DNA of 64,000 nucleotides from NCBI GenBank assembly GCA_963848635.1, contig CAWKEA010000005.1:175341-239340 (forward strand). The letters are read 5' to 3'. Below the pieces are notes generated by a model. It saw only the letters and a program-made list of their open reading frames with translations, had not been told where the DNA came from and searched no databases. Of this stretch, positions 1-64,000 are shown piece by piece. This DNA is from an uncultured bacterium. GTDB lineage: Bacteria; Patescibacteriota; Minisyncoccia; Phycocordibacterales; PALSA-1337. Made by a program: the position numbers and the translations under genes. Position 1 is the stretch's first letter, and every line of letters begins with the position of its first letter.

Positions 1-354
1 AAAAGGGACAACTGCGCAGGAGCCGTCTTATTCTTGGCATCTATGTCCTTTAAAAATTGAAAATATACCAAAGGCTTTTCATCAGTGGTTCTAGCCAATT
101 CTTCATAATCATTCAATGCCCTCAGGAGCTCCTGTACGTCATTGAGATATTTCTTCTTTGGAGTGTCATATGTCTTTGCAAAGGAATCGAACTTTTTTTC
201 GATCGATCTGATGTCAGATTCCATCCTGCTGTCATTTTCAGAAGCGTATAAAAGACCGAGGTTCCATTGGTGTTTATTTAGTTTTTTCATTATTATATAA
301 AGCAAGATAGCACAACCAAATCGCGAAGGATAGGCTTCCGCATGCGGGTCTGCC

Positions 355-948
355 TCACGCGAACTTCTTCAAAACCTCGAAGTCTTTTTGCAAAGTATCT
401 CGCATTCCGCCGTTGTAGAGTGCGGCGGCTGGATGGTAGAGGGTGACGATCGACAGCGGACCATAGGGCGCCTTCGTCTCGAATACTTTTCCGTGGATCT
501 TTGAGATCGGTTCGAGCTCGAGATCGAGGCCGAATTTTTTCATGACATACTTCATGCTGTATCGGCCGAGAGTGGCGATGACCTTCGGCTGGATTATCTC
601 TATCTGCCGATCGAGGAACGGCCCATAGAGGTCGATCTCGCCCTGCGTCGGGTCGCGATTCTCCGGCGGACGATCCTTGACGATATTGGTGATGTAGACC
701 TTGTCGCGCGTGAGGCCGATCGATCCGATCAAGAAAGTCAAGAACTTCCCTGCCGCGCCGCAAAACGGCTTGCCCGTCAGCGCTTCGTTCTTGCCCGGCG
801 CCTCGCCGACGAACATGATATGCGCATCGTGGCTTCCTTCGCCTATGACGGGAAAATATTCATTCTGCGTCCGATACTCAAAAAGCGGCGACTCCTCGAA
901 AGCAAAGAGCTCGTCGCGGACCTTTTTCATCTCTTCGAATTTCGACAT
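355..948 (-). CDS. Uracil-DNA glycosylase, family 4
   Basis: Translation carries 'MFVGEAPGKNE' (the GEAPG motif) and the C-terminal 'HPAAALYN' typical of family-4 UDG. 197 aa. Confidence 0.85.
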   Translation of the reverse strand: MSKFEEMKKVRDELFAFEESPLFEYRTQNEYFPVIGEGSHDAHIMFVGEAPGKNEALTGKPFCGAAGKFLTFLIGSIGLTRDKVYITNIVKDRPPENRDPTQGEIDLYGPFLDRQIEIIQPKVIATLGRYSMKYVMKKFGLDLELEPISKIHGKVFETKAPYGPLSIVTLYHPAAALYNGGMRDTLQKDFEVLKKFA

Positions 949-1026
949 GATGCTATTTTAACATGGAAATCGGCTCGGAAACGCGCTTCAAAAAAAGGCA
1001 CCAATGATGGCCTGCGCCCGCTCATT

Positions 1027-1113
1027 CGAGATTTGATCTTGATTTTTGAGATCCGATCTTGTTATTCTGAGATCCGATCTTGATTTGTTCGTACAAGATC
1101 CGATCTCGTTTTA
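1027..1113. repeat. Array of four ~22-bp units each containing AGATCCGATCT (two GATC sites) in the udg/comEC divergent promoter
   Basis: Direct reading: gagatttgatcttga / gagatccgatcttgt / gagatccgatcttga / caagatccgatctcgt. The same 20-mer (19/20 identical) occurs twice inside holB at 11229-11270. Confidence 0.75.
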
Positions 1114-1118
1114 AAAAA

Positions 1119-1165
1119 ACTTTAGAATTATTTTAACTTTTCTTAATGGGCTTTTTGTATACTGC
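1119..1165 (+). promoter_or_regulatory. Conserved promoter module, copy 1 (cTTTAGAATTATTTTAACTTTTCTTAATg..tttttgTATACT) 7 nt upstream of the comEC ATG
   Basis: Near-identical module at 4251-4294 (reverse), 18796-18837, 44334-44378 (reverse) and 58891-58949. Ends in a TATACT/TATAAT -10-like hexamer. Confidence 0.6.
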
Positions 1166-1171
1166 ACGGAT

Positions 1172-3463
1172 ATGCCGATCGACAAGATATTCTATTCTGC
1201 ATGCCTCGGCTTTTCGGCCGGCGTTTTGTGGCGCTCCTTGGCGCGTCTCGACCTTATAGACGTCATATGCATCGGCTCGATATATCTTCTGCTTGTCTTT
1301 CTTTTCTCGATCATTTTAAAGAAAGACTGGGACATCCTTATATCGGTTTTCACGATCGCCCTTGTCCTTGGAATAGCGAGATTCCAGATAGCAGATATAC
1401 AGCCGCCAGCTATCTTTGAAGACCAAGTGAATAAAACCGTTTCTTTTTCTGCCATGATCGTTGACGAACCGGCGAGAAATGCGAGCCAGACGAAATTGAT
1501 CCTCGAGACGAATGGCTCTCTCGAGTCGGCTACAAAAATCACTGGCGATACAAAAGACGTCCCCGACGCTCACACTGAAATAGGCCAAGCAAAAACTGCC
1601 GATATGCGCATTAAAACAAATACAAAGACTGAAAAAGATCCGCTCCGAGTCGGCATCGTCGTCTTTTCAAAAGGAAACGGCGGATTCCATTACGGCGACC
1701 TTGTCAAAGTGACTGGCAAATTAGAAAAGCCCGCTGATTTCATGACAGACCAGGACATGGAATTCGACTACGTGGACTATCTGCGCAAAGACGGGATCTT
1801 TTACACCATTCATAATCCTGATATCAAGATCCTTTCATCCGGTCACGGCAACCCTATCAAGCGCTGGCTCTTCTCGTGGCGGGAAAGATTCGATACAGCC
1901 ATTGATACGGCGATACCCTCGCCCGAATCAACAGTGATCGGTGGCATCATCATCGGCGAACGCTATGCCTTCAGCGAACAATTGCGCCAGATATTCATGG
2001 ATACGGGCACCATCCACATCGTCACTATCGGCGGCTATCATGTCACTCTCGTGGCTGAATGGATCATGAAGATATTCTCGTTCCTACCGAGATTCGCAGG
2101 CTGGGGAGCCGGCATCGTCAGCATATTCCTCTATGTCATCGTCACGGGCGGAGCAGAGACATCAATCCGCGCAGGGATCATGGCGGCTCTCGCCATTTTT
2201 GCCACTGCGACCGGACGCACATACGCTTCCGGCCGAGCGCTCGTCCTCGCCGCGATCGTCATGATATGCATAAATCCGTTCGTCCTCGTCTACGACATAT
2301 CGTTTGATCTGTCGTTCATGGCCACGATCGCCATCATATTCCTTTCGCCGCGTCTCGAGCCGTATCTCGAATGGATCCCATGGAAATGGCTGCGCGGAAT
2401 CGTCACTGTCACCGTTTCGATGTATGCTTTCGCGTTGCCCTTCGTGCTCTATCGCATCGGCAATCTCTCGCTCGTATCACTGCCCGCGAACATGGCTATC
2501 GTGCCCCTCATGCCCGCGACTATGATCGCCGGATTCATCACCGGTTTCGCGGGGCTGATATCGCCCATGCTTGCTGTCATTCCCGGCAAGATCGCTTACA
2601 CGCTCCTCTACTATCAGATCGGCGCCGTGGCTCTCCTTGCAAGATTGCCGTTCGCCGCAGTCGCCATCCAGAATTTTTCACTGCCGATCGTCATCGCCAT
2701 TTACGCGTGCTTCGGTTGTATCTTTTTAAAGGGAGACAGTAAGGCAAGAAAAGCCGCAGGCGCGGCTCTCGGGCCGCAAAGCCTGACGGCCAAGCGTCTT
2801 TCGAAGCTCAATGTTCTCATGCTTTCGATCCCCCTCATCATCACTTTTTCAGCCGCAGGTTTTCTGTATTACAGCCATTACCGGTCAGACCAAGCTTCCT
2901 TGAAAGCCATTCAAAAGCTTCTTTACGAAACAACGACTGCTGACCCTTCGGAAGTATTTTCTTCCACATCGACGGCTCATGTCTTTATGCCGAATCCAAG
3001 AACTGCTTCAAGCGATTGCAAAATAAATGGTGTTTACCCCGACCACACGTGCACACCCGGCGCCGTATTCACCGACGCGACAACAGAGGATGTCTGCGTC
3101 AAAGGCTATACAGCGACCGTCAGAAACGTGTCGGAAAAGACAAAGAAACAGGTATTCGAAGAATACGGCATAGCCTATCCGCAACCGGCTGGCGCGTACG
3201 AGGTCGACCATTTCATTCCCCTGGCTCTTGGCGGGGCGAACGATATCGCCAATCTTTTCCCAGAGGCGGCCGCACCGACGCCGGGATTTCACGAAAAAGA
3301 CGTCGTCGAAGTCTTCTTGCAAGAAGAAGTGTGCTCCGGCCACGCCGCGCTTGCCGCCGCTCAACGGCAAATCTCCACCGATTGGCTGGCAGTCTATGAG
3401 AATATCCCGTTCGAAGACATTCAAAAGATCAAGAATAAGTATGGCGGGAGCGCGGTTCAATAA
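1172..3463 (+). CDS. comEC: ComEC/Rec2 DNA-internalisation channel with a C-terminal HNH-like nuclease domain (no metallo-beta-lactamase domain)
   Basis: 763 aa. N-terminal OB/DUF4131-like region, then a polytopic competence domain. The C-terminal ~150 aa carry 'YEVDHFIPLALGGANDIANLFP' (HNH D-H...N...N signature) where the usual MBL domain would be. Confidence 0.8.
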   Translation: MPIDKIFYSACLGFSAGVLWRSLARLDLIDVICIGSIYLLLVFLFSIILKKDWDILISVFTIALVLGIARFQIADIQPPAIFEDQVNKTVSFSAMIVDEPARNASQTKLILETNGSLESATKITGDTKDVPDAHTEIGQAKTADMRIKTNTKTEKDPLRVGIVVFSKGNGGFHYGDLVKVTGKLEKPADFMTDQDMEFDYVDYLRKDGIFYTIHNPDIKILSSGHGNPIKRWLFSWRERFDTAIDTAIPSPESTVIGGIIIGERYAFSEQLRQIFMDTGTIHIVTIGGYHVTLVAEWIMKIFSFLPRFAGWGAGIVSIFLYVIVTGGAETSIRAGIMAALAIFATATGRTYASGRALVLAAIVMICINPFVLVYDISFDLSFMATIAIIFLSPRLEPYLEWIPWKWLRGIVTVTVSMYAFALPFVLYRIGNLSLVSLPANMAIVPLMPATMIAGFITGFAGLISPMLAVIPGKIAYTLLYYQIGAVALLARLPFAAVAIQNFSLPIVIAIYACFGCIFLKGDSKARKAAGAALGPQSLTAKRLSKLNVLMLSIPLIITFSAAGFLYYSHYRSDQASLKAIQKLLYETTTADPSEVFSSTSTAHVFMPNPRTASSDCKINGVYPDHTCTPGAVFTDATTEDVCVKGYTATVRNVSEKTKKQVFEEYGIAYPQPAGAYEVDHFIPLALGGANDIANLFPEAAAPTPGFHEKDVVEVFLQEEVCSGHAALAAAQRQISTDWLAVYENIPFEDIQKIKNKYGGSAVQ

Positions 3464-3480
3464 TAGAAGTCGGACCCCGA

Positions 3481-3503
3481 GTGTCAAGATGACATCTTGA
3501 CAC
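3481..3503. repeat. REP-like palindrome GTGTCAAGATGACATCTTGACAC (copy 1)
   Basis: Perfect 10-bp inverted arms in the comEC/LTD convergent gap. Same core as seven other loci. Confidence 0.8.
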
Positions 3504-3519
3504 GAAATTTAGATATATC

Positions 3520-4206
3520 TCACTTCGTTTTTTTTAACTTTTTTGAAAAAAACGGTGCGACAAAAGCCGCGCCATTCTCCGCTTTCGGAGTGCCCCCAAT
3601 AGCCGACGAAGTATGCCAGCCGAGCGTCTTTGGATCGCGCTCCATCGTCCTCTTGGTCGCGTCATCGCCCGCAGGCCATCTTGAGCTGGCAACAACCTGA
3701 TCGATCAAGGAACAATACCTGTCAAAGAGCCGGAAGCTGTCGCCGGCATTTTTGATTATGCCGACGAAAAAATTGTCCGCTTTGATGCTCGGCAAAAAAT
3801 CCATTCCGCCTCGTTCCAAAAGATAGAGCCCTCCCGCCGCGACCTTTGCCCCGCTCCGGAAGACGACTTTTATCTTGCCGCTCGCATTCGCGAGCTCCCA
3901 GCCGCCGATCGAAACAGTGCTCGAGGAGACGTTCTTGAGCTCGATCCACTCGTGATTCGAGCTCGTCGCATCGCCCATCCAGGCGATCTCGTTCATGATG
4001 ACAGGAACATGCTCCGGGATCTCTGTCGTGTCGAAAGCGCAGTTCGTGATCGGAGCCGTCGAAGCACTGCTTACGCCCGTCGATGAAGACGCTTGACCGA
4101 CGCTATCCACCAGATTTTTGACGCTGTTATTCCTTGAAAAATAAAAAGCCATCCCGGCAATAGCTAGTACTGTTATACAGGTGAGGATCGGGTGTTCGCT
4201 GAACAT
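3520..4206 (-). CDS. Lamin-tail-domain (LTD) protein with N-terminal membrane anchor
   Basis: 'NEIAWMGDATSSNHEWIELKN' is the LTD signature. N-terminal TM helix. 228 aa. Confidence 0.7.
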   Translation of the reverse strand: MFSEHPILTCITVLAIAGMAFYFSRNNSVKNLVDSVGQASSSTGVSSASTAPITNCAFDTTEIPEHVPVIMNEIAWMGDATSSNHEWIELKNVSSSTVSIGGWELANASGKIKVVFRSGAKVAAGGLYLLERGGMDFLPSIKADNFFVGIIKNAGDSFRLFDRYCSLIDQVVASSRWPAGDDATKRTMERDPKTLGWHTSSAIGGTPKAENGAAFVAPFFSKKLKKTK

Positions 4207-4250
4207 GAAAGTTATACGGCTTTATCTCCATCGATATCATCTACACGCGC

Positions 4251-4294
4251 AGTATACGAAAAATTCATTAAGAAAAGTTAAAATAATTCTAAAG
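4251..4294 (-). promoter_or_regulatory. Conserved promoter module, copy 2 (reverse orientation), upstream of the LTD gene
   Basis: Reverse complement reads ctttagaattattttaacttttcttaatgaatttttcgTATACTgcgcg, near-identical to copy 1 including the TATACT. Confidence 0.6.
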
Positions 4295-4316
4295 AAACCC
4301 TAAAATGACACATTAC

Positions 4317-4380
4317 ATAGGTCCGCATAGGTCGGACCTTGGTACATTGATATATAGGTCGCTATATAGGTCGGGCCTAT
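4317..4380. repeat. Cluster of four ATAGGTCG(G/C) motifs (two direct, one inverted pair)
   Basis: ataggtccgcataggtcggacc ... tatataggtcgctatataggtcgggcctat. Lies between the 4-gene operon end and the LTD promoter. Confidence 0.6.
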
Positions 4381-4433
4381 GTAAACTAAGAAAAAACCGC
4401 CCCGTTTTTAATGAGGTGGCCTATGATCGTCGG

Positions 4434-4946
4434 TTATTTCGTCGTGACAGAGAAATCGAGAGCTCGAACAGAAAGCTCCTGCGGCAAATAGCGTTTCTCG
4501 ATGCCCCAGCGGTCGCAGTTGCCATGCTCCCATCGCGCGCCAAACGATGATTCCCAACCATGGATGAAGTGAAGCGCACTGACTTTGCCGGAAAGGAATA
4601 CCTTCTCGTAAAAGTCATTCAGGATCGGCGTGCAATATTCTTCCGCCGGATTCTGTCTGTGCCATTCGAGGTAGAGCTCGACCATCTTATCCTCGAAAGG
4701 CATCTGGCTGAAGATATTCCGATGCGATTCGCCGATGAGGATCTCGATGACGCCTTCGAAGACTTTCCGATTGCCCTGAATAGTGCCGACGCCGCCAGTC
4801 GAGATCGGTCCAGACACCATTTCGGCTTTTCCAGGCGTACGGCGAAGGATATCGAGAGCGATCGCCGCCAAATCGACGAACGACTTCGCGTCCTTGAGAG
4901 CATCGTGATCCCGAGGGTTCCAATGTCTGTAATGTTCAATGTTCAT
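4434..4946 (-). CDS. Hypothetical protein, possibly SLOG / nucleoside 2-deoxyribosyltransferase-like (DUF4406-like)
   Basis: 170 aa. 'MVSGPISTGG' resembles the glycine-rich strand-1 loop of NDT-like / DUF4406 proteins. Assignment from memory of the family motif only. Confidence 0.45.
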   Translation of the reverse strand: MNIEHYRHWNPRDHDALKDAKSFVDLAAIALDILRRTPGKAEMVSGPISTGGVGTIQGNRKVFEGVIEILIGESHRNIFSQMPFEDKMVELYLEWHRQNPAEEYCTPILNDFYEKVFLSGKVSALHFIHGWESSFGARWEHGNCDRWGIEKRYLPQELSVRALDFSVTTK

Positions 4947-4993
4947 ATTGTCGAAAATCTACTCCACATACAGCTAAAATGCAAATCTAAAAA

Positions 4994-5362
4994 TCATTTT
5001 CCGGATCTGTGTTTTTTCTTGATATCCTTGTATTTTTTTGAGATATCACTTCCGCTGATAGCGCTTGGGGGATATTTCTTTGCGGCCGCCGAGAGCTTGT
5101 CATGAACGATCTCTCGGATATCGACGTTGAGGACGAGCGCCATCGCGATCGCATAGACGAAGACATCCGCCAATTCCTTGACGATCTCTTTCTTTATCCG
5201 TGGATCCTTTACGACCTCTTCGCCGAAGAAATTCTCCCACTGGAAATGTTCCAGCAATTCGGCGGCTTCGATGACGATCGATTTCGCCAAGTCCGCAGGA
5301 GGCTGATCGGACCAACCCCGCTCTGCCATGAATCTTTTGACTTCTTCTCTGGAGTTTTCCAT
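4994..5362 (-). CDS. MazG-like nucleotide pyrophosphohydrolase
   Basis: 122 aa all-alpha protein. 'EAAELLEHFQWE...ELADVFVYAIAMA' matches the MazG/HisE EExxE..D core. Confidence 0.7.
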   Translation of the reverse strand: MENSREEVKRFMAERGWSDQPPADLAKSIVIEAAELLEHFQWENFFGEEVVKDPRIKKEIVKELADVFVYAIAMALVLNVDIREIVHDKLSAAAKKYPPSAISGSDISKKYKDIKKKHRSGK

Positions 5363-5392
5363 GACGTTTTTTATGAGGGATATGCTAGCATT

Positions 5393-5767
5393 TCAGCTCT
5401 TAAAAAGATACTTGTTCATTATATATCCATTCTTGTCTTTCTTTTGTTCAAGGAGGATGCCTCCCGCTGATTCGATGACTTTTTTTGAAGGAAAATTAAG
5501 ATCGTCGCAGACGACTGTTATCCTAGCGATGCCAAGATCATGCGCTTGCGTGATCGTATCATTGAATAGTTTTGTTCCAAAGCCTTTGTGCTGAAAATCC
5601 GGATAGATTTCATAATAGATATGGCTCTCAAAACCTTCCGGCATTTCATCGCTTTTTTGCGCAGTGAGCCTTATTTGAGAATAACCGACCGGAATGTCGT
5701 CATCATTGAACAATCTATATACTAACGTATTCCCTTTATTGAGCTTTTCTTTAAATGCAAACCTCAT
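5393..5767 (-). CDS. GNAT family N-acetyltransferase
   Basis: 124 aa from an internal ATG (MRFAFKEK...). 'IYPDFQHKGFGTKLF' is the acetyl-CoA-binding motif A. The upstream part of the listed ORF is antisense to the next gene. Confidence 0.7.
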   Translation of the reverse strand: MRFAFKEKLNKGNTLVYRLFNDDDIPVGYSQIRLTAQKSDEMPEGFESHIYYEIYPDFQHKGFGTKLFNDTITQAHDLGIARITVVCDDLNFPSKKVIESAGGILLEQKKDKNGYIMNKYLFKS

Positions 5768-5769
5768 GG

Positions 5770-6612
5770 CTATATCTTGCACATCAACCGGGCCTCGTTG
5801 AGGATCTTGTCTGCCTTGACGCCTTTGACGCCAGCGTCTTCGAGATATCCGGGATATTTGACGAGATCGCGGCACAGGACGATGCCATTTTGGAAGAGGT
5901 TGCGGCGGATTTCGCCGTCGACGGAAGCGAGAATAGTGAAAGGATAGAGCGAAAGCTCCTCGATGATCTGGTGCAAATTGCCTGAATGCGGATAATTCCA
6001 GCCGATCAAGGGGAGTCCCGCGCATTGGGCGTACTTGATGGCTTCGGAAGTGAATTTGGTATTGGTGATGAGCCAGCCTTTCGAGAGCATGCGCTCGCGG
6101 CCGCCAAAGGTGAATTTACGGCTCGCGAGATCCTCGAAGCGCGCTTTGACGTACAGGGCGACTTTCAGATCGGACTTCAGGCCGAATTCATTGTGGAATT
6201 TAGCTTCGACCATATCGAGCTTGTCGTCTTTCCAGGCGACGACATCAATCTCGTGCTGGACGCAGTGGCCTTCGACGATGACATCTGTCGTCGTCTCGTA
6301 CCCCCAGGCCTTGAAGATTTCGGCCACGAATTTTTCGAACGGATAGCCGTTCGGTCCGAGCTCGGCCAAAGCGCGGCGCATGGAATACCGTGCGGCGGCA
6401 TGGTGCAGATTCGACGAGCGGAGGTAATCAAATGCTCGGGCATAGATGAGAGCCGTCGACATGCCGTCTTTTATTTCGCTCTCCACTCTGTCGACGATCT
6501 CCTCGATGGCTTCTTTCGATCCGCCGGCGGCTCGAAGCGATTCAATGAGCTTGTTCTCCTCGAAAAGCTCTTTTTCGCCGTTCGATTTTGTGACATTGAT
6601 GAGGCGATTCAT
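5770..6612 (-). CDS. ATP-cone domain fused to Mrr-like restriction endonuclease domain
   Basis: The N-terminal 'INVTKSNGEKELFEENKLIESLRAAG' is an ATP-cone. The C-terminal 'GHCVQHEIDVVAWKDDKLDMVEAKF' fits a PD-(D/E)xK Mrr_cat core. Confidence 0.65.
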   Translation of the reverse strand: MNRLINVTKSNGEKELFEENKLIESLRAAGGSKEAIEEIVDRVESEIKDGMSTALIYARAFDYLRSSNLHHAAARYSMRRALAELGPNGYPFEKFVAEIFKAWGYETTTDVIVEGHCVQHEIDVVAWKDDKLDMVEAKFHNEFGLKSDLKVALYVKARFEDLASRKFTFGGRERMLSKGWLITNTKFTSEAIKYAQCAGLPLIGWNYPHSGNLHQIIEELSLYPFTILASVDGEIRRNLFQNGIVLCRDLVKYPGYLEDAGVKGVKADKILNEARLMCKI

Positions 6613-6744
6613 TGGGAATATTGTAGCATGTCGCCCAAGAAAAAACCTTAGATAACTTGAAAAGAAAAACGTATATTTTATGTAAATAATTTCGCTTCTG
6701 TGTCCTTATCCCCACATTGTTCACTTTTCCGATTGCTTTTTCCC

Positions 6745-6772
6745 CTTGACCTATTTCGAGGCATGCTACAAT
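6745..6772 (+). promoter_or_regulatory. Putative sigma70-type promoter for dnaB (TTGACC-N15-tgcTACAAT), ATG at or near +1
   Basis: Read directly. Extended -10 TGnTACAAT. The ATG at 6779 follows 6 nt later. Confidence 0.35.
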
Positions 6773-6778
6773 CAGTGC

Positions 6779-8194
6779 ATGGCAGAGACGACAAAATCTC
6801 CTTACTACAAGACATCCGACCTGCGCATACCGCCGCAGTCGCTCGAGGCGGAGCGCGCTCTCCTCGGCTCGGTGATGATGCGGCCCGAAGTCATCCACGA
6901 GATCATCGATGTCGTCTCAGACAGGACCTTCTATTCGGATCGTCATCGCCTGATCTGGCTCTCTATGCTCGAGCTCCACCAAAAAGCCACGCCGATCGAC
7001 CTGCTCTCGCTCTCCTCGAGGCTCAAGGAAAAAGAACTGATCGAAACGGTCGGCGGCATGACCTATCTGACCGAATTGGTCCAAAGCGTGCCGTCATCGG
7101 CCAACGCGAAATATTACGCGGAGATAATCCAGAAGAAACAGCTCATGCGCGACCTCATCAGCGCCTCCGAATACATCGGCAATCTCGGCTTCGATCAGGA
7201 TGGAGACCTCGAAGAGACATTGGATAAGGCGGAAAAGAGGATATTTGACGTGACCAATTTTGCCGGCAGTCAGCACAAGTTCATCGCTCTGAAAGACACC
7301 CTCGTCGAAGCATGGGAGCGCCTCGAAAAGCTCCACGAGACTCGCGGCGAATTGCGCGGCATACCGACCGGCTACAAGGAGCTCGACAACAAATTAGCCG
7401 GCTTCCAAAAGTCAGACCTTATCATCCTCGCCGCCCGGCCATCCATGGGAAAAACGTCGCTCGCGCTCGACATCGCCCGCAAGGCGGCCGTCCTCCACAA
7501 TGTATCCGTCGGCATATTCTCCCTGGAAATGAGCTCGCAACAGCTCGTCGACCGCATGCTCGCGGCAGAAGCATCAGTCGACGCCTGGAAATTGCGCACC
7601 GGCCATAACTTGTCCATCGAGCACGATTTCAAGGCGATTCGCGACGCCATGGACCGCCTCTCAAAAGCGCCGATCTATATCGACGACCAGGCGGCCAACA
7701 ATATTCTAAAGATGCGCGCCGTCGCTCGCCGGCTCAAGAGCGAGAAAGGCCTCGGCCTTATCGTCGTGGACTACTTGCAATTGATGGTGCCGACGAATGC
7801 GCGCCACAACGACAACATGGTTCAGCAGGTCACTGAGATTTCGCGCTCGCTCAAACAGCTGGCGCGCGAATTGGAAGTGCCCGTCCTTGCCCTATCACAG
7901 CTGTCTCGCGCCGTCGAACAGCGCGGCGAAGGCGGCCGTCCGAAACTATCCGACTTGCGCGATTCCGGTTCCATCGAGCAGGACGCCGACGTGGTCATGT
8001 TCATCCATCGCGAGGACAAATACAACAAAGACTCGGGCAAGCCGAATATCGCCAATATCATCATCGAAAAGCACCGCAACGGCCCGACAGGCACGGTCGA
8101 ATTGTACTTTGACGAGAAGAAAACTACATTCCTTTCCATCGAAAAGGCCGATTTTGGAGATTTTGACAAAGGCGGGAACGATCAGCCATTTTAA
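6779..8194 (+). CDS. dnaB: Replicative DNA helicase DnaB
   Basis: N-terminal 'ERALLGSVMM' followed by Walker A 'ARPSMGKTSLAL' and the RecA-like core. 471 aa. Confidence 0.9.
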   Translation: MAETTKSPYYKTSDLRIPPQSLEAERALLGSVMMRPEVIHEIIDVVSDRTFYSDRHRLIWLSMLELHQKATPIDLLSLSSRLKEKELIETVGGMTYLTELVQSVPSSANAKYYAEIIQKKQLMRDLISASEYIGNLGFDQDGDLEETLDKAEKRIFDVTNFAGSQHKFIALKDTLVEAWERLEKLHETRGELRGIPTGYKELDNKLAGFQKSDLIILAARPSMGKTSLALDIARKAAVLHNVSVGIFSLEMSSQQLVDRMLAAEASVDAWKLRTGHNLSIEHDFKAIRDAMDRLSKAPIYIDDQAANNILKMRAVARRLKSEKGLGLIVVDYLQLMVPTNARHNDNMVQQVTEISRSLKQLARELEVPVLALSQLSRAVEQRGEGGRPKLSDLRDSGSIEQDADVVMFIHREDKYNKDSGKPNIANIIIEKHRNGPTGTVELYFDEKKTTFLSIEKADFGDFDKGGNDQPF

Positions 8195-8247
8195 TAATGT
8201 AAAATTAAAAAATCAAAAGGTAAAATGACATATTAAAATTTAAAAAT

Positions 8248-8556
8248 ATGAAACTATACAAAAATTGGAGTCTTTGGTACTGGATAATCATTTTTGCTTA
8301 TTGGTTTTTTTATCAAATTCCACTATCCAACACTTTTACTCCTAGTACACTAGGAGTTCCAAATTCAGCAGATTTTGTACTCTACGCAATTTCTGATATT
8401 ATCCCCGCTTTCTATATTTGGTTTATCATAAAAATAATTCTCAGTATTTTAAAGAAGATAAAAACTCAACAAAATAAAGTCAATTATTCTATTCTTTTAG
8501 TTTGTGTTATTCTCTCTAGTGTTCTTATTGCATGGTATGTGTTTAAGTTATTTTAA
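8248..8556 (+). CDS. Hypothetical small membrane protein (cassette cargo)
   Basis: 102 aa, three predicted TM helices, very AT-rich codon usage. Confidence 0.45.
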   Translation: MKLYKNWSLWYWIIIFAYWFFYQIPLSNTFTPSTLGVPNSADFVLYAISDIIPAFYIWFIIKIILSILKKIKTQQNKVNYSILLVCVILSSVLIAWYVFKLF

Positions 8557-8577
8557 GTGTGACATAAGAACATCAAA

Positions 8578-8952
8578 ATGGAAAATGACAGAGAAAAATT
8601 CAAAAATGAATTCAAGAAAAGGTTGTATGCTTGGGTGTTACGACTTGTAAAATTCATTGATTCATTAAAGAAAGATTCAACTTCGTTAGTTATTGGCAAA
8701 CAGTTATTACGAAGCGGAACAAGCATTCTTGCCAACTATATCGAAGCACATTCTGCAAGCTCAAAAAGAGATTTCGGTAACTTTTTCAATCATTCACTTA
8801 AATCTGCAAATGAATCAAAGGTCTGGCTTGCAATAATTCGTGATACTGACAAAGGTAACCAGAGAGAAGTATCGTGGCTCTTGAAAGAGTTGACTGAAAT
8901 ATCAAATATCTTTGCTTCAAGTCTATTAACACTTCGAGGTAAAAAGAAATGA
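8578..8952 (+). CDS. Four-helix-bundle protein (TIGR02436-like; 23S rRNA intervening-sequence protein family)
   Basis: 'LVIGKQLLRSGTSILANYIEAHSASSKRDFGNFFNHSLKSANESKVWL' matches the family signature. Confidence 0.7.
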   Translation: MENDREKFKNEFKKRLYAWVLRLVKFIDSLKKDSTSLVIGKQLLRSGTSILANYIEAHSASSKRDFGNFFNHSLKSANESKVWLAIIRDTDKGNQREVSWLLKELTEISNIFASSLLTLRGKKK

Positions 8953-9012
8953 ATATTTTGTCATTTTACATTGTAATTTTCCCTTTTGATTTTTAATTTT
9001 TACATTCTTATT

Positions 9013-9645
9013 ATGGATCCCGTCAACAAACTCATCGAGCTCTTCTCCGAATTCCCCGGCATCGGGCCGAGGCAGGCGCGGCGGTTCGCGTATTTCATTT
9101 TGACGCGCAACAACGGCTTTTTGGATGATTTTACAAGGAATATCGCGGCGGCAAAGAAATCGTTGCGGGTTTGCTCGATGTGCCAGCGCTTCTTTACTTC
9201 TGCGGAGGGTAGACCTCCGCAGGCCGCAAAGACATGCCCCATCTGCTCTGACGACACGCGCGACCAGGCCAGCCTCATGATCGTCGCACGCGACAGCGAT
9301 TTCGAAGCGATAGAAAAGAGCGGCGTCTATCATGGCCTTTATTTCATCCTCGGCGGCAGTGTGCCGATCCTCGAAAAAGAGCCGGAAAAGAGAGTGCGAT
9401 TGGCGGAGCTCAAAAAGCGAGTGCAAGGCGTTGGTCAAGATGTCATCTTGACAGAGATCATCCTCTCTATGAGCGTCACGCCTGACGGCGAGCATACGGC
9501 AGAAGTCGTCAAAGCTTTCCTTGAAAAGTCGATCGACGCTGAAAAAGTCAAAATAACTGTCTTGGGCAAAGGCCTTTCGACGGGAACGGAGCTGGAGTAT
9601 TCTGATACGGAGACGCTCAAGAATGCGCTCAAAAATCGGGCTTGA
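9013..9645 (+). CDS. recR: Recombination protein RecR
   Basis: 'FPGIGPRQARRFAYF' HhH, C4 zinc finger 'CSMCQ...CPICSD', Toprim 'MIVARDSDFEAIEKSGVYHGLYFILGG'. Confidence 0.9.
   Translation: MDPVNKLIELFSEFPGIGPRQARRFAYFILTRNNGFLDDFTRNIAAAKKSLRVCSMCQRFFTSAEGRPPQAAKTCPICSDDTRDQASLMIVARDSDFEAIEKSGVYHGLYFILGGSVPILEKEPEKRVRLAELKKRVQGVGQDVILTEIILSMSVTPDGEHTAEVVKAFLEKSIDAEKVKITVLGKGLSTGTELEYSDTETLKNALKNRA
9434..9452. repeat. REP-like palindrome GTCAAGATGTCATCTTGAC inside the recR CDS (encodes GQDVILT)
   Basis: Perfect palindrome in-frame within recR. Confidence 0.8.
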
Positions 9646-9780
9646 CGGATTGTTAAAAAATGATAAACTTTTCTTGGATCCTTAACTGCATGGTTAAGTC
9701 GTTCGTTGCATCGATAGATGGCGAATAAGGAAGTGTACGCATTCTTCTTCTAATGCATAATCGAGAGAAAGGAGTGCTGT

Positions 9781-10161
9781 ATGGCACACCAAAATAAGAT
9801 AATAAAAGCACCGTCAAAATGGGACCTCCACCTGGCCTTCTTTGATTTGATTCCAGAAAGGTCTGCATCGCAGGAAACTCGGCGAACAGCCCGGTTCGAT
9901 GTCAGAGGACCTGATTTTGTTCCCTTTCCAACGGACATTTGGCCCGGTGAAACATACAGAGTCGATCTGGTGATCGATATGCTTGAATGGGAGGACGGGT
10001 CAGGAAATAGCTGGAATTTCAAAGGTCACGTAAAGATGATCAACTTCGTTCATGAAGAATGGAATGTAGTTCAAGGCCGATTTAGCACTACGAATCGTAC
10101 CGGATGGATTGAGTACCTGGAAAAGCCCCTCTCACACCAACTGGCTTCATCAATAAAATAA
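9781..10161 (+). CDS. Hypothetical protein
   Basis: 126 aa. RBS aaaggag 7 nt upstream of the ATG. Followed by an intrinsic terminator. Confidence 0.6.
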   Translation: MAHQNKIIKAPSKWDLHLAFFDLIPERSASQETRRTARFDVRGPDFVPFPTDIWPGETYRVDLVIDMLEWEDGSGNSWNFKGHVKMINFVHEEWNVVQGRFSTTNRTGWIEYLEKPLSHQLASSIK

Positions 10162-10189
10162 CCTATCTTTAGTGGATTTTATCCGACAC

Positions 10190-10216
10190 CAAAACCGCCC
10201 TCCCGGCGGTTTTCCT
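10190..10216 (+). terminator. Rho-independent terminator (ACCGCC-ctccc-GGCGGT + TTTCCTTT)
   Basis: 6-bp GC stem plus T-rich tail immediately after the 9781-10161 CDS. Confidence 0.7.
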
Positions 10217-10226
10217 TTGTTAAATT

Positions 10227-10251
10227 TTGAGGTCGCAAATTGTGACCTCAA
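10227..10251. promoter_or_regulatory. Palindrome TTGAGGTCGCAAATTGTGACCTCAA
   Basis: Near-perfect 12-bp arms. The half-site TTGAGGTCGYAAATTGYGA recurs at 46719-46745. Confidence 0.5.
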
Positions 10252-10515
10252 AAATCATAAAGCGACGCCTCCTGGAGATTTATTTTTTTAGGCCTACATT
10301 TTTTAATCGTAGGATCGTACGATTTTCCAAGACTCATAGCCGTACAATTAACGTTTTGCATGCCAAATCGTAGAATTGTACGGTTTACAAAAGCCTCATT
10401 TAAAAAGATATGCCATAGATACATACCATCAAAAAAGCTGCTTCTAAGCGACTTTTTTATTTGTGTTTTTCCTTTTATACTTTTTATATTTTCAGGCCTA
10501 TTATTTAAAATCCTA

Positions 10516-10875
10516 TTATTTGAAATCCTCTATCTTTATCGAAAAATATGGTTGGCGATGGCCGGCTTTCTTGAAATACTTGCTCTTTTGCTTGTACTTG
10601 ATGACCGTGACTTTTTTGGCACGGGCGATCCGAGCGATAGTGCCGGTGACGCGGGCCTTTTCGATATACGGAGTGCCGATAGTAGTGTCAGAGCCATTGT
10701 CGACGAGCAAAACCTTGTCAAAGACGACTTTGTCGCCCTCCTTATATTCGGCGGTTTTTGCGGCGTCTTTGCCGTCCCCTTTTCCTTTTGGAGCCGCGAG
10801 CTTTTCAATGCGAATGAGGTCGCCTTTTGCAACGGTGTATTGCTTGCCGCCTGTTTCGATGATGGCTATTTCCAT
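10516..10875 (-). CDS. rplU: 50S ribosomal protein L21
   Basis: 'MEIAIIETGGKQYTVAKGDLIRIEKL' is the canonical L21 N-terminus. No rpmA follows. Confidence 0.9.
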   Translation of the reverse strand: MEIAIIETGGKQYTVAKGDLIRIEKLAAPKGKGDGKDAAKTAEYKEGDKVVFDKVLLVDNGSDTTIGTPYIEKARVTGTIARIARAKKVTVIKYKQKSKYFKKAGHRQPYFSIKIEDFK

Positions 10876-10976
10876 AGGGAATTATTCTCGCATATTTGTA
10901 AAAAGAATGCAAATTTTAGCTTCCCTTGTCGGACTCAAAAAACCGAGCGACCAGTTGAAGGCTGGCACGACTGCAT

Positions 10977-11714
10977 TCAAACGCTGAGCGCCATATATTC
11001 CAAAAGCTGTTTTACGGATGCCGCGCGATCGCGGAGATATGATTCGGTTCGCGCGATGGCGGCAAGAGGAGCGGCGTTCTTTTCGATGCCGCTGTCATGC
11101 AAAAGCTTCGAGAGATCCGCGCAGAATTCGAGAGCGGCGCTTTTCGGCTTTTTGCCGTCAGAGATATCCGCGGATAGCTTGTCGGCAAAGGCGACGCGGC
11201 TAGCCAGCGGTGAAGCGAGAAAATCCCGTACGAGATCCGATCTCGTGGCCGATACAAGATCCGATCTTGTAGTCCGCACCATGTAAAGCCTCGAACGCAC
11301 CGTCGGCAGGAGCGATTCATCCGAAGGTATGACGATGAAAAAAAGCGCGTACCCGTTCGGCTCCTCGAGCATCTTTAAAAGAGCGTTTTGCGCTTCGTGC
11401 GTGATCGAACGGATCACGATGACAAAAAATCTCCGAGCGACATCGCCGCCCCGCGAAGAGAACGGCCGCGTGGCGTGCATATCCTTTAGCTCGCGGGCAT
11501 CGTCGATGGTCAGAATTTCATACGTACGGACGAAGACGTCGGGATTGCCTTGAATTGAGACGCCCTGCTTTTCCTTTAAAAAAGAAAGTATCTCTAGTTG
11601 CGCGTCTTCAGCGCCGACGATGCAGTAGGCATGATGAGAAAGATTTCCGAGCGATTGCGATAGTTCCATGCCAGCTATTGTATCAAATAGTCCCGGCAAA
11701 ATCTGTCTCTTCAA
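10977..11714 (-). CDS. holB: DNA polymerase III delta' subunit-like protein
   Basis: 'THEAQNALLKMLEEPNGYALFFIV' matches the delta'/clamp-loader box. Contains an in-frame tandem 'TRSDLVSATRSDLV' encoded by the AGATCCGATCT repeat. Confidence 0.7.
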   Translation of the reverse strand: MKRQILPGLFDTIAGMELSQSLGNLSHHAYCIVGAEDAQLEILSFLKEKQGVSIQGNPDVFVRTYEILTIDDARELKDMHATRPFSSRGGDVARRFFVIVIRSITHEAQNALLKMLEEPNGYALFFIVIPSDESLLPTVRSRLYMVRTTRSDLVSATRSDLVRDFLASPLASRVAFADKLSADISDGKKPKSAALEFCADLSKLLHDSGIEKNAAPLAAIARTESYLRDRAASVKQLLEYMALSV

Positions 11715-11868
11715 GATTCTCCGATGATTTGTCGTCGTTGATTCACGATGAATGATGGGCTGAACTCACGTGGCTCGCCCTTGGATATGGCATAGACACC
11801 AGTAATTTCAAGTGGTATAACTACAACAGTTAGCCCTTTAAAGAACTTTCAACAAAAGGAGATTCCAA

Positions 11869-13434
11869 ATGAAGATACAAATGAAACGGACGGGAAACGA
11901 CAGTTGGCCGCTCGTGCGGTTCATAGTGCCCGCATATCCCGAAGTGAACATATTCTCCGGCAGTAGGATCACTCCGCTCGGCATCATAAACGTAGCCTCG
12001 TCCGCCAGCACGCTGTGGGGATGGAGGGTGGAGATCATCGACGAGAACAACTACAGGGGTCCGCGGGACGAGAACGGCCTGCCCGACCATAGGAGATTGC
12101 AGGATGAGAACCCCGCTTCAGTCATCGGCTTTTATTGCGGGCTCTCTTCTACTATGGACCGCGTATTCGAACTGTCGAGATTCTACTCGGATCAAGGCAC
12201 CGTGAATATGGGCGGCGGCTGGCATGCCCACTACTGCCCCGCCGAGGTCCTCGAGCATGACTTCGACATCGTCATCCATGGAGACGGCGAGCTTGTCACG
12301 AGAGACATCCTGCAGGCGCTCATGAATGACAGCGATGTGACGGGCCTCGCCGGGATATCGTTCTCGCAGGACGGCGTCAAAAAGACGAACCCACCGCACG
12401 CGCTCGAGCTCGAAGACCTGAGCAGTCTGCCGTATCCGAACTTCGGCCTTATACGATATGCGAGAAAGATAAAGACATATCCGATCGGCAGGACTCGCGG
12501 TTGCTCAAAGCATTGCGAGTTCTGTAGCGTCAAGGGAGCGCCGCGGTCCGCCGATCCGCGCTCCACATTCGGCGTCGTGCAATGGCTCGTCGAGAAGAGG
12601 AATGCCAAGCATTTCTTCATCGTCGACGATAGGTTGGATGGCGACCGCCAAGGTCTTCTGGAGCTCCTCGGCCTCATCAGTGAAAAGTACGGCGATCGCC
12701 TTCATTTCACTGTTCAGATCAGATTGGAAGCCGCCAAGGACGCAGAGCTCCTCCTCGCCATGCAGAAAGCGGGCATAAGGACCGTCTGTATCGGCTATGA
12801 GTCGCCGATAGCTGAAGACCTGAAGTCGATGCATAAAGGCCTGTCGCCCAAGGACATGATCGAATGGACGCTCGTCATGCGAAAGTATTTTTGGGTCCAC
12901 GGCATGTTCATATTCGGATATCCGAACATCGAACCGTCGAAGATATCCGTCGCTGAAGCGGTGAAGCGGTACGAGCAATTCATCCGAAAAGCCGGCATCA
13001 GCAGTATCCAGGTCCTTCACCCGGTGCCGCTCGTCGGAACAGAGCTCCGCGCGCGGCTTGAAAGCGAGGGCCGTCTGTTCCCTCTCGGCGTCGTGCCGTG
13101 GAGGATGTATGACGGCAGTTACGCTTGTTTCCTGCCGGGCAACATGACCATCGCGGAGCTTCAAAACGCTCCGATCGAGATCATGAGATGGTTCTACAAC
13201 CCGTGGAGCTTCTGGCGGATACCTTTGAGAACGCTGGTTTTCCCGATCCATTATCTCGTCGCTGGCTGGAAGCATTGGCATTACGCATGGTTACGCGATC
13301 TGGTGAGGTATGGCGGACATCGTATCCTGCTCAAATGGTTCAGCAACCCCGCAAGCAGGAATTTCGCCGCCACATTGGAAAAGCACGCCAAAGCGCGTAG
13401 GCCTTTCAGCCGAAAAGCCGTTCCTCAAGCATAG
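11869..13434 (+). CDS. B12-binding domain radical SAM protein
   Basis: CxxxCxxC 'GCSKHCEFC' about 180 aa after an N-terminal Rossmann-like B12-binding region. 521 aa. Confidence 0.8.
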   Translation: MKIQMKRTGNDSWPLVRFIVPAYPEVNIFSGSRITPLGIINVASSASTLWGWRVEIIDENNYRGPRDENGLPDHRRLQDENPASVIGFYCGLSSTMDRVFELSRFYSDQGTVNMGGGWHAHYCPAEVLEHDFDIVIHGDGELVTRDILQALMNDSDVTGLAGISFSQDGVKKTNPPHALELEDLSSLPYPNFGLIRYARKIKTYPIGRTRGCSKHCEFCSVKGAPRSADPRSTFGVVQWLVEKRNAKHFFIVDDRLDGDRQGLLELLGLISEKYGDRLHFTVQIRLEAAKDAELLLAMQKAGIRTVCIGYESPIAEDLKSMHKGLSPKDMIEWTLVMRKYFWVHGMFIFGYPNIEPSKISVAEAVKRYEQFIRKAGISSIQVLHPVPLVGTELRARLESEGRLFPLGVVPWRMYDGSYACFLPGNMTIAELQNAPIEIMRWFYNPWSFWRIPLRTLVFPIHYLVAGWKHWHYAWLRDLVRYGGHRILLKWFSNPASRNFAATLEKHAKARRPFSRKAVPQA

Positions 13435-13577
13435 ATCACGGCCGCACAGAAACGGCCTATCCGAAATCAGGATCTTTATGATTCATCACACCCCGCAGGC
13501 TTTTGTCTGGCGGGGTTTTTATTTTATATCTGCCTTATCTGCACCAATAGTATGATTGGGACATTGTTTTCGAAACG

Positions 13578-14333
13578 CTATTTCTTCGCGTCGCCTTTTA
13601 TCGTGGCGATCGCTTCCTGCACCGTCGTCATGAATTGCGCCGGGAAGATGATGGTGGAATTCTTTTCCGTGGCGATCTCTGACATTGTCTGGAGCGTGCG
13701 CAATTGAAGGGCGACCGGGTGCTGGGAGATGATGTCAGCCGCTTCGCCGAGCTTGACCGATGCCTGGAACTCGCCTTCCGCGGCGACGATCTTGGCTCTG
13801 CGCTCGCGCTCTGCTTCGGCTTCTTTTGCCATCGCTCTCTGCATGTTATCCGGCAAAGTGATGTCTTTGATCTCGACGGCTGTCACTTGGGCGCCCCATG
13901 GCTCGGTGTGCGTGTCGATGACGTCCTTGATCTGCACGTTGATGTCGCCCGTCTGCGACAGGAGCTGGTCGAGCATGAATTTGCCGACGACGTTTCGGAC
14001 GGTGGTCTGGCTGATCTGATTGACCGCGTCATGGACGTTCTCGATGGCTATGACGGATTTTTTCGGATCGACGATGTGATAATAGGCAACGGCCGCGATG
14101 TCGATGGAGACGTTATCCTTTGTGATTATCTTTTGCGACGGGATGTTCATGGTGATCGTGCGCAGAGTGACCTTTGTCATGCGTTCAAAGACAGGTATAA
14201 GGATGATGAGGCCGGGACCTCTGACGCCCGTGCATTTGCCGAGAAAAAATATGACGCCGCGATCGTACTCTTTGACTACTTTTAGCGATAATGCGAGCAG
14301 GATGACGACGATTATGATTATTGTGTATAGCAT
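13578..14333 (-). CDS. SPFH/Band-7 (stomatin-like) membrane protein
   Basis: N-terminal TM helix. '[27 protein letters not shown]' is the SPFH C-terminal coiled coil. Confidence 0.85.
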
Positions 14334-14437
14334 GAATGTAGTATAGCGCGATTTTCTTGAACTAGTAAGGATTTCTTACTAGTTGGATTTTACTTTGAAC
14401 TATTAAGCAATCTTTAATGGTTGGGGTTGGCACAGCT

Positions 14438-14953
14438 TTATTGACGGCTTTTTGGCTCCATATCCTTTGTAAGTTTGAAGACGAGCTTGCCCTTCAATTT
14501 GCCCTGATATTTTGGAGACGACATGAGAGCCAGTGTCTCGTCGAGCCCTTCCACAGCTTCAGGTGATCTCTCTAGCTTGTAATGATTGAGAGCATAGCCC
14601 TGCTTTAAATACTCCTTCAAGACACCTGTCGCCCATATGCGGAATTGAGTGGCTTTTTTGGAATTAACCCGATAACCGACAGCGATAATGGCGTCGAGGT
14701 TATAAAACTTCGTATCTCGTTTTACCTTGCGACCGCTTTCGTTTTGAACTATTCGGAATTTCCGAATAGTTGAGATTTCATCTAACTCATCTGTCATGAA
14801 TATATTTTTCAAATGTTCATTGACTGTTGGAACGCTTATTTCAAACAAGTCGCTGATCTGTGCTTGCGTTGCCCAAATGGTGTCCTTTTCGATATCCGCC
14901 CGCAATTCGACGTTACCATCCTTGTCCTCAAAAATGACGATGTTGTTTTTCAT
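14438..14953 (-). CDS. RhuM-family protein
   Basis: 'KFRIVQNESGRKVKRDTKFYNLDAIIAVGYRVNSKKATQFRIWATGVLKEY' matches RhuM (PF13310). AT-rich island. Confidence 0.75.
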   Translation of the reverse strand: MKNNIVIFEDKDGNVELRADIEKDTIWATQAQISDLFEISVPTVNEHLKNIFMTDELDEISTIRKFRIVQNESGRKVKRDTKFYNLDAIIAVGYRVNSKKATQFRIWATGVLKEYLKQGYALNHYKLERSPEAVEGLDETLALMSSPKYQGKLKGKLVFKLTKDMEPKSRQ

Positions 14954-15295
14954 AGTTATGAAAATAATTAATTAGTAAAAAATCACCGGCTGATTTTGCC
15001 AGACACAAGCGACATCAGTAGAGAAAAAGTGGATGTCGAAATCAAACTACGCTGCGAGGATAAATAAACGAGATGATAGCGTGGGGATAGTATAGCAGAA
15101 ATCTGGGAGAAATACAGAAACCGCAACATTTCTGCTGCGGTTTCGCGTTCTGCCACCGAAGCGACAGAAAGTATGTATGTATAATAGCGCGCTGTGAGCA
15201 AATGTCAAGGGAAGTTTTGGGATATTGGAAGTGCAATCAGTCTAGGCTGCCTCAGGCTTTTGCCAAGCGGGGTTTTTGATTTTGGTCTTATATAA

Positions 15296-15610
15296 TTAAT
15301 TGCCCTTACTCATTTTAGAATTAGTAAAAATCAGCCAGATTATCATAATAATATTGATTACAGGAATGAAAAGTAAAAAGGCTGCAAGTTTTTCTCTACC
15401 TAATGTATCCAAACGGTTTCGAACTATTAAATACAACCAAATAACTGCACATAAAATCACGATGCTAAAAACGCTACTGAACAGCACAATACTACCAAAT
15501 GGGATTAGGCAGTAAGATACTAAATACAAGACAATTGGTGTCCCCACCAAAAGACCAAGCAGGGTTAGGACATATTTCTTTCCACTAATAGGTGGTTTTA
15601 TAAAATTCAT
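15296..15610 (-). CDS. Hypothetical small membrane protein
   Basis: 104 aa, three TM helices, AT-rich. Confidence 0.45.
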   Translation of the reverse strand: MNFIKPPISGKKYVLTLLGLLVGTPIVLYLVSYCLIPFGSIVLFSSVFSIVILCAVIWLYLIVRNRLDTLGREKLAAFLLFIPVINIIMIIWLIFTNSKMSKGN

Positions 15611-15724
15611 TTATTTTTTCTTGTGACTTATATAGTATAACTCTATTTGCTTTTTACACCAGTCTTAGCTCTTTTATGTAATACCAAAGCGAATAATGCA
15701 CCCATGCAAAGCTAAATTCATTTC

Positions 15725-16408
15725 TCAAATTATTTCTGGTAATGGCAATGAAAGCACTCCAAGATTTGTCAGATCTGTACCAGATCCACGCTTTAAAAAA
15801 GTTGCGAGCTCCTTCTGGTTTATGTTCTTCTGTATAACTGAATGAAGGTTAAACGATAATCTCCATTTTAATGGATAGATTTGAACAAGTTCATAATCGT
15901 CTTCATATGAGGAAGCTGACAAAATAAATATATTAGCAAAAGGGATTGATATCTTATTTATTGAATCGAAAATTGCATCATAGTCTAATAAATATCCGCC
16001 CTTGCGTGCATATATTAGTAGCTGAAAATAATCAGGATAAGATTTAAATGATTTTTGTTTGATAATATCTTCAATTGTTTTTGAATGTTCTTCAAAGTCA
16101 GTGATCTCAATATTATAAACACCTCGATGATAATTACCGTTGATAATATCAATTTTATAACCATAAATATCTGGGGTCGCCTCTTCGACAACTATTTCCA
16201 GCCAATATTGTGATGGTTGGATTTCGTTGAGACCTAACAAAAAAACTCCAGCAACCCAAGCTTCTCTCTCATGTTTAGTACCATTTGCTAAAATACGCTT
16301 GAGATCGTTCCCACATCTTTCCAATAAAATATCCAGTCTCTTGATTGCAATGGATGGGCTCATCCAAATACCCTTGTAATTTTTTACGTTATATTTTTCA
16401 AAATTCAT
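15725..16408 (-). CDS. Hypothetical protein (AT-rich; start codon overlaps the uvrB stop in ATGA)
   Basis: 227 aa with no recognisable motif. 4-nt overlap with uvrB suggests translational coupling despite foreign composition. Confidence 0.5.
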   Translation of the reverse strand: MNFEKYNVKNYKGIWMSPSIAIKRLDILLERCGNDLKRILANGTKHEREAWVAGVFLLGLNEIQPSQYWLEIVVEEATPDIYGYKIDIINGNYHRGVYNIEITDFEEHSKTIEDIIKQKSFKSYPDYFQLLIYARKGGYLLDYDAIFDSINKISIPFANIFILSASSYEDDYELVQIYPLKWRLSFNLHSVIQKNINQKELATFLKRGSGTDLTNLGVLSLPLPEII

Positions 16409-18738
16409 CTTTTTGCTCTTCTTTTCCCCCTCTTCTCCGGCGCCACGAGATTGAACTTCTTTCTCAAAACCAATATCTCATCGCGTAGAATAGCGGCAGT
16501 CTCGAAATCGAGCTCTTTGACAGCATCGGCCATCTGCTCTTCTTTCTCGCGGACAAGGCCTTTTGGATCGGTTCGCATACGTTCGGAATCGATGACAACA
16601 AGATCGCCGACGGCTTGGTCATGGTCACTCCTCATCTGGTCGGTGATGTCGTGGATGGCTTTCTTGATAGTGATCGGGGTGATGCCATGCGCGGTGTTGT
16701 AGGCGACCTGAATGGCGCGGCGGCGGTTGGTTTCGTTGATGGCGTATTGCATCGAGCCGGTCATGTTGTCGGCGTACAGGATGACGCGGCCGGCGGCGTT
16801 GCGAGCGGCGCGGCCGATCGTCTGGATAAGGGCCGTCTCAGAGCGCAGGAAGCCTTCCTTGTCTGCATCGAGGATGCCGATGAGGGACACCTCGGGCAGG
16901 TCGAGGCCCTCGCGCAAGAGGTTAACGCCGACGAGGATGTCATACGTGCCTTTGCGGAATTCGGTCAAAATATTGATGCGCTCGATCGTCTTGATGTCGC
17001 TGTGGAGATAGGCCGCCTTTATCTTCTTTTCCTTTAAAAATTCGCTCAGATCCTCGGCCATTTTTTTGGTCAAAGTAGTGGCAAGGACGCGGTCGCCTTT
17101 CGCGATCACTTTTTCCGATTCGTCTATAAAGTCGAAAATCTGGCCTTTGTAGGCGGAATTTTTACTGCGCTCATCGGCAGAAATTTCTCGCAACTCGCTA
17201 CCTGTACCTGTCGCTTTCGACGACTTTGAAAAGTCGGCAAGATTCTTGTCATCTTTTTGAGTCGACGGTAAAGACATACCCCCCGCTTGTTCAGAAAGAT
17301 CATTTTGTCGCGACGATTCGCCTCCCCTACCTTTTACTTTTGACGACTTTGAAAAGTCGGCAAGATTCTTGTCATCTTTTGCAGGCATGCCTGAGGACAT
17401 AGCCGCCCCTTGTATAGCTGTCCCTTGCATAGCAACTCCTTGCAAAATCGGTCTGACTTCAACTTCTGGGTCAATAAGGCCGGTCGGACGTATGACTTGT
17501 TCCACGATCTGCTCGCTGACTTCCCTCTCGTAGTCGCTCGGCGTCGCGGACGTAAAGACGACAGGACCGACGCGTTCCTGAAACTCTTCGAACGAGAGCG
17601 GGCGATTGTCGCGGGCGGAGGGCAAGCGGAAACCGTAGTCGACGAGCGTCTGCTTGCGGCTGGCGTCACCCGCACGCATGCCGCGGATCTGTGGCACTGT
17701 CACGTGCGATTCGTCGATGATAGTAAGAAAATCAGGCTTGCCGTCTTTGGTTTTTGGAAAATATGATAGAAGTGAATCCGGCGGTTCACCCGGCTGTTTG
17801 CCAGAGAAATGGCGCGAGTAATTTTCGATGCCGTTGCAGTAGCCGACCTCCTTGATCATGGCAAGGTCATAGCGGACGCGGCGCTTGAGGCGCTCGGCTT
17901 CCAAAACTTTTCCTGCTTTTTCAAGCTCGGCCAAACGGTCTTTGAGCTCGGCTTGTATAGTGCCAAATGCGCGCTTTGCATCGTCGTCGCTCGTGACAAA
18001 ATGCTTTGCAGGAAATATAAAAATGCTCCGTGGCTCGCCGCGCAGGGTGCGATTGACCGGGTCGATCTCCATGATGCTCGCGATGGTCGAACCGGAATAT
18101 TCGATGCGATAGAGCGTCTTGTCGCTGACCGGCATGATCTCGACCGTGTTGCCGACAGCGCGGAAAAAACCCGGTTTGAGGTCAGCGCTTGTCCTGGTGA
18201 AATGAATGTCAATGAGCTTTCTTATCAGTTCAAGTCGGGACAGTTCCATTCCCCGTTCCAGCTTTACATTGACCTTCATATATTCTTCAGGACTGCCCAA
18301 ACCATAGATACAAGAAACCGATGCGACGATGATGACATCGCGGCGCGTGAGGAGAGCCTGCGTCGATGCGTGGCGCAAACGATCGATCTCCTCGTTTATC
18401 ATCGCTTCCTTTTCAATATACGTATCCGTCGCGGGCATGTATGCTTCAGGCTGATAAAAATCATAGTACGAGACGAAATAGTGCACAGCGTTATCAGGAA
18501 AGAATTCCTTGTACTCCTGCGCGAGCTGGGCGGCGAGCGTCTTGTTATGCGCGATGACGAGCGTCGGCTTGTCGAAATTCTGAATGATATTTGCCGCTGT
18601 GAATGTCTTGCCAGAACCTGTTACGCCGAGCAGGGTCTCGTGCCGCATGCCCTTTTTAAGGCCTTCGGTGAGGTCTTTTATAGCCTTTGGCTGGTCGCCG
18701 GCCGGCTTCCAGTCTGAACGGAGGTTGAAAGTTGACAT
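16405..18738 (-). CDS. uvrB: Excinuclease ABC subunit B with ~100-aa in-frame low-complexity insertion
   Basis: 'GVTGSGKTFT' Walker A and the UvrB helicase motifs. The insertion 'KDDKNLADFSKSSK' x2 sits where E. coli has 'EVRPVATQVDDLL'. Start taken at the ATG giving MSTFNLRSDW. Confidence 0.9.
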   Translation of the reverse strand: MSTFNLRSDWKPAGDQPKAIKDLTEGLKKGMRHETLLGVTGSGKTFTAANIIQNFDKPTLVIAHNKTLAAQLAQEYKEFFPDNAVHYFVSYYDFYQPEAYMPATDTYIEKEAMINEEIDRLRHASTQALLTRRDVIIVASVSCIYGLGSPEEYMKVNVKLERGMELSRLELIRKLIDIHFTRTSADLKPGFFRAVGNTVEIMPVSDKTLYRIEYSGSTIASIMEIDPVNRTLRGEPRSIFIFPAKHFVTSDDDAKRAFGTIQAELKDRLAELEKAGKVLEAERLKRRVRYDLAMIKEVGYCNGIENYSRHFSGKQPGEPPDSLLSYFPKTKDGKPDFLTIIDESHVTVPQIRGMRAGDASRKQTLVDYGFRLPSARDNRPLSFEEFQERVGPVVFTSATPSDYEREVSEQIVEQVIRPTGLIDPEVEVRPILQGVAMQGTAIQGAAMSSGMPAKDDKNLADFSKSSKVKGRGGESSRQNDLSEQAGGMSLPSTQKDDKNLADFSKSSKATGTGSELREISADERSKNSAYKGQIFDFIDESEKVIAKGDRVLATTLTKKMAEDLSEFLKEKKIKAAYLHSDIKTIERINILTEFRKGTYDILVGVNLLREGLDLPEVSLIGILDADKEGFLRSETALIQTIGRAARNAAGRVILYADNMTGSMQYAINETNRRRAIQVAYNTAHGITPITIKKAIHDITDQMRSDHDQAVGDLVVIDSERMRTDPKGLVREKEEQMADAVKELDFETAAILRDEILVLRKKFNLVAPEKRGKRRAKR

Positions 18739-18795
18739 AAAGGATACTATAGCGCATCGCGCATGATGGGGCAATGAAAAAAGATTTTAATCTTT

Positions 18796-18837
18796 CTTTA
18801 GAATTATTTTAACTTTTCTTAATAACTTTTTGATATG
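18796..18837 (+). promoter_or_regulatory. Conserved promoter module, copy 3, upstream of dprA
   Basis: ctttagaattattttaacttttcttaataactttttgaTATGGT. Confidence 0.55.
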
Positions 18838-18861
18838 GTTGTGAGGTTTGATAAAAAACTT

Positions 18862-19755
18862 ATGACGCCCGCAGAAACCATGCATACCATATTCGAGCTT
18901 CGAAAAACCGAATGGCCGGAGCTTTTACTGCAGATGAACGACCCGCCGAAGCGTCTCTACTGCATCGGCCAACAGCCGGCGCGGAAAGCCATATATCTGA
19001 CAGTCATCGGCTCTCGCACGCCGACGGATTATGGGCGCGATTGCGTGCATCGTCTCGTAACAGGGCTCGCGGGATATCCGATCATCATAGTTTCTGGCCT
19101 TGCCGTCGGCATCGATGGACTCGCCCACGAAGCGGCGCTCGAAGCTGGTTTGAAGACAGTCTCCTTCCCAGGCTCCGGATTGAATTGGGACGCCATCTAT
19201 CCGTCCCAGCATCGTGCTTTGGCCGATAGAATAATCAGTGCTGGCGGATGCCTTTTATCTGAATTCAAACATGAGCAAATGGGCACATATTGGTCGTTTC
19301 CCCAGCGCAACCGCCTCATGGCAGGCATCTCTCAAGCCACGCTCATAATAGAGGGCAAGTTGAAGAGCGGGAGCCTCATCACCACAAAACAGGCTTTCGA
19401 CTACAATCGATCCGTTTTAGCGGTGCCGGGTTCCATCGACAACCCTCTTTCCGCTGGGCCAAACATGCTCTTGCATACGCCTTCGGCTCTGGCTGTCAGT
19501 TCCCCGAAAGAGATACTGGAGGAGCTCGGCTTCGAGGCAGACGAATCAGCGCCGAGCATTTCCCCCGAGCGGCTGGCGGCTCTCGATCCGCTTTCGCGCC
19601 GGATAGTCGAGGCCCTCGAAAACAGGCCGACGAACAAAGATGATCTTTGTCGCGATCTCGGCATGCCGATGACAGAGCTCAATCCGCTCATTTCTTTCCT
19701 TGAAATAGACGGCCTCGTGAGGACAAACGGGAACATGGTGAGGAGAGTCCGCTAG
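18862..19755 (+). CDS. dprA: DNA processing protein DprA/Smf
   Basis: 'VSGLAVGIDGLAHEAALEAG' and 'GSLITTKQAFDYNRSVLAVPGSIDNPLSAGPN' match the DprA Rossmann core. ATG chosen downstream of the -10. Confidence 0.85.
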   Translation: MTPAETMHTIFELRKTEWPELLLQMNDPPKRLYCIGQQPARKAIYLTVIGSRTPTDYGRDCVHRLVTGLAGYPIIIVSGLAVGIDGLAHEAALEAGLKTVSFPGSGLNWDAIYPSQHRALADRIISAGGCLLSEFKHEQMGTYWSFPQRNRLMAGISQATLIIEGKLKSGSLITTKQAFDYNRSVLAVPGSIDNPLSAGPNMLLHTPSALAVSSPKEILEELGFEADESAPSISPERLAALDPLSRRIVEALENRPTNKDDLCRDLGMPMTELNPLISFLEIDGLVRTNGNMVRRVR

Positions 19756-19834
19756 AATTTTCAGACGATTTTTTTGCCGCCTGATTTGCCAAACAATCCG
19801 TCATCGTGCAATACTTACGCGCACAACTATATAT

Positions 19835-22165
19835 ATGAAGCTCGTCATCGTCGAAAGCCCGTCGAAAGCGAAAACGATCTCGAAATATCTCGGGAAGGAT
19901 TTTCGTGTGCTTGCATCCGTCGGCCATGTGCGCGACTTGCCAAAATCCAACAAGAAAGCCATCGACATCGAAAACGGCTTCGTGCCGCATTATGAAGTCG
20001 TGGCAAAGAAAGCCGACATCATCGCCGACATACGGAAAGAAGCGGCAAAAGCAGACGAGATCCTCATCGCTACCGACCCTGACCGTGAAGGCGAGGCCAT
20101 CGCATGGCACTTGCAGGAACTGCTGACGAATAAAAAAATCGGTGGCACAGTGCCAAAGAGTGAGATCAAGCGCATCACGTACCACGAAGTGACGAAAGAG
20201 GCCGTCGAAGAAGCTTTGAAGCATCCGCGCGCCATCGATGAGCACCTGCGCGAGGCACAGGAAGCGCGACGCGTGCTCGACCGGCTCGTCGGCTATGACT
20301 TGTCAGGCCTGATCTGGAAAAAAGTCCGCTACGGCCTCTCTGCGGGGCGCGTCCAATCGCCCGCTCTGCGCATCATCATGGAGCGCGAGCGCGAGATACG
20401 AGCCTTCAGACCGGAGGGCTATTGGACGATTGTCGGCAATTTCAAAACAGTTGGCAAGTCGAATCTGGCCCTGACCTGCGTCGAGGAACCCCGCGACAAA
20501 ACAGAGGTCGATCGAATACTTGATATCGCACGCCTGAATCCTTGGAAAATTTTAGACATAGAAGAGAGCGAACAGAAGCGCCAGCCGCGCGCGCCCTTCA
20601 TCACGTCCACCCTGCAACAGACCGCCAGCTCGCGGCTCGGCTTCTCGCCTTCTCGCACTATGGGCATCGCCCAAAAATTGTACGAGGCCGGATATATCAC
20701 CTATATGCGCACGGATTCGACGAACTTGAGCCAACAGGCTCTCGGAGCGATCGCGACGACCGTGGAAAAGATGTACGGAAAAGAATACCTCCAGTTCCGC
20801 ACGTACTCCGCAAAGAGCAAGAATGCCCAGGAAGCGCACGAGGCCATCCGTCCATCTCATTTCGAAAAAGAATCAGCGGGCGCTAACGATGAGCAGAAAA
20901 GACTCTATCGGCTCATCTGGGCCCGCACCGTCACTTCGCAGATGACCGATGCGCGCGTGGCAAGGACAAAGATAGTGGCGAATGTGGAGGGAGTCAACAA
21001 AGGGCACAAGGCAAAGGGTAAAAGTGAGGAGACAAAAAGCGAAGCGATCGGAAGAGATCGAGGGGATATCCCCAACTTCACCGCCACCGGCTCACGCATC
21101 ATCTATGACGGCTGGCTCAGGGCCGACCCAGAATCGACCGGCGAAGAGGTCAATCTGCCGAAATGCGCAAAGGACGAGAAGCTCGATCTGGTCTCGATCG
21201 ATTCAGAGGCCAAACAAACCCAGCCGCCAGCCCGCTACACAGAAGCAGGCCTCATCAAAGAGCTCGAAAAGCGCGGCATAGGACGTCCTTCGACGTATGC
21301 TTCGATCACACGGACGATCGAGGAGCGCGGCTATGTCGAAAAAGAGGGGCGCTCGCTCAAGCCGACCGATACCGGCGACGTCGTCTCTTCTTTTCTTGAA
21401 GAGAATTTCCCTTCGTACATCAGCGACACGTTCACCGCGGAAATGGAGAACGAGCTCGATGAGATCGCCACAGGCGAACGCACGTATCTTAAGACCTTGT
21501 CCGATTTTTACGGTCCTTTCAACAAAGAAGTCAAGGCAAAGGACAAGCTCGCAAAAGCTACGAACCTCGGACACGCCGATCCGAAATTCAAATGCCCGAA
21601 ATGCGGCAGTCCGATGGAGATAAAGCTCGGCCGCGGCGGCAAATTCTTGTCCTGCTCGCGCTATCCCGATTGCGATGGAGCCCTTTCTATCGACGGCATG
21701 GAATACAAAAAAGACGAACCGATCGGCACGGATCCGACGACTGGCCTGCCGATCTTCGTGTTGAATGGACGATTCGGCCCCTATGTCCAGCTCGGCGTCA
21801 AATTGCCAAAGGAAAAGAAGACAAAGAAGCCAAGAAAAACGAAACGTGCAAAAGAAGCTTCTGCGCCAGCGCCTGCAAAGCCGCGAATGGCCTCGATCCC
21901 AAAGACCGTCGATCCATCCAAGGTTACCGTGGCAGAAGCCTTGAGATATCTTTCCTTGCCGCGCATCCTCGGAACCGATCCCTCGACTGGCAAAGAGATA
22001 AAAGTCTCCATCGGCAGATTCGGGCCGTATGTCGTGCGCGACAACGATTTCCGTTCCATCAAGCCGCCGGAAAATCCCTACGACATAACCCTTGAAATAG
22101 CCCTCGAGCTTCTCGCACAAGAGAAAAAACAGCGCGGTTTCGCAAAGAAAAAGAAGGCTGAATGA
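19835..22165 (+). CDS. topA: DNA topoisomerase I
   Basis: 'MKLVIVESPSKAKTISKYLG' Toprim, active-site region, C-terminal C4 zinc ribbons 'CPKCGSPM'. Carries the 24-nt repeat agcgaagcgatcggaagagatcga in frame at ~21036. Confidence 0.9.
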   Translation: MKLVIVESPSKAKTISKYLGKDFRVLASVGHVRDLPKSNKKAIDIENGFVPHYEVVAKKADIIADIRKEAAKADEILIATDPDREGEAIAWHLQELLTNKKIGGTVPKSEIKRITYHEVTKEAVEEALKHPRAIDEHLREAQEARRVLDRLVGYDLSGLIWKKVRYGLSAGRVQSPALRIIMEREREIRAFRPEGYWTIVGNFKTVGKSNLALTCVEEPRDKTEVDRILDIARLNPWKILDIEESEQKRQPRAPFITSTLQQTASSRLGFSPSRTMGIAQKLYEAGYITYMRTDSTNLSQQALGAIATTVEKMYGKEYLQFRTYSAKSKNAQEAHEAIRPSHFEKESAGANDEQKRLYRLIWARTVTSQMTDARVARTKIVANVEGVNKGHKAKGKSEETKSEAIGRDRGDIPNFTATGSRIIYDGWLRADPESTGEEVNLPKCAKDEKLDLVSIDSEAKQTQPPARYTEAGLIKELEKRGIGRPSTYASITRTIEERGYVEKEGRSLKPTDTGDVVSSFLEENFPSYISDTFTAEMENELDEIATGERTYLKTLSDFYGPFNKEVKAKDKLAKATNLGHADPKFKCPKCGSPMEIKLGRGGKFLSCSRYPDCDGALSIDGMEYKKDEPIGTDPTTGLPIFVLNGRFGPYVQLGVKLPKEKKTKKPRKTKRAKEASAPAPAKPRMASIPKTVDPSKVTVAEALRYLSLPRILGTDPSTGKEIKVSIGRFGPYVVRDNDFRSIKPPENPYDITLEIALELLAQEKKQRGFAKKKKAE

Positions 22166-22238
22166 ATTACTCTCACCGCACGCGGTGAGAAATTGTATCG
22201 ATTGAAAGCCTCTGGTGCGACAGAATTTTAGCGCGAGA

Positions 22239-23213
22239 TTATAACGAAAAATCTTTCAGGGAGTACAGATCTGAATTGTCATCCTTGTCCTTTTCTTCGG
22301 GCGAACGGTCGTCTATCGGCGCGGAATCTGCTTGGAGAACAGCATTTCCAGGAGCATGCAGAGACTCCGCGGCGCCCCCTTTGCCCTTGTTCAAAAGCTC
22401 GAGTATGCCCCGCACATCGGCATTCGAGAAGAAGTCGATCATGATCTTGCCGCCCTTCTCCCTTTTTTCAATATAGACCTTTGTGCCGAGCGATCCTGCA
22501 AGCATATTCTCGAGCTCCTCGAGCTCCGGATCGTTCTTGTCTTTCTTGCGGGCACGGTCCTGGGCGATGCGGCGAGCGAACATCTCGGCTTCGCGCACAT
22601 TTATCTTGTTCGTCTGGATCTCCTTGAAGAGGACCATCTGCTCTTCGGGCCTGTCGACGAGCATGAGGAGTGGCCTCGTGTGGCCTTCCGACATCTTGCC
22701 CGCCGAGACAGCGTCGAGCATCTCCGCGGGCAACGCCAGGATGCGCAAGGTGTTCGAGACATATTCGCGGCTCTTGCCTATCTTTTCGGCGACTTGGACA
22801 TGCTTCATGCCGAATTCTTTTATCAGACGGTCAAAGGCTCGCGCGCGGTCGACGGCGTTGATGTCCTCGCGCTGGAGGTTCTCGATGATGGCGAGCTCGA
22901 GCTTGATCCTGTCTGAATCTTCGGAGGTGCGGACAAGCGCCGGAACGCGGGCGAGACCGGCGATCTTTGAAGCGCGCAGGCGGCGCTCACCTGAAATCAA
23001 TTCATAGCTGACAATAAGCCCGTCCTCATGCGGCGTCTCCTGGCGCGTGACGACGAGCGGCTGGAGGATTCCGTACATGCGTATCGATTCGGAAAGGTCT
23101 TTCAGTTTGGCCTCATCGAATTCGCGGCGCGGCTGGAAAGGATTCGGCTGGATCTTTTCGACTTCTATCCAAAAGATAGAGTCGGCGAAGTACTTGTTCT
23201 GGGGGTTTTGCAT
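22239..23213 (-). CDS. parB: Chromosome partitioning protein ParB/Spo0J
   Basis: 'ELISGERRLRASKIAGLARVPALV' ParB box II. HTH 'HVQVAEKIGKSREYVSNTLRIL'. Confidence 0.85.
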   Translation of the reverse strand: MQNPQNKYFADSIFWIEVEKIQPNPFQPRREFDEAKLKDLSESIRMYGILQPLVVTRQETPHEDGLIVSYELISGERRLRASKIAGLARVPALVRTSEDSDRIKLELAIIENLQREDINAVDRARAFDRLIKEFGMKHVQVAEKIGKSREYVSNTLRILALPAEMLDAVSAGKMSEGHTRPLLMLVDRPEEQMVLFKEIQTNKINVREAEMFARRIAQDRARKKDKNDPELEELENMLAGSLGTKVYIEKREKGGKIMIDFFSNADVRGILELLNKGKGGAAESLHAPGNAVLQADSAPIDDRSPEEKDKDDNSDLYSLKDFSL

Positions 23214-23369
23214 GGTATGATTATATCAAAGGACATTGATTATGAACAATGAAAAGAAAAAGACGGTGAAAATCATGTTGCCGCCTCCTAAAAAAGGCAG
23301 ACAATTGAACATTGGGTTTACGTTATGGAAGCATAATGTAATCAATCCTCAAATCAAAGGACAACGTTT

Positions 23370-23507
23370 ATGAAAAGGAAAATCACATTTCTGTGTTTGA
23401 TCAATCCGGTTCGCAAGCCTTGGTGGGTTCCTCTCGCCATACTTGCTTCCAGTATAATTATAAGCACAATACTCACTCTTGTGCCGTCACCTCATTGGTT
23501 CAGATAA
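23370..23507 (+). CDS. Possible 45-aa small membrane protein
   Basis: AAAGGA 9 nt upstream of the ATG. Single TM helix. Terminator follows. Low confidence. Confidence 0.3.
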   Translation: MKRKITFLCLINPVRKPWWVPLAILASSIIISTILTLVPSPHWFR

Positions 23508-23523
23508 GCGAGAAAAATTCAAA

Positions 23524-23549
23524 GCCGCACCCACTGTGCGGCCTTTTTC
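23524..23549 (+). terminator. Rho-independent terminator (GCCGCAC-ccact-GTGCGGC + TTTTT)
   Basis: 7-bp stem plus T5, read directly. Confidence 0.55.
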
Positions 23550-23595
23550 TTGATTTTCTTGCAAAAAAAGACTATCCTTGAACGGTCAAGCAAGC

Positions 23596-23677
23596 GCCGG
23601 GATGGCGGAATTGGTAGACGCACACGACTCAAAATCGTGCGGAGCAATCCATGGGAGTTCGATTCTCCCTCCCGGCA
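23596..23677 (+). tRNA. tRNA-Leu(CAA)
   Basis: Manual fold: acceptor GCCGGGA/TCCCGGC, anticodon stem CACGA/TCGTG, loop CTCAAAA, long variable arm. CCA not encoded. Confidence 0.85.
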
Positions 23678-23999
23678 CATTATTTAACCACATACAGAGC
23701 ATTGCATAGCAATGCGGAGCGAGAATCGAAAGCCGGAGCAATGTTCCGAGCAGCAGCGAGGAACTGCGAGGCGTGGTCACGGAAATTTTCGAGCGACGGC
23801 GAGAAAATTATCTGTGACCGATTCTCCCTCCCGGCACATTGTTTAACCACATACAGAGCATTGCATAGCAATGCGGAGCGAGAATCGAAAGCCGGAGCAA
23901 TGTTCCGAGCAGCAGCGAGGAACTGCGAGGCGTGGTCACGGAAATTTTCGAGCGACGGCGAGAAAATTATCTGTGACCGATTCTCCCTCCCGGCACAAT
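23661..23999 (+). repeat. Two tandem 160-bp units, each ending in the 19-bp tRNA-Leu 3' end (gattctccctcccggcaca), plus a diverged third start
   Basis: Units at 23680-23839 and 23840-23999 are near-identical. The listed ORF 23651-24025 is just translation of this repeat. Confidence 0.85.
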
Positions 24000-24458
24000 A
24001 TATGACCACATACAGAGCATTGTGATGACGACACGGCAAGATGATCGAAAGTCGGAACACGCCAGGCCAAGCACGACGAGCCTGCGAGACAAGCGATCGG
24101 ATAAACAAAAAAGAATAAACTCTGGAAAAATTCCGAGCGGCAGTGACACAGCAAAAACCGCCCGAAGCCCTCGGGCAGTTTTTGAGCGGATCACTTTTTG
24201 ACGGCGCATCCACAGCTACATGTTCCGTCTTTTTCCTTGTGCTCGTGGCCGCAGGTTGGGCATGTTTTCATATGATATATAAAATTGCCTGATAAATTCG
24301 ACCCCGTGACGGCAGGCAGACGCTATAATACGGGTATGCCGATTAAAGCGATGCTCGACAACGTGATAAAAAAATTGCGTTGTATTGTTCAACGGCACGG
24401 TCAAAATGCATTGAAAAGAAAAACCGCCATGCGACGCACAGCGGCTGATATTTTGAAA

Positions 24459-24531
24459 GTGGACCCTACAGGTCTCGAACCTGCCACCTCCTCATTGCAA
24501 ATGAGGCGCTCTACCAGATGAGCTAAGGGCC
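24459..24531 (-). tRNA. tRNA-Ala(TGC)
   Basis: Manual fold on the reverse strand: acceptor GGGCCCT with the G3:U70 pair, anticodon loop TTTGCAA, T-arm GCAGG/CCTGT. Confidence 0.85.
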
Positions 24532-24620
24532 CTTTTATCGCAGACAGTACAGCTTACCTTGAAACGGCTATTTCTTCAAATTTTTTGGCGTCTTATCGAT
24601 AAACGACTGCTTTTACTGAA

Positions 24621-25640
24621 CTAAGCGACTGTTAAATCGATCAGGTGTTCGACAAGCTCCTTGACGGACGAACCGACTGCATTGAGCGCCTTTGGCACCA
24701 GCGATCCATCGGTCAGTCCCGGCAAAGAATTGGTTTCGAGCACGAAAATGCCGCGGCGGGGCGAGACGATGAAATCGGAGCGCGAATACTGCGAGAGCCC
24801 GAGGGCTGTATGCGCGATGATGGCGAGGCGCTCGAGCTCTTTTTTAATTGAAGAGGAAAACGTCGCAGGAACGATCTCTTGCGCCGCTTGACGAACGACT
24901 GCAGAAGCATCTTGTACGGATACATCGTTCTCGCCGCCATATTTATCGACATAGCCGAAGATATGCCCCTCGCTTTTGCGTATCTCGATCGGCGGCAAGG
25001 CATACATATCCTGGCCGCGGAAGCCTTTGATGACGCCGACGGTCGCTTCGATGCCGGGAATGAATTCTTCTATGATGACCGAGCCATGCTTTTTAAGAAT
25101 ATCTCTCAAGGCGCCCGCGAACTCCGCCCTGTCCGTCACGAGCGCGACGCCGAGAGACGAGCCTCCAGAAGCTGGCTTGATGACATAGGGCAAGGAGAAC
25201 TTTGAATGGACAAGAGCGAGAATCTTAGCAATATCGGGTTCTTTATCATCCGCCTTTTGAACGAGAACATGCAGAGGTGTTTTCAAACCTTCGCGCCGAT
25301 AGACTTCTTTGGCGACGTGCTTGGCCATCGTCATGGCAGATGAAAGCGAATCAGAACCGGTAAAAGGGATGCCGTGCGTCTCGAATAACTGCTGTATCTT
25401 GCCGTCTTCGCCATACGATCCGTGCAAAGCGTTGAAAACAGCATCGGCTCGCCGCAAAGCTGAATATGGCTTCACTTCAACGCCTTGAATATGCCAAGCA
25501 CCGCTCTTCGATATGTGGATATCCAATGGATCATACTTTTCCTTGTTTAAAGCGAGGAGCACTGCCGTGCCGGTTTTGAGCGATATATCATATTCGTCGC
25601 TCGGGCCGCCGCGCACCACGCCGATTCGAGTCTTTGTCAT
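24621..25640 (-). CDS. ddl: D-alanine--D-alanine ligase
   Basis: 'RIGVVRGGPSDEYDISL', ATP-grasp 'EEFIPGIEATVGVI', C-terminal 'LETNSLPGLT'. Confidence 0.9.
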   Translation of the reverse strand: MTKTRIGVVRGGPSDEYDISLKTGTAVLLALNKEKYDPLDIHISKSGAWHIQGVEVKPYSALRRADAVFNALHGSYGEDGKIQQLFETHGIPFTGSDSLSSAMTMAKHVAKEVYRREGLKTPLHVLVQKADDKEPDIAKILALVHSKFSLPYVIKPASGGSSLGVALVTDRAEFAGALRDILKKHGSVIIEEFIPGIEATVGVIKGFRGQDMYALPPIEIRKSEGHIFGYVDKYGGENDVSVQDASAVVRQAAQEIVPATFSSSIKKELERLAIIAHTALGLSQYSRSDFIVSPRRGIFVLETNSLPGLTDGSLVPKALNAVGSSVKELVEHLIDLTVA

Positions 25641-25800
25641 GCGATAATTGTAGCAATTTTCTGAACAATTAAAAAGGCGATCTTTAAAAAGAGGCTGATA
25701 TCTGCAAAAACTTCTAAAAAGGAAAAGATACGAATTGTGTCCGACCCACCTTGCACTGCCTCATTTTGGTGATAATTCTAGTTGCGATTTAATCGCATCT

Positions 25801-25860
25801 AGATTGCGAATGTTAGCCGTGTAATTAAAAACAGTTGCGACTGAGTCGCAACTAAAAATA
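25801..25860. repeat. Palindrome-bearing element gttagcc..AGTTGCGACTGAGTCGCAACT, homologous to 36601-36660
   Basis: Perfect 10-bp arms here. The copy at 36575-36660 has the same layout and is also followed by a CCCCG..CGGGG hairpin. Confidence 0.6.
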
Positions 25861-25958
25861 ATCGAAAAACAACCTCCTCCCCGCAGTTCCTGCGGGGTTT
25901 CCTGGAAAAGAAAAACCGCCCGACACATATGAGTGTAGGGCGGCGTCGAGATTGTGCG

Positions 25959-26366
25959 CTAGCGCTTATTTGCGACGTGAACGAAGTAGCCGTTCGTTAT
26001 AGACAGCTCTCGAGCAGCTTTTATGATGACCCAGCTATCAGACCAATTGCCGTAACTGCCATCCATATACGTATAAACGTTGACGATCGGTTGGTTCGTA
26101 GCTGTCTCGTTCTGGATGAACGATGAGAGCTCGCCATTTGCATTCGTGTGTGCGTCGCTGATGTAATACCACCCGTCTGTCAGATGGACAGGTTCACTTG
26201 AGTTGATCCCCTTTTCGGCGATGACGTGAAGCATGGCAGTCAAAGGATCTCCAGCTGTCAGCTGTGCCTCTTCGACATGAGGAATCAGTAAGGCGGCAGT
26301 TATTGAGATTAAGGCAATCACGATCAACAATTCGCTAAATGAGAATCCGCCATTTTTCGTCTTCAT
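25959..26366 (-). CDS. Type IV pilin-like protein (prepilin N-terminal methylation motif)
   Basis: 'GGFSFSELLIVIALISITAALLIP' is a class III signal plus a hydrophobic pilin helix. Confidence 0.7.
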   Translation of the reverse strand: MKTKNGGFSFSELLIVIALISITAALLIPHVEEAQLTAGDPLTAMLHVIAEKGINSSEPVHLTDGWYYISDAHTNANGELSSFIQNETATNQPIVNVYTYMDGSYGNWSDSWVIIKAARELSITNGYFVHVANKR

Positions 26367-26498
26367 AAGTTCCTTTCAATGTTCGTGTCATTCGAAGCTC
26401 TGTTGAGCGGTTGGAGGTGGAGTGACGCACCTTTACTTTAACTTATAATATAATACATATTCATAGTATATATGTCAAGATGCCGTCAATTTCGATTT

Positions 26499-27860
26499 TC
26501 ATTTTAAAAAATTCCTCTTACGAAGGTTCTTGTGATAGAGAACGGCAAAACGATGCGCTTCGCTGTTGGCAAGGATGATCGCGCGTTTGTAGCCAGCGAG
26601 CAGAGCCGGATTCTTGGCAGTCAACGATTCATCGGCAAGGATGCCGCGTGCCTTATGCTTGTCGTCCTTGACCAAGGCGACCGCCATGATGTCTGATTTG
26701 AGCTCCGACAGGACTTTCTGGGCAACATTGAGCTGGATCTGGCCTCCATCGACGACGATAAGCGACGGGTACGGCCACTCTGGATGGCCGAGGCGGCGCA
26801 AGAGCACTTCGCGGAGGGCCGCCGCGTCGTCGTTCTTTTCCTTTGATATCTTGAACTTCCGATACTCATTCTTGTTCGGCTCGCCTCCTTCGACAACCGT
26901 CATGACGCCGACGACGTTCTTGCCGGAGAGATGCGCGATATCGTAGGCTTCGATGCGGAACCGGCCGTGATTGCCCGCCAAACCTGCAGTCCTGTCGTCT
27001 TTTATGAGAGCGACATCCTCGATGTGCTCGAGCGCGTAAATAGTATGTTTGACCTTGTCTGCCTTCTCGAATTCCTGATCTTTTGCGTGCGCCATCATCT
27101 CCTTTTTCAGATTTTTGACGATCATCGCCTTCTTGCCGTCGAGAAACAGCCTGATATTCTTGATCGTCTTTAGATACTCGTCGTGCGAAGCAGAGCCGCC
27201 AAGGATGGGAGAAAGGCCGATCGAAGCATAGAACGAGCGATGCTTGGGGTCGAGGGACTTCTCGTCGAGATAGGGAAAGATGCGGCGGATGATCTTGAGG
27301 GCGTCGCGCAAAAGACCACCTGCGGGATAGGGGCCGAAGACCTTTGGCCTAAGGTTCGAGCTTCGCGACGGAAGAGTCTCAGGAGCACGAACAATTTCCT
27401 GCTGGAAATTTTCTCCCACTCGCGCCGTCGAGGCTCTAAGGCTCCTTCGATCTCTTCCGATCGCTTCGCTCTCAACTTTTCTTGATTTCTCAAGGTTCCT
27501 TCCCCGTTCAACGATCACGCGCGGCCATTCTTCGCCGGTGATGACGATATAGTTCCAGCTTTTGTCGTCTTTCTCGTCGGTGTTGTACTTCGGCTGGTAT
27601 TTCTTTATCAGATTGGCTTCAAGGATTATCGCCTCGAGGACAGAATCGGTCTTTTCAAAAGCGACTGTTTTGGCGCGCGTGACCATATCGACGATGCGCG
27701 ACCCGCGGGTGCTTATGACGTCGTCGCTGAAATAGCTCCGGACACGGCTGCGCAATGACGTGGCGCGGCCGATATACAGAGTCCTTCCTTTTGAATCCTT
27801 GAAGAAATAGACGCCCGGGACATCGGGCAGATTCAGTTTTCGCAATCCTCGGATTTTCAT
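26499..27860 (-). CDS. uvrC: Excinuclease ABC subunit C (short form: GIY-YIG plus RNase H-like domain, no HhH)
   Basis: 'GVYFFKDSKGRTLYIGRATSLRSRVRSY' GIY-YIG, 'EAYDIAHLSG' nuclease motif. In-frame insertion 'ESEAIGRDRRSL...' shares a 24-nt repeat with topA. Confidence 0.85.
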   Translation of the reverse strand: MKIRGLRKLNLPDVPGVYFFKDSKGRTLYIGRATSLRSRVRSYFSDDVISTRGSRIVDMVTRAKTVAFEKTDSVLEAIILEANLIKKYQPKYNTDEKDDKSWNYIVITGEEWPRVIVERGRNLEKSRKVESEAIGRDRRSLRASTARVGENFQQEIVRAPETLPSRSSNLRPKVFGPYPAGGLLRDALKIIRRIFPYLDEKSLDPKHRSFYASIGLSPILGGSASHDEYLKTIKNIRLFLDGKKAMIVKNLKKEMMAHAKDQEFEKADKVKHTIYALEHIEDVALIKDDRTAGLAGNHGRFRIEAYDIAHLSGKNVVGVMTVVEGGEPNKNEYRKFKISKEKNDDAAALREVLLRRLGHPEWPYPSLIVVDGGQIQLNVAQKVLSELKSDIMAVALVKDDKHKARGILADESLTAKNPALLAGYKRAIILANSEAHRFAVLYHKNLRKRNFLK

Positions 27861-27862
27861 GG

Positions 27863-30514
27863 CTATTTTTTCTTCAGCTTTTTCTTCAGATACATCCCAG
27901 TATAGCTCTTTTCATTCCGCGCGACGTCTTCCGGTGTTCCCTTTGCCACTATCTTGCCGCCATGCTTGCCGCCGAGGGGACCGATGTCGATGACGTAGTC
28001 GGCGTTTTTGACGAGGTCGAGATTGTGCTCGATGACGACGACAGTGTTCCCTTTGTCGACCAGCCTCTGCAAGATCTCAATGAGCTTCTTGACGTCTTCA
28101 TAATGAAGGCCGACCGTCGGTTCGTCGAGCAAGTAGATCGTCTTTTGGATATGTGCGCGATACAGCTCGGCGGAGATCTTGACGCGCTGGGCCTCGCCGC
28201 CAGAGAGCGTGGTCGCGCTCTGGCCGAGCGTCAGGTAGCCGAGGCCGACCTCGTTGAGCGTGAGCAAGCGGTCGGAAATGGCCGGGATGTCTTCGAAGAA
28301 GCTCATAGCTTCCTCGACGGTCATCTGGAGGACTTCGTGGATGTTCTTGCCTTTGTAATCGATGTCGAGGGTCTCTTTCATGAATCGAGTGCCGCCGCAG
28401 ACGTCGCACGGCACATAGACGGTCGGAAGAAAATGCATCTCGACGGCTATCTCGCCGTTGCCTTCGCAGGCTTCGCATCGTCCGCCTGGGCGGTTAAAGG
28501 AAAAACGCCCCGGGCCCCAGCCTCGGGCGCGGGCTTCGGAGCTAGCGGCGAACATGTCGCGGATATGCGACCATGCGCCGGTATAGGTGGCCGGGTTGCT
28601 CCGCGGCGTGCGGCCGATCGGCGACTGATCGATCAGAATGGATCGACCGAGATATTCCGATCCTGAAAACGAATCGGCGTTGTAGGTCAAGGAATTCCGC
28701 TTGCTCCTTTCGAGACGCGCTTCGAGGTTCTTGTGCAGGATCTCGTACATGAACGACGACTTGCCGGAACCGGAAACGCCGGTGATGACATTGAAGACGC
28801 CGAGCGGCACGTCCACATTCATGTCTTTGATATTGAAAATATTCCCGCCGCGTATCATGATCTTGCCTTTCGGCTCGCGGCGCTTGTTCGGCGTATCGAT
28901 CTCCATTTCCCCGCGCAGATAGGCAAGCGTGATCGATTCCTTGCCTTCGCCTTTTGCAAGAGTCTTTTTGGTCAAGAGGTCTTCAAGCCAGCCCGATACG
29001 ACGACTCTGCCGCCATGGATGCCTGCGCCCGGGCCTATGTCGATGATATAGTCCGAAGCATACATGGTGTCCTCGTCATGTTCGACGACGATGATGGTAT
29101 TGCCGAGGTCGCGCAGGTCGAGAAGGGTGCTGATGAGCCGATCATTGTCGCGCTGATGGAGCCCGATGGTCGGCTCATCGAGGACGTAGAGCGCGCCGAC
29201 AAGACCGGACCCAAGCTGTGAGGCAAGGCGTATGCGCTGGGCTTCCCCGCCGGATAACGTGTTGGCGCGTCGGTCGAGCGTCAAATATTCGATGCCGACG
29301 TTTATCATGAACGATAGCCTCGAGCCGATCTCTTTCATGACCACTTTTGCGATCTCTTTTTCCGTCGGCGTGAGCGTCAGATGATCGAAAAAATTCGCAG
29401 CCTCAGTGATAGACAGCGCGGTCGTCTCGACGATATTCTTGCCGTCCACAAGCACATGCAATGCCTCCTCGCGCAGTCGTTTTCCTCCGCACATCTCGCA
29501 TGGGTCGTCGCTGAAAAAGTCCTTGGTGCCGAGGCCTTTGCAGGCAGGACAGGCGCCGTACGGCGAGTTGAACGAGAAGAGACGCGGCTCGATCTCGGGA
29601 TATGAAAAACCGTCATGCGGGCACATGAATTTGACGGACATGAGCTTCTCTTCATCTGGAAATTCGACTTTGATCAGGCCGCTCGCTTCGGTGACGGAAC
29701 GCTCGAGCGCTTCGGACAGGCGTTCGCGCGAATTCTTCGAGTCATTCTTGTCCCGAAGCTCACTCGAGAATATCTCATCGATGAGGATGTCGATGTCGTG
29801 CTTTTTGTTCTTTTCTATGATGATCTGGTCTCTCAGATGGTATGTCGTCCCGTCGACGCGCACGCGATCGTAGCCTTTGCCGAGCAAGTCATACAGCAAC
29901 TGATAGTATTCTCCTTTTCTGCCGACGACGACCGGCGCCCAGATGCGGATCTTTTCATCGGAGATCGTGACGCCCATGATCTTCTTGTCCGCCGCCTTTT
30001 CGCTTTTATCTATGCTTTTTGCTTTATGCCTCCCGCTTTCTGCCTTTCCTGCTTGACCCAAGACTATCTCGAGTATCTCTTCCTTTGATATACGATGTAT
30101 CTCCCTATTGCAGACGAGGCAATGCGGCGTCCCCACGCGGGCAAAGAGGATGCGCATGTAGTCGTATATCTCGGTGATGGTGGCGACGGTCGAACGCGGA
30201 TTGTTGGAGCGCGATTTCTGGTCGATGGAAATGGCGGGAGACAAGCCGATGATCTCGTCGACGTCGGGCTTTTGCATTCGATGCAGGAATTGCCGGGCGT
30301 ATGCCGAGAGCGACTCGACATAGCGCCGCTGGCCCTCGGCAAAGATCGTGTCGAATGCGAGCGACGATTTCCCAGAACCGGACAGACCGGTGATGGCTAT
30401 CATCCGATTGCGCGGCATCTCGACGGTGATGTTTTTCAGATTGTGCGTGCGCGCGCCTTTGACGATTATCTTGTCGTCAAACGGTCCCGCGCCTTTCTTT
30501 TCGTGAGCATGCAT
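27863..30514 (-). CDS. uvrA: Excinuclease ABC subunit A
   Basis: Two ABC ATPase modules ('[12 protein letters not shown]', '[10 protein letters not shown]') and zinc-finger cysteines. 883 aa. Confidence 0.9.
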
Positions 30515-30576
30515 CGTGGCGCGGATTATAGCAGATATTTTACAAAAAAGGAAGGATATTTTATCCTATCTCCCGG

Positions 30577-31350
30577 CTATCCGACCATTTTCTCGACTTG
30601 AGCGACGATCTCGTCGAGAGAGACGGCGGCCTTGATTATGAAGCCGGCGGCGCCGAGCTTCTTTGATTTCTCTATATCCGATGGCGACGACAGGTTAGAA
30701 AGCATGATGACCGGAATTTTCTTGAATCTCTCCTGCATCTTGAGCTTTTGCAAGACTTCAAACCCATTCAGGTCCGGCATGACGATGTCGAGCATGACGA
30801 TGTCAGGGGTGTCACTCTCAGCGAGCTTCAATGCTTCGACGCCATTGCTGGCTTTGATGAGATTGTAGCCGAGTGAGATGAATTTCTTTGAAAGAATGTC
30901 CGAAAGGAATTTGTCGTCCTCGACCCATAGTATCTTGATCGCCTTTTTTGCCTTCCCTTGTGCCATCTCTGGAACGTAATTGAGTATACTGCAGACCTTG
31001 TCGATGACTTCTTCGGGGCTGATATGCGTCTTGATCAGATATTCCCGGATGCCAACGACGGGCAAGCGCTTCATATCGACAGGAAGCCCCATGTTCGAGG
31101 CGACGATGACGGGAATCTTTGTTATGTCTTTGTCGTAGGATTTCGCCGCGAGGAGGTCGTAGCCGTCCATGCCCGGCAGTACCACGTCGGCGATGAGGAT
31201 ATCGGGACGCAGTTCGCGCATCTTTGACAATGTGGCGTTGCCGTCTTCGACAGTGATGGCGCGCATGCCTTTTTCTTTTGCCAAGGCAGAGATCGATTCG
31301 GCAAGAAAGGCGTCCGAGAGAGCTATGAGAATGAGCTTTGAAGGGATCAT
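30577..31350 (-). CDS. Response regulator with two tandem receiver (REC) domains and no output domain
   Basis: 'DILIADVVLPGMDGYDLL' and 'DIVMLDIVMPDLNGFEVL' are acid-pocket/phospho-acceptor patterns, each followed by 'KIPVI..S'. Confidence 0.75.
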   Translation of the reverse strand: MIPSKLILIALSDAFLAESISALAKEKGMRAITVEDGNATLSKMRELRPDILIADVVLPGMDGYDLLAAKSYDKDITKIPVIVASNMGLPVDMKRLPVVGIREYLIKTHISPEEVIDKVCSILNYVPEMAQGKAKKAIKILWVEDDKFLSDILSKKFISLGYNLIKASNGVEALKLAESDTPDIVMLDIVMPDLNGFEVLQKLKMQERFKKIPVIMLSNLSSPSDIEKSKKLGAAGFIIKAAVSLDEIVAQVEKMVG

Positions 31351-31458
31351 GTGTAGTATCAAGCAGAGAAATGATACCACGGCGACTTCGATCGGACAAC
31401 CAACAGAAAAGCGCGCCGACGGGTGTCTTCATGAAGCGCTTCATGATATAATGTGGGC

Positions 31459-32154
31459 ATGAACGGCACTGCCATCGCGTATGCATTCCTTGCAGGGGTC
31501 TTGCCATCGCTTCTTTGGCTCTTTTTCTGGCTGAGAGAGGACAATCTCCATCCCGAGCCGCGCCTTATCATCGCTCTCGCGTTTCTGCTCGGCATGCTGT
31601 CGGTCGCTTTGGCTATCTATTTCGAGAGCATATCGTCGGTTTTTCTCAAAAGCCAGACCGAGCAGTATATCGTGTGGGCGGTCATCGAAGAAGCCGTGAA
31701 GGGCCTCGTCGTCGTGGTTATGGTCTTGTTCTCGAGCGAGATAGACGAACCGATCGACTTCATGATCTATTTCATCGCCGCCGCTCTCGGCTTCGCTGCC
31801 ATAGAAAACTCATTTTTCCTGCTCGATCCCCTATCGAACGGCAACATATCATCCTCGATCAATCTGGGAGATTTCAGGTTCATCGGCTCGACCTTGGTCC
31901 ATACCGTCTCATCCGCTTTCATCGGCTTTTGCGTCGCGCTCGTCTTTTATCGCGGAACGTTCCTAAAGATACTCATGGCGCTCGTCGGCCTCATCGGGGC
32001 GTCAGCCTTGCATAGCGCCTTTAACCTATCCCTCCTGTCAGCGCCGCACTACAGCGTCATCTATGTCTTTGCGTGGATATGGTGCACCGTCATCATCCTC
32101 ATGATCCTGTTCGAGGAGATCAAAGCAGTGCGCAATCCTTTGAAGTCGACATAG
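31459..32154 (+). CDS. PrsW-family intramembrane metalloprotease
   Basis: 'VIEEAVKG' (EExxK), 'FAAIENSFF' (FxxxE), 'ALHSAFNLS' (HxxxN) across multiple TM helices. Confidence 0.7.
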   Translation: MNGTAIAYAFLAGVLPSLLWLFFWLREDNLHPEPRLIIALAFLLGMLSVALAIYFESISSVFLKSQTEQYIVWAVIEEAVKGLVVVVMVLFSSEIDEPIDFMIYFIAAALGFAAIENSFFLLDPLSNGNISSSINLGDFRFIGSTLVHTVSSAFIGFCVALVFYRGTFLKILMALVGLIGASALHSAFNLSLLSAPHYSVIYVFAWIWCTVIILMILFEEIKAVRNPLKST

Positions 32155-32279
32155 GCCTGGAAGGACTATAGATAGAAATAAACAAAACTCGTGTGAAGAC
32201 ATACGCAAACTGAGGGAGCTACCTTTATCCACAAGAGCAGAGGCAGAAGTGCGGCGGGATTATATGGTAGAATAATCGC

Positions 32280-32762
32280 ATGGCAAAAAACAAACCTTCG
32301 TTTTTTGAAAGACTCACGGGCGCCGTCAATCTCGATGACGCTGACGCTCGAACAGCGAGCATATCGCCAGCCATGCGAGCTATGGAAACGCCGTCCATCA
32401 AAACTGCCTCATGGGCAGAAGAGAGCGCCGAAGAAGGCGAACTGACTGTCGATGTCTATCAGAACAACGACACTATCTTCGTCAAAGCAATGATAGCCGG
32501 AGTCAGACCAGAGGATCTCGACATCAATATCAGCCGCGACATGGTCACTATCCGTGGCAAGCGCGAAGAAGAGCGGGCGAGCTCGAACGACGACTATTTC
32601 ATCCGCGAGCTCTATTGGGGATCGTTCTCACGCTCCGTTTCCCTGCCCGAGGAGATCGACGTCGACGAAGCCGAGGCGATAGAAAAGCACGGCTTGCTCA
32701 TATTGCGCCTGCCAAAATTAGACAAGAAAAGGCAGTCGAAATTAAAGGTCAAGACGATCTAG
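32280..32762 (+). CDS. Hsp20/alpha-crystallin small heat-shock protein
   Basis: 'ELTVDVYQNNDTIFVKAMIAGVRPEDLDINI...LPEEIDVDEAEAIEKHGLLILRLPK' alpha-crystallin domain. Confidence 0.85.
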   Translation: MAKNKPSFFERLTGAVNLDDADARTASISPAMRAMETPSIKTASWAEESAEEGELTVDVYQNNDTIFVKAMIAGVRPEDLDINISRDMVTIRGKREEERASSNDDYFIRELYWGSFSRSVSLPEEIDVDEAEAIEKHGLLILRLPKLDKKRQSKLKVKTI

Positions 32763-33218
32763 CTGAAGCGTCTCTCCCACATAAAGGGAATGCTGTCGTG
32801 CGAGGCCGGAATTAACCTCTATCACATATTTCGAAGGAGAGCCCGGATAAAAGACGCTCGGATAGGTCGAGGGAGAAAGGCTGTTTTCGATGTGGACTAT
32901 TTTAAAATCCTGATCAAGCCAGATGATGTCGATGGGAAATTCCATGTCCTTCATCCAGAATCCGTAATTGTTCGGCTTGTCAAAGACAAAGAACATGCCG
33001 GAATTCGGTGATAGCGAAGGCCTGTCGCCGAGACCAAGCTCCTGTTCGGCCGAAGTCGACGCTATGGTCAAGGTCAAAGTCTCACCGGGCAATGACCACA
33101 CAAAGCTGTTTTCCGGAACAGCAGTCACAGGAAAGACGTCCCGTACACAAAAGACTATGACGCAGACAGCGACGATCGAACAGGCGGCGGCGATTATATT
33201 TTTCGTCTTTCCGCTCAT
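32742..33218 (-). CDS. DUF192 domain protein with N-terminal TM anchor
   Basis: 'FWMKDMEFPIDIIWLD' is the DUF192 core. Confidence 0.65.
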   Translation of the reverse strand: MSGKTKNIIAAACSIVAVCVIVFCVRDVFPVTAVPENSFVWSLPGETLTLTIASTSAEQELGLGDRPSLSPNSGMFFVFDKPNNYGFWMKDMEFPIDIIWLDQDFKIVHIENSLSPSTYPSVFYPGSPSKYVIEVNSGLARQHSLYVGETLQLDRLDL

Positions 33219-33241
33219 GCGATTATGATTAGACGCCCAGT

Positions 33242-33499
33242 CTACGACAGATGTTTCGAGACAAGCTTTGTCATTTCGAACATATTGACCACAGATTTGC
33301 CGTCGAATACTTTTTTCAAAGCCTCATCGGCGTTGATATTCCTCTTGTTCTTTGGATCCTGGAGATTGTTGCCTTTTATGTATTTCCACAGAGCTTTGAC
33401 GACTTCCGAACGCGGCATCGGCCCCTTGCCGACGATGACTGCGAGGTCGGGACTAATGTCCATCGGCTTCATAAACGCTGAATTTGTTTTCTTTTCCAT
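33242..33499 (-). CDS. SWIB/MDM2 domain protein
   Basis: 'PRSEVVKALWKYIKGNNLQDPKNKRNINADEALKKVFD' SWIB fold signature. 85 aa. Confidence 0.8.
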   Translation of the reverse strand: MEKKTNSAFMKPMDISPDLAVIVGKGPMPRSEVVKALWKYIKGNNLQDPKNKRNINADEALKKVFDGKSVVNMFEMTKLVSKHLS

Positions 33500-33634
33500 A
33501 TATTTTGTGCTGTTTTATTTGAATAAGCGGATAAATGATCGATGCAGAACAGTATAGCATATAAAGTCAACAGCGTTGTATCAGAAGGATTCTTGAGCGC
33601 TCGACTACCTATTGACATTCAAGCTGACTCGTGT

Positions 33635-33722
33635 TGGCGGAGGGTAAGAGATTCGAACTCTTGGTGAGTTGCCCCACACACGCTTTCCAAGCGTGCGCAC
33701 TAGACCACTATGCGAACCCTCC
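33635..33722 (-). tRNA. tRNA-Ser(GGA)
   Basis: Reverse-strand fold: acceptor GGAGGGT, anticodon stem CACGC/GCGTG, loop TTGGAAA, long variable arm, CCA encoded. Confidence 0.8.
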
Positions 33723-33852
33723 TCATTTTGTGCTTTGTACCGCTTCATTTATAGCACGGATCGCCCCTTTAATAAAACTCAGACCAGACATCGCCCGATA
33801 TGATAGAATGAGGGCAAAGGTCGATAATTTCATCATAACGAATACAATAATC

Positions 33853-34056
33853 ATGAACGGAGAAAATAATCAAAAGACATGCGGCCATCACAAGGTCATG
33901 CCCTTTGCGCTCATCATCGTGGGCATCGTCGCGCTCCTCGCGGATTTCAATGTCTTTTCCTGGTCAGTCTTTAACATCGTTTGGCCGATCCTCATCATCC
34001 TCGTCGGCTGTGCAAAGATGTGCAAGTGCGGCAAGACGTGCGAGGCGCCGAAATAG
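33853..34056 (+). CDS. Small membrane protein with Cys-rich C-terminus
   Basis: 67 aa from an internal ATG. Two TM helices then 'CAKMCKCGKTCEAPK'. The upstream part of the listed ORF overlaps the tRNA. Confidence 0.4.
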   Translation: MNGENNQKTCGHHKVMPFALIIVGIVALLADFNVFSWSVFNIVWPILIILVGCAKMCKCGKTCEAPK

Positions 34057-34220
34057 ATAGCGATCACATTCTTTTCAAGAAGAACAAAGACAGCCGAGCG
34101 CTGTTTTTGTTTTGGCTTATTTATTGTCCGAACTTCCCTTTTTTGGATTTTTATGCTTTAATGGATGTCCGAGCGATTCCCTTGTCTCGCGGGGTCAGCT
34201 CTCTTTTTTAATTTACTCAT

Positions 34221-36035
34221 ATGGAAATCCGTAATATCGCTATCATAGCCCACGTCGACCACGGCAAGACGACGCTCACCGACGCCATCATGACCCAATG
34301 CGGCCATGCCGACGAGGGATCGATGGACTCGAACGCGCTCGAACAGGAGCGCGGCATTACGATATATGCAAAAAACACCTCGATCATCTATCCCTCGCCG
34401 GGCTCGGGACGTCCCGCCACCAAGATCAACATCGTCGACACGCCAGGCCACGCTGATTTCGGTTCAGAGGTTGAACGCGTGCTCCGCTCGATCGACACCG
34501 TTCTCCTCGTCGTCGACGCCCAGGAAGGCCCGATGCCGCAGACGCGCTTCGTTCTGAAAAAATCGCTTGAGCTCGGTCTTAAGCCGATCGTCGTCATCAA
34601 CAAGATAGACAAAGCCGCCGCGGATCCAGAACGCACCCATAACGAGGTGCTCGAGCTTTTTATCGAGCTCGGCGCGCACGATTCTCAGATAGATTTCCCC
34701 GTCATATACGCCATAGGCCGCGAAGGAGTGGCAAAGAAAACGTTAAAGGAAGGATTCAAGGACATCACACCGCTTTTGGACACGATACTCGAGCATGTCC
34801 CGCCGGCGAACAAGGATTCAAATGCGCCTTTGACAGCGCAAGTCTTCAACCTCAGCTACGACAATTTCCTCGGACGCCTCGCCGTCGCGCGCATCTATGA
34901 TGGAACTATAAAAGACGGTCAGAATGTCTGGATAAAGGACATAGACGGAAAATCATTCACAGGAAAAGTGACCAAGCTCTTCACCTTCGACGGCAAGAAG
35001 CGCCTCGAAGTGCCGCAAGCCGAATCAGGCGACATCATCACGGTGGCCGGCATCCCGGATATTTACATTGGCGAGACTATTGCTGATAGCGAGTCGACGA
35101 CGCCCTTGACCGCGATCAAAGTCGACGAGCCGACGATTTCACTCCAATTCCTCGTCAATAGCTCCCCTTTTGCAGGCCGCGAAGGCACGTTCGTCACCGG
35201 TCGCCAGATACGCGAGCGGCTTGAGCGCGAGCTCGAAACGAACGTCGGGCTGAAAGTCGATTTCTCGTCGAACGAATACTTCACCGTCTACGGCCGTGGC
35301 GAGCTTCACATCGCCATCCTCATCGAGAACATGCGCCGCGAAGGCTATGAGCTCCAGGTATCTCAGCCGAAAGTCATATTAAAGGAAGAGGGCGGCAGGA
35401 CATTCGAGCCTTTCGAAGAGGTCATCATCGATACGCCACAGGAATATTCAGGCCCGATCATCGAGACCCTCGGCAAGAGAAAGGGCGTCATGACAAATAT
35501 GACGAACCACGGCAACCAGGCGCGCCTCGTCTTCGAGATACCGACGCGCGGATTGCTCGGATATCGCAACGCTTTCACCATCGACACCAAAGGCGAAGGC
35601 ATCATGTCGAGCCGCTTCATCGAATTCCGCGAGCATGCCGGCCAGATCGAAAAGCGCGAGACCGGCTCCATGACATCCATGGCCTCCGGCAAATCGCTCG
35701 GCTTCTCGCTCTGGAATCTCCAGGATCGCGGACGCCTCTTCATCGGCCCGGCTGTCGAAGTCTATGAGGGCATGGTCATCGGCGACACCGCAAAAGGAGA
35801 CGACCTCGACGTCAATCCGACCAAGGGCAAACAGCTCTCGAACATGCGCTCGTCCGGCAAGGACGAGGCCCTCATGCTCGTGCCGCCATTTGAATTGTCC
35901 ATCGAGCGCGGTCTCGAACTGATGCGCGACGACGAATATCTCGAGATCACGCCGAAATCCGTCCGCCTGCGCAAGAAATTCCTGACCGAGCTCGATCGCG
36001 CGAAAGCAGGCAGGAAGGACGGGACGCTGAAATAG
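34221..36035 (+). CDS. typA: Translational GTPase TypA/BipA
   Basis: '[20 protein letters not shown]' G1, 'DTPGHADF' G3, then EF-G-like domains. 604 aa. Confidence 0.9.
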
Positions 36036-36158
36036 TTAGTGGTTTGTTAGAGGTCTACCCTCACACTCAGGTCTCACTCTGGACGGACCTGGGCCAATTT
36101 AAATCACGAACGAAATGCCGCCTCACGGTCAGTTTTCTTTTTTTGCTCTTTTTCTAAA

Positions 36159-36268
36159 TATAACCAATTGGTTATATATGCAAACTAATATAAATATTTG
36201 GGCTCGAATACCGCTAAATGACGGCTGTCATTTTTGCTCTTTATTGAAATATAACCAATAGGTTATAA
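36159..36268. repeat. Two copies of a ~58-bp direct repeat each centred on palindrome TATAACCAATTGGTTATA (second copy TATAACCAATAGGTTATA)
   Basis: Read directly in a 685-bp ORF-free convergent intergenic region. Confidence 0.7.
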
Positions 36269-36475
36269 ATTTAAAATCACATAAAATATTGCACCGCGGC
36301 CTGGAGGATAAAAAATGAACCCGGCACGCGCTCGGGGTTTTTGTATTAAATGAATATAAATTAAGGGCTGAAACTTTCGTTCCAGCCCTTGTTGAATCTT
36401 GCTGATCGCTTACGTTGCCATCTCCCCGTCAACTGTAATGATTTTTGTCATGTAAAAATGGTAGCATTTATTGTA

Positions 36476-36493
36476 CGAGATGTCATCTTGACG
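36476..36493. repeat. Degenerate REP-like copy CGAGATGTCATCTTGACG
   Basis: The surrounding 'ttgtacgagatgNcatcttga' matches the RAYT 5' flank at 58951-58973. Confidence 0.6.
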
Positions 36494-36721
36494 TAAAACT
36501 TATGAAAAAATGCATAAATGATGTAGTTATTTACCCCACGCTTGCCACCTATGACTATCTCATTTTTGACAAAAAACTAGTTGCGACTCAGTTGCAACTA
36601 GTTCACGAAAGTTAGCCATATAATGAAAAGTAATTGCGACTCAATTACAATTAGAAAACTCGATAAAAAAATAACCCCGGGCCGCAGCTCGGGGTTGTTT
36701 GATGGGTGCATCTTTTCAAAC

Positions 36722-37024
36722 TCAATCGAGACCAAACTCGGGAAAGGCTTTCGCTTTCCAACAATCCCACAGCAGATTGCTTCGCCTCCAAGGATACGAG
36801 ATTGCATCAACAATCGCGACTGTGGAAGCGACGAGCAATGCGACCGTTATTGCAAGACCGATACATGCGAAAAGCATGAAGATTCCACAAGCGTGCAAAC
36901 TCGTTAGCGGCACCAGCTTGTCCAACGACCCAGTGAGCAACATGCTACCAATGCACAGCATGAATAAGATCACTGACAATGTGAGCAGTCCGATTGTGAT
37001 ACTGATAATTTTCAATATTTTCAT
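36722..37024 (-). CDS. Hypothetical membrane protein
   Basis: 100 aa, three TM helices. Confidence 0.5.
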   Translation of the reverse strand: MKILKIISITIGLLTLSVILFMLCIGSMLLTGSLDKLVPLTSLHACGIFMLFACIGLAITVALLVASTVAIVDAISYPWRRSNLLWDCWKAKAFPEFGLD

Positions 37025-37114
37025 AAGAACTTTTTATTTCTTCCAACTTTTATCTCCCCTCCCTTCTCGCACGTCGCGGAAAAAAAGCGTGAAGCAAAGT
37101 GTTTTATCAAGAAC

Positions 37115-37870
37115 TTAAAACTCTCCAATTTTTGTCCTCTTTATAGAAAAAGCAAAAGCGACGGTGCCGGCTCCTCTTCCGATCCGTTCCGCGAGACTGC
37201 GCATGTAGGTGCCGCTTGTGCATGCAACACGAAGCTTAATTAAAGGAAAATCAACGGCGCCATATTCCCTTCCAAATTTTTTCCAGCCGGTGATTATCTC
37301 TTCTTGCCGAAAATCGCCATTCACTTTTGTTATATTCCCTATTGCTTGCGCGGCGATGTCACTGCCGCTCAATAAATCCGCCTGTTTCGAGCTTTTTTCA
37401 TGGCTGCGGCCGGCAAGCCCTTTACCTATTTCTTCTATCGAATATATCTCGACCTCTTTTGTCGGCATCTCATCGGGCAATTCACCAGTTCGAGCGAGAG
37501 AGTGGAGCTGGCGGCCATCAACTGTCTTTGAAGAATACGCCGGATAAGCCTGCATGAACTTGCCGCAGAATTTTGTCTGTACGAGATGACATCTCGTACA
37601 GACAACTTTGGTTATCAGCCCGAGCGCATCTCCAGTGTCAGTTTCGATGCCAAAAAGCACCTCGACCTCATACTCCTTGTCCAGACCGAGATATTTTTCT
37701 TTTTCCTTGCACTCGTCGCCGACGAGCGCCAAAAGCTTGCCGCAGGCAAGCGGGTCAAGCCGGCCAGCATACGTCATCGGCACATCTGCGGCAATGCCAT
37801 TTTCAAGCCGCGCCCTTTCGAGGCATTCGAGCGGCGTTTTGCCGATTTCTTTATTTAATATCAGCTTCAT
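37115..37870 (-). CDS. truB: tRNA pseudouridine(55) synthase TruB
   Basis: 'AGRLDPLACGKLLALVGD' with the catalytic Asp, plus the TruB core. Confidence 0.85.
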   Translation of the reverse strand: MKLILNKEIGKTPLECLERARLENGIAADVPMTYAGRLDPLACGKLLALVGDECKEKEKYLGLDKEYEVEVLFGIETDTGDALGLITKVVCTRCHLVQTKFCGKFMQAYPAYSSKTVDGRQLHSLARTGELPDEMPTKEVEIYSIEEIGKGLAGRSHEKSSKQADLLSGSDIAAQAIGNITKVNGDFRQEEIITGWKKFGREYGAVDFPLIKLRVACTSGTYMRSLAERIGRGAGTVAFAFSIKRTKIGEF

Positions 37871-37944
37871 TTTCAGTTACTCCTAAGTATGCTTGTTTTT
37901 ATGAAAAAGGAAAGCGACGGGCACAAGAGGAAAGCGACGGGCAC

Positions 37945-37976
37945 AAAAAAGCCGCCCGATGGTTGTCGAGCGGCTT
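37945..37976 (-). terminator. Rho-independent terminator on the minus strand (AGCCGC..GCGGCT stem, A6 on plus = T6 on minus)
   Basis: Lies between the small ORF 37995-38186 and truB. Preceded by a direct repeat ggaaagcgacgggcacaa x2. Confidence 0.5.
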
Positions 37977-37994
37977 GAAACAAAGAGGTCAAGA

Positions 37995-38186
37995 TCAATC
38001 GGAAGGACCTCCGTAACCAGGACCGGAACATTCCACAGCCGTCGGAACGCTTGTCCCGACTACCGCTGGTTCCCCTGGATCATCATCGAAGCCAAGTCCT
38101 GGAGACTGAGTATCCTCCGCCGTCGGAGGCCGCTGTACCGTACTTGGAATATCGTTTCCTCTAAGGGATCTCGTTGTGACAGGCAT
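37995..38186 (-). CDS. Hypothetical 63-aa Pro/Gly-rich protein
   Basis: Has its own downstream terminator. No recognisable domain. Confidence 0.3.
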   Translation of the reverse strand: MPVTTRSLRGNDIPSTVQRPPTAEDTQSPGLGFDDDPGEPAVVGTSVPTAVECSGPGYGGPSD

Positions 38187-38433
38187 ATTGTTATTTCGTT
38201 GTGATTTGTTGTGTGCTGTTCTTGCTTTTCAATCCCGACCGCTCGTGCGGCCGGGAAGCAAAACGGACTCCGCTTTGGAGTCCGTTGTGATAATCAATCG
38301 AGAGAGATTCATTACCATGACCGACCCCAAAGCGCCCCGTCATACTTGACGGAGAGCGATGTAAAGGCTGATGTGGCAATCGAATGAATCATGGGTTTCA
38401 TTGTAGCATAGCCTGATTTTTTGAGAAGGGGCG

Positions 38434-39433
38434 TCATTTTTTCCTCAAAACCGCCTTTTTTGCCGCCGAATAGATGCTGTTTTCGTCCATTCCGTAGAGC
38501 CTGATGAGCTCCTCGGGAGTGCCGCTCTGACCGAATCTGTCATGGACGCCGATGAATTCAATGGGCACGGGAAAATTACGGGCGAGACATTCTGCGACGG
38601 CCGAACCCATGCCGCCGGCGATCTGATGTTCTTCGACCGTGACAACGGCGCCCGCCTCATGGGCAAGGTGGACGACGGCTTCTTCATCGAGCGGCTTTAT
38701 GGTGACGAGATTCATGACGACTGCCGCAATTCCTTCACCCTCAAGTTTTTTGGCGACGACAAGAGCTTTGTAGAGGAGCGCACCGGTGGCAATGATGCCG
38801 ACGACAGGCTTTTTCCCGCTTGCCCTGAAATATTCCTGCGCTTTTCCAATTTCAAAAGGAGTGTCCGCAGTCGTGATGAGCGGCGTCTTTTCGCGGGCGA
38901 GGCGGATGTACGTCGGATCTTTTGTTCGAGCGGCGGCGATGGTCGCCTTCTTTGCCTCTATCGCATCGCACGGCGAGATGACGACCATGCGCGGTATGAC
39001 GCGAGTAATGGCGATATCTTCGATGGCCTGATGCGTGCCGCCGTCGGGGCCGACAGAAACGCCAGCGTGCGAGCCGGCGATTTTCACCGGCACATTGTTA
39101 TAGGCAATCGTCGTGCGGATCTGCTCCCAATTGCGGCCAGGCGAGAACATGGCGTACGAACTGATGAAAGGGAACCTTGCCCATGTGCGCCATACCAGAG
39201 GCGACCGCTGCGAGATTCTGCTCAGCGACGCCGATCTCGACGAACCTGTCGGGATATTTCTTTTGAAAGAGGTCCATGCGCGTCGACTCTGCAAGGTCAG
39301 CGCAAAGCCCGACGATATTCTTGTCGCTGTCTGCCGCGATGACGAGGCCTTCGCCAAAACCCTGGCGAATCGGCAATTGCTCGACGTCGGGCGAGAAGAG
39401 CTTTGCGTTGAGTTTTAGGTTAGGGTTTAACAT
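38434..39433 (-). pseudogene. tktB: Transketolase C-terminal subunit, interrupted by a +1 frameshift near 39168-39170
   Basis: Frame A gives 'MLNPNLKL...GMAHMGKVPF'. Frame B continues 'ISSYAMFSPGRNWEQIRTTIAYNNVPVKIAGSHAGVSVGPDGGTHQ'. An extra T in ccctTTcat (AAA on the plus strand). Confidence 0.75.
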
Positions 39434-39507
39434 GAGTAAAGTATAGCACGCACAAAAAATGACTTGTGCACATAACAAAAGCCTGCGGGGGCCAGTCACA
39501 TATTCGA

Positions 39508-39780
39508 TTATGCTTGGACAATCTTTACCTTCAAGCCGAGGACTTTGCAGAATTTTTGCAGGGTGGCAAGGGTAGCGCTGATCTTGCCGGATTCAAAGCG
39601 AGCGATGGCTGATTGTCGCAAGCCCATCTTTTCCCCAAGCTGCTTTTGTGTGAGCTTGTTCCTGATGCGAGCGTCAACTATTGCTTCGTAAAGAACGAAC
39701 TCCGGCTCAAGATCCTCATATGCTTTGCGGCGCCCTGGATCCTTCATAGCTTCCTCTGTAAATTGTTTGAGAGTCTTCAT
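39508..39780 (-). CDS. XRE-family HTH antitoxin (HigA-like)
   Basis: 'LTQKQLGEKMGLRQSAIARFESGK' HTH_XRE. 90 aa, immediately downstream of the toxin gene. Confidence 0.7.
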   Translation of the reverse strand: MKTLKQFTEEAMKDPGRRKAYEDLEPEFVLYEAIVDARIRNKLTQKQLGEKMGLRQSAIARFESGKISATLATLQKFCKVLGLKVKIVQA

Positions 39781-39809
39781 AATACAGAAAGTATAACATA
39801 TCTGTTATA

Positions 39810-40109
39810 TCATGCAAGCTCGGCGATTTCCCTTTGTACATGTCTCGCATAGTTGATATCTTTACGAGGGATTTTCCAAGCTTTTTTGATAAATCCGTGG
39901 ATCAAATAGATTTTATCGTTCTTAAAGACATATAGGATCCTGATTTGTTTTCTTCCGTGAATCCTCAACTCAAATAAACCATCTCCAAGACACTTTGAAT
40001 CCGGCATAGCAAGTAGATGTCCTTTTTGTTCAAGTAAACCGAGCGACCTGCGAGTTCGTCCAAATGATTCATCGTCAAGACAATTCATAAAACTCTCTAG
40101 ATATATCAT
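39810..40109 (-). CDS. RelE/ParE-superfamily toxin (HigB/Gp49-like)
   Basis: 'LGDGLFELRIHGRKQIRILYVFKNDKIYLIHGFIKKAWKIPRKDI' matches the Gp49/HigB fold. Start placed at MIYLESF. Confidence 0.7.
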   Translation of the reverse strand: MIYLESFMNCLDDESFGRTRRSLGLLEQKGHLLAMPDSKCLGDGLFELRIHGRKQIRILYVFKNDKIYLIHGFIKKAWKIPRKDINYARHVQREIAELA

Positions 40110-40201
40110 CGCAAGGAGATAATCGTTTGTAACAAAAGGAATCAAAGCGATCATGGCAACCACTGGTAGCGCTTCACCGATTATTTTAAGGATTTTCATC
40201 G

Positions 40202-40348
40202 TCATTTTAAGTCTTTCACCATCTCCTCATAGCACCCTTTGCATAGATGCCATTTCCGCACCATACCATCCTTGTCAGGTGGCGACAGCAAAATGCCGCC
40301 AAAGTCGATTAATTCTTTCTTGCACCTGTCGCAGATTGGTTTGATCAT
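40202..40348 (-). CDS. Small zinc-ribbon protein
   Basis: 48 aa. 'CDRCKK...CKGC' two CxxC pairs. 4-nt overlap with the upstream gene. Confidence 0.45.
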   Translation of the reverse strand: MIKPICDRCKKELIDFGGILLSPPDKDGMVRKWHLCKGCYEEMVKDLK

Positions 40349-40605
40349 GAATGCAGGAAGACAACGATGGCGCCGAGAACCAAAATCGCGCCTTCGATCC
40401 TGCGAATCCAATATACCCTGTTCATCTTCGGATAGTTCTTTGGATAACCATAGCTCTCGTGCTTGTTAAAGATGAGGACAAGGCCTAGAACAAGGCCGAC
40501 GTAGACGAGCGCCATGAACCAATGGCCAAAAACCTGGCCGGTCACGATGACAGTGATCGACAGAGCGAGGAATGTGAGTTTGAGGATTATTTCGATTATT
40601 TTCAT
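40345..40605 (-). CDS. Hypothetical membrane protein
   Basis: 86 aa, three TM helices. Confidence 0.5.
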   Translation of the reverse strand: MKIIEIILKLTFLALSITVIVTGQVFGHWFMALVYVGLVLGLVLIFNKHESYGYPKNYPKMNRVYWIRRIEGAILVLGAIVVFLHS

Positions 40606-40611
40606 GGTTGG

Positions 40612-41016
40612 CTAGGGTTGAGTATGAAATACAGATTGAACAAGTGTAAAAAGTGCTAATACAACAGGTACAACGAAAACAATTATTGAAATAATGAATG
40701 GAATAATATATGGTTTTGTTGAAAGGTCTTTTTTTCTTTTCCTAATACCAATAAATAACGCCGATGTTATTAAACAAGGAAAGGTTGCGATGGCCGCCAA
40801 AAGCGGCCCCACAAAGATAAAGAGTGCCCTTCCTACGGAATATCCAATCTTAGCTTCCACACTATTGTCACACAAGTTATAGAATTCACAAGTTGCTTTA
40901 TCATAAACAAGTGATAATAAAAATAACGCGAAAGCCACAACTATAATAAACATTATCCAGGTTATTATTATTGAAATGATATCGTCTCTCTTTAAAAAGT
41001 AAACAACTTTATTCAT
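40612..41016 (-). CDS. Hypothetical membrane protein
   Basis: 134 aa, four TM helices, AT-rich. Confidence 0.5.
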   Translation of the reverse strand: MNKVVYFLKRDDIISIIITWIMFIIVVAFALFLLSLVYDKATCEFYNLCDNSVEAKIGYSVGRALFIFVGPLLAAIATFPCLITSALFIGIRKRKKDLSTKPYIIPFIISIIVFVVPVVLALFTLVQSVFHTQP

Positions 41017-41021
41017 ATTAT

Positions 41022-41900
41022 TTATTGATGTTCCCCCCTTACCCTCCCGCCAAGCGTCCGAATCTCACCAAGCGCGCGACGAGCCGTCTCGATCTCGGCT
41101 GGCGTCGTCGGCGGCTTGCCATGCCATTCGAACTGGCGCTCGAATTCGGGGATGCCCTTGGACGGGATGGTGTGGGCGATGATGATGGATGGCCGACCGG
41201 ACATGGCTTGCGCCTGGTTCCAGGCTTCATCGAGCGCGCGAAAATCGTGGCCGGAGACTTCTTGGACATGCCAGTTGAAGTTGACCCATTTTTCAGGCAA
41301 GGGCTCGAGCGGCATGACGTTCTCGGTGTAGCCGTCGATCTGGATGTTGTTGCGGTCGAGGATGACCGTCAGATTCTGCATCTTTTCGCGCCCCGCGAGG
41401 AGGATGGCTTCCCAGCTGTTCCCCTCGTCCAATTCGCCGTCCGACATGAGACAGACGATCCTGCGGCCCGAAGAGACGCCGCTGTCCATTCTGTCTGCGA
41501 TGGCCATACCGACCGCTTGGGACAAGCCGCAACCAAGGGGACCAGACGAAGTCTCGAGCATAGGCAAAAAATCGCGATGTGGATGGCCTTGCAGTCTTGA
41601 ACCTAATTTGCGCAAAGTCTTTAGTTCAGAAACGGGAAAATATCCCGAGTGCGCCATGGTCGCGTAGAGCACGGGACATATGTGTCCATTCGACAAAACC
41701 ACCATATCGCGATAGGCCCACGTCGGATTCTTTGGCTCATGCTTTAACGCGTGAAAATACAAATAGGTAAAGACGTCAGCCATATCGAGCGGTCCGGCAG
41801 TATGGCCGGATTTCGCCTCGATCAACATCTCGATGATCGAACGCCGAATGTCGAGCGCTTTTTTCTCGAGGAATTTTACTTTGTCGTCAGTGAGGGACAT
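41022..41900 (-). CDS. tktA: Transketolase N-terminal (TPP-binding) subunit
   Basis: 'SGHTAGPLDMADVFTYLY' and 'GPLGCGLSQAVGMAIA...SDGELDEGNSWEA' TPP-binding motifs. Confidence 0.85.
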   Translation of the reverse strand: MSLTDDKVKFLEKKALDIRRSIIEMLIEAKSGHTAGPLDMADVFTYLYFHALKHEPKNPTWAYRDMVVLSNGHICPVLYATMAHSGYFPVSELKTLRKLGSRLQGHPHRDFLPMLETSSGPLGCGLSQAVGMAIADRMDSGVSSGRRIVCLMSDGELDEGNSWEAILLAGREKMQNLTVILDRNNIQIDGYTENVMPLEPLPEKWVNFNWHVQEVSGHDFRALDEAWNQAQAMSGRPSIIIAHTIPSKGIPEFERQFEWHGKPPTTPAEIETARRALGEIRTLGGRVRGEHQ

Positions 41901-41909
41901 GTAGGATTA

Positions 41910-42388
41910 TTATAGCACTTTTGCAGGCATCGTCATTTCGACTTGTTCGATTATAGACCCGCTCTTCATTCTGAATTTTTCGTCTTTAATTATTGTATCA
42001 GTCTCTTTAAAACCCAACTTTTTATAGAAATTAATGGCACGCTTGTTATATGTCGCAACTTGAACAATCACAGGTTTTAGAGGATCGAAATATTTTATTG
42101 CTTCATTCCATAACAAAGTACCAATTCCTTTTCTATAATAATTTGGAAGGATATAAATAGCTTGAAGTTGATTTTTATCTCCGTGCAAAACAATTCTACA
42201 ACGGAACCAAGAGCGATGTTCCCCGCAGTCAATTCCTTTTCAAAGAAATCGTATATCTTTTCTTTTTCAAGCTCATACAAAGCCCTGTCGGAGTCGTGCA
42301 ATGCACGCAATCGCTTGATCATCTCCGGCACTTCAAAATACCAATGCGGCTCGCCGATCTTCTTTTTCCATTCATCTTGGTCAAACAT
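41910..42388 (-). pseudogene. GNAT acetyltransferase interrupted by a frameshift
   Basis: N-terminal frame 42095-42388 ('WYFEVPEMIKRLRALH...') and C-terminal frame 41910-42188 ('LQAIYILPNYYRKGIGTLLWNEAIKYF...FYKKLGFKE') overlap at 42095-42188. Confidence 0.55.
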
Positions 42389-42543
42389 GATTTTAAGGTG
42401 CCATCATCTCCTTAAATTTCTGCTGTCGTTCTTCTTTCGTCGTGAAAGAAAGTGCAAAATCCCAAATTGTTTCATATTCTTTGATTGCTATCGAAAAATC
42501 ATCTAGGTCAGAATCTGGCAAAAAATTTATTTCGAGCATGTTT

Positions 42544-43221
42544 TTATATATTCTTGAACCGTTCAATCGTCTCGACGACATTCTCGCTCTCGAATATTGC
42601 CGAACCGATAATGAGGCGGTCTGCGCCGGCGGCGCGCAAAAGCGGCGCTGTTTCGAGATTGACGCCGCCGTCGATCTGGATTTCAAGATCCGGATATTTT
42701 TCCTTCGCTTCTTTTATCTTTGCGATGACTTTTTCATCGAAAGACTGACCTTGGAAACCGACGTTATCTATGCCCATGAGTTGGATGTATTTTATAGTGC
42801 ATTCGCGTATCTTGTCTTTGTATCTTTCAAGAACGTCGATCGGCGTGTCGATGTTCAAAGCCAGCCCTATCTCTACTTTTCCTAATAGTTTTTCAATAGC
42901 GTCCGCTATATTTCCCTTGGCTTCAGTGTGAAGCACGATGCGAGAGGCTCCAGCAGCGACATATGTCAAGATGTCATCTTGACAGTTATTCACCATCAGA
43001 TCGAACTCGTATTCGATTTCTTCCCAATATGGCATGCCACGATCCTCATGCGCAATGGCTTCAAAATTCGCGTCGGGCTTTTTATACGGCCAGCTGGGTG
43101 ACGGCGTGAATTGCCCGTCGCAGATGTCGATTTGGACAAGAGGAACGAGGCCTTTGACTCGAGCGACGTGCTCCTCGAGGTCGGCAAAGTCTTTTGGAAG
43201 GATGGCGGGAATTATTTCCAT
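42544..43221 (-). CDS. rpe: Ribulose-phosphate 3-epimerase-like protein
   Basis: TIM-barrel 'IPAILPKDFADLEEHV...VQIDICDGQF' and C-terminal 'IQIDGGVNLETAPLLRAAGADRLIIGSAIF'. Contains a REP palindrome in frame. Confidence 0.7.
   Translation of the reverse strand: MEIIPAILPKDFADLEEHVARVKGLVPLVQIDICDGQFTPSPSWPYKKPDANFEAIAHEDRGMPYWEEIEYEFDLMVNNCQDDILTYVAAGASRIVLHTEAKGNIADAIEKLLGKVEIGLALNIDTPIDVLERYKDKIRECTIKYIQLMGIDNVGFQGQSFDEKVIAKIKEAKEKYPDLEIQIDGGVNLETAPLLRAAGADRLIIGSAIFESENVVETIERFKNI
42964..42984. repeat. REP-like palindrome TGTCAAGATGTCATCTTGACA inside the rpe CDS
   Basis: Perfect 10-bp arms. Confidence 0.8.
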
Positions 43222-43225
43222 GTGA

Positions 43226-43468
43226 TCAGATAGTTTTCATATCAGGATAGAACTTGTCAAAACGACTTTCGAATCTATCCAAACGCCCACCAAACTGATC
43301 TAATCGATTATTGAATTGATCGAGCCTATTCTCTAGCTTGTCGACGCTCTTCTGGAGAAAACCGACTTTCTCATATAGCCGAATAATAGCTTCCTTTGTA
43401 TTTCCAAGCAACAACAAAGACACAAAGTTGCCGATTTTTTCTGCGATAGTGATTTTTTCAGTAAGCAT
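43226..43468 (-). CDS. Hypothetical coiled-coil protein with NRLDQF heptad-like repeats
   Basis: 80 aa. 'ENRLDQFNNRLDQFGGRLDRFESRFDKF'. Confidence 0.5.
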   Translation of the reverse strand: MLTEKITIAEKIGNFVSLLLLGNTKEAIIRLYEKVGFLQKSVDKLENRLDQFNNRLDQFGGRLDRFESRFDKFYPDMKTI

Positions 43469-43540
43469 AATATTGAGTATGAGTTAGCTGCAAGTAAATT
43501 TTACAATTACAGGTAAAGGAAATCAATAGTAAACGGTATT

Positions 43541-44026
43541 TTATTCGATGCTATCGATCTCCTCTATTCGCCTTCGATGCCTTTCTTCGTTCGAAAACGG
43601 CGTCGAGAGCCATAGTTTGACCGCGGCTATCATCTCGTCCTTTGAAACAAAGCCCGCGCCGATGGAGAGGATATTCGCGTCGTTATGCTCGCGGGAGAGG
43701 CGGATGATATCACGAGAGACGACGTCAGAACCGCCATACCAGACAGCCGCACGAACGCCAGGAAGACGATTAGCCACCATCGCTTCGCCTTGGCCTGACA
43801 TGCCAAAAATGACGGCTTTTGTGTTTTCGGGATCTTCGACGACTTTCATGGCCGCCTTGACCATGAATTCCGGGTAATCGTCGTCCTTGACGAAGGAATA
43901 AGCGCCGACATCTACTACATCAAAGCCTTCCTCTTTTAAATATGAAAGAAGCTCATTTTTGCGCTCAAGGCCTGCGTGATCTGATGCGACGATTATTCTT
44001 AATTCCTTTTTTGGCTGTTTTTCCAT
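43541..44026 (-). CDS. rpiB: Ribose-5-phosphate isomerase B
   Basis: 'LRIIVASDHAGLERKNEL' and 'VIFGMSGQGEAMVANRLPGVRAAV' RpiB/LacAB signature. Confidence 0.85.
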   Translation of the reverse strand: MEKQPKKELRIIVASDHAGLERKNELLSYLKEEGFDVVDVGAYSFVKDDDYPEFMVKAAMKVVEDPENTKAVIFGMSGQGEAMVANRLPGVRAAVWYGGSDVVSRDIIRLSREHNDANILSIGAGFVSKDEMIAAVKLWLSTPFSNEERHRRRIEEIDSIE

Positions 44027-44115
44027 GGTTTTGTTTTTTATTCCGGCTAGCGAGGATCGGCGTGGACGAGTATTCTCGTACATGACGTCCGAGCGAAGAC
44101 GGAAGAAAGTAATCT

Positions 44116-44301
44116 TTATTGTTCGTTCATTATATCAAGCATATCCTCTAGTACGTCAATACGCCTTGATGCATGGTCGAGATCGCTCGATGTGGCATGT
44201 TCCCTGTCGAATTCGTCGAAGCGCTCGTCTATGCATTGTAGTCTATCATAAATGGCGCGGATATCGCGGATAATGAAATCGCTGTTTTGTTCTGTAGGCA
44301 T
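44116..44301 (-). CDS. Hypothetical 61-aa acidic protein
   Basis: Sits 33 nt downstream of a copy of the conserved promoter module. Confidence 0.4.
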   Translation of the reverse strand: MPTEQNSDFIIRDIRAIYDRLQCIDERFDEFDREHATSSDLDHASRRIDVLEDMLDIMNEQ

Positions 44302-44333
44302 GATGTTTTCTATAGCTAACTATTAATGCATAT

Positions 44334-44378
44334 ATTATAGAAAAACGGTTATTAAGAAAAGTTAAAATAAAAATAAAG
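44334..44378 (-). promoter_or_regulatory. Conserved promoter module, copy 4 (reverse), with TATAAT
   Basis: Reverse complement reads ctttatttttattttaacttttcttaataaccgtttttcTATAAT. Confidence 0.5.
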
Positions 44379-44464
44379 ATTTCTTAATAATTCTATCGAC
44401 TCGTTTCTGTTGACAAGGTCGACCAGTTTGATATCATTATGACACGCTACAGTTATGTCCATCG

Positions 44465-44497
44465 AGATTCCCTCCCTAATCGGAGGGAATCGTTTTT
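44465..44497 (+). terminator. Strong intrinsic terminator (GATTCCCTCC-ctaatc-GGAGGGAATC + GTTTTTA)
   Basis: Perfect 10-bp stem. Preceded ~50 nt upstream by TTGACA-N16-TATCAT. Confidence 0.65.
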
Positions 44498-44632
44498 ATA
44501 GAGGATACCATAGACTCGACCTCTGTCTTTATTACTGAGAATTCCTCTTCATTCATCCTTGAAACAAAGCGCAGGAGACGCTTACTGCTTATCATTCTAA
44601 GTTGGAACAACAGTATCATTTGCGGACGATCT

Positions 44633-44941
44633 TTATGGGTCGTTTTTAGTTCCATTTGTTTTGTTCTTAATCTTTCCATAAATCCAACCCAATATTGCAC
44701 CAATAATAAATGAAATGGTAATGATTATTAACCAAATTGAAGCAGTATTATGTGCAAATCCAGACAATGAATTGGCAATCAAAGCAACGGGTACCTGAAG
44801 AAATAGTCCAATCACAAGCAAGACAAAACCTAGAAAAGGAATATCTGCCAACCATTGAAGGCTGTGACCAGACATAAAAATCGTATCTATCACCGCAATA
44901 ATCACAACGATCATTCCGCCAATCAAGATATGCTTTTTCAT
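44633..44941 (-). CDS. Hypothetical membrane protein
   Basis: 102 aa, three TM helices. Confidence 0.5.
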   Translation of the reverse strand: MKKHILIGGMIVVIIAVIDTIFMSGHSLQWLADIPFLGFVLLVIGLFLQVPVALIANSLSGFAHNTASIWLIIITISFIIGAILGWIYGKIKNKTNGTKNDP

Positions 44942-44959
44942 GTTAAATAATTAAAGTTG

Positions 44960-45227
44960 TCCCCCTGCCTTTATCACATGCTGGACGAGCGCGTGGCTGT
45001 ACCTTACTTCATTACCATACCAACTATCAGTAGTCCAAAAAAGATCACTAATACTAGAACCAAGAGAAATTTAAAAAATGGAGAAAGTTCTTTAAATTGC
45101 CTTGTCGTAGTTTTTGTAAACCACCAAGTTGGAAGAAGTTTTGTAAGATTGTTTTTAAGGCTCATGGATTTAATTTTAAACTAATCTACCTGCCTTTATC
45201 ACATGTTGAACGAGCGCGTGGCTGTAG
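44960..45227. repeat. 40-bp direct repeats of the gap 3' end (44960-45000 and 45188-45227) flanking a 187-bp insert
   Basis: cctgcctttatcacatgYtgRacgagcgcgtggctgta, 38/40 identical. The right copy is the genuine gap C-terminus (HALVQHVIKAGRLV). Confidence 0.8.
45004..45165 (-). CDS. Possible 53-aa small membrane protein inside the gap-3'-flanked insert
   Basis: MSLKNNLTKLLPTWWF...LVLVLVIFFGLLIVGMVMK. Below the ORF-track cutoff. Confidence 0.35.
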   Translation of the reverse strand: MSLKNNLTKLLPTWWFTKTTTRQFKELSPFFKFLLVLVLVIFFGLLIVGMVMK

Positions 45228-46207
45228 CCGCCTTCGTTGTCGTACCAGGCGAGGACTTTGACGAGGTTGCCGTCGACGACGCGCGTCATGGAGAGCTCGG
45301 CGATGGACGGATTCGGATTGCCGACGATGTCAGACGAAACGAGCGGATCTTCGGTCACGGCGAATATGCCCTTCCAGCGCGGGTCGAGGGCGGCTTTGCG
45401 GAGGATGTCATTGACTTCTTCGGCTGTAGTATTTTTCTTTGAGATAAAGGTGACGTCAGCGATGGAACCGGCCGGAACGGGGACGCGGAGCGAGATGCCG
45501 TCGAATTTTCCGGCGAGCTTTGTGTACGCCTTGGTCACGGCGATGGCGGCGCCGGTCGAAGCAGGAACGATGTTGATGGCGGCGGCGCGACCTTCGCGGA
45601 TGTCCTTTCTGGCGGGCGCGTCAACGAGAGCCTGGCTCGCGGTGTATGCATGCGTCGTATTCAAAATGGCCTTTTCAATGCCGATGGCTTCGTCAAGAAT
45701 GACGATGACTGGCGACGCGCCGTTCGTCGTACATGACGCGTTCGAAGTGACTTTTGAGGTTGCAAACTGATCCTCATTGATGCCCATCAGAATCGTTGCG
45801 CTCTGCATGGCTGCGCCCGGCTCGTCTTTTGACGGAGCGGAGATGACGACGCGCTTTGCGCCGGCTTTGAGGTGGCCGGAAGCTTTGTCGGCGCTGATGA
45901 AGAGGCCGGTCGATTCGACGACGACGTCGACGTTCATTTTGCCCCACGGCAGATTGGCCGGATCCTTTTCGCTCACATAGGCGACTTCATTTTCGCCAAT
46001 TGTGAACGATGTGTCGCTCTTTTTTGCCACTGGAAATTTACTCCCTCCATAGACTGAATCGTATTTGAGGAGATAAATGGCGTTGTCGATCGATGCGATG
46101 TCGTTGACGGCCACTATCTGGAGGTCGTTCGGATATTCCTGGGCTATCTTGAAAAAGTTCCTGCCGATGCGGCCGAAGCCGTTGATTGCGACGCGTAATT
46201 TTGCCAT
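45176..46207 (-). CDS. gap: Glyceraldehyde-3-phosphate dehydrogenase, type I
   Basis: 'VAINGFGRIGRNF' NAD-binding, catalytic 'SNASCTTN'. Confidence 0.9.
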   Translation of the reverse strand: MAKLRVAINGFGRIGRNFFKIAQEYPNDLQIVAVNDIASIDNAIYLLKYDSVYGGSKFPVAKKSDTSFTIGENEVAYVSEKDPANLPWGKMNVDVVVESTGLFISADKASGHLKAGAKRVVISAPSKDEPGAAMQSATILMGINEDQFATSKVTSNASCTTNGASPVIVILDEAIGIEKAILNTTHAYTASQALVDAPARKDIREGRAAAINIVPASTGAAIAVTKAYTKLAGKFDGISLRVPVPAGSIADVTFISKKNTTAEEVNDILRKAALDPRWKGIFAVTEDPLVSSDIVGNPNPSIAELSMTRVVDGNLVKVLAWYDNEGGYSHALVQHVIKAGRLV

Positions 46208-46718
46208 GTGTTTGAAAAGTTAAGTTAAAGACGGATAAAATGATTGCGGATAAATATTGAACCTATGCTGTATATACTATAGCACAGGCAAAAAAGTTCC
46301 TTAATGGTTATTTAATAGCTCAAGCAGCTTGGCTTTCGCCTCTGCTACCGTTGAAGGCATGTTTCCAGTTATTGTCATGCTCGTTTGATTGGCCGGCTAA
46401 ATATACTTTGATCTTTTTCATTACTTGCTATTATATCAAATCCAACCCTCTTAAATGTGCGACCATGAGTGTGGTGTATTCTTTTTTAAAATGACATTTT
46501 TTGTGTCGTATAACTGTACGATTTTTGACTATTTATAGCCATATAATCGCGATTACCTACCCTAAATCTTATGAATATACGACTTACCAGAAGCCTCTTT
46601 TAAAAAAGGAATGTCACCGCCCGGGTTCAAGGACATTCTAAAGGCTACAGACAAACTAACTTTTCGGACAAGCAAAGTAAAAAGCATGCGGACTGGGGGC
46701 TAATGTCATTCTTTAAAA

Positions 46719-46745
46719 CTTGAGGTCGTAAATTGCGATATCAAG
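46719..46745. promoter_or_regulatory. Motif CTTGAGGTCGTAAATTGCGAtatcaag sharing a 19-bp half-site with 10227-10251
   Basis: Direct comparison. At 46795-46830 sits aaaagtcggcaagaatattgtcaactttt, related to the uvrB in-frame insertion. Confidence 0.45.
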
Positions 46746-47482
46746 TTTGGCACGAAGGATTGACGACTGAAGGACGCATATTTATTGGTCATTTTAAAAG
46801 TCGGCAAGAATATTGTCAACTTTTGTGACCAGCAAAAAAGACCTTCATGCCCGCGATCTTGATCTGCTATTCTTTAATGAAAAAACTGCTTCAGAACTTT
46901 CGTAATGAAGCGGCTGGAAGCGCGGTGCACGAAAGGCGCTTACGCTTGCCCAAGGATCTCCTTTTTGCCTGCCTTGGTCAGCCGGAATGTCGAAACTTGG
47001 CATTGTTCATCATCTTGAGTTCTCTCGCAATAAAGCAACCCCTGGTCTATCGCCCAAGCAGCGCCTGCAGCCAAGAATTGCTGACCCCTCATGTTGCTGT
47101 CCAAAACAACTTTAACTTGAATAATCCTCGGATATATCAATCATGGTATAATGTTCCGAATGGAAAGAACCGACGCCGAAATCATCAAGGCAACGATCGA
47201 CGGCGACACATCGGCGACGCATTGATACTGCTCTATGAGGCAAGATATGGGCCTAGATATTGCCAAAAATACGATTTTAGCATATAGTGCTCATGTAAAA
47301 GACAGACCGCACAGAGCGATCTGGTCGTCAGTTTTACAAAAAATAGCGCGATAAAACCGCAATTGATGTCCCGAGCGCCGTTCATAACCCTGTCAGACAC
47401 GCATATCTTGCGTCTCTCTGGGCTCGGAACTGGATACTCGGCACTTTATTATTAGTTTAAAAAGCGGAGCGCGCCGAATCAA

Positions 47483-48775
47483 ATGTCACTATTCACAAAA
47501 GTAAAAGACAAGATAACCCACAAGGAAGGAGAAGCCGAAAGCCAAAAGCTTAAAACAGAAAGCAGAGAAGAGACAAAGAAAGACAAAGCAGACGAGCCGA
47601 CAGCGGCGGCCGATGAAAGATCGACTGAAAAAGCGCCGAAAGCGGCCAAGACGAAGAAACCCGCATCGAAAGACACGAAAGCCGCAGATGACGCGGCAAA
47701 GGCAAAAGCCGCGACGATGATGGGCAAGCTTTTGACGGAGTCGAAAACTCCCCCATCAGAAGGCGACATCATCGAGGGTCCCGTCATCAATATCGACAAG
47801 ACCGCCGTATATGTCGACCTTGCTCCGTTCGGAACCGGCATCATTTTCGGCAAGGAATTCCTGACCGCGCGCGACATCATACGGAACATAAATGTCGGCG
47901 ACACCGTAGCGGCAAAGATCGTCGGCTCGGACAATGAAGACGGCTACATCGAGCTCTCTCTCAAGGAAGCCCGCCAAGCGATCATCTGGAGCGAGGCGGA
48001 GACAGCGATCAAAAATCGCACGATCCTCAACCTGCCAGTCACGGAAGCCAACAAAGGCGGCCTCATCATACAATGGCAAGGCATATCGGGCTTTTTGCCT
48101 GCTTCCCAGCTGAAACCAGACCACTATCCGCGCGTGGCTGACGGCGACAAGGAAAAGATCTTCGATGAGCTGAAGAAGCTCGTCGGCAAGAATCTGTCGG
48201 TAGCCATCATCACCGCCAGTCCAAAGGAGGGCAAGCTCATCTTCTCGGAAAAGAGCCCCGGCGAGAAAGACAAGGAAAAGATGACCGGCAAATATGCTGT
48301 CGGCGACGAGATAGAGGGCGAAGTGACCGGCGTCGTCGATTTCGGCGCTTTCGTCAAGATCGAAGACAATCTGGAAGGCCTCGTCCACATCTCCGAGATC
48401 GATTGGTCTCTCGTCGAGAATCCGAATGCGTACGTCAAAGTCGGACAAAAGATCCGGGCCAAGATAATCGACATCAAGGACGGCAAGATCTCGCTCTCGC
48501 TCAAGGCCCTCAAGGAGAACCCATGGGTCGAAGCGGCAAAGAAATACAAGAAAGACATGAAAGTCGACGGCGTCATCATCAAATTCAACAAGCATGGCGC
48601 GCTCGCCTCGATCGAAGAAGGCGTGGCAGGCCTCGTCCATGTCTCGGAATTCGGCTCCGAGGAAAAGCTCCGAAAGAACCTCGAACTCGGCAAAGTCTAT
48701 CCGTTCAAGATAACCGTCTTCGATGCCAAGGAGCAAAAGATGGCCTTGTCGTTCGCAGGGAAAAAATCTATCTAA
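47483..48775 (+). CDS. rpsA: S1 RNA-binding domain protein (ribosomal protein S1-like, four S1 repeats) with ~85-aa K/A/E-rich N-terminal extension
   Basis: Repeated 'G..V.G.V..I...GAFVKI..LEGLVHISEI' S1 motifs. Confidence 0.8.
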   Translation: MSLFTKVKDKITHKEGEAESQKLKTESREETKKDKADEPTAAADERSTEKAPKAAKTKKPASKDTKAADDAAKAKAATMMGKLLTESKTPPSEGDIIEGPVINIDKTAVYVDLAPFGTGIIFGKEFLTARDIIRNINVGDTVAAKIVGSDNEDGYIELSLKEARQAIIWSEAETAIKNRTILNLPVTEANKGGLIIQWQGISGFLPASQLKPDHYPRVADGDKEKIFDELKKLVGKNLSVAIITASPKEGKLIFSEKSPGEKDKEKMTGKYAVGDEIEGEVTGVVDFGAFVKIEDNLEGLVHISEIDWSLVENPNAYVKVGQKIRAKIIDIKDGKISLSLKALKENPWVEAAKKYKKDMKVDGVIIKFNKHGALASIEEGVAGLVHVSEFGSEEKLRKNLELGKVYPFKITVFDAKEQKMALSFAGKKSI

Positions 48776-48863
48776 ATTTCGCGAGAACTCGTCTGGAATT
48801 TTTGAAGCAAATCATAAACAAAAACTGCCGATCCATGGGCAGTTTTTTGTTGCGCAGTCGTAA

Positions 48864-48941
48864 TGGTGCCGAGGACCAGGATCCCAGACGCAGGCTGTGC
48901 CTGCTATCGGTAACTTACTATCGGTGCCGAGGACCAGGATC
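48864..48941. repeat. Direct duplication of the tRNA-Phe 3' end (ggtgccgaggaccaggatc) ~40 bp apart
   Basis: Copies at 48864-48882 and 48923-48941. Inter-copy segment holds a GCAGGC-aca-GCCTGC hairpin. Confidence 0.8.
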
Positions 48942-48997
48942 GAACTGGTGACCCTTCCCTCTTCAGGGGAATGCTCTACCAACTGAGCTACCTCGGC
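48925..48997 (-). tRNA. tRNA-Phe(GAA)
   Basis: Reverse-strand fold: GCCGAGG acceptor, loop CTGAAGA, T-arm CCAGTTCGATCCTGG. Confidence 0.85.
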
Positions 48998-49013
48998 GTA
49001 TTGTATTTTACTG

Positions 49014-49325
49014 TTATTGCGATTGATACTGTTTCAGCGCGTTCTGAAGCTCCTGACCGAATGATTGGCTTTGACCCGTACTGCTTCCACCGCTCGTCTG
49101 ACTGCCGGATAAACTGCTCACATCTCCGAGGGCGCCCGTCAACGAATTGATATATGGCTGGATAAAGTAGAATGCGCCGAAAGTCAGCCCTATGATGAGC
49201 ACCCAATACAAAATTTGAAAAGTAGATTGCCAGCGCGCAGAGCGTCGCATCGATTTCAAGAGCTTGTTGTTCTCTTCGGTCAAGGCGGCGGTACGCTCCA
49301 GCAATGATCTTTCTTCGGGTGTCAT
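49014..49325 (-). CDS. Hypothetical small membrane protein with Ser/Gly-rich tail
   Basis: 104 aa from the internal ATG (MTPEERSLLERTAAL...). One TM helix. Confidence 0.45.
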   Translation of the reverse strand: MTPEERSLLERTAALTEENNKLLKSMRRSARWQSTFQILYWVLIIGLTFGAFYFIQPYINSLTGALGDVSSLSGSQTSGGSSTGQSQSFGQELQNALKQYQSQ

Positions 49326-49362
49326 GAGAAATAGTCTAGCAAAAGTCGTGCAAAAAGGCCAC

Positions 49363-50744
49363 TTAGGCCAAGGTGCTACCTTGACCATACGCCGCTGCCT
49401 CGCCTCCTGCAACGTAGCCCGTCGTCCAGCAGAGCTGTAGAGAATAGCCGCCGGATGGACGGTTGATATGCAAAAGGTCGCCCGTGACGAACAGGTTGTC
49501 CACGACTTTCGACGCACACGTGCGCATATCGATCTCATCGAGCGCGACGCCGCCGTCGGAAACGACGGCGCGATCATTGCCCATGAGGCCGGTGATCGTG
49601 ACAGGCAAAGCTTTGAGGAGCCGGACGAGCGTCTTGCGCTCATCACGGGTGATGCTGTGGACTTTTGTTGCAAGGTCGATCGTGCCGGATCGTCCTTTAT
49701 CATCTCCAATATGCGCATCAAAACTTTCGACTAATATCTCGACGCCTTTCGCCATGCCGGCAGGCAGGATATCGCCGAGCACGTTCTTGAGCATCTTATT
49801 CTTGTTCTGATCGAATACTGCGACGACCCTTTTCTCAAAGGTTCCGAGGTCTTCGGCAGGAAAAAGATCGATGCTCGCTGTCACCGCGCCGGACTTCAAA
49901 AGATCGGATACTTTTTTCGCGCTGTTGAGGATAAGAGGGCCCGAAAGGCCGAAATGGGTAAAAAGCAGGCGGCCTTTCTTTGAAAAGGATTTGACCCCGT
50001 CGACAAAAAAAGCTATCTTCATGTCTTCGACGGAAATACCGGCCATCTTTTTGATCCAAGCGTCGCTCACTGAGAGAGGCACGATCGAGGGAGTCGGGTC
50101 TACGACCGTATGCCCTAGTTTTCGAAGCCAGCCAAAGCCGTCGCCTGTCGAGCCAGTTTCCTTGTGCGATGCGCCGCCTGTGGCAAAAATGAACGATCTT
50201 CCATAATATTCCGTTGTGCCGCATGCGACGGAAATGATCCGGCTTTCCCGCTTTTCTTGCACGTCTGCCCTTCGCCTTCTTCCGCGTCTCGCTCATTTTG
50301 AGAGCTTAAAATATCATCGCAATTCACTCGTGTCACCGCCGAGCTTGTCTTGACTATCACTCCGCCGCCGCGCACATATCTTTCAAGGACGTCATAGACA
50401 TCTGTGGCCTTCTGGCTCTTTGGAAACGCTCGCTTGCGCTCTTCGATCACGAGGGGCAAGCCGCGCGACTCAAAGAACGAGAACGTCTCCGCGATGCCGA
50501 ATCTCGAAAATATCGAGAATAGAAATTTTCCAGCCGGGCCATAATGAGCAAGGAGCGCATGCACGTCATATTCTGCATTGGTGATGTTGCAACGGCCTCC
50601 GCCGGTTATCTTGAGCTTCTCGCCCATCTTTGAATTCTTTTCGAGGATAAGGACCCGAGCGCCGATCTCGGCCGCTCGCCCTGCGGCCATCAATCCCGAT
50701 GCGCCTCCTCCGACGACGATGACGTCATAGATGTCTTTGCTCAT
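49363..50744 (-). pseudogene. HI0933-family FAD-dependent flavoprotein interrupted by a frameshift
   Basis: N-terminal frame 'YDVIVVGGGASGLMAAGRAAE...GGGRCNITN'. C-terminal frame 'FIFATGGASHKETGSTGDGFGWL...'. Frames overlap at 50115-50262. Confidence 0.6.
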
Positions 50745-50747
50745 ATG

Positions 50748-50820
50748 TGCCCCCACCAGGAATCGGACCTGGATCTTTTCCTTAGGACGGAATCGTTCTA
50801 TCCATTGAACTACAGGGGCG
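50748..50820 (-). tRNA. tRNA-Arg(CCT)
   Basis: Reverse-strand fold: acceptor GCCCCTG/TGGGGGC (two G-U pairs), D-stem GTTC/GAAC, loop GTCCTAA, T-arm CCAGG/CCTGG. One A-A mismatch at the anticodon-stem base. Confidence 0.6.
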
Positions 50821-50905
50821 AATTCGACTGCGGTCGAATTCGTGCCGGTAGTAGCAACTACCGGCCATGTAAATTAACCGCTGTGCTCATTTATCTATTA
50901 TCTTT

Positions 50906-51138
50906 TTACTTCCCGAGCGCAGCCGCGATGGCTTTCTCATCAAAGCCGACGATGACTGTTTCGCCGATCAGATGACCGGCACGCCCAACTGGCCGGTCTT
51001 GTCGACCATCTCCTTTCGCCTCACTTCGTCAGAGGCGACGTTGTATTCAGTGAAAGCGACGTTGTTCTTCGTGAAATAGTCCTTTGCGGCCTTGCAATAG
51101 GTGCAGGTAGGGGTTGAATATATGGTTATTGATGGCAT
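50906..51138 (-). pseudogene. Glutaredoxin/NrdH-like small redoxin with a frameshift after 'GVPVI'
   Basis: 'MPSITIYSTPTCTYCKAAKDYF...QLGVPVI' then TGA. The next frame gives 'IGETVIVGFDEKAIAAALGK'. Length is not a multiple of 3. Confidence 0.5.
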
Positions 51139-51458
51139 GATGTGGTTTGATTATTATGGCAAGCGAGGATCATGTGATTGCTTGCAAGCACAATGTCCGA
51201 GCGCAGTCATAAGAAAGTATTCTTTATGCGGTTAATTCGTCAGAGAAAGTATAGCACAAATCGATAATGGACCGGAAGCGGCGAACATGACAAACGAACA
51301 TGTTCTAGCTTTGAACCACATCTTCTGTGCCACATAGCCATCGCGATTGATAGAGATACTCTAATCAGAGTACGGGATCGATTGCTATATTTCATTCATC
51401 TTGTTATCATTCTACTGCTCAATAGAGTCATTTTTCGCTTCAATCAAAACACTAATTC

Positions 51459-54377
51459 ATGTTCATTCCCACAAAGAAACTAAAGAGGGTCTTGATTCCA
51501 GCTATCATTTTTTTTGCAGGCATATTTTCATTTATAAATCACGCGCATGCCGCACTCATCAATGCAAGCGCGGTCTTGGGCCAAGGCGGCAGTTATACCA
51601 CCGACACCGCAAACTACCCTTCGGGTAGCGTCACCCCTTATGGATTAAGCCAAACATGGAGCGTTGCTCTCGATACAGTCAATAATCGCCTGTTCGTTTC
51701 AGACTCTGGCAACAACCGCATCCTCGTCTACCCTCTTGATAGCTCCAACAATCTGACGACAACGACCCCGAGCTACGTTCTCGGTTCTTGCAACTTTACG
51801 GCTGCTGGCGCCGGCGGCGTGTCATCGACTACTTTTAGCGCAGGCGATTGGGTTAATGTAGAGTATGATTATACCAATTCTCGTCTCTTTGTTTCAGATG
51901 GCAATCATAACCGAGTACTTGGTTTCAATGTCGCAACTTCGACCATCAGCAACTGCGAGCCCGCTTCGTTCGTCGTAGGCCAAGGAAGCTTCACTTCATC
52001 TACTGCCACAACGACGCAAAACGGCCTTAACGGTCCTGATGACATGTTTTATGATCCGATAAATGGACGTTTATTTGTGTCTGATAACCCTAACAATCGC
52101 GTGATGGCCTTTAGCGTTCCCGCAAACGCCACGAGCAGTATCAACGGCGAAAACGCTATCTTTGAACTCGGTCAATCGAGCTTTTCTGGGAAAGCTACCG
52201 GCCTGTCGCAGAGCGGCCTCAATGGACCAAACGGTCTGTCGTATGATTATGTGAATTCACGCCTATTCGTCTCTGACGGCAACAATAATCGCGTGATGGC
52301 CTTTAGCGTTCCCGCAAACGCCACGAGCAGTATCAACGGCGAAAACGCTATCTTTGAACTCGGTCAGCCGGATTTTAACACAGGCACTGCTGCTACGACG
52401 CAATCAGGATTGAATCTCTCCGATGACAGCGACTGGGATTCGACGGCGAACCGTCTTTTTGTCGCCGATGCCCTAAATGCAAGGATCGTTATTTTCAATG
52501 TTCCCAACAATGCCACGAGCAGTATCAACGGCGAAAATGCTGAACAGAATATAGGTCAATCGAATTGGACGAACAAGACTGCCGGCACCGCGCAAAATCA
52601 GTTTACCTATGTCGAATCTCCTCATGCATATGATCCTGTCAATAATAAATTCTGGACATATGAATGGACGAGGAACCGCGTTCTCGAATTCAGTATGATA
52701 AAGATCACGACTGCTTCGCTCCCTTCCGCTACCGTCGGCAGTCTGTATTCTCAGACCCTCATCTCGACTTCTTCCCAAGGGACGGTCACGTGGAACCTCG
52801 CGAGCACATCCTCAAGCCTTCCCGCCGGTCTTTCCTTGAACTCTTCCACGGGAGTGATTTCAGGGACACCCACTGTCATCGGCAGTTACCCGGTGACTAT
52901 CGAAGCGGATGATAATTACACGACGGGCCCTTTCTTCTATCGACAAAATTATACGATTCAAGTCAATGCTGCGTATCCAACCGTCATTCTCACTGCAGGC
53001 CTCGCCACGTCATCCATAACTCAGACATCAGTGATCTTGAACGCTACTACAACATCGACCGGAGGCGCTTCCACCACCATCGAAGGCTTCAATATCGGCA
53101 CGACGACGAGCTATGGCACGGTAGCATCGACATCCGGAACTTTTGGTATAGGTCCTTTTTCTCAATCAGTCAGCGGTTTAACGTGCGGTACGATTTATAA
53201 TTTCCAAGCGTTTGCAACAAACTCCGGCGGAACAGGTACTTCCTCCAATATGACATTCACTACCAATCCCTGCACCTACACCCTCAGCTACGCCGCCGGA
53301 ACGAACGGCACGATATCAGGATCCTCGACCCAAGTGGTGTCGAGCGGCTCAAGCGGCAGTCCTGTCACCGCCGTGGCCAACTCCGGCTATCATTTCGTCA
53401 GCTGGTCCGACGCTTCGACCACGAATCCCCGCACCGACGCGAACGTAGCCGGCAATGTGACGGTGACGGCGAGCTTCGCTACGACCACCTACACCCTCAG
53501 CTACGCCGCCGGAACGAACGGCACGATATCAGGATCCTCGACCCAAGTGGTGTCGAGCGGCTCAAGCGGCAGTCCTGTCACCGCCGTGGCCAACTCCGGC
53601 TATCATTTCGTCAGCTGGTCCGACGCTTCGACCACGAATCCCCGCACCGACGCGAACGTAGCCGGCAATGTGACGGTGACGGCGAGCTTCGCTACGACCA
53701 CCTACACCCTCAGCTACGCCGCCGGAACGAACGGCACGATATCAGGATCCTCGACCCAAGTGGTGTCGAGCGGCTCAAGCGGCAGTCCTGTCACCGCCGT
53801 GGCCAACTCCGGCTATCATTTCGTCAGCTGGTCCGACGCTTCGACCACGAATCCCCGCACCGACGCGAACGTAGCCGGCAATGTGACGGTGACGGCGAGC
53901 TTCGCTGTGACAGATGTCACGGCACAGCAACAACAAACAACCGCTCCGAGCGTCTCATCCTCTGGCGGTTCGATCTCTGCGTCGGCTTTAGCTTCGATCC
54001 TCGCTCCAAGCCCCGCAACGACCGCCTATCTTGATTCTCTTGAAAAGCAAACTTCCAATTGTCCTCCCGGATTCATGTGCGCGCCGCTTGCAACGGCTAC
54101 GAGCACCTATCCGTCACCTATGGTTCTCCCGCTTGCCTTCACTCGGGACCTGACCATCGGTTCGATCGGCTCTGACGTAAAAGCACTCCAAATATACCTG
54201 AATCGTCACGGATCTATCCTCGCTCAGACAGGCCCCGGCTCTCCCGGGGATGAAACCGCATCCTTCGGCGTCCTCACCAGATCCGCTCTTGCCAGACTCC
54301 AGAGAGCAGATGACATATCGCCGTCCATCGGATATTTTGGCACGATCACGAGAAATTATATTCTGAAGCATCCATAA
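51459..54377 (+). CDS. Large secreted surface protein: NHL-like repeats, Ig-like domain, three identical 71-aa bacterial repeat units, C-terminal peptidoglycan-binding domain
   Basis: Signal/TM 'VLIPAIIFFAGIFSFINHAHA'. 'NNRILVY/NHNRVLGF/NNRVMAF' NHL-type blades. 'YTLSYAAGTNGTISGSS...GYHFVSWSD' x3. 'VKALQIYLNRHGSILAQTG' PG_binding_1. Confidence 0.8.
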   Translation: MFIPTKKLKRVLIPAIIFFAGIFSFINHAHAALINASAVLGQGGSYTTDTANYPSGSVTPYGLSQTWSVALDTVNNRLFVSDSGNNRILVYPLDSSNNLTTTTPSYVLGSCNFTAAGAGGVSSTTFSAGDWVNVEYDYTNSRLFVSDGNHNRVLGFNVATSTISNCEPASFVVGQGSFTSSTATTTQNGLNGPDDMFYDPINGRLFVSDNPNNRVMAFSVPANATSSINGENAIFELGQSSFSGKATGLSQSGLNGPNGLSYDYVNSRLFVSDGNNNRVMAFSVPANATSSINGENAIFELGQPDFNTGTAATTQSGLNLSDDSDWDSTANRLFVADALNARIVIFNVPNNATSSINGENAEQNIGQSNWTNKTAGTAQNQFTYVESPHAYDPVNNKFWTYEWTRNRVLEFSMIKITTASLPSATVGSLYSQTLISTSSQGTVTWNLASTSSSLPAGLSLNSSTGVISGTPTVIGSYPVTIEADDNYTTGPFFYRQNYTIQVNAAYPTVILTAGLATSSITQTSVILNATTTSTGGASTTIEGFNIGTTTSYGTVASTSGTFGIGPFSQSVSGLTCGTIYNFQAFATNSGGTGTSSNMTFTTNPCTYTLSYAAGTNGTISGSSTQVVSSGSSGSPVTAVANSGYHFVSWSDASTTNPRTDANVAGNVTVTASFATTTYTLSYAAGTNGTISGSSTQVVSSGSSGSPVTAVANSGYHFVSWSDASTTNPRTDANVAGNVTVTASFATTTYTLSYAAGTNGTISGSSTQVVSSGSSGSPVTAVANSGYHFVSWSDASTTNPRTDANVAGNVTVTASFAVTDVTAQQQQTTAPSVSSSGGSISASALASILAPSPATTAYLDSLEKQTSNCPPGFMCAPLATATSTYPSPMVLPLAFTRDLTIGSIGSDVKALQIYLNRHGSILAQTGPGSPGDETASFGVLTRSALARLQRADDISPSIGYFGTITRNYILKHP
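53273..53903 (+). repeat. Three tandem 213-bp units, identical at nucleotide level, within the surface-protein gene
   Basis: Unit starts at 53273, 53486 and 53699. The third is truncated. Confidence 0.85.
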
Positions 54378-54430
54378 AAGACATTGGGTCATTTGGCAAT
54401 TGATTCGGTATTTGGCGGTACTAATGATTA

Positions 54431-54604
54431 TGTGCGAGATGCGGGAATCGGTCACAGGTCTCGCCGTGCTCGGCTCGCCCGCGACCCCGCCTCGCTCGCC
54501 TTCGCTCGCTCCGGCTTTCGATTCTCCCATCATCGTCGCAATGATGCTTCGTTCGAACAGCCCCCGGCCGTTCTCACGAATCATTGTGCGAGATGCGGGA
54601 ATCG
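54431..54604. repeat. Duplicated tRNA-Gly 3' end (tgtgcgagatgcgggaatcg) enclosing a ~135-bp mini-element homologous to the tRNA-Leu-associated unit
   Basis: Copies at 54431-54450 and 54585-54604. The element shares 'gagaatcgaaagccggagc' and the terminal 'ggcgaga..ctgtgacc' with the 23680-23839 unit. Confidence 0.75.
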
Positions 54605-54657
54605 AACCCGCGTTTAATGCTTGGGAAGCACTCGTTTTGCCACTAAACTAATCTCGC
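54587..54657 (-). tRNA. tRNA-Gly(CCC)
   Basis: Reverse-strand fold: acceptor GCGAGAT/ATCTCGC, loop TTCCCAA, T-arm GCGGG/CCCGC. Confidence 0.85.
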
Positions 54658-54671
54658 GTTCGCCGCTTTTT

Positions 54672-55058
54672 TTAAAAGACATTTCCAAACCATTCACCGG
54701 CACTTTGCCAAAACGTCATGTGCGTCGTCGTCGCTGTGGCACTAGCCGCGCTATCAATGATGACGGCCAGCGATTCACCTGGCTTGACGATGCGAAAATC
54801 GGTGCGCATGACGGTTTCAGTGCCGGAAGCGGTCGAAAGCTCTGCGATCGACTGCGACAAATTTCCCTCCTGTGTTTTGAGGGCGTCAAACTGATCTTCG
54901 GCCTCGCTGAGACGGCTTTTTGACAGATCATATTTTTCATGGATGCTCCATGTCGCTCGAGCCAACAAGACTACCACGAGCCCGAGGACGATGATCGCCA
55001 CGGGAGAATAGAGCAGGCGCTTCGCCTTGCGTCGAGATTTGAATTGGTTTATGGCCAT
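54672..55058 (-). CDS. Septum-formation initiator-like protein (FtsB/DivIC-type: TM helix plus coiled coil)
   Basis: 128 aa. N-terminal TM 'VAIIVLGLVVVLLA' then coiled coil. Assignment by architecture only. Confidence 0.45.
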   Translation of the reverse strand: MAINQFKSRRKAKRLLYSPVAIIVLGLVVVLLARATWSIHEKYDLSKSRLSEAEDQFDALKTQEGNLSQSIAELSTASGTETVMRTDFRIVKPGESLAVIIDSAASATATTTHMTFWQSAGEWFGNVF

Positions 55059-55606
55059 AGTTTATGATTGAAGATCGATAGTTTGAATTGGGATCTTGAT
55101 ATGCGCGAGCAGAAGATTTCAAATCTACAATTTAAATCGTCAATTTCTCGATCGCTTGCGCGGACCGGCCTTTATAGTATACTACACGGCACAACAATCA
55201 TGCTTTTCCACAAGACAACCCGCAAGGTGCTCAACTGGACCATCATGGCTATCGGCATACTCGTCATCTTGAGCATGCTGATGCTTTATTTTCCAGCGCT
55301 CTGGCAGTCATAATCAGATCAAACACGCGTATTTAACATGTTAGACATCTGCTGATGTCTAACAGAATAAGGCTACGAAATTCAATAAGATCGGAATTAC
55401 ACAGATTTCGTTGACTTTTTCCGAGCTTAGGTATAGCTTTTTATCAGATAACCAAACGAAAGGACTTTACAATGAAAAAGAACATCGACCTCAAACCGTG
55501 ATTCAAGGATCAAAAGGCTCGTAAGATACGAGCTTCCAAAGCTAAAAAAGCTTATGAGGCCGAAATAGCAGGCCTCTTAAAATTCTATAAGAAGGCGAAA
55601 GACAAG

Positions 55607-56266
55607 GTGACCAAATTGATTCGTTCAGGCCAAACCACCGGCAATCGATTGACGGACGAAGTCATATTGCTGAGGGGCCTCGATGGTGACGCGATCGCCC
55701 GAATCAATGCATTCAGTGCAGATTGGTCCCTCGGCCAGGAGGTCTTGATCAGTGTACCGCGACTAAAGTGCACCAGGCATGTATTCATACCCACACCGGG
55801 ACACGATAATGAGTACGTCACTTTGATCGGCTACATATATGGAATTCCGTCGGGCGAAGGCATCATGGTCAATGGGAAGGGCAAAGAGCATCCAGCGGGA
55901 TTTGAAATCATCCTGCCCTTCAAACGCTATGTCATGTGGGACTTCGAACATATGAATACGGTCACCCCCGCCGAAGGACCGTTGGTTGTTGATGGAAACA
56001 TATTTGTCAGTCCAAGCGCTGAAAGATTGCTTGATGCCATCATTTCGGACGGAACACCCATATCGCTCGAGAAAATCGAGAAAAGAATGTTGCATCGATC
56101 GGATATTTTGACACCGGAAATTAAAATAACGATCATCAGCAAGGATAAAGACAGGCTTCCTGCTGAACACCGCGGAGAGACGCAGACGCATACGGCTCTC
56201 GAACACGGGCGTCGGGAAATCCAGGAATCAACGCCAGGCGAAAAGATCGCCGGCGGAGGCATCTGA
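55607..56266 (+). CDS. Hypothetical protein
   Basis: 219 aa. No motif recognised. Confidence 0.5.
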   Translation: MTKLIRSGQTTGNRLTDEVILLRGLDGDAIARINAFSADWSLGQEVLISVPRLKCTRHVFIPTPGHDNEYVTLIGYIYGIPSGEGIMVNGKGKEHPAGFEIILPFKRYVMWDFEHMNTVTPAEGPLVVDGNIFVSPSAERLLDAIISDGTPISLEKIEKRMLHRSDILTPEIKITIISKDKDRLPAEHRGETQTHTALEHGRREIQESTPGEKIAGGGI

Positions 56267-56418
56267 AATTCAGAAATAAACTGCCTCGCAGCAAGCTGCG
56301 GAGTAGTTACTCGTTTGTTCCGTCGTCGCTCGGACGTTGTGTACGAGAATACTCGTCCACACGTTCCTCGCTAGCCGGAATAAAAGCTTCCTCAGAGAGT
56401 TCCGCAAGGGACTCTTTT

Positions 56419-58293
56419 TTATTCCCCCGCCCGCATCATCTTTACAAAAACCTCCTGCGGTATATTAACCGAACCGTGCTCTTTGAGGCGCTTGCGGCCC
56501 TCTTTTTGCTTTTCGCGGAGCTTCATCTTGCGGGTGATGTCGCCGCCGGAAAGCGTGCCTGCGGCGTCCTTTTTCTTGCCAGAAACCGTGCGCGACGAGA
56601 TGATGCGGCCGAGAGCCTTGGCTTGGACCTTGAACGTAAAGAGCTCTCGCGGCAAAATTTTATAAAGCTTTTCGACGACTTCCTCGGCCTCCTGCTCGGC
56701 ACGGCGGCGCGAGACGACACGAGTGAAAGCGACCACAGGCTCGTCGGCTACAAGGATATCCATTCGGACGACATCGGCCGGACGGCTGTCGGTTATGTCA
56801 TACGAGATCGAGGCATAGCCGGACGAAACGCTCTTTGCCTCATCGAAAAAATTACGCATGAGCTCGCGCAAAGGCATGCGCAGAGTGAGCATCGTCCTGT
56901 TGTCGCCAAAATTATCCGTGCCTGTTATCTCCCCTTCATGATCGTAGAGCAATTTCATTATTCCTCCGATATACGCCGGCGGCGTGATTATCTTCATGGT
57001 GACGATCGGTTCGACCACTGACTTGACCTCGTTCTCGTCCGGAAAAAGAGCAGGCGAATAGATCGTGACCATTTTTCCATCCTTTTTTTCGACAATGTAC
57101 GTGATCGACGGCGTAGTGACGACAAGGTTCAAGTTGAATTCGCGATGCAGGCGCTCGGTTATTATCTCCATATGCAACATGCCGAGAAAGCCGCAACGAT
57201 AGCCTTTGCCCAACGTGCCCGAAGCCTCTTCTTCATAGGTAAAGGAAGAATCAGACAAGCGCAAACGGCCAAGAGCCTGACGCAAGAGCGCGAGATCGTC
57301 CTGCGATTCTGGATAGACAGACGCCCAGACGACGGGCCGAGGGCTCTGATAGCCGGGCATAGGCGCCTGCGTATCCTTGAGCGACGCAACGGTGTCTCCG
57401 ACAGACGCGACGCCCGGCTCCTTTATCCCTGTGACGATATAGCCGATCTCGCCCGCTGAAAGCGATTCCATCGGGACATTGTCAGGAGAAAAGATGCCGA
57501 CCTCGAGCGCTTCGAACGCGCGCTTTGAATTCTTGAAGATGAGCTTGTCGTGACGGCGAACCGAGCCCTGCATGACGCGCACATAGACGATGACGCCGGT
57601 GTGATTGGAATATTGGAAGTCAAAGATGAGGGAGCGGAAGGCTGAATTATCTGAGCTTCGCGACGGAAGAGTCTCGCCCTGCGTCGGCGGCGGCACCCGC
57701 TTTATCACCTCTTCCAACAGATGCGCCACGCCTTCGCCTGTCTTGCCGGAGACTTTCAAGATGTCCTCAGGCTTGCAGTCAAGAAGCTGGCAGACTTCAT
57801 GGACGACTTCTTCGGTCATGGCAAGCGGCGAGTCGATCTTTGAAACCGTCGGGATGATGGTGAGACCTGCTTCTCGTGCCATCGCGAGCGTCGTCAAGGT
57901 CTGCGCTTGGACGCCCTGCGTCGCATCGACAAGAAGAATGGAACCTTCGACGGCCTTCAGCGCGCGCGAGACTTCATAGGAAAAATCGATGTGGCCGGGC
58001 GTGTCGATGAGGTTGAGGATGTATTCTTGATCATCTTTGCCTTCAATCACTGGTCCTTGATCTTCAGTTTTGAATTTTGAGTTTTGAGCTTTCAGTTTCC
58101 ATTTCATTCTGACCGGTTGCATCTTTATCGTGATCCCCCTCTCGCGCTCGAGCTCCATGCTGTCGAGGACTTGCTCCTGCATCTTGCGCTTTTCGATGGT
58201 GCCGGTTATCTCGAGCAGACGATCGGCAAGAGTGCTCTTGCCGTGGTCGATGTGAGCTATGATGCTGAAATTGCGTATATGAGATGAATCCAT
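56419..58293 (-). CDS. lepA: Elongation factor 4 (LepA) with short in-frame low-complexity insertion in the G domain
   Basis: 'IIAHIDHGKSTLADRLL', 'DTPGHIDF', C-terminal LepA-specific domain. Insertion 'KWKLKAQNSKFKTEDQGPVIEGKDDQ' before 'YILNLIDTPGH'. Confidence 0.9.
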   Translation of the reverse strand: MDSSHIRNFSIIAHIDHGKSTLADRLLEITGTIEKRKMQEQVLDSMELERERGITIKMQPVRMKWKLKAQNSKFKTEDQGPVIEGKDDQEYILNLIDTPGHIDFSYEVSRALKAVEGSILLVDATQGVQAQTLTTLAMAREAGLTIIPTVSKIDSPLAMTEEVVHEVCQLLDCKPEDILKVSGKTGEGVAHLLEEVIKRVPPPTQGETLPSRSSDNSAFRSLIFDFQYSNHTGVIVYVRVMQGSVRRHDKLIFKNSKRAFEALEVGIFSPDNVPMESLSAGEIGYIVTGIKEPGVASVGDTVASLKDTQAPMPGYQSPRPVVWASVYPESQDDLALLRQALGRLRLSDSSFTYEEEASGTLGKGYRCGFLGMLHMEIITERLHREFNLNLVVTTPSITYIVEKKDGKMVTIYSPALFPDENEVKSVVEPIVTMKIITPPAYIGGIMKLLYDHEGEITGTDNFGDNRTMLTLRMPLRELMRNFFDEAKSVSSGYASISYDITDSRPADVVRMDILVADEPVVAFTRVVSRRRAEQEAEEVVEKLYKILPRELFTFKVQAKALGRIISSRTVSGKKKDAAGTLSGGDITRKMKLREKQKEGRKRLKEHGSVNIPQEVFVKMMRAGE

Positions 58294-58372
58294 GAAAGTG
58301 TCTCGTATACTAGCAGAAAACATTGAAAAAAGCAGGTTTTACAAGGTGGCGCCTCAATCGCGAACAAGGTAG

Positions 58373-58397
58373 CATGTCAAGATGACATCTTGACATG
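58373..58397. repeat. REP-like palindrome CATGTCAAGATGACATCTTGACATG (12-bp arms)
   Basis: Read directly, between lepA and the RRM gene. Confidence 0.8.
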
Positions 58398-58472
58398 GCA
58401 TTGCAACAAAAAACCGCCCAAACTTTTACATTTGCGCGGTTCTTTGTTTTTGACGAGAGGTACGCTCTGTCT

Positions 58473-58748
58473 TTAGCGCGCCATGCGAGGAGCGCGAGGC
58501 TCCATCGGGCGTGCTTCGTTGACGGTAAGCGCTCTTCCATCCATTTCCTTGCCATTGAACATATCAATAGCCTTGGCAGCCTCGTCATCCGCGGACATTT
58601 CCACGAATCCGAAACCCTTTGAACGGCCGGTCATCTTGTCTATGATAACCGTTGCTGATGCGACTGCGCCTGCTTGCTCAAAATAAGTCTTGAGCGAAGC
58701 GTCGTTAGTCGTATAAGGCAGATTGCCTACATATAGCTTTTTTGCCAT
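58473..58748 (-). CDS. RRM-domain RNA-binding protein
   Basis: RNP-2 'LYVGNLPY' and RNP-1 'KGFGFVEM'. 91 aa. Confidence 0.8.
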   Translation of the reverse strand: MAKKLYVGNLPYTTNDASLKTYFEQAGAVASATVIIDKMTGRSKGFGFVEMSADDEAAKAIDMFNGKEMDGRALTVNEARPMEPRAPRMAR

Positions 58749-58849
58749 TTTTCTTTATAACCCTCGTCTTTTACAATAACGGTAAGCGATGAGGAAAACT
58801 TACACCCTGGCATCATAGCACAGAGCGGCTATTTTTGCAAGTTTTGCGT

Positions 58850-58870
58850 CGTCAAGATGACATCTTGACG
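58850..58870. repeat. REP-like palindrome CGTCAAGATGACATCTTGACG (upstream flank of the RAYT gene)
   Basis: Perfect 10-bp arms. Confidence 0.8.
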
Positions 58871-58890
58871 TACTGCTCTGCTGCTCTGCT

Positions 58891-58949
58891 CTTTTCTTTA
58901 TAATTCTTTATAATTATTTTAATATTTCTTAATAACCGGTCTGTATAAT
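58891..58949 (+). promoter_or_regulatory. Conserved promoter module, copy 5, with TATAAT -10, upstream of the RAYT gene
   Basis: cttttctttataattctttataattattttaatatttcttaataaccggtctgTATAAT. Confidence 0.5.
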
Positions 58950-58976
58950 TTTGTACGAGATGACATCTTGAACATC

Positions 58977-59573
58977 ATGCACATAATCGGCGAACGATAT
59001 CACGTCTACAATCGCGGCGCGCATAAAGCGCCTATTTTCAATGACTCAGGCGACTATGATCGACTTATGGCGTTGCTATATATCGCCAACACCTCAAAAA
59101 GGCTCGTTTTCAGCAGAATAAAGGAGGGCGACATTTTCTCGATCGAAAGGCCTGACACCCTCGTCGGAATATTCACCTATTGCCTCATGCCGAACCATTT
59201 ACATATCGGCATGGTTGAAAAAGAAGAAGATGGCATCGAACGATTCCTGAAAAAGCTCGGCATAGCGTACGGCATGTACTATAACAAAAAATATAGCCAT
59301 TCCGGCACTTTGTTTCAAGGCGCATGCAAATGCAAACATATAGACAGCCAAGAATACCTGCAATATCTCATCGAATACATACATTTGAACCCATTTGGAA
59401 TCGAGGAACCGGATCTCTTAAAAGAAGCCAGGCGTGAGCTTCGCGACGAAGCGGTCGCATTCTCGAAAAATTACAGATATTCGAGCTTCATGGATTATCT
59501 TGGCGTCAAACGCCCAGAAAACGCGATTTTGTGTCAAGATAACATCTCGCACAGCGTCAAGATGACATCTTGA
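58977..59573 (+). CDS. REP-associated tyrosine transposase (RAYT; IS200/IS605 TnpA-like HUH-Y1 enzyme)
   Basis: 'HVYNRG' N-terminus, HUH 'LMPNHLHIGM', catalytic Tyr in 'LQYLIEYIHLNP'. Flanked by REP copies at 58850, 58956 and 59555. The last one overlaps the stop. Confidence 0.75.
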   Translation: MHIIGERYHVYNRGAHKAPIFNDSGDYDRLMALLYIANTSKRLVFSRIKEGDIFSIERPDTLVGIFTYCLMPNHLHIGMVEKEEDGIERFLKKLGIAYGMYYNKKYSHSGTLFQGACKCKHIDSQEYLQYLIEYIHLNPFGIEEPDLLKEARRELRDEAVAFSKNYRYSSFMDYLGVKRPENAILCQDNISHSVKMTS

Positions 59574-59575
59574 CG
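59555..59575. repeat. REP-like palindrome CGTCAAGATGACATCTTGACG overlapping the RAYT stop codon; a degenerate copy sits at 59530-59552
   Basis: Perfect 10-bp arms. Confidence 0.8.
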
Positions 59576-59583
59576 CAAAGTGA

Positions 59584-61764
59584 TTACCTTCCCATATCAT
59601 ACAACTGCTTGACCTCCCCCGCCGACAAGGCGCGGTTGTAGATGCGATAATCATCTATGGAGCCATTAAATGTATAACTAGAAACGTTACTAGTACTTAT
59701 TGTTCCATTATTAAATGGTATAGTTGTAGACCCTACATTATAGGATGCTTGGAAAATACCATTCTTATATATCGACGCAGTTATTCCTTTCCGTTCTATA
59801 AGAATGAAGTTCCAAGTATTGAAATCCATACCTACGCTAATTGCCCAACTGCCACATCCAGTACCATTTATACAGTAGTAAGAACCTCCACCAGATGGAT
59901 TTATATATAGACGATTATTTGTGTCGTGATACCACAAAGAGTTATGGCCATTCGTACTACTGGCTGATTTCACCCATGCTGACAATGTAAAATCTCCCAT
60001 CGCGGCAGGAAGCCCAGATAGACCGGTAATATAACTATTCGCCCCATTAAACCTCAACGCCTGACCGATCTTCCCTACCACAGGACTTGTCGTCGCGGAC
60101 ATATTGACCAATGTGCCTGTGTTGCCGTTGCCGCTTCTGTCGGTAGTCGTGGCGGCCGTCCAATTGATATCCTTGCCGTCGAATGTCCAATATCCGACGA
60201 GACCGCAGGTAAGGCCGCTTGAGCATGATGTTGAAACTATGCCGGGGGCGCTTGGCGAGGCGTCGGAATGCCCAGCGGAACCCATGTCGTAGAGCTGAAG
60301 GACTTCCGAGGCGGAGAGGGCGCGGTTGTAGATGCGGACGTCGTCGATGGCGCCGGGATAGAAAAGAGAGACTCCAGAACCAATCAAGACGCCTTCAAAT
60401 GAACGAGTAACGGATGTTGGCGCTCCAGCACCTGAATAGGTCAAGACTCCATTGAGATACACGGAGACATTCGAACCATTCAGCACACCTACTATATGAT
60501 TCCATTTGCCATAACTTATAGTACCGGATTGGAACGCAGCTATGTTCGTTCCATTTGGATCTACTTGAAATCCAATGTCAGTACCTGGAGAATTTCGTAT
60601 ATATAGGCAGAATGCATTACTATATAGGCCAGCATCATTGTTACAAATCACTGGTTTATTCCCAGAACTCGCTGTTGGTTTAATCCACACGGAATAACTC
60701 TGATTTCCCGTTAAATTCAAACTCGCACCAGTCCCACCATTCACATACTGACTCGTCCCATTAAACCCCAACGCCTGACCGATCTTCCCTACCACAGGAC
60801 TTGTCGTCGCGGACATATTGACCAATGTGCCTGTGTTGCCGTTGCCGCTTCTGTCGGTAGTCGTGGCGGCCGTCCAATTGATATCCTTGCCATCGAATGT
60901 CCAATATCCGACGAGACCGCAGGTAAGGCCGCTTGAGCATGATGTTGAAACTATGCCGGGGGCGCTTGGCGAGGCGTCGGAATGCCCAGCCGAGCCCATA
61001 TCGTAGAGCTGGAGGATTTCGGCGGCGGAAAGGGCGCGCTTGTAGACATGGATATCATCCAATCTTCCGCCCCAGTTTCCATCGCCATAAGCATCGCGAG
61101 CGCCGATAGTGCTCGACGGACCAATCGAATCTGAATTGCTTGATGTCGCCAATGAAACGCCGTTCGAGTAAAGAGCTATGCCACTGCCGTTCCATACATA
61201 GCACACATGGCTCCATGTGTTATTTTTGAAGACCTGAGCGCTCGATTGCGCTCCATAAGCCGTGCCGCCGACTTTATATGCCACGCCAAAACTACCGGTA
61301 TTGACGATCTCTTCCATATCTATGCCATTGGAGGAATTAATGTATAAGTTGAGGAACGTCTGATTCCATGCATTCGGAAAAAGAGTTATGTCTTTTATAT
61401 ATGCCCAAGCGCACACTGAGCCTGGACTGGAAGTCGTAGCGATAGGGCTCGAAGCAAGACTGATATATGTAGTAGCGCCATCAAACGAGAGCGCTTGGCC
61501 AACTTTGCCTACGGCAGTACTTGTCGTTGCGGACATATTAGCCATGGTGCCAGTATTTCCATTGCCGCTTCTGTCGGTAGTCGTGGCGGCCGTCCAATTG
61601 ATATCCTTGCCGTCAAATGTCCAGTAGGCGACCAAACCATTCGAAATGTTGAGAAGATATGGCGGCGCAGACATGATGGCGGCATATATTTTGAAAGGAA
61701 TGGCAAACGACATTGCGCATGAGAGAAGATATATACAAGATATGATCAAGGACTTTTTATTCAT
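59584..61764 (-). CDS. Secreted protein with three tandem LamG-like (concanavalin-A-like lectin) domains
   Basis: Signal peptide. Three units with 'GLVGYWTFDGKDINWTAATTTDRSGNGNTGT...GQAL.F.G...DDVRIYNRALSA.E..QLY'. Two ~190-bp stretches are nucleotide-identical (60104-60292 and 60818-61006). Confidence 0.75.
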   Translation of the reverse strand: MNKKSLIISCIYLLSCAMSFAIPFKIYAAIMSAPPYLLNISNGLVAYWTFDGKDINWTAATTTDRSGNGNTGTMANMSATTSTAVGKVGQALSFDGATTYISLASSPIATTSSPGSVCAWAYIKDITLFPNAWNQTFLNLYINSSNGIDMEEIVNTGSFGVAYKVGGTAYGAQSSAQVFKNNTWSHVCYVWNGSGIALYSNGVSLATSSNSDSIGPSSTIGARDAYGDGNWGGRLDDIHVYKRALSAAEILQLYDMGSAGHSDASPSAPGIVSTSCSSGLTCGLVGYWTFDGKDINWTAATTTDRSGNGNTGTLVNMSATTSPVVGKIGQALGFNGTSQYVNGGTGASLNLTGNQSYSVWIKPTASSGNKPVICNNDAGLYSNAFCLYIRNSPGTDIGFQVDPNGTNIAAFQSGTISYGKWNHIVGVLNGSNVSVYLNGVLTYSGAGAPTSVTRSFEGVLIGSGVSLFYPGAIDDVRIYNRALSASEVLQLYDMGSAGHSDASPSAPGIVSTSCSSGLTCGLVGYWTFDGKDINWTAATTTDRSGNGNTGTLVNMSATTSPVVGKIGQALRFNGANSYITGLSGLPAAMGDFTLSAWVKSASSTNGHNSLWYHDTNNRLYINPSGGGSYYCINGTGCGSWAISVGMDFNTWNFILIERKGITASIYKNGIFQASYNVGSTTIPFNNGTISTSNVSSYTFNGSIDDYRIYNRALSAGEVKQLYDMGR

Positions 61765-62684
61765 ATAGATAGACGATCGGCCAATGACCGATGCTGTTGT
61801 GATTCGGCTATATACATGCTTTGTATGGCTGAAATAGGAAGGGCTTGGCCGTATATGCGCACATTATCGACATAATATGGATAGTCAGGACCGCCGAGAA
61901 TGTTGCCGTAGCCTTGGATGGTCACAACTTTATTAGTACCAAAGCCACAAGAGCCTACTCCGCCAGTGCCGCCGCTGGAAGCTATAAATTTTGCATTCAT
62001 ATATATACCGATCTTATTTGTTCCAGTACTGCATACGAGCACTATTTGTGTCCACTGATTGAGCGGTGGAACAGGGACTGAAAGATTTATCGTTCCTCCG
62101 CCAGGATTAAAGTCGAACAAGATAAGACCATTGCTGACATTATGCACGGATAAATCCCATGAGCCAGCACTATTGAGATTACTTGCTGCATTGTTCGATA
62201 TAAAGCTAAAAGCGCCCCAATTCGTCGGATAAAGCCACAAAGAAACGCTGAAATCTCCGGTCGGATAATTATTCAGTGAAGGCGATGCGGCAGTGTCGCT
62301 TGAACCGGTGTTTATATACAGAGCCTTGCCTGAAGGGAAAGGATTCGGTGAAGCAACCAAAGAAGCAGAATCGGAAAGCGTCAAATTGTTGTTATTACTG
62401 CTTTGATCTTTGGCGATCAAGCCGCTGTCATTATCAAAATTCCAATCGGCGACGAGGTTGCTGTAGAGCGCGGCATAGGTGTTTCCGTCGAAGGTCTGGT
62501 TGGCGGCGGTGACGCCCTTTGTCCTCGCTCCGACGAGCGCGGCCATGATGATAGACGACAAAAGGCCGATGATGGAGACAACCACAAGAAGCTCGATCAG
62601 AGTAAAGCCATCGCTCCCGGGCGCGTCTTGTGGGATTGTCTCGGCCCGATGGGCGAAAGAAAAGATGATGATTCGAAATTTCAT
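61761..62684 (-). CDS. Type IV pilin-like protein with C-terminal LamG-like domain
   Basis: 'GFTLIELLVVVSIIGLLSSI' prepilin methylation motif. C-terminal 'YVDNVRIYGQALPISAIQSMY' LamG hallmark. Confidence 0.7.
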   Translation of the reverse strand: MKFRIIIFSFAHRAETIPQDAPGSDGFTLIELLVVVSIIGLLSSIIMAALVGARTKGVTAANQTFDGNTYAALYSNLVADWNFDNDSGLIAKDQSSNNNNLTLSDSASLVASPNPFPSGKALYINTGSSDTAASPSLNNYPTGDFSVSLWLYPTNWGAFSFISNNAASNLNSAGSWDLSVHNVSNGLILFDFNPGGGTINLSVPVPPLNQWTQIVLVCSTGTNKIGIYMNAKFIASSGGTGGVGSCGFGTNKVVTIQGYGNILGGPDYPYYVDNVRIYGQALPISAIQSMYIAESQQHRSLADRLSI

Positions 62685-62729
62685 GGATGTAATAATATAA
62701 CTTTTGATGTCTGAAATAAAGGATCTTGA

Positions 62730-64000
62730 TCAGTTGCCGCCGTCCACCGAACCGCTGGGATCAGAAGCCAGTGGTGGCACTGTTCCCCCAGACGGCGCTC
62801 CTGATGGAGCCGCAACAGGATCAGAAATCGCACTGCTTGTCGGAGCTGAGGCTGTGTCGGACGAATTCGCATCGCTTGATGAAGGATTTGCCGATGACTG
62901 GTCGACAGACGATGACGAGCTCGGGACAGAGCTTGTCGCGGCAGTCGAGGTTGTGGTAACAGAAGAAGCCGAGGCGGCTGATGACGCAGACGACGAGGCT
63001 ACGGCAGATGCAGAAGTCGAAGAGGAAGCTGAGGCCGGAGTCGAGGTTGAAGCCGATGTTGAAATTGATGTTGAAATTGATGTTGAAGCCGATGCGTTTG
63101 CGTTCGTTTGAGAAGCATTTGTCTGCTCTTGATCATTGTTCTCTACATTGGTAACAGCGTTCGATGTTTGGCTACCATTTGTAGCCGTAACCGGCGTCGG
63201 AACAAACATAGCCGAGGTCGATGTCGCTGTGGAACAAGCGCCCAGCGTCTTCGCAAAATCTCCGTCCGTTATCCTGACGCAATATATCTGGCCCGTCGCA
63301 GAATCTGTCATCTGCAATCCGTTCGTCACCGAAGCAGTCTGCGCTTCCAGCGTCTGCGTCTGTATGTCATTCGAATATATCGTCGTCGCGGTCAGCTTTG
63401 CGATGACCCAATTCCCTGCCGACTGGATGAGATTTTGAACCGCAGTGGCGATGGCTTCTATGAATGACGTCGAGGTGGCCAATTCTGTCTCAGTCGTGGA
63501 AGCCAGAGTCTCGGTCGATGAGGCAAGCATAGACAAGGCCAGGGTCGTCGAATCAAAATCTGACTGCAAGCTGGCAGTAGTCGATGAAAGCACGGCCAGC
63601 GAAGATGAAAACGCCGACATATTCTGCTCGTCCGCCGCCACAGCGGCAGTCAACTGGGACAAGGACAGCTGTGTGGTGCTCTGATTCGAGAGGATCGACA
63701 AGTTCGTCGACGAAGCCAAGGCTGACAGCTGGCTGCTGATCGCATTCATCGACTGCCCGTAACATTGCGATCCGTTGGCACAGATGTCGCCCGGCACGGT
63801 CAGATTGCCATTCTCGTCGATGGACAAAACTGTAGCGTTATTTTGATTCTCGACATAGAGGCCATTGGCTCCGCCTTGAGTCGTCGTCGCAGTGGTCGAC
63901 GCTTCTGTGAATCTGAAACCGTTCGCAAAGACAAGGTCGCCGTTATACGAAGTGGTCGATCGAAGGACGCCATTGACATACAAATTGCCGGTAATCGTAG
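62730..64000 (-). CDS. Large Ser/Thr/Ala-rich secreted or fibrous protein (partial; start lies beyond the window end)
   Basis: Open frame runs to the window edge. Structured region 'IYCVRITDGDFAKTLGAC' followed by a S/T/A tail. Confidence 0.55.
   Translation of the reverse strand, partial: TITGNLYVNGVLRSTTSYNGDLVFANGFRFTEASTTATTTQGGANGLYVENQNNATVLSIDENGNLTVPGDICANGSQCYGQSMNAISSQLSALASSTNLSILSNQSTTQLSLSQLTAAVAADEQNMSAFSSSLAVLSSTTASLQSDFDSTTLALSMLASSTETLASTTETELATSTSFIEAIATAVQNLIQSAGNWVIAKLTATTIYSNDIQTQTLEAQTASVTNGLQMTDSATGQIYCVRITDGDFAKTLGACSTATSTSAMFVPTPVTATNGSQTSNAVTNVENNDQEQTNASQTNANASASTSISTSISTSASTSTPASASSSTSASAVASSSASSAASASSVTTTSTAATSSVPSSSSSVDQSSANPSSSDANSSDTASAPTSSAISDPVAAPSGAPSGGTVPPLASDPSGSVDGGN

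Follow-up and report, generated by a model that had tools for sequence, protein, structure and literature searches.

Dispersed hairpin-forming repeats, probably REP/RAYT-like and RPE-like, lie between and in frame inside housekeeping genes of a Patescibacteria genome

Introduction

The 64-kb window, by which we mean the whole stretch of DNA analysed here, comes from a genome of the Patescibacteria (CPR) and carries several families of dispersed hairpin-forming repeats. They are found between genes and in frame inside genes of repair, replication and translation, a placing already known from other bacteria. A sequence-only reading of this DNA had drawn attention to four cases of short repeats inside such genes and explained them either as MITE-like elements that survive in frame or by recurrent slippage on the same motifs. 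All four observations are real, yet they are not a single phenomenon: the first explanation holds for the 21-mer of the first case and for the segment common to topA and uvrC, is plausible for uvrB, and fails for the G domain of LepA. The palindromic (hairpin) nature of the units had gone unrecognised. We think it probable that the repeats are REP/RAYT-like and RPE-like palindromic elements, sieved by selection for a length divisible by three, an open frame and a tolerant loop. The features are listed in Table 1.

Table 1. Repeat elements, inserts and the transposase gene in the 64-kb window
Feature	Position	Strand	Remarks
Four-palindrome array	1024-1111		centres 1034, 1054, 1075, 1101; CCG-centre subtype; first copy degenerate
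REP-like palindrome TGTCAAGATGACATCTTGACA	3482-3502		between convergent comEC and LTD-domain genes
REP-like palindrome in recR	9433-9453		in frame, peptide GQDVILT
Two REP-like palindromes, ACGAGATCcGATCTCGT and ACAAGATCcGATCTTGT, in holB	11228-11272	-	in frame, peptide TRSDLVSATRSDLV
Weak degenerate palindrome, same pattern	14768-14788		RhuM-like gene; family membership doubtful
UvrB linker insert, ~97 aa	17161-17442	-	between EVRPI and YKGQIFDF
TopA loop insert, ~23 aa, lineage-specific	20993-21064	+	last 24-27 nt (21038-21064) match PE-1 left arm
PE-1, 114-bp long hairpin	27358-27471	-	forms variable UvrC linker SEAIGRDRRSLRASTARVGENFQQEIVRAPETLPSRSS
REP-like palindrome GTACGAGATGTCATCTTGACG	36473-36493		intergenic
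33-nt perfect palindrome with REP core GTACGAGATGACATCTCGTAC	37573-37605		truB, in frame, VVCTRCHLVQT; z = -8.5
REP-like palindrome	42964-42984		ribulose-phosphate 3-epimerase gene (rpe), in frame, CQDDILT
Intergenic palindrome related to uvrB unit	46791-46825	-	88-90% over 30-34 nt
Other REP subtype GGTCAAGGTAGCACCTTGGCC, one copy	49366-49386		3' end of HI0933-like gene
PE-1 right-arm copy, 23 nt	57653-57675	-	lepA, ETLPSRSS
lepA G-domain insert, 18 aa, LKAQNSKFKTEDQGPVIE	58045-58098	-	extra vs T. thermophilus EF4
REP-like palindrome	58375-58395		52 nt upstream of lepA start codon
Two REP-like palindromes	58850-58870, 58953-58973		flank promoter-like 50-mer, upstream of RAYT-like gene
RAYT-like Y1/HUH transposase gene	58977-59573	+	198 aa; YHVYNRG, HUH motif NHLH, Tyr motif YIHLNP
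Two REP-like palindromes	59532-59575		3' end of RAYT-like gene; last one is source of its stop codon

Results

The unit of the first family (family A) is a 21-bp palindrome in which two 9-nt arms, GTAC[A/G]AGAT or TGTCAAGAT, enclose a 3-nt centre. The window holds 18 copies, roughly one per 3.6 kb, where about two would be expected in 64 kb. The core of the subtype with a CCG centre, AGATCCGATCT, was matched 11 times on both strands with at most one mismatch (2.4 expected), a number that none of 100 shuffled sequences reached, and AGATNNNATCT and CAAGATNNNATCTTG occurred 17 and 7 times against 1.9 and 0.01 expected, respectively. When sites were selected by the left arm only, the distribution of pairing was bimodal, with 37 sites having eight or nine of the nine pairs. 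In the alignment of 21-mers, for which the sequences were chosen in part for palindromy, seven of the nine pairs were altered on both sides and 93% of the cells were paired, a score matched in none of 500 shuffles. The ends of the unit are GTAC...GTAC or TGTC...GACA, not the terminal GTAG (or CGTC) that marks REPs. Several subtypes stand side by side in the one genome, and the very same 17-21-mers turn up in different genomes and at many unlinked places, genic as well as intergenic. Nine of the 18 copies lie within ORFs of at least 100 aa, while 80% of the sequence is coding (p = 0.004), and such a depletion is what purifying selection would predict.

The array of AGATCCGATCT units and the two further units in holB, reported from the sequence alone, were found as described, with three exact copies (1049, 1070 and 1096) and a degenerate fourth, AGATTTGATCT, at 1029 in the array, and two exact copies (11233 and 11257) in holB. 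The array is intergenic, between the divergent genes for UDG (355-948, minus strand) and comEC (1172-3463, plus strand), and a conserved promoter-like 50-mer lies directly downstream of it. dprA and a pilin-like gene are also near the array. A 20-mer is common to 1090-1109 and 11227-11246 (19 of 20 identical), and the peptide that it was said to encode in holB is correct. The holB gene occupies the minus strand (10977-11714); the plus-strand ORF that overlaps it (10360-11286) gave no Pfam match. The two holB palindromes differ by one compensatory pair of changes and fill a hypervariable linker after the RSRL motif. The recR palindrome lies in a loop that exceeds its counterpart in RecR structure 3vdp by 4 aa, and the truB palindrome causes no net change in length relative to TruB structure 1ze2; compared with distant homologues, several genic copies (truB, holB, recR) add little or no length.

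Relatives, too, carried related elements. The HolB linker holds each genome's own subtype (TRATLV in L130); TRSDLV is common to several relatives, and an identical HolB is present in a Logan assembly. After the YRIEY motif, uvrB is 18 nt longer in L003 and 6 nt longer in L006, with no addition in the window, L001 or L004. The gatB gene of L009 contains two triple arrays in frame, and smc and an ABC ATPase gene likewise carry in-frame palindromes in relatives. The link to repair and replication genes proposed earlier is not exclusive: truB, rpe and lepA carry repeats in the window, and in relatives elements are found in dnaE, secA, tgt, gatB, smc, an ABC ATPase gene and a VIT1 gene. Repeats were counted in 5 of 12 DNA-metabolism genes vs 4 of 45 others (p = 0.015, a post-hoc count within the window only).

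Five family A copies bracket the RAYT-like transposase gene (Table 1), all within about 600 nt on either side. In the protein, H74 and H76 of the HUH motif and the single catalytic Tyr, Y134, are invariant across 32 homologues. Its scores were below the cut-offs both for Pfam Y1_Tnp (E = 9e-4; 19.8 bits vs 23) and for the NCBIfam family REP_Tyr_transpos (NF047646; E = 2e-5; 24.6 bits vs 80). Most of the homologues have a precomputed PF01797 match, and several bear the source annotation RayT. An AlphaFold model (pLDDT 91) has a fold that matches Y1 HUH; its top match in the PDB was 4er8, the E. coli RAYT with a REP hairpin (E = 6e-6), followed by the IS608 and ISDra2 TnpA proteins. Homologues in L008 and L009 have the same flanking layout with palindrome variants of their own, GTACAAGGTAGCACCTTGTAC and GTACAAGGGCTACCCTTGTAC, so that a Y1 transposase gene is bracketed by matching palindromes in three genomes. 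The dominant variant differs between related genomes and tracks their RAYT gene; the subtype present as one copy in the window, GGTCAAGGTAGCACCTTGGCC, is the dominant one in L008. If it acts like E. coli TnpA-REP and the IS200/IS605 transposases, the enzyme would bind and cut single-stranded hairpins and in this way spread or maintain family A. The copies adjoining the gene have a GAC centre and those in holB a CCG centre; the identical arms suggest that the same enzyme may serve both. To our knowledge, the mechanism by which REPs spread has not been established, even in E. coli.

The second family (family B) is represented by PE-1, the hairpin that makes up the UvrC linker. Its left arm is a 24/27-mer common to topA and its right arm a 23-mer common to lepA; one arm agrees with the reverse complement of the other at 17 of 22 positions, which makes the pair imperfect terminal inverted repeats. 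PE-1 folds as a single hairpin, with z = -3.8 in the window (0 of 200 shuffles) and z = -4.4 in L131. The exact 24-mer said to be shared by topA and uvrC, with SEAIGRDR as its product in both, is indeed shared, but lies at 21038-21061 (plus strand) and 27447-27470 (minus strand), not at 21036 and 27437; extended, it matches at 26 of 27 nt. It is in sense orientation in both genes, and no such match is expected by chance. The 23-mer is exact in uvrC (27358-27380) and lepA, again in sense orientation in both, and encodes ETLPSRSS, which in LepA forms an insert of 7 aa where the G domain joins domain II. Exact 23-27-mers between genes were obtained in none of 100 shuffles. The TopA insert is missing from all TopA representatives of relatives.

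A full copy of PE-1, 87% identical, is present in frame in a VIT1 gene of L131; its arms have changed in a compensatory way, from CGG/CCG to CCC/GGG. Further copies were found in frame in another ORF (L133) and, once, in an intergenic region (L132). An identical uvrC, with PE-1, recurs in L134, a JGI assembly made independently, and another ENA assembly has a variant that differs by one amino acid. The UvrC linker is of nearly constant length in four relatives, and in related genomes it holds different elements or opposite orientations. Relatives carry a second long element, PE-2, which sits in frame in their dnaE, secA, tgt and uvrC genes. Comparison of orthologues, proposed earlier as a check, located the same inserts only in close relatives and not in unrelated lineages; other, equally close relatives are without them or have different elements at the same sites. 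The target-site duplications that the MITE-like reading called for were absent: no direct repeat was detected at the PE-1 boundaries in uvrC and VIT1, at the topA and lepA segments, or at the uvrB YRIEY site, which fits Y1-type elements better than classical MITEs. No parent IS with PE-1 ends was found in the window or in the relatives' loci examined. Nor do the segments look like targets of a diversity-generating retroelement, in which template and variable repeats differ at adenines: the window has no reverse transcriptase gene, and the stretches that genes have in common show no differences and span just 23-27 nt. The sole gene in the window related to such retroelements is a 23S_rRNA_IVP/bAvd-like gene at 8578-8952.

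The size of the UvrB insert was measured against the close orthologue P0006. It contains a tandem (17195-17290 and 17318-17413, 78% identical) built round the palindromic unit KDDKNLADFSKSS, and also a threefold 15-nt repeat (17398-17444). The tandem and its intergenic relative had both been noticed before and are confirmed; the period is 123 bp, and the exact 37-mer that starts at 17221 recurs at 17344 rather than 17342. The insert site is a clade-specific hypervariable linker: several relatives share the insert, and P0006 and P0009 are without it. The intergenic relative reads TTGACA-17-TAAAAT on the minus strand, matching 11 of 12 positions of the sigma-70 consensus. The LepA G-domain insertion, also correctly recognised earlier, consists of direct 7-nt repeats (TCAAAAC). 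It showed no hairpin and no other copy, is not linked to the palindrome families, and looks like a product of simple slippage.

Discussion

REPs and their RAYT (TnpA-REP) partners are known as REPtrons and REPINs (Nunvar 2010, PMC2817692; Bertels & Rainey 2011, PMC3116915; Di Nocera 2013, PMC3733652), and intragenic REPs have been described in uvrA/B/C/D, recBCD, polA, dnaE and truB (Di Nocera et al. 2013, PMC3733652). Given that intragenic REPs with a bias to repair genes were described there, the kind of phenomenon seen here is already known; we found no report in the literature of REP/RAYT in Patescibacteria. Family A shares with REP/RAYT systems the short palindromes that are scattered or grouped in clusters or arrays and fall into several subtypes within a genome, the Y1/HUH transposase gene bracketed by cognate palindromes with variants that co-vary between genomes, and intragenic copies in genes of the uvrB, uvrC, dnaE and truB type, as for GTAG and CGTC REPs. 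It differs in its host, in the terminal tag (GTAC or TGTC, compared with GTAG in classical RAYT-associated REPs), in its units, each a perfect 9-3-9 palindrome with a length of exactly 21 nt, half of the window copies being genic, and in a protein far under the NCBIfam RAYT equivalog cut-off. The string GTAC is absent from the text of that 2013 paper (PMC3733652).

PE-1 resembles, in form and placing, the Rickettsia palindromic elements (RPE), which, as far as Ogata et al. 2000 is reported in PMC3733652, are hairpin repeats in frame in housekeeping genes. Like them, it is a hairpin of about 100-150 bp that occurs both in frame in functional genes (uvrC, VIT1 and another ORF) and intergenically (L132), and such inserts would be tolerated because they are placed in loops or linkers. 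The differences are the lineage, the UvrC linker site with its changing elements and orientations in related genomes, and the single arms that stand alone in two further genes. Bacterial MITEs (Correia/NEMIS, Nezha, ERIC; PMC10969869) are similarly small, non-coding and dispersed, with imperfect terminal inverted repeats, but PE-1 has neither a target-site duplication nor a partner IS with matching ends in the window and loci examined, and its hairpin takes in the full length of the element, with no unrelated DNA between two ends.

An alternative that we consider unlikely is that the repeats arose locally, without a mobile element, through quasi-palindrome correction, in which replication switches template at imperfect inverted repeats, together with slippage in tolerant linkers; the motifs would then recur because similar starting sequences get converted. 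The empty uvrB allele at YRIEY, TCCGGTTCGACC, already has most of the palindrome centre GGTCCGACC, native look-alikes adjoin the palindrome in recR (DVILT/EIILS) and holB (TRSDLVSA/TRSDLVRD), single copies are perfect palindromes with differing, mutually compensated arms, and truB is not lengthened by its copy. Plain slippage would account for the G-domain insert of lepA and for the threefold 15-nt repeat of uvrB. Such an origin is nevertheless difficult to reconcile with identical 17-21-mers at so many unlinked sites and across genomes, with a Y1 transposase gene bracketed by matching variants in three genomes, or with a 114-bp element whose copies, 87% identical, stand in unrelated genes and in more than one genome. 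Because the native uvrB sequence is already like the palindrome centre and little length is added, local conversion or template switching may contribute.

Even less likely, in our judgement, is a cis-acting function for which selection maintains the palindromes in place, be it the binding of a dimeric regulator, transcription termination, the formation of RNA hairpins or DNA uptake. The DNA-uptake signals of Neisseria and Haemophilus are enriched in genome-maintenance genes. Family A is comparable to such DUS/USS motifs in being short and over-represented in coding regions, with an apparent enrichment in repair and replication genes (the window count given above) and with competence genes nearby: the array is directly upstream of the comEC promoter region. 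The copy at 3482-3502 lies between convergent genes, those at 58850-58973 are beside a promoter-like 50-mer, and the uvrB unit resembles a near-consensus promoter. On the other hand, the motifs are palindromic and of several coexisting subtypes, and the dominant variants differ between close relatives, following the RAYT gene and not a conserved specificity. Many genic copies are in non-DNA genes, and no regulator or uptake receptor was linked to the palindromes. Roles as cis-elements are compatible with spread by a transposase.

It is very improbable that the segments are ancestral, fast-evolving linkers whose short identities reflect chance or convergent low-complexity sequence. The near-constant length of the UvrC linker in four relatives agrees with that view, as do the UvrB insert and the HolB TRSDLV motif, whose presence in several relatives makes them older than this genome. 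The view is largely refuted by the copies in non-orthologous contexts. Chance would not be expected to yield exact 23-27-mers, the entire 114-bp element is found again in unrelated genes and in one intergenic region, and inserts are missing in close relatives (UvrB in P0006 and P0009; TopA in all representatives). An assembly or adapter artefact, suggested by GATCGGAAGAG inside the 24-mer, which is like the start of an Illumina adapter (an 11-nt match to the adapter sequence AGATCGGAAGAG, with 8-nt matches in other units), can be practically dismissed, as the match stops short of the adapter body, every copy is in frame with intact flanks, UvrC and HolB recur in the independent assemblies cited above, and relatives from other samples have related elements.

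Under the reading that we prefer, of REP/RAYT-like and RPE-like elements sieved by selection, palindrome copies would land between genes as well as inside them. In essential genes, a copy would survive selection only if its length is divisible by three (21 nt; 3 x 28 = 84 nt; 114 nt), the frame used has no stop codon and the site is a loop or inter-domain linker. Tolerant linkers would in this way become hot spots taken by different elements in different lineages, as in HolB after RSRL, in the linker of UvrC, in UvrB both after YRIEY and ahead of domain 3, and where the G domain of LepA meets domain II. The single arms in topA and lepA may be partial copies, remnants of a later in-frame deletion. 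A bolder idea, which we hold to be unlikely, is that in these reduced CPR genomes RAYT-driven palindromes go beyond the role of tolerated parasites and continually overwrite the HolB, UvrB, UvrC, LepA and GatB linkers with the genome's active subtype, or that the 21-mers serve also as uptake or competence signals, a role considered because the array precedes comEC. If true, the overwriting would amount to a concerted, hairpin-templated remodelling of essential proteins that yields lineage-specific surface segments.

For annotation, the translated peptides TRSDLV, TRATLV, VQGLPLY, GPTS, SEAIGRDR...ETLPSRSS and GEPSGRELGLGNRG can serve to flag segments derived from repeats in CPR protein alignments and structure predictions. 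Since hot spots such as HolB after RSRL, UvrB after YRIEY and the UvrC linker show presence or absence in close relatives, targeting and functional effect become testable. The results also repeat an unexplained observation of Di Nocera et al. (2013), namely that nucleotide-excision-repair genes, replication genes and truB recurrently carry such repeats. Many lineage-specific inserts in CPR housekeeping proteins, which might otherwise be taken for functional novelty or annotation noise, gain a concrete source, and the REP/RAYT and RPE phenomena are extended to a phylum of very small genomes, where selfish DNA would be expected to be scarce.

Results

All four repeat cases pointed out in the sequence-only reading were real and far beyond chance. 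An all-against-all repeat search found a fifth, an exact 23-mer common to uvrC and lepA that encodes ETLPSRSS in both. Some of the coordinates first given were wrong by 2-10 nt, but the underlying repeats were present at the positions in the table below. The array described as four copies of a unit shared with holB consists of three exact copies of AGATCCGATCT and one degenerate copy, and two further exact copies lie within holB; a plus-strand ORF overlapping holB was spurious. The 24-mer of topA and uvrC was exact and sense-oriented in each gene, encoding SEAIGRDR, at corrected coordinates. The 37-mer of the uvrB insertion was exact in both units of a 123-bp tandem, of which the second start had been misplaced at 17342, and the LepA G domain carried 18 extra residues at the site indicated. 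DNA-metabolism genes are plentiful in the window (UDG, comEC, an Mrr-like nuclease gene, dnaB, recR, holB, uvrB, dprA, topA, parB, uvrC and uvrA). The closest UvrB relatives are from Patescibacteria, annotated as Paceibacterota, Parcubacteria or Taylorbacteria, in which the order of genes around uvrB is not the same. An Rfam search over the window detected tRNAs only, and nothing in the 46.2-46.8 kb gap.

The array and holB units share the arms GTAC[A/G]AGAT and ATCT[C/T]GTAC with another repeat of the window, TGTCAAGATGACATCTTGACA, the sole difference being the 3-nt centre. Counts were 7 for CAAGATNNNATCTTG (0.01 expected) and 17 for AGATNNNATCT (1.9 expected). Selecting candidates on the left arm only gave a bimodal distribution of complementary positions: the background peak lay at 1-3 of 9, and 8 or 9 positions were complementary at 37 sites of the window and its relatives. 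Alignment of 30 distinct 21-mers gave 93% paired cells, with changes on both sides in seven of the nine pairs; this covariation was reached by none of 500 shuffles, in a set partly picked for palindromy. The two holB copies are one compensated pair apart (ACGAGATC..GATCTCGT versus ACAAGATC..GATCTTGT). The pattern TCAAGATNNNATCTTGA, with 14 specified bases, was too unspecific against 596 Gb of genome contigs, the matches listed (L010 onward) being random single ones.

Five copies of the 21-mer palindrome are located around an ORF for a putative Y1/HUH transposase resembling RAYT proteins: a pair upstream, another pair at the 3' end and a single copy some 600 nt upstream. The product contains the motifs YHVYNRG, NHLH (the HUH motif) and YIHLNP, and matched Pfam Y1_Tnp (E = 9e-4; 19.8 bits, below the cut-off of 23) and NCBIfam REP_Tyr_transpos (E = 2e-5; 24.6 bits, below the cut-off of 80) weakly. 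Its homologues are Patescibacterial proteins, most of them with PF01797 and several named RayT at source, and its two His residues and Tyr are invariant in 32 homologues. The top match of an AlphaFold model (pLDDT 91) was 4er8 (E = 6e-6), the E. coli REP-associated tyrosine transposase with a REP hairpin bound, followed by IS608 and ISDra2 TnpA. Homologous genes in two relatives are bracketed in the same layout by other palindromes, GTACAAGGTAGCACCTTGTAC in L008 and GTACAAGGGCTACCCTTGTAC in L009. A transposase gene bracketed by its palindromes is the defining REP/RAYT arrangement (PMC2817692, PMC3116915, PMC3733652). The two near upstream copies flank a conserved, A/T-rich, promoter-like 50-mer (CTTTAGAATTATTTTAACTTTTCTTAAT ... 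TGTATAAT/TATACT), which is found upstream of comEC, an LTD-domain gene, dprA, rpiB and the RAYT-like gene, as well as upstream of RAYT homologues in relatives; it resembles a strong promoter shared by these genes, including an UP element and an extended -10.

Of the 18 copies in the window, nine fall within ORFs of at least 100 aa: in recR (GQDVILT), holB (two), rpe (CQDDILT), an HI0933-like gene, the 3' end of the RAYT gene itself (two), a RhuM-like gene (doubtful) and truB, where the copy is within a 33-nt perfect palindrome (z = -8.5). This share is below the 80% coding fraction (p = 0.004), which is what loss of most genic insertions would produce. The unit measures 21 nt, with most reading frames open; the CCG-centre subtype, with AGATCCGATCT as its core, is open in all six and encodes TRSDLV on either strand. 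An element is carried by 5 of 12 DNA-metabolism genes versus 4 of 45 others in the window (p = 0.015), a small, post hoc count, and many non-DNA genes carry elements in relatives.

Elements have been gained and lost among the relatives. Following YRIEY of UvrB, there are 18 extra nt in L003 (YGGPTSG) and 6 in L006 (YRGPTSV), both of the GGTCCGACC subtype, and none in the window, L001 or L004. The HolB segment from RSRLFMVR to DFLxS differs in length between relatives with 60-67% identity (about 8-40 aa), and one or two TR(S/A)(D/T)L(V/G) units are often found in it; the L130 DNA at this place is of the GGGCTACCC subtype (TRATLV). In GatB of L009 there are two arrays of three units, both in frame (3 x 28 = 84 nt), and each encodes VQGLPLY, TRATLV and YKGYPCT; copies are also present in SMC and an ABC ATPase of relatives. 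Three UvrB homologues (P0005, P0007 and P0013; columns 236-300 of alignment A1) have a longer post-YRIEY insert, VIPASRSEAKAKAGIL...DPRLRGDDK, which resembles the translated product of one more palindromic repeat family.

The 24/27-mer shared with topA and the 23-mer shared with lepA form the ends of PE-1, a 114-bp element in uvrC, and match as inverted repeats at 17 of 22 positions. The UvrC segment from RGRNLEK to FGPYPAGG is of similar length in four relatives, with unrelated or only partly related sequence; in the window (z = -3.8), L001 (z = -5.1) and L003 (z = -4.4) it forms a single long hairpin, equalled by none of 200 shuffles. The 24-mer and 23-mer were not significant as hairpins by themselves (z = -2.2 to +0.2); only the whole 114 bp folds. 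Local BLAST located full PE-1, at 87% identity, within a VIT1-family gene of L131, in frame, with the same peptide and compensated arm changes. A metagenome scan with the PE-1 core gave three further occurrences: an identical uvrC with PE-1 in an independent JGI assembly (L134), an in-frame copy in another ORF (L133), and an intergenic copy (L132) whose arms are different yet complementary. Translated segments predicted for the repeats of the window include TRSDLVSATRSDLV and SEAIGRDR...ETLPSRSS. A second long element, PE-2, occupies the UvrC linkers of L001, L003 and L006, in opposite orientation in L001, and relatives also carry it in frame within dnaE, secA and tgt.

The TopA loop insert of about 23 aa is lineage-specific, being absent from all 50%-identity representatives aligned, and only its final 24-27 nt match PE-1. 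The 23-mer in LepA amounts to an insert of 7 aa where the G domain meets domain II; L131 has a much larger, different insert at this junction, which folds weakly (z = -1.9). We infer that the topA and lepA matches are remnants of fuller copies. Target-site duplications, which the sequence-only reading had proposed to look for, were absent from the element boundaries examined.

The UvrB insert is located between EVRPI and YKGQIFDF, ahead of the C-terminal helicase domain. It is missing from P0006 and P0009, whose identity is 87-89% across the aligned 59% of the query, and present with a KxDKNLxxFSKSS motif in P0001-5 and P0015; further relatives have other sequences in its place. The 123-bp duplication is common to P0001-5. 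Its unit does not fold as a long hairpin (z = +0.5 and -1.4), and only a 29-37-nt core is palindromic, as AAAAGTTGACAAGAATCTTGCCAACTTTT and AAATTAACAAGAATCTTGTTAATTT in relatives. The unit has only ACAAGA/TCTTGT in common with the 21-mer family.

Several other repeats are listed in the table. The 700-bp dnaB-recR cassette may be a mobile cassette or a retroelement accessory gene remnant, and the palindromes ATATAACCAATTGGTTATAT and AGTTGCGACTGAGTCGCAACTA look like operators. The Flg_new_2 and Laminin_G_3 repeat genes encode ordinary repeat-domain proteins.

Positions of repeats and associated features (window coordinates unless a relative is named)
Feature	Position (strand)	Description
AGATCCGATCT, array	1049, 1070, 1096	exact copies
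AGATCCGATCT, holB	11233, 11257	exact copies
holB	10977-11714 (-)	Pfam DNA_pol3_delta2
RAYT-like ORF	58977-59573 (+)	
50-mer	1109-1160, 4246-4306 (-), 18784-18836, 44342-44390 (-), 58894-58946	
50-mer, relatives	L003 21835-21862; L008 ~9960-10010; L009 ~9930-9975	
PE-1	27358-27471 (-)	
24-mer	topA 21038 (+); uvrC 27447-27470 (-)	
23-mer	uvrC 27358-27380; lepA 57653-57675	
Second TopA insert	21890-21990	lineage-specific, ~20 aa, lysine-rich (KEKKTKKPRKTKRAKEASAPAPA), between C-terminal repeats; absent from representatives aligned
uvrB 37-mer	17221, 17344	
Intergenic relative of uvrB unit	46791-46825	25/29 positions match; TTGACA-17-TAAAAT on minus strand
64-nt inverted repeats	8186-8249, 8953-9016	80% complementary; around 700-bp cassette (small ORF, 23S_rRNA_IVP (bAvd-like) gene), dnaB-recR interval
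72-nt repeat	44036-44108, 56314-56385	inverted, 91-96% identical; one copy overlaps annotated rpiB 5' end, other just downstream of lepA; ACGAG-TATT-CTCGT hairpin resembling 21-mer arms
159-bp tandem repeat	23660-24088	2.3-2.7 copies, 88-97% identical; starts within tRNA-Leu 3' end (23596-23678); parts recur inverted at 54430-54526 beside tRNA-Gly
55-nt unit x2	36140-36285	downstream of bipA; 20-nt perfect palindrome ATATAACCAATTGGTTATAT
AGTTGCGACTGAGTCGCAACTA	25833-25854, 36578-36599	separate 22-nt palindrome, two distant intergenic sites
213-bp x3 tandem	53273-53911	perfect; 972-aa surface protein (Flg_new_2 repeats)
714-720-bp repeats	60022-61638	Laminin_G_3 protein
L131 lepA	L131 149-2131	three overlapping ORFs split by frame changes, one inside G-domain variable segment; could be assembly error or real frameshift

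Discussion

The observation that repeat units occur in frame inside DNA-repair and replication genes is confirmed, and its interpretation, as invasion by MITE-like elements or recurrent slippage, is partly supported. Insertion may not be the sole process. Measured against distant homologues of known structure, the copies in truB and holB bring no net gain in length and the recR copy brings 4 aa, and the empty allele at the uvrB site already resembles the palindrome centre; local conversion or template switching may therefore contribute alongside. Slippage accounts for the LepA G-domain insert, which is ordinary slippage in a variable loop: it consists of direct 7-nt repeats with no fold, no other copies of it were found, and at this site L131 has another sequence, similar in length. 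A DGR was rejected, the repeats being identical and short and an RT gene absent from the window, and an adapter artefact, raised by a match to GATCGGAAGAG, was rejected on independent assemblies.

We found no literature on REP/RAYT systems or in-frame palindromes in Patescibacteria/CPR, which is weak evidence of absence because literature coverage is incomplete. Intragenic REPs of the GTAG and CGTC types were reported by Di Nocera et al. (2013), who noted many of them in truB and in genes for replication and global repair (uvrA/B/C/D, recBCD, polA, dnaE/dnaE2), and who mentioned the in-frame RPEs of Rickettsia alongside (PMC3733652). The window elements differ from those REPs in their phylum, in their GTAC/TGTC ends, in being strict 21-nt perfect palindromes and in that different elements have repeatedly used the same linkers, but they share the architecture and target classes of those REPs.

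Follow-up and report, generated by a model that had tools for sequence, protein, structure and literature searches.

Pho boxes are tandem 8-bp boxes with 3-bp linkers that lie 10 bp upstream of the -10 element; the Synechocystis SphR box reads CTTAACCT (PMC1906773). Streptomyces Pho sites are built from 11-nt repeat units (PMC2275107). In S. pneumoniae, ComE, a LytTR response regulator with tandem DNA-binding domains, recognises a pair of direct repeats ahead of promoters without a good -35 (PMC4005675). Shared cis-elements also mark the pneumococcal competence regulon (PMC6560143) and the transformation regulon defined by the CRP-S sites of Sxy/TfoX (PMC1635313). In Synechococcus elongatus, the OmpR-family regulators RpaA and RpaB control pilus and competence genes (PMC7125226). 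The promoter module described here, of which no published description was found in the literature, may be the first sequence-level sign of competence run as one gene set in these uncultivated Parcubacteria (CPR).

The window is the whole 64-kb stretch of DNA that was analysed. Within it, exact copies of the 27-mer TTTAGAATTATTTTAACTTTTCTTAAT lie at 1121-1147(+), 4267-4293(-) and 18797-18823(+), and copies with three mismatches at 44351-44377(-) and 58907-58933(+); the count expected by chance, from 100 dinucleotide shuffles, is 0.00. Its 18-mer core returns the same five sites. An nhmmer profile trained on 23 module copies, all from other genomes, matches exactly these five window modules, with E-values from 1.8e-9 to 4.3e-8, and finds no sixth window site up to E=10. 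All five are oriented toward the adjacent gene. A first-pass annotation had reported five near-identical, oriented copies at these positions, and the 27-mer scan, the shuffles and the independent profile agree with it. The downstream genes, too, are those it named: ComEC, a lamin-tail-domain (LTD) protein, DprA, a 61-aa ORF and a Y1-transposase-like gene, with Pfam used for the domains.

1109..1147, +, comEC module: degenerate distal unit TTTTAAAAAAACTTTAGAA and consensus proximal unit TTATTTTAACTTTTCTTAAT; profile E 1.9e-8
1158..1163, +, comEC -10, TATACT: 10 nt after the module, 8 nt before ATG 1172
1172..3463, +, comEC: Pfam DUF4131 and Competence domains
3520..4206, -, gene for the membrane-anchored LTD protein (Pfam), convergent with comEC
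4251..4256, -, LTD promoter -10, TATACT
4267..4306, -, LTD-gene module: ATTTTAGGGTTTCTTTAGAA and TTATTTTAACTTTTCTTAAT; profile E 1.8e-9
18784..18823, +, dprA module: two 22-bp units, ATTTTAATCTTTCTTTAGAA and TTATTTTAACTTTTCTTAAT; profile E 2.3e-9
18834..18839, +, dprA -10, TATGGT
18835/18862-19755, +, dprA (Pfam); start 18862 probable
19835-22165, +, topA (Pfam), downstream of dprA
44351..44390, -, module of the 61-aa ORF and pentose-phosphate operon: TTATTAAGAAATCTTTATTT and TTATTTTAACTTTTCTTAAT; profile E 4.4e-9
44334..44339, -, 61-aa ORF -10, TATAAT, with an 11-nt spacer
44116-44301, -, 61-aa coiled-coil ORF, first gene of the 42544..44301 set
43541-44083, -, rpiB, following the 61-aa ORF
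between rpiB and rpe, -, 80-aa ORF within 42544..44301
42544-43221, -, rpe
41022-41900 and 38434-39357, transketolase genes further downstream of rpe
58892..58933, +, RAYT-like gene module: TTTTCTTTATAATTCTTTATAA and TTATTTTAATATTTCTTAAT; profile E 4.3e-8
58944..58949, +, RAYT-like gene -10, TATAAT
58968/58977-59573, +, Y1 (HUH) transposase-like gene, RAYT-like

The module consists of two tandem 22-bp units, sometimes three (it is triplicated in L017 and L002). The units resolve into four or more T-rich direct repeats, each about 11 bp long and built on a YTTAAY core, in the order TTTTAACT, CTTTATCT, TTTTAACT, CTTAATAA, with a spacing that alternates between 10 and 12 bp within the 22-bp unit. 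TRF returns period 22 with 100% match, 2.6 copies and a sub-period of 11 at L017, and period 22 with 2.2 copies at the window dprA module. The repeats occupy roughly -62 to -23, the last ending 10 bp upstream of a TATAAT-like -10; the gap is 10 nt at four window sites and 11 nt at 44351. With this 10-bp spacer and the -10, the whole comes to about 56 bp, where about 45 bp had first been given. Its placement ahead of the start codon stands as described, while the distance, put at 7-40 nt, is really 8 nt (comEC) to about 44 nt (LTD gene) from -10 to start. Across 30 unique copies the -10 frequencies are T.93, A.97, T.93, A.87, A.70 and T.97, and the flanking sequence is random. In motif-first loci the proximal 20-mer is identical by construction of the search, but the distal unit TTTTAAnTTTTCTTTAT, measured in the same 30 copies outside the searched 20-mer, conserves C-27 at 97%, T-24 at 100% and A-23 at 97%. 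Linkers are genome-specific, with TTTAGAATT in the window and TTTATCTTT or TTTATAATT elsewhere. A leaderless mRNA is predicted for about half of the module copies, that of comEC among them. Metagenome contigs break at the module, marking a multi-copy repeat, and GC-richer palindromes lie just upstream of many copies.

Like Pho boxes (PhoB/SphR/PhoP), the module has direct repeats on one strand at a pitch of about 11 bp, numbering two to four or more, which replace the -35 and lie 10 bp ahead of a sigma-70-type -10, and the cyanobacterial box CTTAACCT resembles its YTTAAY cores (PMC1906773). Taken literally, these would be Pho boxes proper, bound by a PhoB/SphR orthologue, in a phosphate-starvation regulon that takes up DNA for its phosphorus. 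The geometry shared with E. coli Pho boxes (tandem boxes every 11 bp, set 10 bp ahead of the -10) fits, as do nucleases and pentose catabolism among the module-driven genes, and TTTAACTT, CTTTATCT and CTTAATAA match the SphR box at 6/8, 6/8 and 5/8 positions (PMC1906773). We nevertheless find this distinctly unlikely: the roughly 40 module-driven operons include 0 pst, phoU or phosphatase genes, recA, ssb, dprA and comM serve recombination rather than phosphate scavenging, and the DNA examined showed no PhoB/PhoR genes. The module also differs from Pho boxes in its alternating 10/12 spacing within a 22-bp unit and in its genes, which are for DNA uptake and recombination as against phosphate transport, and no PhoB-family protein was found here. 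The ComE box has a repeat period of about 21-22 bp, matching the 22-bp unit, and likewise places direct repeats upstream of promoters without a good -35. Its repeat sequence is unrelated, however, and ComE runs early genes while the uptake machinery needs sigma-X, whereas the module sits directly on uptake and recombination genes.

The reading we favour, with moderate confidence, is an activator-dependent promoter of Pho-box/OmpR-like geometry that would define a DNA-uptake and recombination regulon. A putative sequence-specific activator would bind the repeats head-to-tail on one helix face, the proximal repeat standing in for the -35, and would recruit RNA polymerase holoenzyme in the manner of PhoB/OmpR-family (or LytTR-family) response regulators. 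OmpR-family control of pilus and competence genes by RpaA/RpaB offers a parallel, although RpaA is a circadian regulator of global reach, working in part via a sigma cascade, and the loci here show no sign of a clock. Neither the window nor the fetched loci yielded a candidate DNA-binding regulator; the window response regulator at 30577-31380 has receiver domains only.

The first-pass annotation had also allowed for an alternative sigma factor, which might read part of the module (e.g. TTTCTTAAT) as its -35. The module-to--10 distance is a constant 10 bp and a canonical -35 is absent, a consensus sigma-70 scan finding no sense-direction -35/-10 pair at the modules, that of comEC included. Streptococcal late competence genes have a dedicated sigma factor (PMC7665891). 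Such a factor is still very unlikely here, since the -10 comes close to a perfect housekeeping TATAAT and matches that of window promoters without the module, and 40 bp of tandem repeats, triplicated at two loci, far exceed the footprint of sigma region 4. Because the repeats are tandem and direct, an activator is favoured over a sigma factor. The cin-box of sigma-X is a -10-type element read by an alternative sigma factor, while the module has a housekeeping -10.

Phased T-tracts might instead serve as an UP element or curved DNA for the RNA polymerase alpha subunits, giving a strong factor-independent promoter with constitutive high expression and no switchable regulon. The module is strongly A/T-rich, its T-runs recur every 10-12 bp across roughly -62 to -23, the zone in which UP elements and curved DNA exert their effect, and it lacks dyad symmetry; some bacteria are constitutively competent. 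Curvature needs phasing only, yet the most conserved positions are non-T (C-27 and A-23 at 97%, AAC), in the unsearched distal unit as well. The gene set is functionally coherent, and the module is absent at rpsA, typA, lepA, gap and the tRNAs of the window, which are typical highly expressed genes. We regard this explanation as rather unlikely. Window housekeeping genes have extended -10 leaderless promoters with no module: TAnnnT lies 4-10 nt before the start codon in 19/52 window genes, against 7% expected at random, and TGn is present in 7 of these 19 (UDG, Mrr, parB, ddl, uvrA, Hsp20 and tktN), none of the seven with the module. Module promoters, comEC's included, have no extended -10 TGn.

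Motif-first searches set the bare motif against public genomes and metagenomes with no gene assumption. They returned 135 exact 20-mer matches, 56 of them from loci whose GC is 0.37 or higher and 79 from AT-rich loci; a strict -10 at N10-11 follows 25 of the 56 versus 1 of the 79. The annotation's own counter-case, copies unoriented or within coding regions, is not what was found: none of the full-architecture copies lies inside a gene, and all face a downstream ORF. Motif and protein-homology searches together gave about 40 further module-driven operons, all within one Paceibacteria clade, many of them orthologous and so not independent observations. Motif-first loci include the following.

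ComEC: L017, L117
ComM: L051, L110
T2SSE (PilB-type) ATPase: L002
Pilin: L046, L121
RecA: L098, L107
SSB: L107, L118
RhuM-DprA-TopA: L022
61 aa-rpiB-rpe: L108
RAYT-like: L048
NYN nuclease: L041, L028
MazF toxin: L076
YafQ toxin: L113
DUF3800: L032

The presence of the module ahead of recA, ssb (where it drives an rpsF-ssb-rpsR operon), pilin and the PilB-type ATPase bears out a prediction made from the window, that recA, ssb and pilus genes would belong to the set. The module is absent at the window pilin-like gene (25959-26366) and at the T2SSE ATPase in L148.

Relatives of dprA, comEC and the LTD gene were also fetched by protein similarity alone. The module stands ahead of RhuM-dprA in L135, L137 and L141, dprA in L144, PemK-LTD in L145/L146 and 163 aa-comEC in L145 and L148; at dprA it is degenerate in L138 and L140. 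Comparison of orthologous promoters, which had been proposed as a check, thus finds the module at in-clade dprA, LTD and comEC orthologues. The profile has 7 matches across 109 kb of DNA from the clade, 6 at the tested orthologue operons, and 0 across 49 kb of loci from outside it (DprA identity about 49%); distant Paceibacterota dprA is without the module. The predicted promoter cassette is restricted to a single family-level clade within Paceibacteria. Window ComEC shares 69% identity with its module-driven counterpart in L017. The order dprA-topA is kept in L022, L135, L138 and L140, and the two window genes (18862..22165, +) are probably one operon; in L020 the spacer and -10 are identical to those of the window dprA promoter. 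The LTD orthologue in L145/L146 is 67% identical, module-driven and also beside comEC, and in a relative, P0143, LTD is fused to HHH_3/HHH (ComEA-type) domains. LTD had been counted a core transformation protein and is not established as such; the shared module, the conserved site beside comEC and the fusion suggest a tie to the uptake pathway.

Neisseria Correia elements are short multi-copy intergenic repeats that supply promoters to neighbouring genes, a description the module shares. It could conceivably be a mobile or recombining promoter-bearing repeat (MITE- or Correia-like), perhaps spread with REP-like hairpins by a RAYT-like enzyme, its competence link incidental. Copies identical within a genome but with genome-specific linkers, the contig breaks, the upstream palindromes, and toxins and a transposase among the targets point that way. 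Yet there are no terminal inverted repeats, such as end Correia elements, and no target-site duplications; placement is precise and orientation to the start codon invariant; one pathway is strongly enriched; and the module is kept at orthologues (dprA 63-86% identity, comEC and LTD about 67-69%) while the flanks diverge. We give this origin only the slimmest of chances.

Under the activator reading, module-driven genes are presumably co-regulated, and motif-first gene content and orthologue promoters both support the earlier proposal that the module marks a DNA-uptake regulon. By association only, the core would comprise comEC, LTD, dprA-topA, comM, recA, rpsF-ssb-rpsR, pilin and the PilB-type ATPase, and the accessory set NYN nucleases, RhuM, MazF/YafQ toxins, small coiled-coil proteins, the RAYT-like transposase and rpiB-rpe. 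One element ahead of comEC/comEA, dprA, recA, ssb, comM and pilus genes is also the arrangement of cin-boxes, CRP-S sites and ComK boxes; CRP-S, however, is a 22-bp palindrome and ComK boxes are A4N5T4 dyads, whereas the module is a non-palindromic tandem repeat. The predicted regulon is wider than transformation, taking in nucleases, toxins, RhuM and the pentose-phosphate operon; for about half of the genes under the module (toxins, RhuM, LPD3-like, secreted proteins), no role in transformation is known. As a whole the set would be one for uptake, recombination and scavenging of DNA.

The order module, 61 aa, rpiB, rpe is identical in L108, where the genes overlap. The RAYT gene had been placed under the same module, and a second module-driven RAYT-like gene, 69% identical, occurs in L048. 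The window gene scores 19.8 bits for Pfam Y1_Tnp (cutoff 23) and 24.6 bits for NCBIfam REP_Tyr_transpos (cutoff 80), both below cutoff, and is flanked by CAAGATGACATCTTG palindromes at 58378, 58853, 58956, 59535 and 59558.

Three exact copies of the 27-mer TTTAGAATTATTTTAACTTTTCTTAAT occur in the window, together with two copies carrying three mismatches, against 0.00 matches in shuffled sequence; an 18-mer core finds the same five sites. All five copies face the adjacent gene, with a TATAAT-like hexamer 10 nt further on (11 nt once). A profile built from 23 copies taken from other genomes only recovers exactly these five sites, with E from 1.8e-9 to 4.3e-8, and no further window site up to E=10. 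The five copies of a shared promoter module reported in the first-pass annotation are therefore recovered both by string matching and by an independent profile.

Module copies in the window, by position of the 27-mer, with downstream genes (Pfam)
1121-1147 (+), exact; ComEC
4267-4293 (-), exact; membrane-anchored LTD protein
18797-18823 (+), exact; DprA, then TopA
44351-44377 (-), three mismatches; 61-aa ORF, then RpiB
58907-58933 (+), three mismatches; RAYT-like gene, weak Y1-transposase match

When 34 non-identical window and public copies are aligned, the module resolves into two tandem 22-bp units, distal ATTTTAACTTTTCTTTAT(C/A)(T/A) and proximal TTATTTTAACTTTTCTTAAT, followed by a semi-conserved 10-nt spacer opening with AAC and then by the -10 hexamer. 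The conserved element noted earlier stands, and with two units, spacer and -10 it is longer than first described. Two public-genome loci, L017 and L002, are among those with three units instead of two. TRF reports a period of 22 (100% match) with a sub-period of 11 for L017, and a period of 22 for the dprA module of the window, so that the module amounts to at least four ~11-bp direct repeats with YTTAAY cores, from about -62 to -23; a 30-copy alignment also bears out the ~11-bp pitch. Part of the proximal unit served as the search string, and its identity is therefore forced in motif-first loci, those found by the 20-mer alone. The distal unit lies outside the string and is conserved at C-27 (97%), T-24 (100%) and A-23 (97%), as is the -10 at +11 to +16 past the module (T.93, A.97, T.93, A.87, A.70, T.97).

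Between module and -10, 28 of 30 copies have a spacer of 10 nt, and the window copy heading the 61-aa ORF has one of 11 nt; among these copies, no -10 hexamer was located after the module of L054. In 15 of the 30 an ATG lies 4-10 nt past the -10, which indicates leaderless mRNAs for those copies. Across the window, a TAnnnT hexamer ends 4-10 nt before the start codon at 19 of 52 genes, versus 7% at random positions, and from its sequence the genome appears largely leaderless. Seven of the 19 (UDG, Mrr, parB, ddl, uvrA, Hsp20 and tktN) have the TG of an extended -10.

Examples of gene starts with a -10-like hexamer
948, UDG
6612, Mrr
23213, parB
25640, ddl
30514, uvrA
41900, tktN

TGn is absent from the module promoters. 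At the modules of comEC, LTD and dprA, a scan for the consensus TTGACA-N16-18-TATAAT finds no promoter on the sense strand, and the best -35 candidate at modules is TTAACT at 19-bp spacing. By canonical sigma-70 standards, a TAnnnT-type -10 is present and a -35 at 16-18 bp is missing. Of the two features that usually make up for an absent -35, module promoters have neither, which we infer to be the signature of an activator-dependent promoter; the repeats would form a binding array for a sequence-specific activator, standing in for the -35. The TATAAT -10 and a repeat array of 40-66 bp make an alternative sigma factor, which the first-pass annotation had offered as an option, unlikely. A factor-independent UP element or curved-DNA promoter would fit the A/T richness of the module, but non-T positions are conserved and highly expressed genes do without it. 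We rejected a general housekeeping promoter (rpsA, typA, lepA, gap, dnaB, parB, ddl and tRNAs lack the module, and other genes use an extended -10) and an SOS/LexA-type regulon (uvrA, uvrC and recR lack it, and its repeats are direct where a dyad would be expected). An Rfam scan of the window finds six tRNAs only, so the module matches no known RNA element.

Searching 185,579 species genomes with the 20-mer gave 18 loci, mostly chance matches in AT-rich genomes; the full architecture occurs in only two. One, L002, belongs to a Parcubacteria MAG; the other, L017, encodes a ComEC that shares 69% identity with that of the window. The same search of metagenomes gave 115 loci. Where locus GC is at least 0.37, a strict -10 at N10-11 follows in 25 of 56 hits and a second unit is present in 20 of 56; in AT-rich loci the figures are 1/79 and 0/79. 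The first-pass annotation would have given up the regulon for a motif that a genome-wide scan showed to be scattered without orientation bias or to lie mainly inside coding regions. In the public collections no real copy lies inside a gene, and real copies are intergenic and oriented. All positives belong to one clade, and all of the evidence is comparative, with the source genome represented by the window; the named relatives of the window DprA are Paceibacterota / Pacebacteria / Parcubacteria.

Motif-first loci make no assumption about the downstream gene. Core transformation genes found behind the module are comEC and dprA in the window, and comEC, comM, recA, ssb, pilin, T2SSE ATPase and dprA in relatives; pilus genes, ssb and recA had all been predicted from the window alone.

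Genes behind the module in motif-first loci (Pfam)
L017/L106, L117: ComEC
L051, L110: ComM
L002: PilB-type T2SSE ATPase
L046, L121: type IV pilin
L098: small coiled-coil protein, then RecA
L107: rpsF-SSB-rpsR-RecA
L118: rpsF-SSB-rpsR
L022: RhuM-DprA-TopA
L108: 61 aa-rpiB-rpe operon, as in the window
L048: second RAYT-like gene, 69% identical to that of the window
L041, L028: NYN-domain nucleases (a putative ComFC of 49 truncated residues, downstream of the NYN gene in L041, is left out of the gene count)
L076: MazF
L113/L032: YafQ
L032: DUF3800
L020, L028, L052: LPD3-like small proteins
L049, L054, L109: large secreted proteins

Small acidic coiled-coil proteins of one family (N-terminus MPTEQN..., motif RFDEFD...RRIDVLE), unmatched in Pfam and NCBIfam, head module-driven operons leading to rpiB or recA. 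The members of this family are as follows.

Window 44116-44301 (-), acidic coiled-coil protein
Window 43226-43468 (-), acidic coiled-coil protein
L108, L098 and L023, acidic coiled-coil proteins
L138 6263-6532, acidic coiled-coil protein

Genes for the N-terminal (41022-41900) and C-terminal (38434-39357) subunits of transketolase lie about 1.6 kb apart in the window (38434-41900, -); between them are small ORFs and a gene for a Gp49/HigB-like toxin (39810-40205). A pilin-like gene with an N_methyl motif, 25959-26366 (-), downstream of uvrA-uvrC, has no module; a Shine-Dalgarno-like GAAAGGA precedes its ATG, unlike most window genes.

We then examined orthologue-first loci, fetched by protein similarity. 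Among dprA orthologues of 63-86% identity, four have the module and two a degenerate form; at about 49% it is absent. The module precedes RhuM-dprA-topA in DprA relatives of 84% and 76% identity (L135/L137, L141), L144 (63%) has a single unit with one mismatch, L138 and L140 (74% and 63%) have the degenerate ...GGATTTTAAC-N9-TATAAT, and L142 and L143 (48-49%) have none at dprA. It is present at LTD and comEC orthologues of about 67-69% identity. The LTD relatives L145/L146 (67%) keep the neighborhood of the window (recR, dnaB, Mrr, LTD and convergent comEC), with a degenerate module followed by a PemK-like gene and LTD, and an exact module followed by a 163-aa gene and comEC; L148 repeats the latter arrangement. 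Run over 109 kb of in-clade orthologue-first DNA, the profile scores seven hits: six fall at operons of dprA, comEC or LTD, and the seventh at a small coiled-coil gene. The 49 kb of out-of-clade DNA yields no hit. The comparison of orthologous promoters proposed earlier thus finds the module, in places degenerate, kept at dprA, comEC and LTD within the clade.

Relatives carry accessory genes either between the module and the competence gene or inside the operon; comEC and dprA of the window directly adjoin their modules.

Accessory insertions
RhuM before dprA: L022, L135, L141
PemK-like toxin gene before LTD: L145
163-aa gene before comEC: L145, L148
NYN nuclease gene between dprA and topA: L138, L144
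Small protein before recA: L098

Genome-specific linker variants, contig breaks at the module and adjacent palindromes are what a mobile promoter repeat of the MITE or Correia-like kind might leave, but the module has no inverted ends, is precisely placed and is strongly conserved at orthologues. In the 34-copy alignment the flanks beyond -40 and +17 are random, shared inverted ends are absent, and the MITE/Correia combination of terminal inverted repeats with a target-site duplication is not seen. What the comparisons show is a tandem-repeat element that is intergenic, oriented and conserved, sits at a fixed distance from a housekeeping-type -10 and accompanies one functional gene set; orthologous genes keep it while their flanks diverge.

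P0143 (L147 6001-7023), from a more distant member of the Paceibacterota, is an LTD homologue fused to ComEA-type HHH_3/HHH domains, which ties the LTD protein to DNA reception. This fusion suggests that the small LTD protein beside comEC is part of the DNA receptor.

Pho boxes are tandem 8-bp boxes with 3-bp linkers placed 10 bp upstream of the -10, and the geometry of the module is equal to theirs (PMC1906773): its direct repeats have a pitch of ~11 bp and end ~10 bp before the -10. The SphR box of Synechocystis, CTTAACCT, resembles the module cores (PMC1906773), and Streptomyces PhoP recognizes 11-nt repeat units (PMC2275107). The module may instead mark a true Pho regulon, though none of ~40 module-driven operons, in inspected DNA that includes no pst locus of the clade, has a pst or pho gene. 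LytTR regulators such as ComE have tandem DNA-binding domains that fit two direct repeats (PMC4005675), and the 22-bp unit is reminiscent of such regulators. Sigma-X (ComX) uses a cin-box with a TACGAATA-type -10, whereas that of the module is TATAAT or TATACT. Regulation of competence genes by an OmpR-family protein has a precedent in cyanobacteria (PMC7125226). No winged-helix response regulator gene occurs in the window, whose only response regulator consists of receiver domains alone.

The broadest reading, to which we give less than an even chance, has one lineage-specific regulator, probably with OmpR/PhoB-like binding geometry, bind the tandem repeats and switch on a single program. Besides DNA uptake (ComEC, an LTD/ComEA-like receptor and the pilus), that program would take in the processing and recombination of ssDNA (DprA, ComM, RecA, SSB, TopA), NYN nucleases, the toxins MazF and YafQ, a RAYT-like transposase acting on ssDNA, and catabolism through the pentose-phosphate pathway. 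Were this so, it would be a 'DNA-scavenging' regulon linking transformation to nutrition in ultra-small CPR bacteria, perhaps with starvation for phosphate or nucleotides as its trigger, and the first regulatory code read for the CPR radiation.

The genomes of CPR/Patescibacteria are tiny and encode few regulators that can be recognized, and almost none of their promoters have been mapped; their com genes are universally conserved, and a role in nutrition versus recombination is debated. In Saccharibacteria, genetics shows comEC to be required for transformation and not essential (PMC10187176). Neither a CPR competence promoter nor the module sequence turned up in full-text literature searches. 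Competence-regulon cis-elements and direct-repeat activator sites are both known kinds of feature; the sequence, lineage and gene set are new. The module would place uptake and recombination genes under common control in at least one clade of Paceibacteria, and it would connect new candidate pathway members (LTD protein, NYN nucleases, RhuM, small coiled-coil proteins, RAYT-like enzyme) with a pentose-phosphate operon. The module could serve as bait in a regulator search (DNA pull-down or DAP-seq) and as a compact native promoter for genetic tools, and a simple scan for it would allow regulon prediction in MAGs.

The RAYT-like gene, 58977-59573, scores 19.8 bits against Pfam Y1_Tnp (cutoff 23) and 24.6 bits against NCBIfam REP_Tyr_transpos (cutoff 80), and its protein has an HUH-like motif, LMPNHLH; a PDB sequence search returned nothing useful. 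The palindrome CAAGATG(A/T)CATCTTG occurs 11 times in the window versus 0.33 expected, and five copies flank this gene. Sites of this REP-like palindrome (15 nt each) include 3485, 9436, 36476, 37582, 42967, 58378, 58853, 58956, 59535 and 59558. One separates the ends of comEC and the LTD gene where these converge, and others lie inside the recR, truB and rpe ORFs.

Other palindromes adjoin the modules. Three copies of AGATCCGATCT lie directly upstream of the comEC module (1049-1106), the last ending 2 nt before the first repeat, with two more at the 3' end of ORF 10360-11286 (11233-11267); the LTD module has AGGTCGGACCT/ATAGGTC in the same position (4319-4378). Relatives have GGAACCTCGCGAGGTTCC (L046/L093/L108/L110) or AGGTCnGACCT (L140/L144/L077) there. 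The observations lend no support to a second operator shared by the modules and formed by these palindromes (AGATCCGATCT, AGGTCGGACCT, CAAGATGACATCTTG), which vary between loci of one genome and occur elsewhere too. Candidate roles for them are an insulating hairpin, a REP element or a second operator.

Module promoters with a 30-45-nt leader have a second -10-like element, (C/T)ATTAT, about 5-6 nt after TATAAT (L023, L046, L121, L109, L108, L098, L135, L141, L138, L144; window 44323-44328, -). Candidate roles are a second promoter, a sigma-dependent pause site and a TSS-region signal. A canonical-looking TTGACA-N16-TATCAT at 44411-44441 (+), directed away from the 61-aa ORF module, faces a 20-aa ORF at 44439 with no clear gene downstream. 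On the strand opposite the module, two A-type boxes form a promoter-like pair, TTAAAA-17-TAAAAT (18784-18812, -; 4278-4306, +). In the divergent dprA/uvrB region the -10 of this pair is 9 nt upstream of the opening TTG of the uvrB ORF (18774), and the dprA module might also influence uvrB.

What the first reader, a model, noticed from the sequence alone, without database searches (positions are those of the whole stretch)
1172..4206. ComEC lacks the metallo-beta-lactamase nuclease domain and ends in an HNH-like nuclease domain; LTD protein encoded convergently
Canonical ComEC couples the membrane channel to a C-terminal MBL domain that degrades the non-transforming strand. Here the last ~150 aa carry 'EVDHFIPLALGGANDIANLFP' (HNH catalytic signature) plus a Cys cluster. 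No HxHxDH MBL motif is present. A membrane-anchored lamin-tail-domain protein lies tail-to-tail, and both genes carry the conserved promoter module. This points to an alternative nuclease solution for DNA uptake.
Basis: partly seen in the sequence, partly recalled or inferred. Interest (0 to 1): 0.6.

Follow-up and report, generated by a model that had tools for sequence, protein, structure and literature searches.

The report
DNA-uptake channel fused to HNH nuclease
This small-genome bacterium's DNA-import channel (ComEC) lacks its usual built-in nuclease and carries a different, HNH-type nuclease at the same outer-face position, and related genomes encode either nuclease as a separate membrane-anchored gene beside the channel gene, which suggests how the many ComEC proteins without the usual nuclease process incoming DNA.

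Summary
ORF 1172-3463(+) encodes a 763-aa ComEC. It has three N-terminal membrane helices, an OB fold (DUF4131) and the Competence channel domain, but no metallo-beta-lactamase (MBL) domain or motif. After helix TM11 it ends in a 156-aa domain that models confidently (pLDDT 90) as a beta-beta-alpha fold. D679, H680 and N694 are invariant, and its significant structural neighbours are HNHc proteins.

The fusion is real: about 40 protein clusters at 43-69% identity keep it. It is the fused form of a wider arrangement in Patescibacteria. The domain is usually a separate ~200-aa membrane-anchored protein. In 23 of 36 species loci with enough flanking DNA, its gene is fused to, or within 3 kb of, a short MBL-less comEC that ends after TM10.

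In the conserved locus RecJ-RNaseH-ComEC-SOD(-)-X, X is this HNH protein in some lineages and a membrane-anchored ComEC-type MBL protein in Nomurabacteria-type genomes. That is an in-place nuclease swap.

The lamin-tail-domain (LTD) gene is a recurrent third partner. An identical 29-nt promoter-like block precedes comEC::HNH, the LTD gene and, with one mismatch, dprA.

I found no paper describing it. Verdict: new variant of a known kind, interest about 0.7.

The parts
1018..1110 (+). Four direct copies (spacing 20-26 nt) of a small palindrome, (G/A)AGATC(C/T)GATCT(T/C), immediately upstream of the shared promoter-like block. Possibly an operator array; function unknown.
   Evidence: the repeat finder family D1 and inverted repeats I1-I3. 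Two further copies lie at 11232-11268.
1120..1163 (+). Shared promoter-like module: a 29-nt block (1120-1148), a 9-nt gap, then the -10-like TATACT (1158-1163). The comEC ATG follows only 8 nt later, so the mRNA may be leaderless or nearly so.
   Evidence: Sequence. Exact 29-mer found 3 times in the window, 0 expected. Alignment of the five copies. Not called by the sigma-70 consensus scan.
1172..3463 (+). comEC::HNH gene, 763 aa plus stop codon. Encodes a ComEC channel whose usual C-terminal MBL nuclease is replaced by an HNH-type domain.
   Evidence: ORF. Pfam and NCBIfam. An identical protein is in public data, plus about 40 clusters of full-length homologues.
1178..1387 (+). Three N-terminal membrane helices (aa 3-72) before the OB fold, as in the solved ComEC structure.
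   Evidence: AF2 helices 3-23, 28-48, 53-72. Hydropathy. Three TM helices precede the OB fold in the cryo-EM structure (PMC13539106).
1268..1813 (+). DUF4131 / OB-fold domain (aa 33-214), on the outer face. Contains a low-confidence insert at aa 121-155.
   Evidence: Pfam PF13567, E=1.2e-13. AF2 beta strands between aa 89 and 222. The full-length model gives only weak matches (E 0.015 and above) to OB-fold proteins in the PDB.
1949..2728 (+). Competence (channel) domain, aa 260-519.
   Evidence: Pfam PF03772, E=3.6e-46. TIGR00360, 66.5 bits against a 36.5-bit cut-off.
2738..2797 (+). Cytoplasmic loop (aa 523-542) with 5 Lys/Arg and no Asp/Glu. The short stand-alone ComECs end just inside this loop, a few residues after TM10.
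   Evidence: Charge count. C-termini of short ComECs P0164, P0170, P0182, P0212, P0238.
2798..2872 (+). Membrane helix TM11 (aa 543-567). Corresponds to the N-terminal anchor of the stand-alone HNH proteins.
   Evidence: Hydropathy 2.02. AF2 helix 538-585. The HNH-family profile, including its N-terminal anchor positions, aligns to residues 516-712 of fusion protein P0142. 96 of 110 stand-alone HNH proteins have an N-terminal hydrophobic anchor.
2993..3460 (+). HNH-type (His-Me finger) nuclease domain, aa 608-763, predicted to face outward. Four invariant Cys: 616, 627, 642, 721.
   Evidence: AF2 domain model, pLDDT 90.3, pTM 0.85. BFVD Foldseek E=3.5e-8 to 4.9e-7 to HNHc proteins. Invariant residues. 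Family of 7,924 cluster representatives.
3197..3334 (+). Beta-beta-alpha core (aa 676-721). Strand 1 is YEVDH, with D679-H680 encoded at nt 3206-3211. Strand 2 is NLFPE (N694, E698). The helix EKDVVEVFLQEEVC carries invariant K709, D710 and E713.
   Evidence: Secondary structure of the model. Invariant columns. Alignment to Cas8f-HNH, YEVHHIVPLSQGGADSIKN.
3481..3503 (.). 10-bp-stem palindrome GTGTCAAGATGACATCTTGACAC between the convergent genes. Likely a two-way terminator hairpin. It belongs to a repeat family with 6 copies in the window.
   Evidence: RNA fold -16 kcal/mol, z=-2.45. Six copies, 0 expected.
3520..4206 (-). LTD gene: 228 aa, with an N-terminal membrane helix, a Ser-rich linker and one lamin-tail domain (aa 69-172, nt 3691-4002).
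   Evidence: Pfam PF00932, E=6.1e-12. Homologues sit next to comEC/HNH in 15 other loci.
4251..4294 (-). Second copy of the promoter-like module: the 29-nt block at 4266-4294 and TATACT at 4251-4256, upstream of the LTD gene.
18796..19755 (+). Third copy of the 29-nt block (18796-18824, one mismatch), followed by dprA (18862-19755). DprA is the recombination mediator for incoming single-stranded DNA.
   Evidence: Sequence. Pfam DNA_processg_A E=2.3e-61 and DprA_WH E=4.5e-10.

Best explanation
The gene encodes a DNA-import channel of the ComEC family. The usual outward-facing metallo-beta-lactamase (MBL) nuclease has been replaced by an outward-facing HNH (His-Me finger) nuclease, tethered through the 11th membrane helix.

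Proposed mechanism:
1. Double-stranded DNA reaches the outer face of the membrane, possibly held there by the membrane-anchored LTD protein acting as a DNA receptor. This step is inferred.
2. The HNH domain sits next to the OB fold at the channel mouth and cuts the strand that is not imported, or creates the entry ends. The catalytic set D679/H680/N694 plus an acidic ligand on the helix (D710 or E713) is inferred from conservation and the model.
3. The other strand passes through the Competence-domain channel.
4. Inside the cell it is received by DprA, whose gene carries the same promoter-like block.

This protein is the fused form of a modular system common in Patescibacteria. That system has a 10-helix ComEC that ends in the cytoplasm and a separately encoded single-pass nuclease, of either ComEC-type MBL or this HNH type. 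The nuclease's anchor helix takes the place of TM11.

Shown here: the domain content, the conservation, the predicted topology, the gene linkage and the same-locus MBL/HNH alternation. Inferred: nuclease activity, strand choice, the role of the LTD protein and co-regulation.
For: Architecture: DUF4131 plus Competence, no MBL family or motif.

Real and conserved fusion: an identical protein is in NCBI/ENA, and about 40 clusters of 680-800-aa homologues cover 99-100% of the query. D679, H680, N690, N694, E698, K709, D710, E713 and four Cys are invariant.

Fold: pLDDT 90.3 with a beta-beta-alpha core. There are three significant BFVD matches, two of them to HNHc proteins. All top PDB hits are HNH nucleases, though weak. 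75 of 82 family members give sub-threshold HNH_5 hits.

Topology: 3 + 8 predicted membrane helices, as in the cryo-EM ComEC where the OB and MBL domains are periplasmic. The loop before TM11 has 5 K/R and no D/E. The short ComECs end after TM10. Stand-alone HNH (96/110) and stand-alone MBL (118/119) proteins have an N-terminal anchor.

Linkage: of 80 species loci, 6 are fusions and 27 have comEC nearby. Among the 36 Patescibacteria loci with at least 3 kb on both flanks, 23 are linked and 14 are directly adjacent. None of the 12 non-Patescibacteria loci is linked. Both gene orders occur.

In-place swap: RecJ-RNaseH-ComEC-SOD(-)-HNH occurs in L003, L020, L021, L028, L031 and L036; L045 shows the same order from RNaseH onward, its upstream flank being cut off by the contig end. 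RecJ-RNaseH-ComEC-SOD(-)-MBL occurs in L091 and L096. The fused form in the same context occurs in L007 and L017.

LTD partner: HNH>ComEC>LTD operons in 9 loci, ComEC>LTD>HNH in L073, and a fusion with a convergent LTD gene in the window, L005, L011 and L019.

The same 29-nt block precedes comEC::HNH, the LTD gene and dprA.

Precedent: in S. pneumoniae the membrane-bound nuclease EndA degrades the non-transforming strand. How ComECs without the MBL domain manage this is stated as an open question (PMC8579336; PMC12455585).
Against: There is no biochemical or genetic evidence for activity or for any role in DNA uptake.

The domain fails Pfam's HNH gathering score. The third metal ligand of classical HNH (a His or Asn on the helix) is not identifiable; an acidic residue is only inferred.

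No solved structure matches significantly.

In the full-length model the HNH part is poorly predicted (pLDDT 40-60), so its position at the channel mouth is not modelled.

Thirteen of the 36 well-flanked Patescibacteria loci have the HNH gene away from comEC. The family also occurs in Chloroflexi and others without comEC linkage, so the module is not exclusively a ComEC partner.

The promoter block also precedes an rpiB operon and a transposase-like gene.

The block was not found in the 90 related loci held at the time of that search, and the closest relative L005 shows no equivalent shared block.
Confidence: 0.7

Rival explanations
1. The same machine serves feeding rather than genetics. The HNH nuclease and ComEC import DNA mainly as a nucleotide source for an organism that cannot make nucleotides. 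The imported single strand is degraded inside the cell by RecJ and recycled, not recombined. This differs from the best explanation in purpose, not in molecular mechanism.
For: comEC (split or fused) sits directly after RecJ and RNase H in many loci. Deoxynucleoside kinase and MazG genes lie downstream in L091 and L096. A MazG-like gene and a uracil-DNA glycosylase flank the window locus. A DHH-HNH-RNaseH triad without comEC occurs in L001, L002 and L053. Nucleotide scavenging through the com system has been proposed for these bacteria (PMC10633639).
Against: dprA, which loads RecA on incoming DNA for recombination, carries the same promoter-like block. In the one genetically tractable relative (a Saccharibacterium), comEC was dispensable for growth but required for transformation (PMC10633639).
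Confidence: 0.3
2. The C-terminal domain is a non-catalytic remnant of an HNH fold. It only binds or guides DNA at the channel mouth, while strand separation is driven by the cytoplasmic motor or by another nuclease encoded elsewhere.
For: The classical third HNH residue and the zinc-binding CxxC pairs are absent, and Pfam scores are sub-threshold. An inactive MBL domain retained as a DNA guide has been suggested for S. pneumoniae ComEC (PMC8579336). PLD-family genes, which could encode another nuclease, lie next to LTD or ComEC in L005 and L092.
Against: D679-H680, N694, D710 and E713 are invariant in 41 fusion proteins and 82 family members down to about 45% identity. This pattern is typical of an active site rather than a binding surface. 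The alternation with an MBL nuclease module at the same locus points to an equivalent enzymatic role.
Confidence: 0.12
3. The HNH module is a general secreted or surface nuclease used for defence, host-DNA attack or biofilm DNA turnover. Its closeness to comEC, including the fusion, has no bearing on DNA import.
For: The family is large (7,924 cluster representatives) and mostly stand-alone. It includes members in Chloroflexi, Proteobacteria and phages with no comEC nearby.
Against: Within Patescibacteria, 23 of 36 well-flanked loci link it to comEC. My own estimate of the chance expectation is a few percent: a 20-kb locus is about 2% of a roughly 1-Mb genome. Three different gene orders and a fusion all keep the linkage, and the HNH and ComEC trees group by locus type. 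The fusion places the domain where the ComEC nuclease normally sits.
Confidence: 0.08
4. The fusion is an assembly or frameshift artefact that joins two adjacent genes.
For: The comEC>HNH adjacent arrangement, with abutting reading frames, exists in other lineages (type B loci). A single-base error there could mimic a fusion.
Against: The reading frame is uninterrupted in the window. It is also uninterrupted in about 40 independent protein clusters from different studies and assemblers, with a conserved linker and TM11.
Confidence: 0.01

Closest known systems
Canonical ComEC/Rec2 (B. subtilis and Moorella type: OB fold + Competence domain + C-terminal MBL nuclease)
   Same: It has three membrane helices, then an OB fold, then the Competence channel, with 11 predicted membrane helices in all. 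A soluble nuclease-type domain follows the last helix on the outer face.
   Different: The C-terminal domain is a 156-aa HNH/His-Me finger fold instead of an MBL fold of roughly 250 aa (my estimate from the 288-aa stand-alone MBL proteins). No HxDxDH motif is present. TIGR00361 scores 102 bits against a 190-bit cut-off.
EndA of Streptococcus pneumoniae, the membrane-bound entry nuclease for transformation
   Same: Both are membrane-anchored, outward-facing nucleases. As I recall, EndA is also a beta-beta-alpha-metal finger enzyme; this was not tested here. EndA works with ComEC to degrade the non-imported strand (role as described in PMC8579336 and PMC12455585). The stand-alone Patescibacteria HNH proteins have the same general layout of N-terminal anchor plus nuclease.
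   Different: It belongs to a different family. There is no match to the EndA-type Endonuclease_NS Pfam family, only weak Endonuclea_NS_2 hits in 13 of 82 members. Here the nuclease is fused to, or encoded beside, comEC, and ComEC has no MBL domain at all, whereas pneumococcal ComEC keeps a probably inactive one.
Split ComEC of Nomurabacteria-type Patescibacteria (short ComEC plus a stand-alone anchored MBL protein, both named 'ComEC/Rec2 family' in NCBI records)
   Same: The short ComEC ends after TM10 in the same way. The locus is the same (RecJ-RNaseH-ComEC-SOD(-)-nuclease). The nuclease has the same single-pass N-terminal anchor. These ComEC cores nest inside the fusion clade in the core tree.
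   Different: The nuclease module is MBL, with motifs DVGQGDA, NPDxDH and GHHGS, not HNH, and it is not fused.
HNH endonucleases (Pfam HNH, HNH_4, HNH_5; for example Cas9 and Cas8f HNH domains and phage HNHc proteins)
   Same: It has the D-H dyad at the end of strand 1, the PLxxGG turn, the structural Asn and the following helix. Foldseek gives E=3.5e-8 to 4.9e-7 to HNHc proteins.
   Different: It scores below all Pfam thresholds. It has no CxxC zinc pairs. The helix carries invariant Asp/Glu rather than His/Asn. It has a ~60-aa N-terminal sub-domain and a helical C-terminal extension, four invariant dispersed Cys, and a predicted position outside the cytoplasm.
ComEA, the membrane-anchored HhH DNA receptor of competence systems (functional analogue proposed for the LTD protein)
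   Same: It is a small N-terminally anchored protein encoded with comEC. LTD and duplicate-HhH domains have been proposed as analogous DNA-binding add-ons of secreted DNases (PMC4486849). LTDs accompany extracellular nucleases such as ExeM (PMC6085458).
   Different: It has no HhH or SLBB domain; the only Pfam hit is LTD. DNA binding by bacterial LTDs has not been demonstrated.

Membership tests
ComEC/Rec2 DNA-uptake channel | Competence (PF03772) transmembrane domain | tested here: met
   E=3.6e-46, 158 bits against a 23-bit cut-off, aa 260-519. TIGR00360, 66.5 bits against 36.5.
ComEC/Rec2 DNA-uptake channel | N-terminal OB fold (DUF4131) after three membrane helices | tested here: met
   PF13567, E=1.2e-13. 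AF2 helices 3-72, then beta strands from aa 89 to 222. Weak OB-fold matches in the PDB.
ComEC/Rec2 DNA-uptake channel | C-terminal metallo-beta-lactamase nuclease domain with the HxDxDH motif. Present in about half of ComECs, so it defines the full-length equivalog rather than the family. | tested here: not met
   No Lactamase_B hit at E<=0.1. No such motif. Only 196 aa follow TM11. TIGR00361 equivalog scores 102 bits against a 190-bit cut-off.
ComEC/Rec2 DNA-uptake channel | [quoted passage not shown] | not testable with these tools
   Needs uptake or transformation assays.
HNH / His-Me finger nucleases | Beta-beta-alpha-metal fold | tested here: met
   Domain model pLDDT 90.3, with strands at aa 676-680 and 695-699 and a helix at 708-721. 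BFVD matches at E=3.5e-8, 3.5e-7 and 4.9e-7, TM 0.55-0.68, two of them to HNHc proteins. This is a prediction, not a solved structure.
HNH / His-Me finger nucleases | Catalytic His (general base) preceded by Asp at the end of strand 1, plus a structural Asn | tested here: met
   D679, H680 and N694 are invariant in 41 fusion proteins and 82 family members. They align to the HH...N of Cas8f-HNH.
HNH / His-Me finger nucleases | Metal-binding His or Asn on the helix (the last 'H' of HNH) | tested here: inconclusive
   H707 is not conserved; it is K, Q or R in homologues. Invariant D710 and E713 on the helix are candidates.
HNH / His-Me finger nucleases | Score above the Pfam gathering threshold for an HNH family | tested here: not met
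   HNH 16.5 bits against 21.4; HNH_5 15.5 bits against 27.5. Support across the family is consistent but sub-threshold (75 of 82 members).
HNH / His-Me finger nucleases | Metal-dependent nuclease activity | not testable with these tools
   Needs an enzyme assay.
EndA-type entry nuclease (Endonuclease_NS, DRGH motif) | DRGH-motif non-specific nuclease domain | tested here: not met
   No Endonuclease_NS hit. Only weak Endonuclea_NS_2 hits in 13 of 82 members, best E=0.0021. It may work like EndA, but it is not a member of that family.
Lamin-tail-domain (LTD) proteins | PF00932 domain above threshold | tested here: met
   46.3 bits against 34.3, aa 69-172 of ORF 3520-4206(-). Homologues in L019 and L073 carry three LTDs each.
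ComEA DNA receptor | [quoted passage not shown] | tested here: not met
   The LTD protein has no HhH or SLBB hit. A ComEA-like role is a functional hypothesis only.

The most novel reading that the evidence does not exclude
Patescibacteria build the DNA-entry complex from interchangeable parts. A 10-helix ComEC core recruits a single-pass, membrane-anchored nuclease whose anchor helix completes the channel as 'TM11'. Evolution has swapped that nuclease between an MBL module and an unrelated HNH module at the same chromosomal position, and in this lineage has welded the HNH version onto ComEC. A membrane-anchored lamin-tail-domain protein replaces ComEA as the surface DNA receptor. In this genome the set shares a promoter element with dprA. 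If true, the nuclease step of natural transformation is a modular, replaceable function, and there would be a concrete candidate answer for the roughly half of ComECs that lack an MBL domain.
Probability: 0.4. Interest if true: 0.8.

Novelty: new variant of a known kind. Interest (0 to 1): 0.7.

Why it matters
ComEC is the universal DNA gate of natural transformation. Its MBL domain was shown only recently to be the nuclease that removes the non-imported strand. [quoted passage not shown]

This locus and its relatives offer a specific, testable candidate. It is a conserved outward-facing HNH nuclease that is fused to ComEC, encoded beside it, or found in the exact locus position that a stand-alone ComEC-type MBL occupies in sister lineages.

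The finding also flags a conserved third component, the LTD protein, with no assigned role in competence. It does so in Patescibacteria, a very large and mostly uncultured group whose DNA uptake matters both for their biology (they are reported to lack nucleotide biosynthesis; PMC10633639) and for the genetic tools now being built on their natural competence. Public annotation currently calls the fusion simply 'ComEC/Rec2 family' and the separate protein 'HNH endonuclease', so the link is not visible in databases.

Tried and rejected
- **Hidden MBL domain.** Rejected: no Pfam or NCBIfam hit, no motif, and too little sequence after TM11.
- **Sequence search of the C-terminal domain against the PDB.** Single-sequence and profile searches gave only marginal hits to Cas8f-HNH (E=0.1 and 0.9).
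- **Foldseek of the domain model against the PDB.** No significant hit (best E=0.12), although the top hits were all HNH enzymes.
- **hhalign of the family profile against T4 endonuclease VII.** No alignment resulted, so this is uninformative.
- **Full-length model.** The HNH part was predicted poorly, so it gives no information on how the domain docks. Its PDB search returned only weak OB-fold matches.
- **The window's own contig.** An exact-protein look-up found no record. The cluster look-up gave no accession or organism name.
- **The promoter block in relatives.** It was absent from all 90 loci held at the time, and no equivalent shared block was seen in L005. The sigma-70 consensus scan does not call it a promoter.
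- **'Competence-specific box' reading.** Weakened: the 20-nt core also precedes a 61-codon ORF upstream of rpiB and a Y1-transposase-like gene.
- **Metagenome scan for the stand-alone MBL gene.** It returned only 3 loci. Breadth was instead shown by the protein search.
- **Neighbour-joining trees.** These have no bootstrap support and are used only as rough guides.
- **Assembly artefact.** Rejected.

Full report
**1. What is at the coordinates**

ORF 1172..3463(+) is an uninterrupted 763-codon frame, and ORF 3520..4206(-) is a 228-codon frame that converges on it. Pfam assigns DUF4131 (aa 33-214, E=1.2e-13) and Competence (aa 260-519, E=3.6e-46) to the first protein, and LTD (aa 69-172, 46.3 bits against a 34.3-bit cut-off) to the second.

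No metallo-beta-lactamase (MBL) family is hit. The full-length ComEC/Rec2 equivalog model TIGR00361 reaches 102 bits against a 190-bit cut-off and aligns only to aa 118-464. No HxHxD, [HN]x[HD]xD[HK], GHHG or DxGQG motif exists in the protein.

The string EVDHFIPLALGGANDIANLFP is at aa 677-697. Pfam HNH matches it only at E=0.067 for the whole protein, or 16.5 bits against 21.4 for the isolated domain.

Neighbouring genes:
- a uracil-DNA glycosylase (355-948, -);
- an unassigned 170-aa gene (4434-4946, -);
- a MazG-like gene (4994-5362, -);
- a GNAT-domain ORF (5393-6025, -);
- an ATP-cone/Mrr-like protein (5770-6612, -);
- a DnaB-like ORF by its sequence (6746-8194, +; not scanned against Pfam).

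**2. Is the C-terminal domain an HNH nuclease?**

A search with aa 568-763 returned 478 proteins. Nearly all are 190-230 aa, come from Patescibacteria, and are named 'HNH endonuclease' where a source names them.

A full HMMER pass over 1.84 billion cluster representatives found 7,924 relatives at E<=1e-3 and 5,129 at E<=1e-10. They are overwhelmingly 150-350 aa.

Across 82 members the invariant residues, in full-length numbering, include C627, C642, C721, D679, H680, N690, N694, K709, D710 and E713. C616 is present in at least 90% of members. The same residues, and all four Cys, are invariant in 41 fusion proteins.

Scanned individually, 75 of 82 members hit HNH_5, 40 hit HNH and 23 hit HNH_4. 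All of these hits are below threshold.

An AlphaFold2 model of aa 608-763 built on this alignment has pLDDT 90.3 and pTM 0.85. Strand 1 is YEVDH (aa 676-680), strand 2 is NLFPE (aa 695-699), and the helix EKDVVEVFLQEEVC spans aa 708-721. This is the beta-beta-alpha arrangement of His-Me finger nucleases, with the D-H dyad where the general base sits.

Foldseek against predicted viral structures gave three significant matches (E=3.5e-8, 3.5e-7 and 4.9e-7; TM 0.55-0.68; 30-34% identity). Two of them are annotated 'HNHc domain containing protein', and the remainder of the list is dominated by HNH endonucleases.

Against solved structures nothing is significant (best E=0.12). The top hits are nonetheless Cas8-HNH, an Rhs endonuclease toxin, the Gme HNH nickase and Cas9 HNH domains.

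I conclude that the domain is a divergent member of the HNH/His-Me finger superfamily. What differs from textbook HNH:
- there are no CxxC zinc pairs;
- the last metal ligand is not an obvious His or Asn, since H707 varies among homologues, and invariant D710 and E713 on the helix are the candidates (inference);
- there are four dispersed invariant cysteines.

**3. Which side of the membrane?**

The full-length model (pLDDT 73) predicts three helices before the OB fold and eight after it. The last two are aa 504-531 and 538-585.

The cryo-EM structure of ComEC has 11 membrane helices, three of them before the OB fold, with both the OB fold and the MBL domain periplasmic (PMC13539106).

The loop at aa 523-542 has five Lys/Arg and no acidic residue. 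The hydrophobic stretch at aa 543-567 follows, and the 196-aa tail is net acidic and holds the four Cys.

By the positive-inside rule and by homology of topology, the HNH domain lies outside the cytoplasm, exactly where the MBL domain normally is. This is a prediction. The relative orientation of the HNH domain and the channel is not resolved, because that part of the full-length model has pLDDT of only 40-60.

**4. The fusion is real, and it is one form of a wider system**

The identical protein exists in NCBI/ENA on a 515,952-bp contig. About 40 further clusters of 680-800 aa cover 99-100% of the query at 43-69% identity.

The next tier of homologues are ~490-aa ComECs that cover only the first 67% of the query. 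They end a few residues after TM10, with a short basic tail.

Stand-alone HNH proteins carry an N-terminal hydrophobic anchor in 96 of 110 cases. The family profile, including its anchor positions, aligns to residues 516-712 of a fusion protein.

So the fusion equals a short ComEC with a cytoplasmic C-terminus plus an anchored HNH with a cytoplasmic N-terminus. This join is seamless in topology, and the anchor becomes TM11.

**5. Gene linkage**

A scan of one genome per species returned more than 504 loci encoding relatives of the HNH domain, and the best 80 were fetched with up to 10 kb of flank.

Among the 36 Patescibacteria-labelled loci with at least 3 kb on both sides, 5 are fusions and 18 have comEC within 3 kb, 14 of them directly adjacent. 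That makes 23 of 36. None of the 12 loci from other phyla is linked. My own estimate of the chance expectation is a few percent, because a 20-kb locus is about 2% of a roughly 1-Mb genome.

The arrangements recur, and they group together in rough trees of both the HNH domain and the ComEC core:

| Type | Arrangement | Loci |
|---|---|---|
| A | HNH>ComEC>LTD operon | L016, L022, L023, L024, L026, L027, L032, L040, L070 (L029 lacks a detected LTD) |
| B | ComEC>HNH, abutting frames | L041, L046, L049, L052, L059, L064, L065, L072 |
| C | RecJ>RNaseH>ComEC>SOD(-)>HNH | L003, L020, L021, L028, L031, L036; L045 from RNaseH onward; partial in L030 and L055 |
| D | ComEC::HNH fusion | with convergent LTD: window, L005, L011, L019; in the RecJ-RNaseH...SOD context: L007, L017; other contexts: L009, L012, L013, L015 |
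| E | ComEC>LTD>HNH | L073 |
| F | DHH>HNH>RNaseH, no comEC | L001, L002, L053 |

**6. The in-place swap**

Two short ComECs close to the window's ComEC core, from Nomurabacteria-type genomes, sit in the type-C context. After SOD(-) comes not HNH but a 288-289-aa protein (L091 and L096). This protein has an N-terminal anchor and a Lactamase_B domain (E=2.3e-10, 41.2 bits against a 22.7-bit cut-off). It carries the motifs DVGQGDA, NPDQDH and GHHGS, which I recognise as typical of the ComEC MBL domain.

Such stand-alone proteins are numerous: at least 120 clusters at 64% identity or more. NCBI or JGI name them 'ComEC/Rec2 family competence protein'. Of these, 118 of 119 have the anchor.

Eight of them share their longest-contig length with short ComECs (598563, 85844, 35308, 21633, 17103, 14899, 12568, 8938). 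None of the listed HNH proteins does. No MBL relative occurs in any HNH locus or in the 64-kb window.

So the same locus has the same channel and the same single-pass anchor, and the nuclease is either MBL or HNH. This is the strongest argument that the HNH module does the job of the MBL module.

In the rough ComEC-core tree, these MBL-split ComECs nest within the fusion clade. Module exchange or fission therefore happened within this group. The direction and the number of events are not resolved.

**7. The LTD gene**

Homologues of the window's LTD protein occur in 15 of the fetched comEC/HNH loci, always next to comEC or HNH. They carry one to three LTDs, and the L019 and L073 proteins have three LTDs plus an InlB-type repeat. 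In the closest relative (L005, 65% identity) the LTD gene is again convergent, with one inserted gene between.

Bacterial LTDs are known mainly as add-ons to extracellular or membrane-associated hydrolases, including nucleases such as ExeM. In ExeM, removing the LTD lowered activity in vitro (PMC6085458). LTD and duplicate-HhH domains have been proposed as analogous DNA-binding modules of secreted DNases (PMC4486849).

A ComEA-like DNA-receptor role is therefore a reasonable hypothesis, but it is only an inference. The protein has no HhH domain.

**8. The promoter module**

The 29-nt block CTTTAGAATTATTTTAACTTTTCTTAATG occurs at 1120-1148(+), at 4266-4294(-) and, with one mismatch, at 18796-18824(+). 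None is expected by chance. About 10 nt downstream come TATACT, TATACT and TATGGT respectively.

The third copy precedes dprA (Pfam DNA_processg_A, E=2.3e-61), a core competence gene.

The 20-nt core also precedes a 61-codon ORF upstream of rpiB (44351-44370, -) and a weak Y1-transposase-like gene (58914-58933, +).

The sigma-70 consensus scan does not score it as a promoter. It was not found in the 90 related loci held at that point, and L005 shows no equivalent shared block.

The comEC ATG lies 8 nt after the TATACT, which would give a leaderless or nearly leaderless mRNA (inference).

**9. Mechanism and rivals**

The best-supported reading (confidence about 0.7) is that the HNH domain is the outward-facing nuclease of this ComEC. 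It would process incoming duplex DNA at the channel mouth, in the way the MBL domain does in canonical ComEC and EndA does in pneumococcus.

Whether the main purpose is transformation or nucleotide scavenging is open. The RecJ, RNase H, deoxynucleoside-kinase and MazG neighbours favour salvage. The dprA link, and the Saccharibacteria genetics in which comEC is dispensable for growth but required for transformation (PMC10633639), favour transformation.

A non-catalytic guide role is unlikely given the invariant active-site-like residues. A role unrelated to ComEC is unlikely given the linkage statistics and the fusion. An assembly artefact is excluded.

**10. Novelty**

Searches of the paper library for ComEC together with HNH, His-Me finger, lamin tail or Patescibacteria found no description of this architecture or linkage. 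The survey of ComEC domain architectures does not mention HNH or LTD (PMC6299819). Recent structural papers still list MBL-less ComECs as unexplained.

The proteins themselves are in public databases under generic names. I rate this a new variant of a known kind: the known ComEC system with a different nuclease module and an unrecognised partner. It bears directly on a question that the field states as open.

Noticed in passing
window 18796-19755 (also 44351-44370 and 58914-58933): The promoter-like block shared by comEC::HNH and the LTD gene also precedes dprA (29 nt, one mismatch). Its 20-nt core precedes a 61-codon ORF upstream of rpiB and a Y1-transposase-like gene. That makes five copies in 64 kb, each followed about 10 nt later by a -10-like hexamer (TATACT, TATACT, TATGGT, TATAAT, TATAAT).
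   Followed up: partly
window 3483-3501, 9434-9452, 42965-42983, 58376-58394, 58851-58869, 59556-59574: The 19-nt palindrome GTCAAGATGACATCTTGAC occurs six times (0 expected). One copy lies between comEC::HNH and the LTD gene. Two copies flank ORF 58968-59573, which has a weak IS200-like Y1 transposase hit (E=8.8e-4). This looks like a REP element with its REP-associated transposase.
   Followed up: partly
window 1018-1110 and 11232-11268; window 4313-4384: Arrays of short palindromes lie just upstream of the promoter-like blocks. There are four copies of AGATC(C/T)GATCT before comEC, with two more at 11232-11268. A different palindrome (TAGGTCGGACCT-like, 3-4 copies) precedes the LTD gene. 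They could be operators or small repeat elements.
   Followed up: partly
L091 8274-9140; L096 6001-6870: Stand-alone, N-terminally anchored ComEC-type MBL proteins (~288 aa) are widespread in Nomurabacteria-type genomes. Motif II is NPDxDH in all 120 proteins examined (Asn where characterised ComECs have His), the substitution also noted for the possibly inactive pneumococcal domain. Whether they are active is unknown.
   Followed up: partly
L005 10472-12010; L092 7425-8657: A two-domain PLD-family (PLDc_2) gene lies next to the LTD gene in L005 and converges on a short comEC in L092. The L092 locus has neither an HNH nor an MBL gene within 6 kb. This could be a third type of associated phosphodiesterase or nuclease, or merely a lipid enzyme.
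   Followed up: no
L001 4853-7071; L002 3072-5339; L053 2709-5003: In some genomes the HNH gene is not next to comEC. Instead it sits between a DHH/DHHA1 phosphoesterase gene, with a 4-nt overlap, and an RNase H gene. This is another link to nucleic-acid breakdown.
   Followed up: no
window 5770-6612 (-): A 280-aa protein combines an ATP-cone domain, an Mrr-type restriction-endonuclease fold and an AF1548-like C-terminal domain. This is an unusual pairing of a nucleotide-sensing domain with a nuclease fold. Its reading frame overlaps that of the GNAT-domain ORF 5393-6025.
   Followed up: no
window 16405-18774 (-): The ORF resembles UvrB by its sequence (not scanned against any family library). 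At 789 aa it is longer than I would expect for UvrB, and it contains an internal low-complexity insert with a duplicated KDDKNLADFSKSSK segment.
   Followed up: no
window 59584-62684 (-): Two adjacent surface-protein genes were seen. One encodes a 307-aa protein with a prepilin-type N-terminal methylation motif plus a Laminin_G_3 domain. The other encodes a 726-aa protein with three Laminin_G_3 repeats. They are candidate type IV pilus-associated adhesins, and pili normally cooperate with ComEC in DNA uptake.
   Followed up: no
window 8001-9000: There is a marked drop in G+C (0.31-0.33, against about 0.5 in the surrounding DNA) just after the DnaB-like gene. No tRNA or Rfam family lies there.
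   Followed up: no
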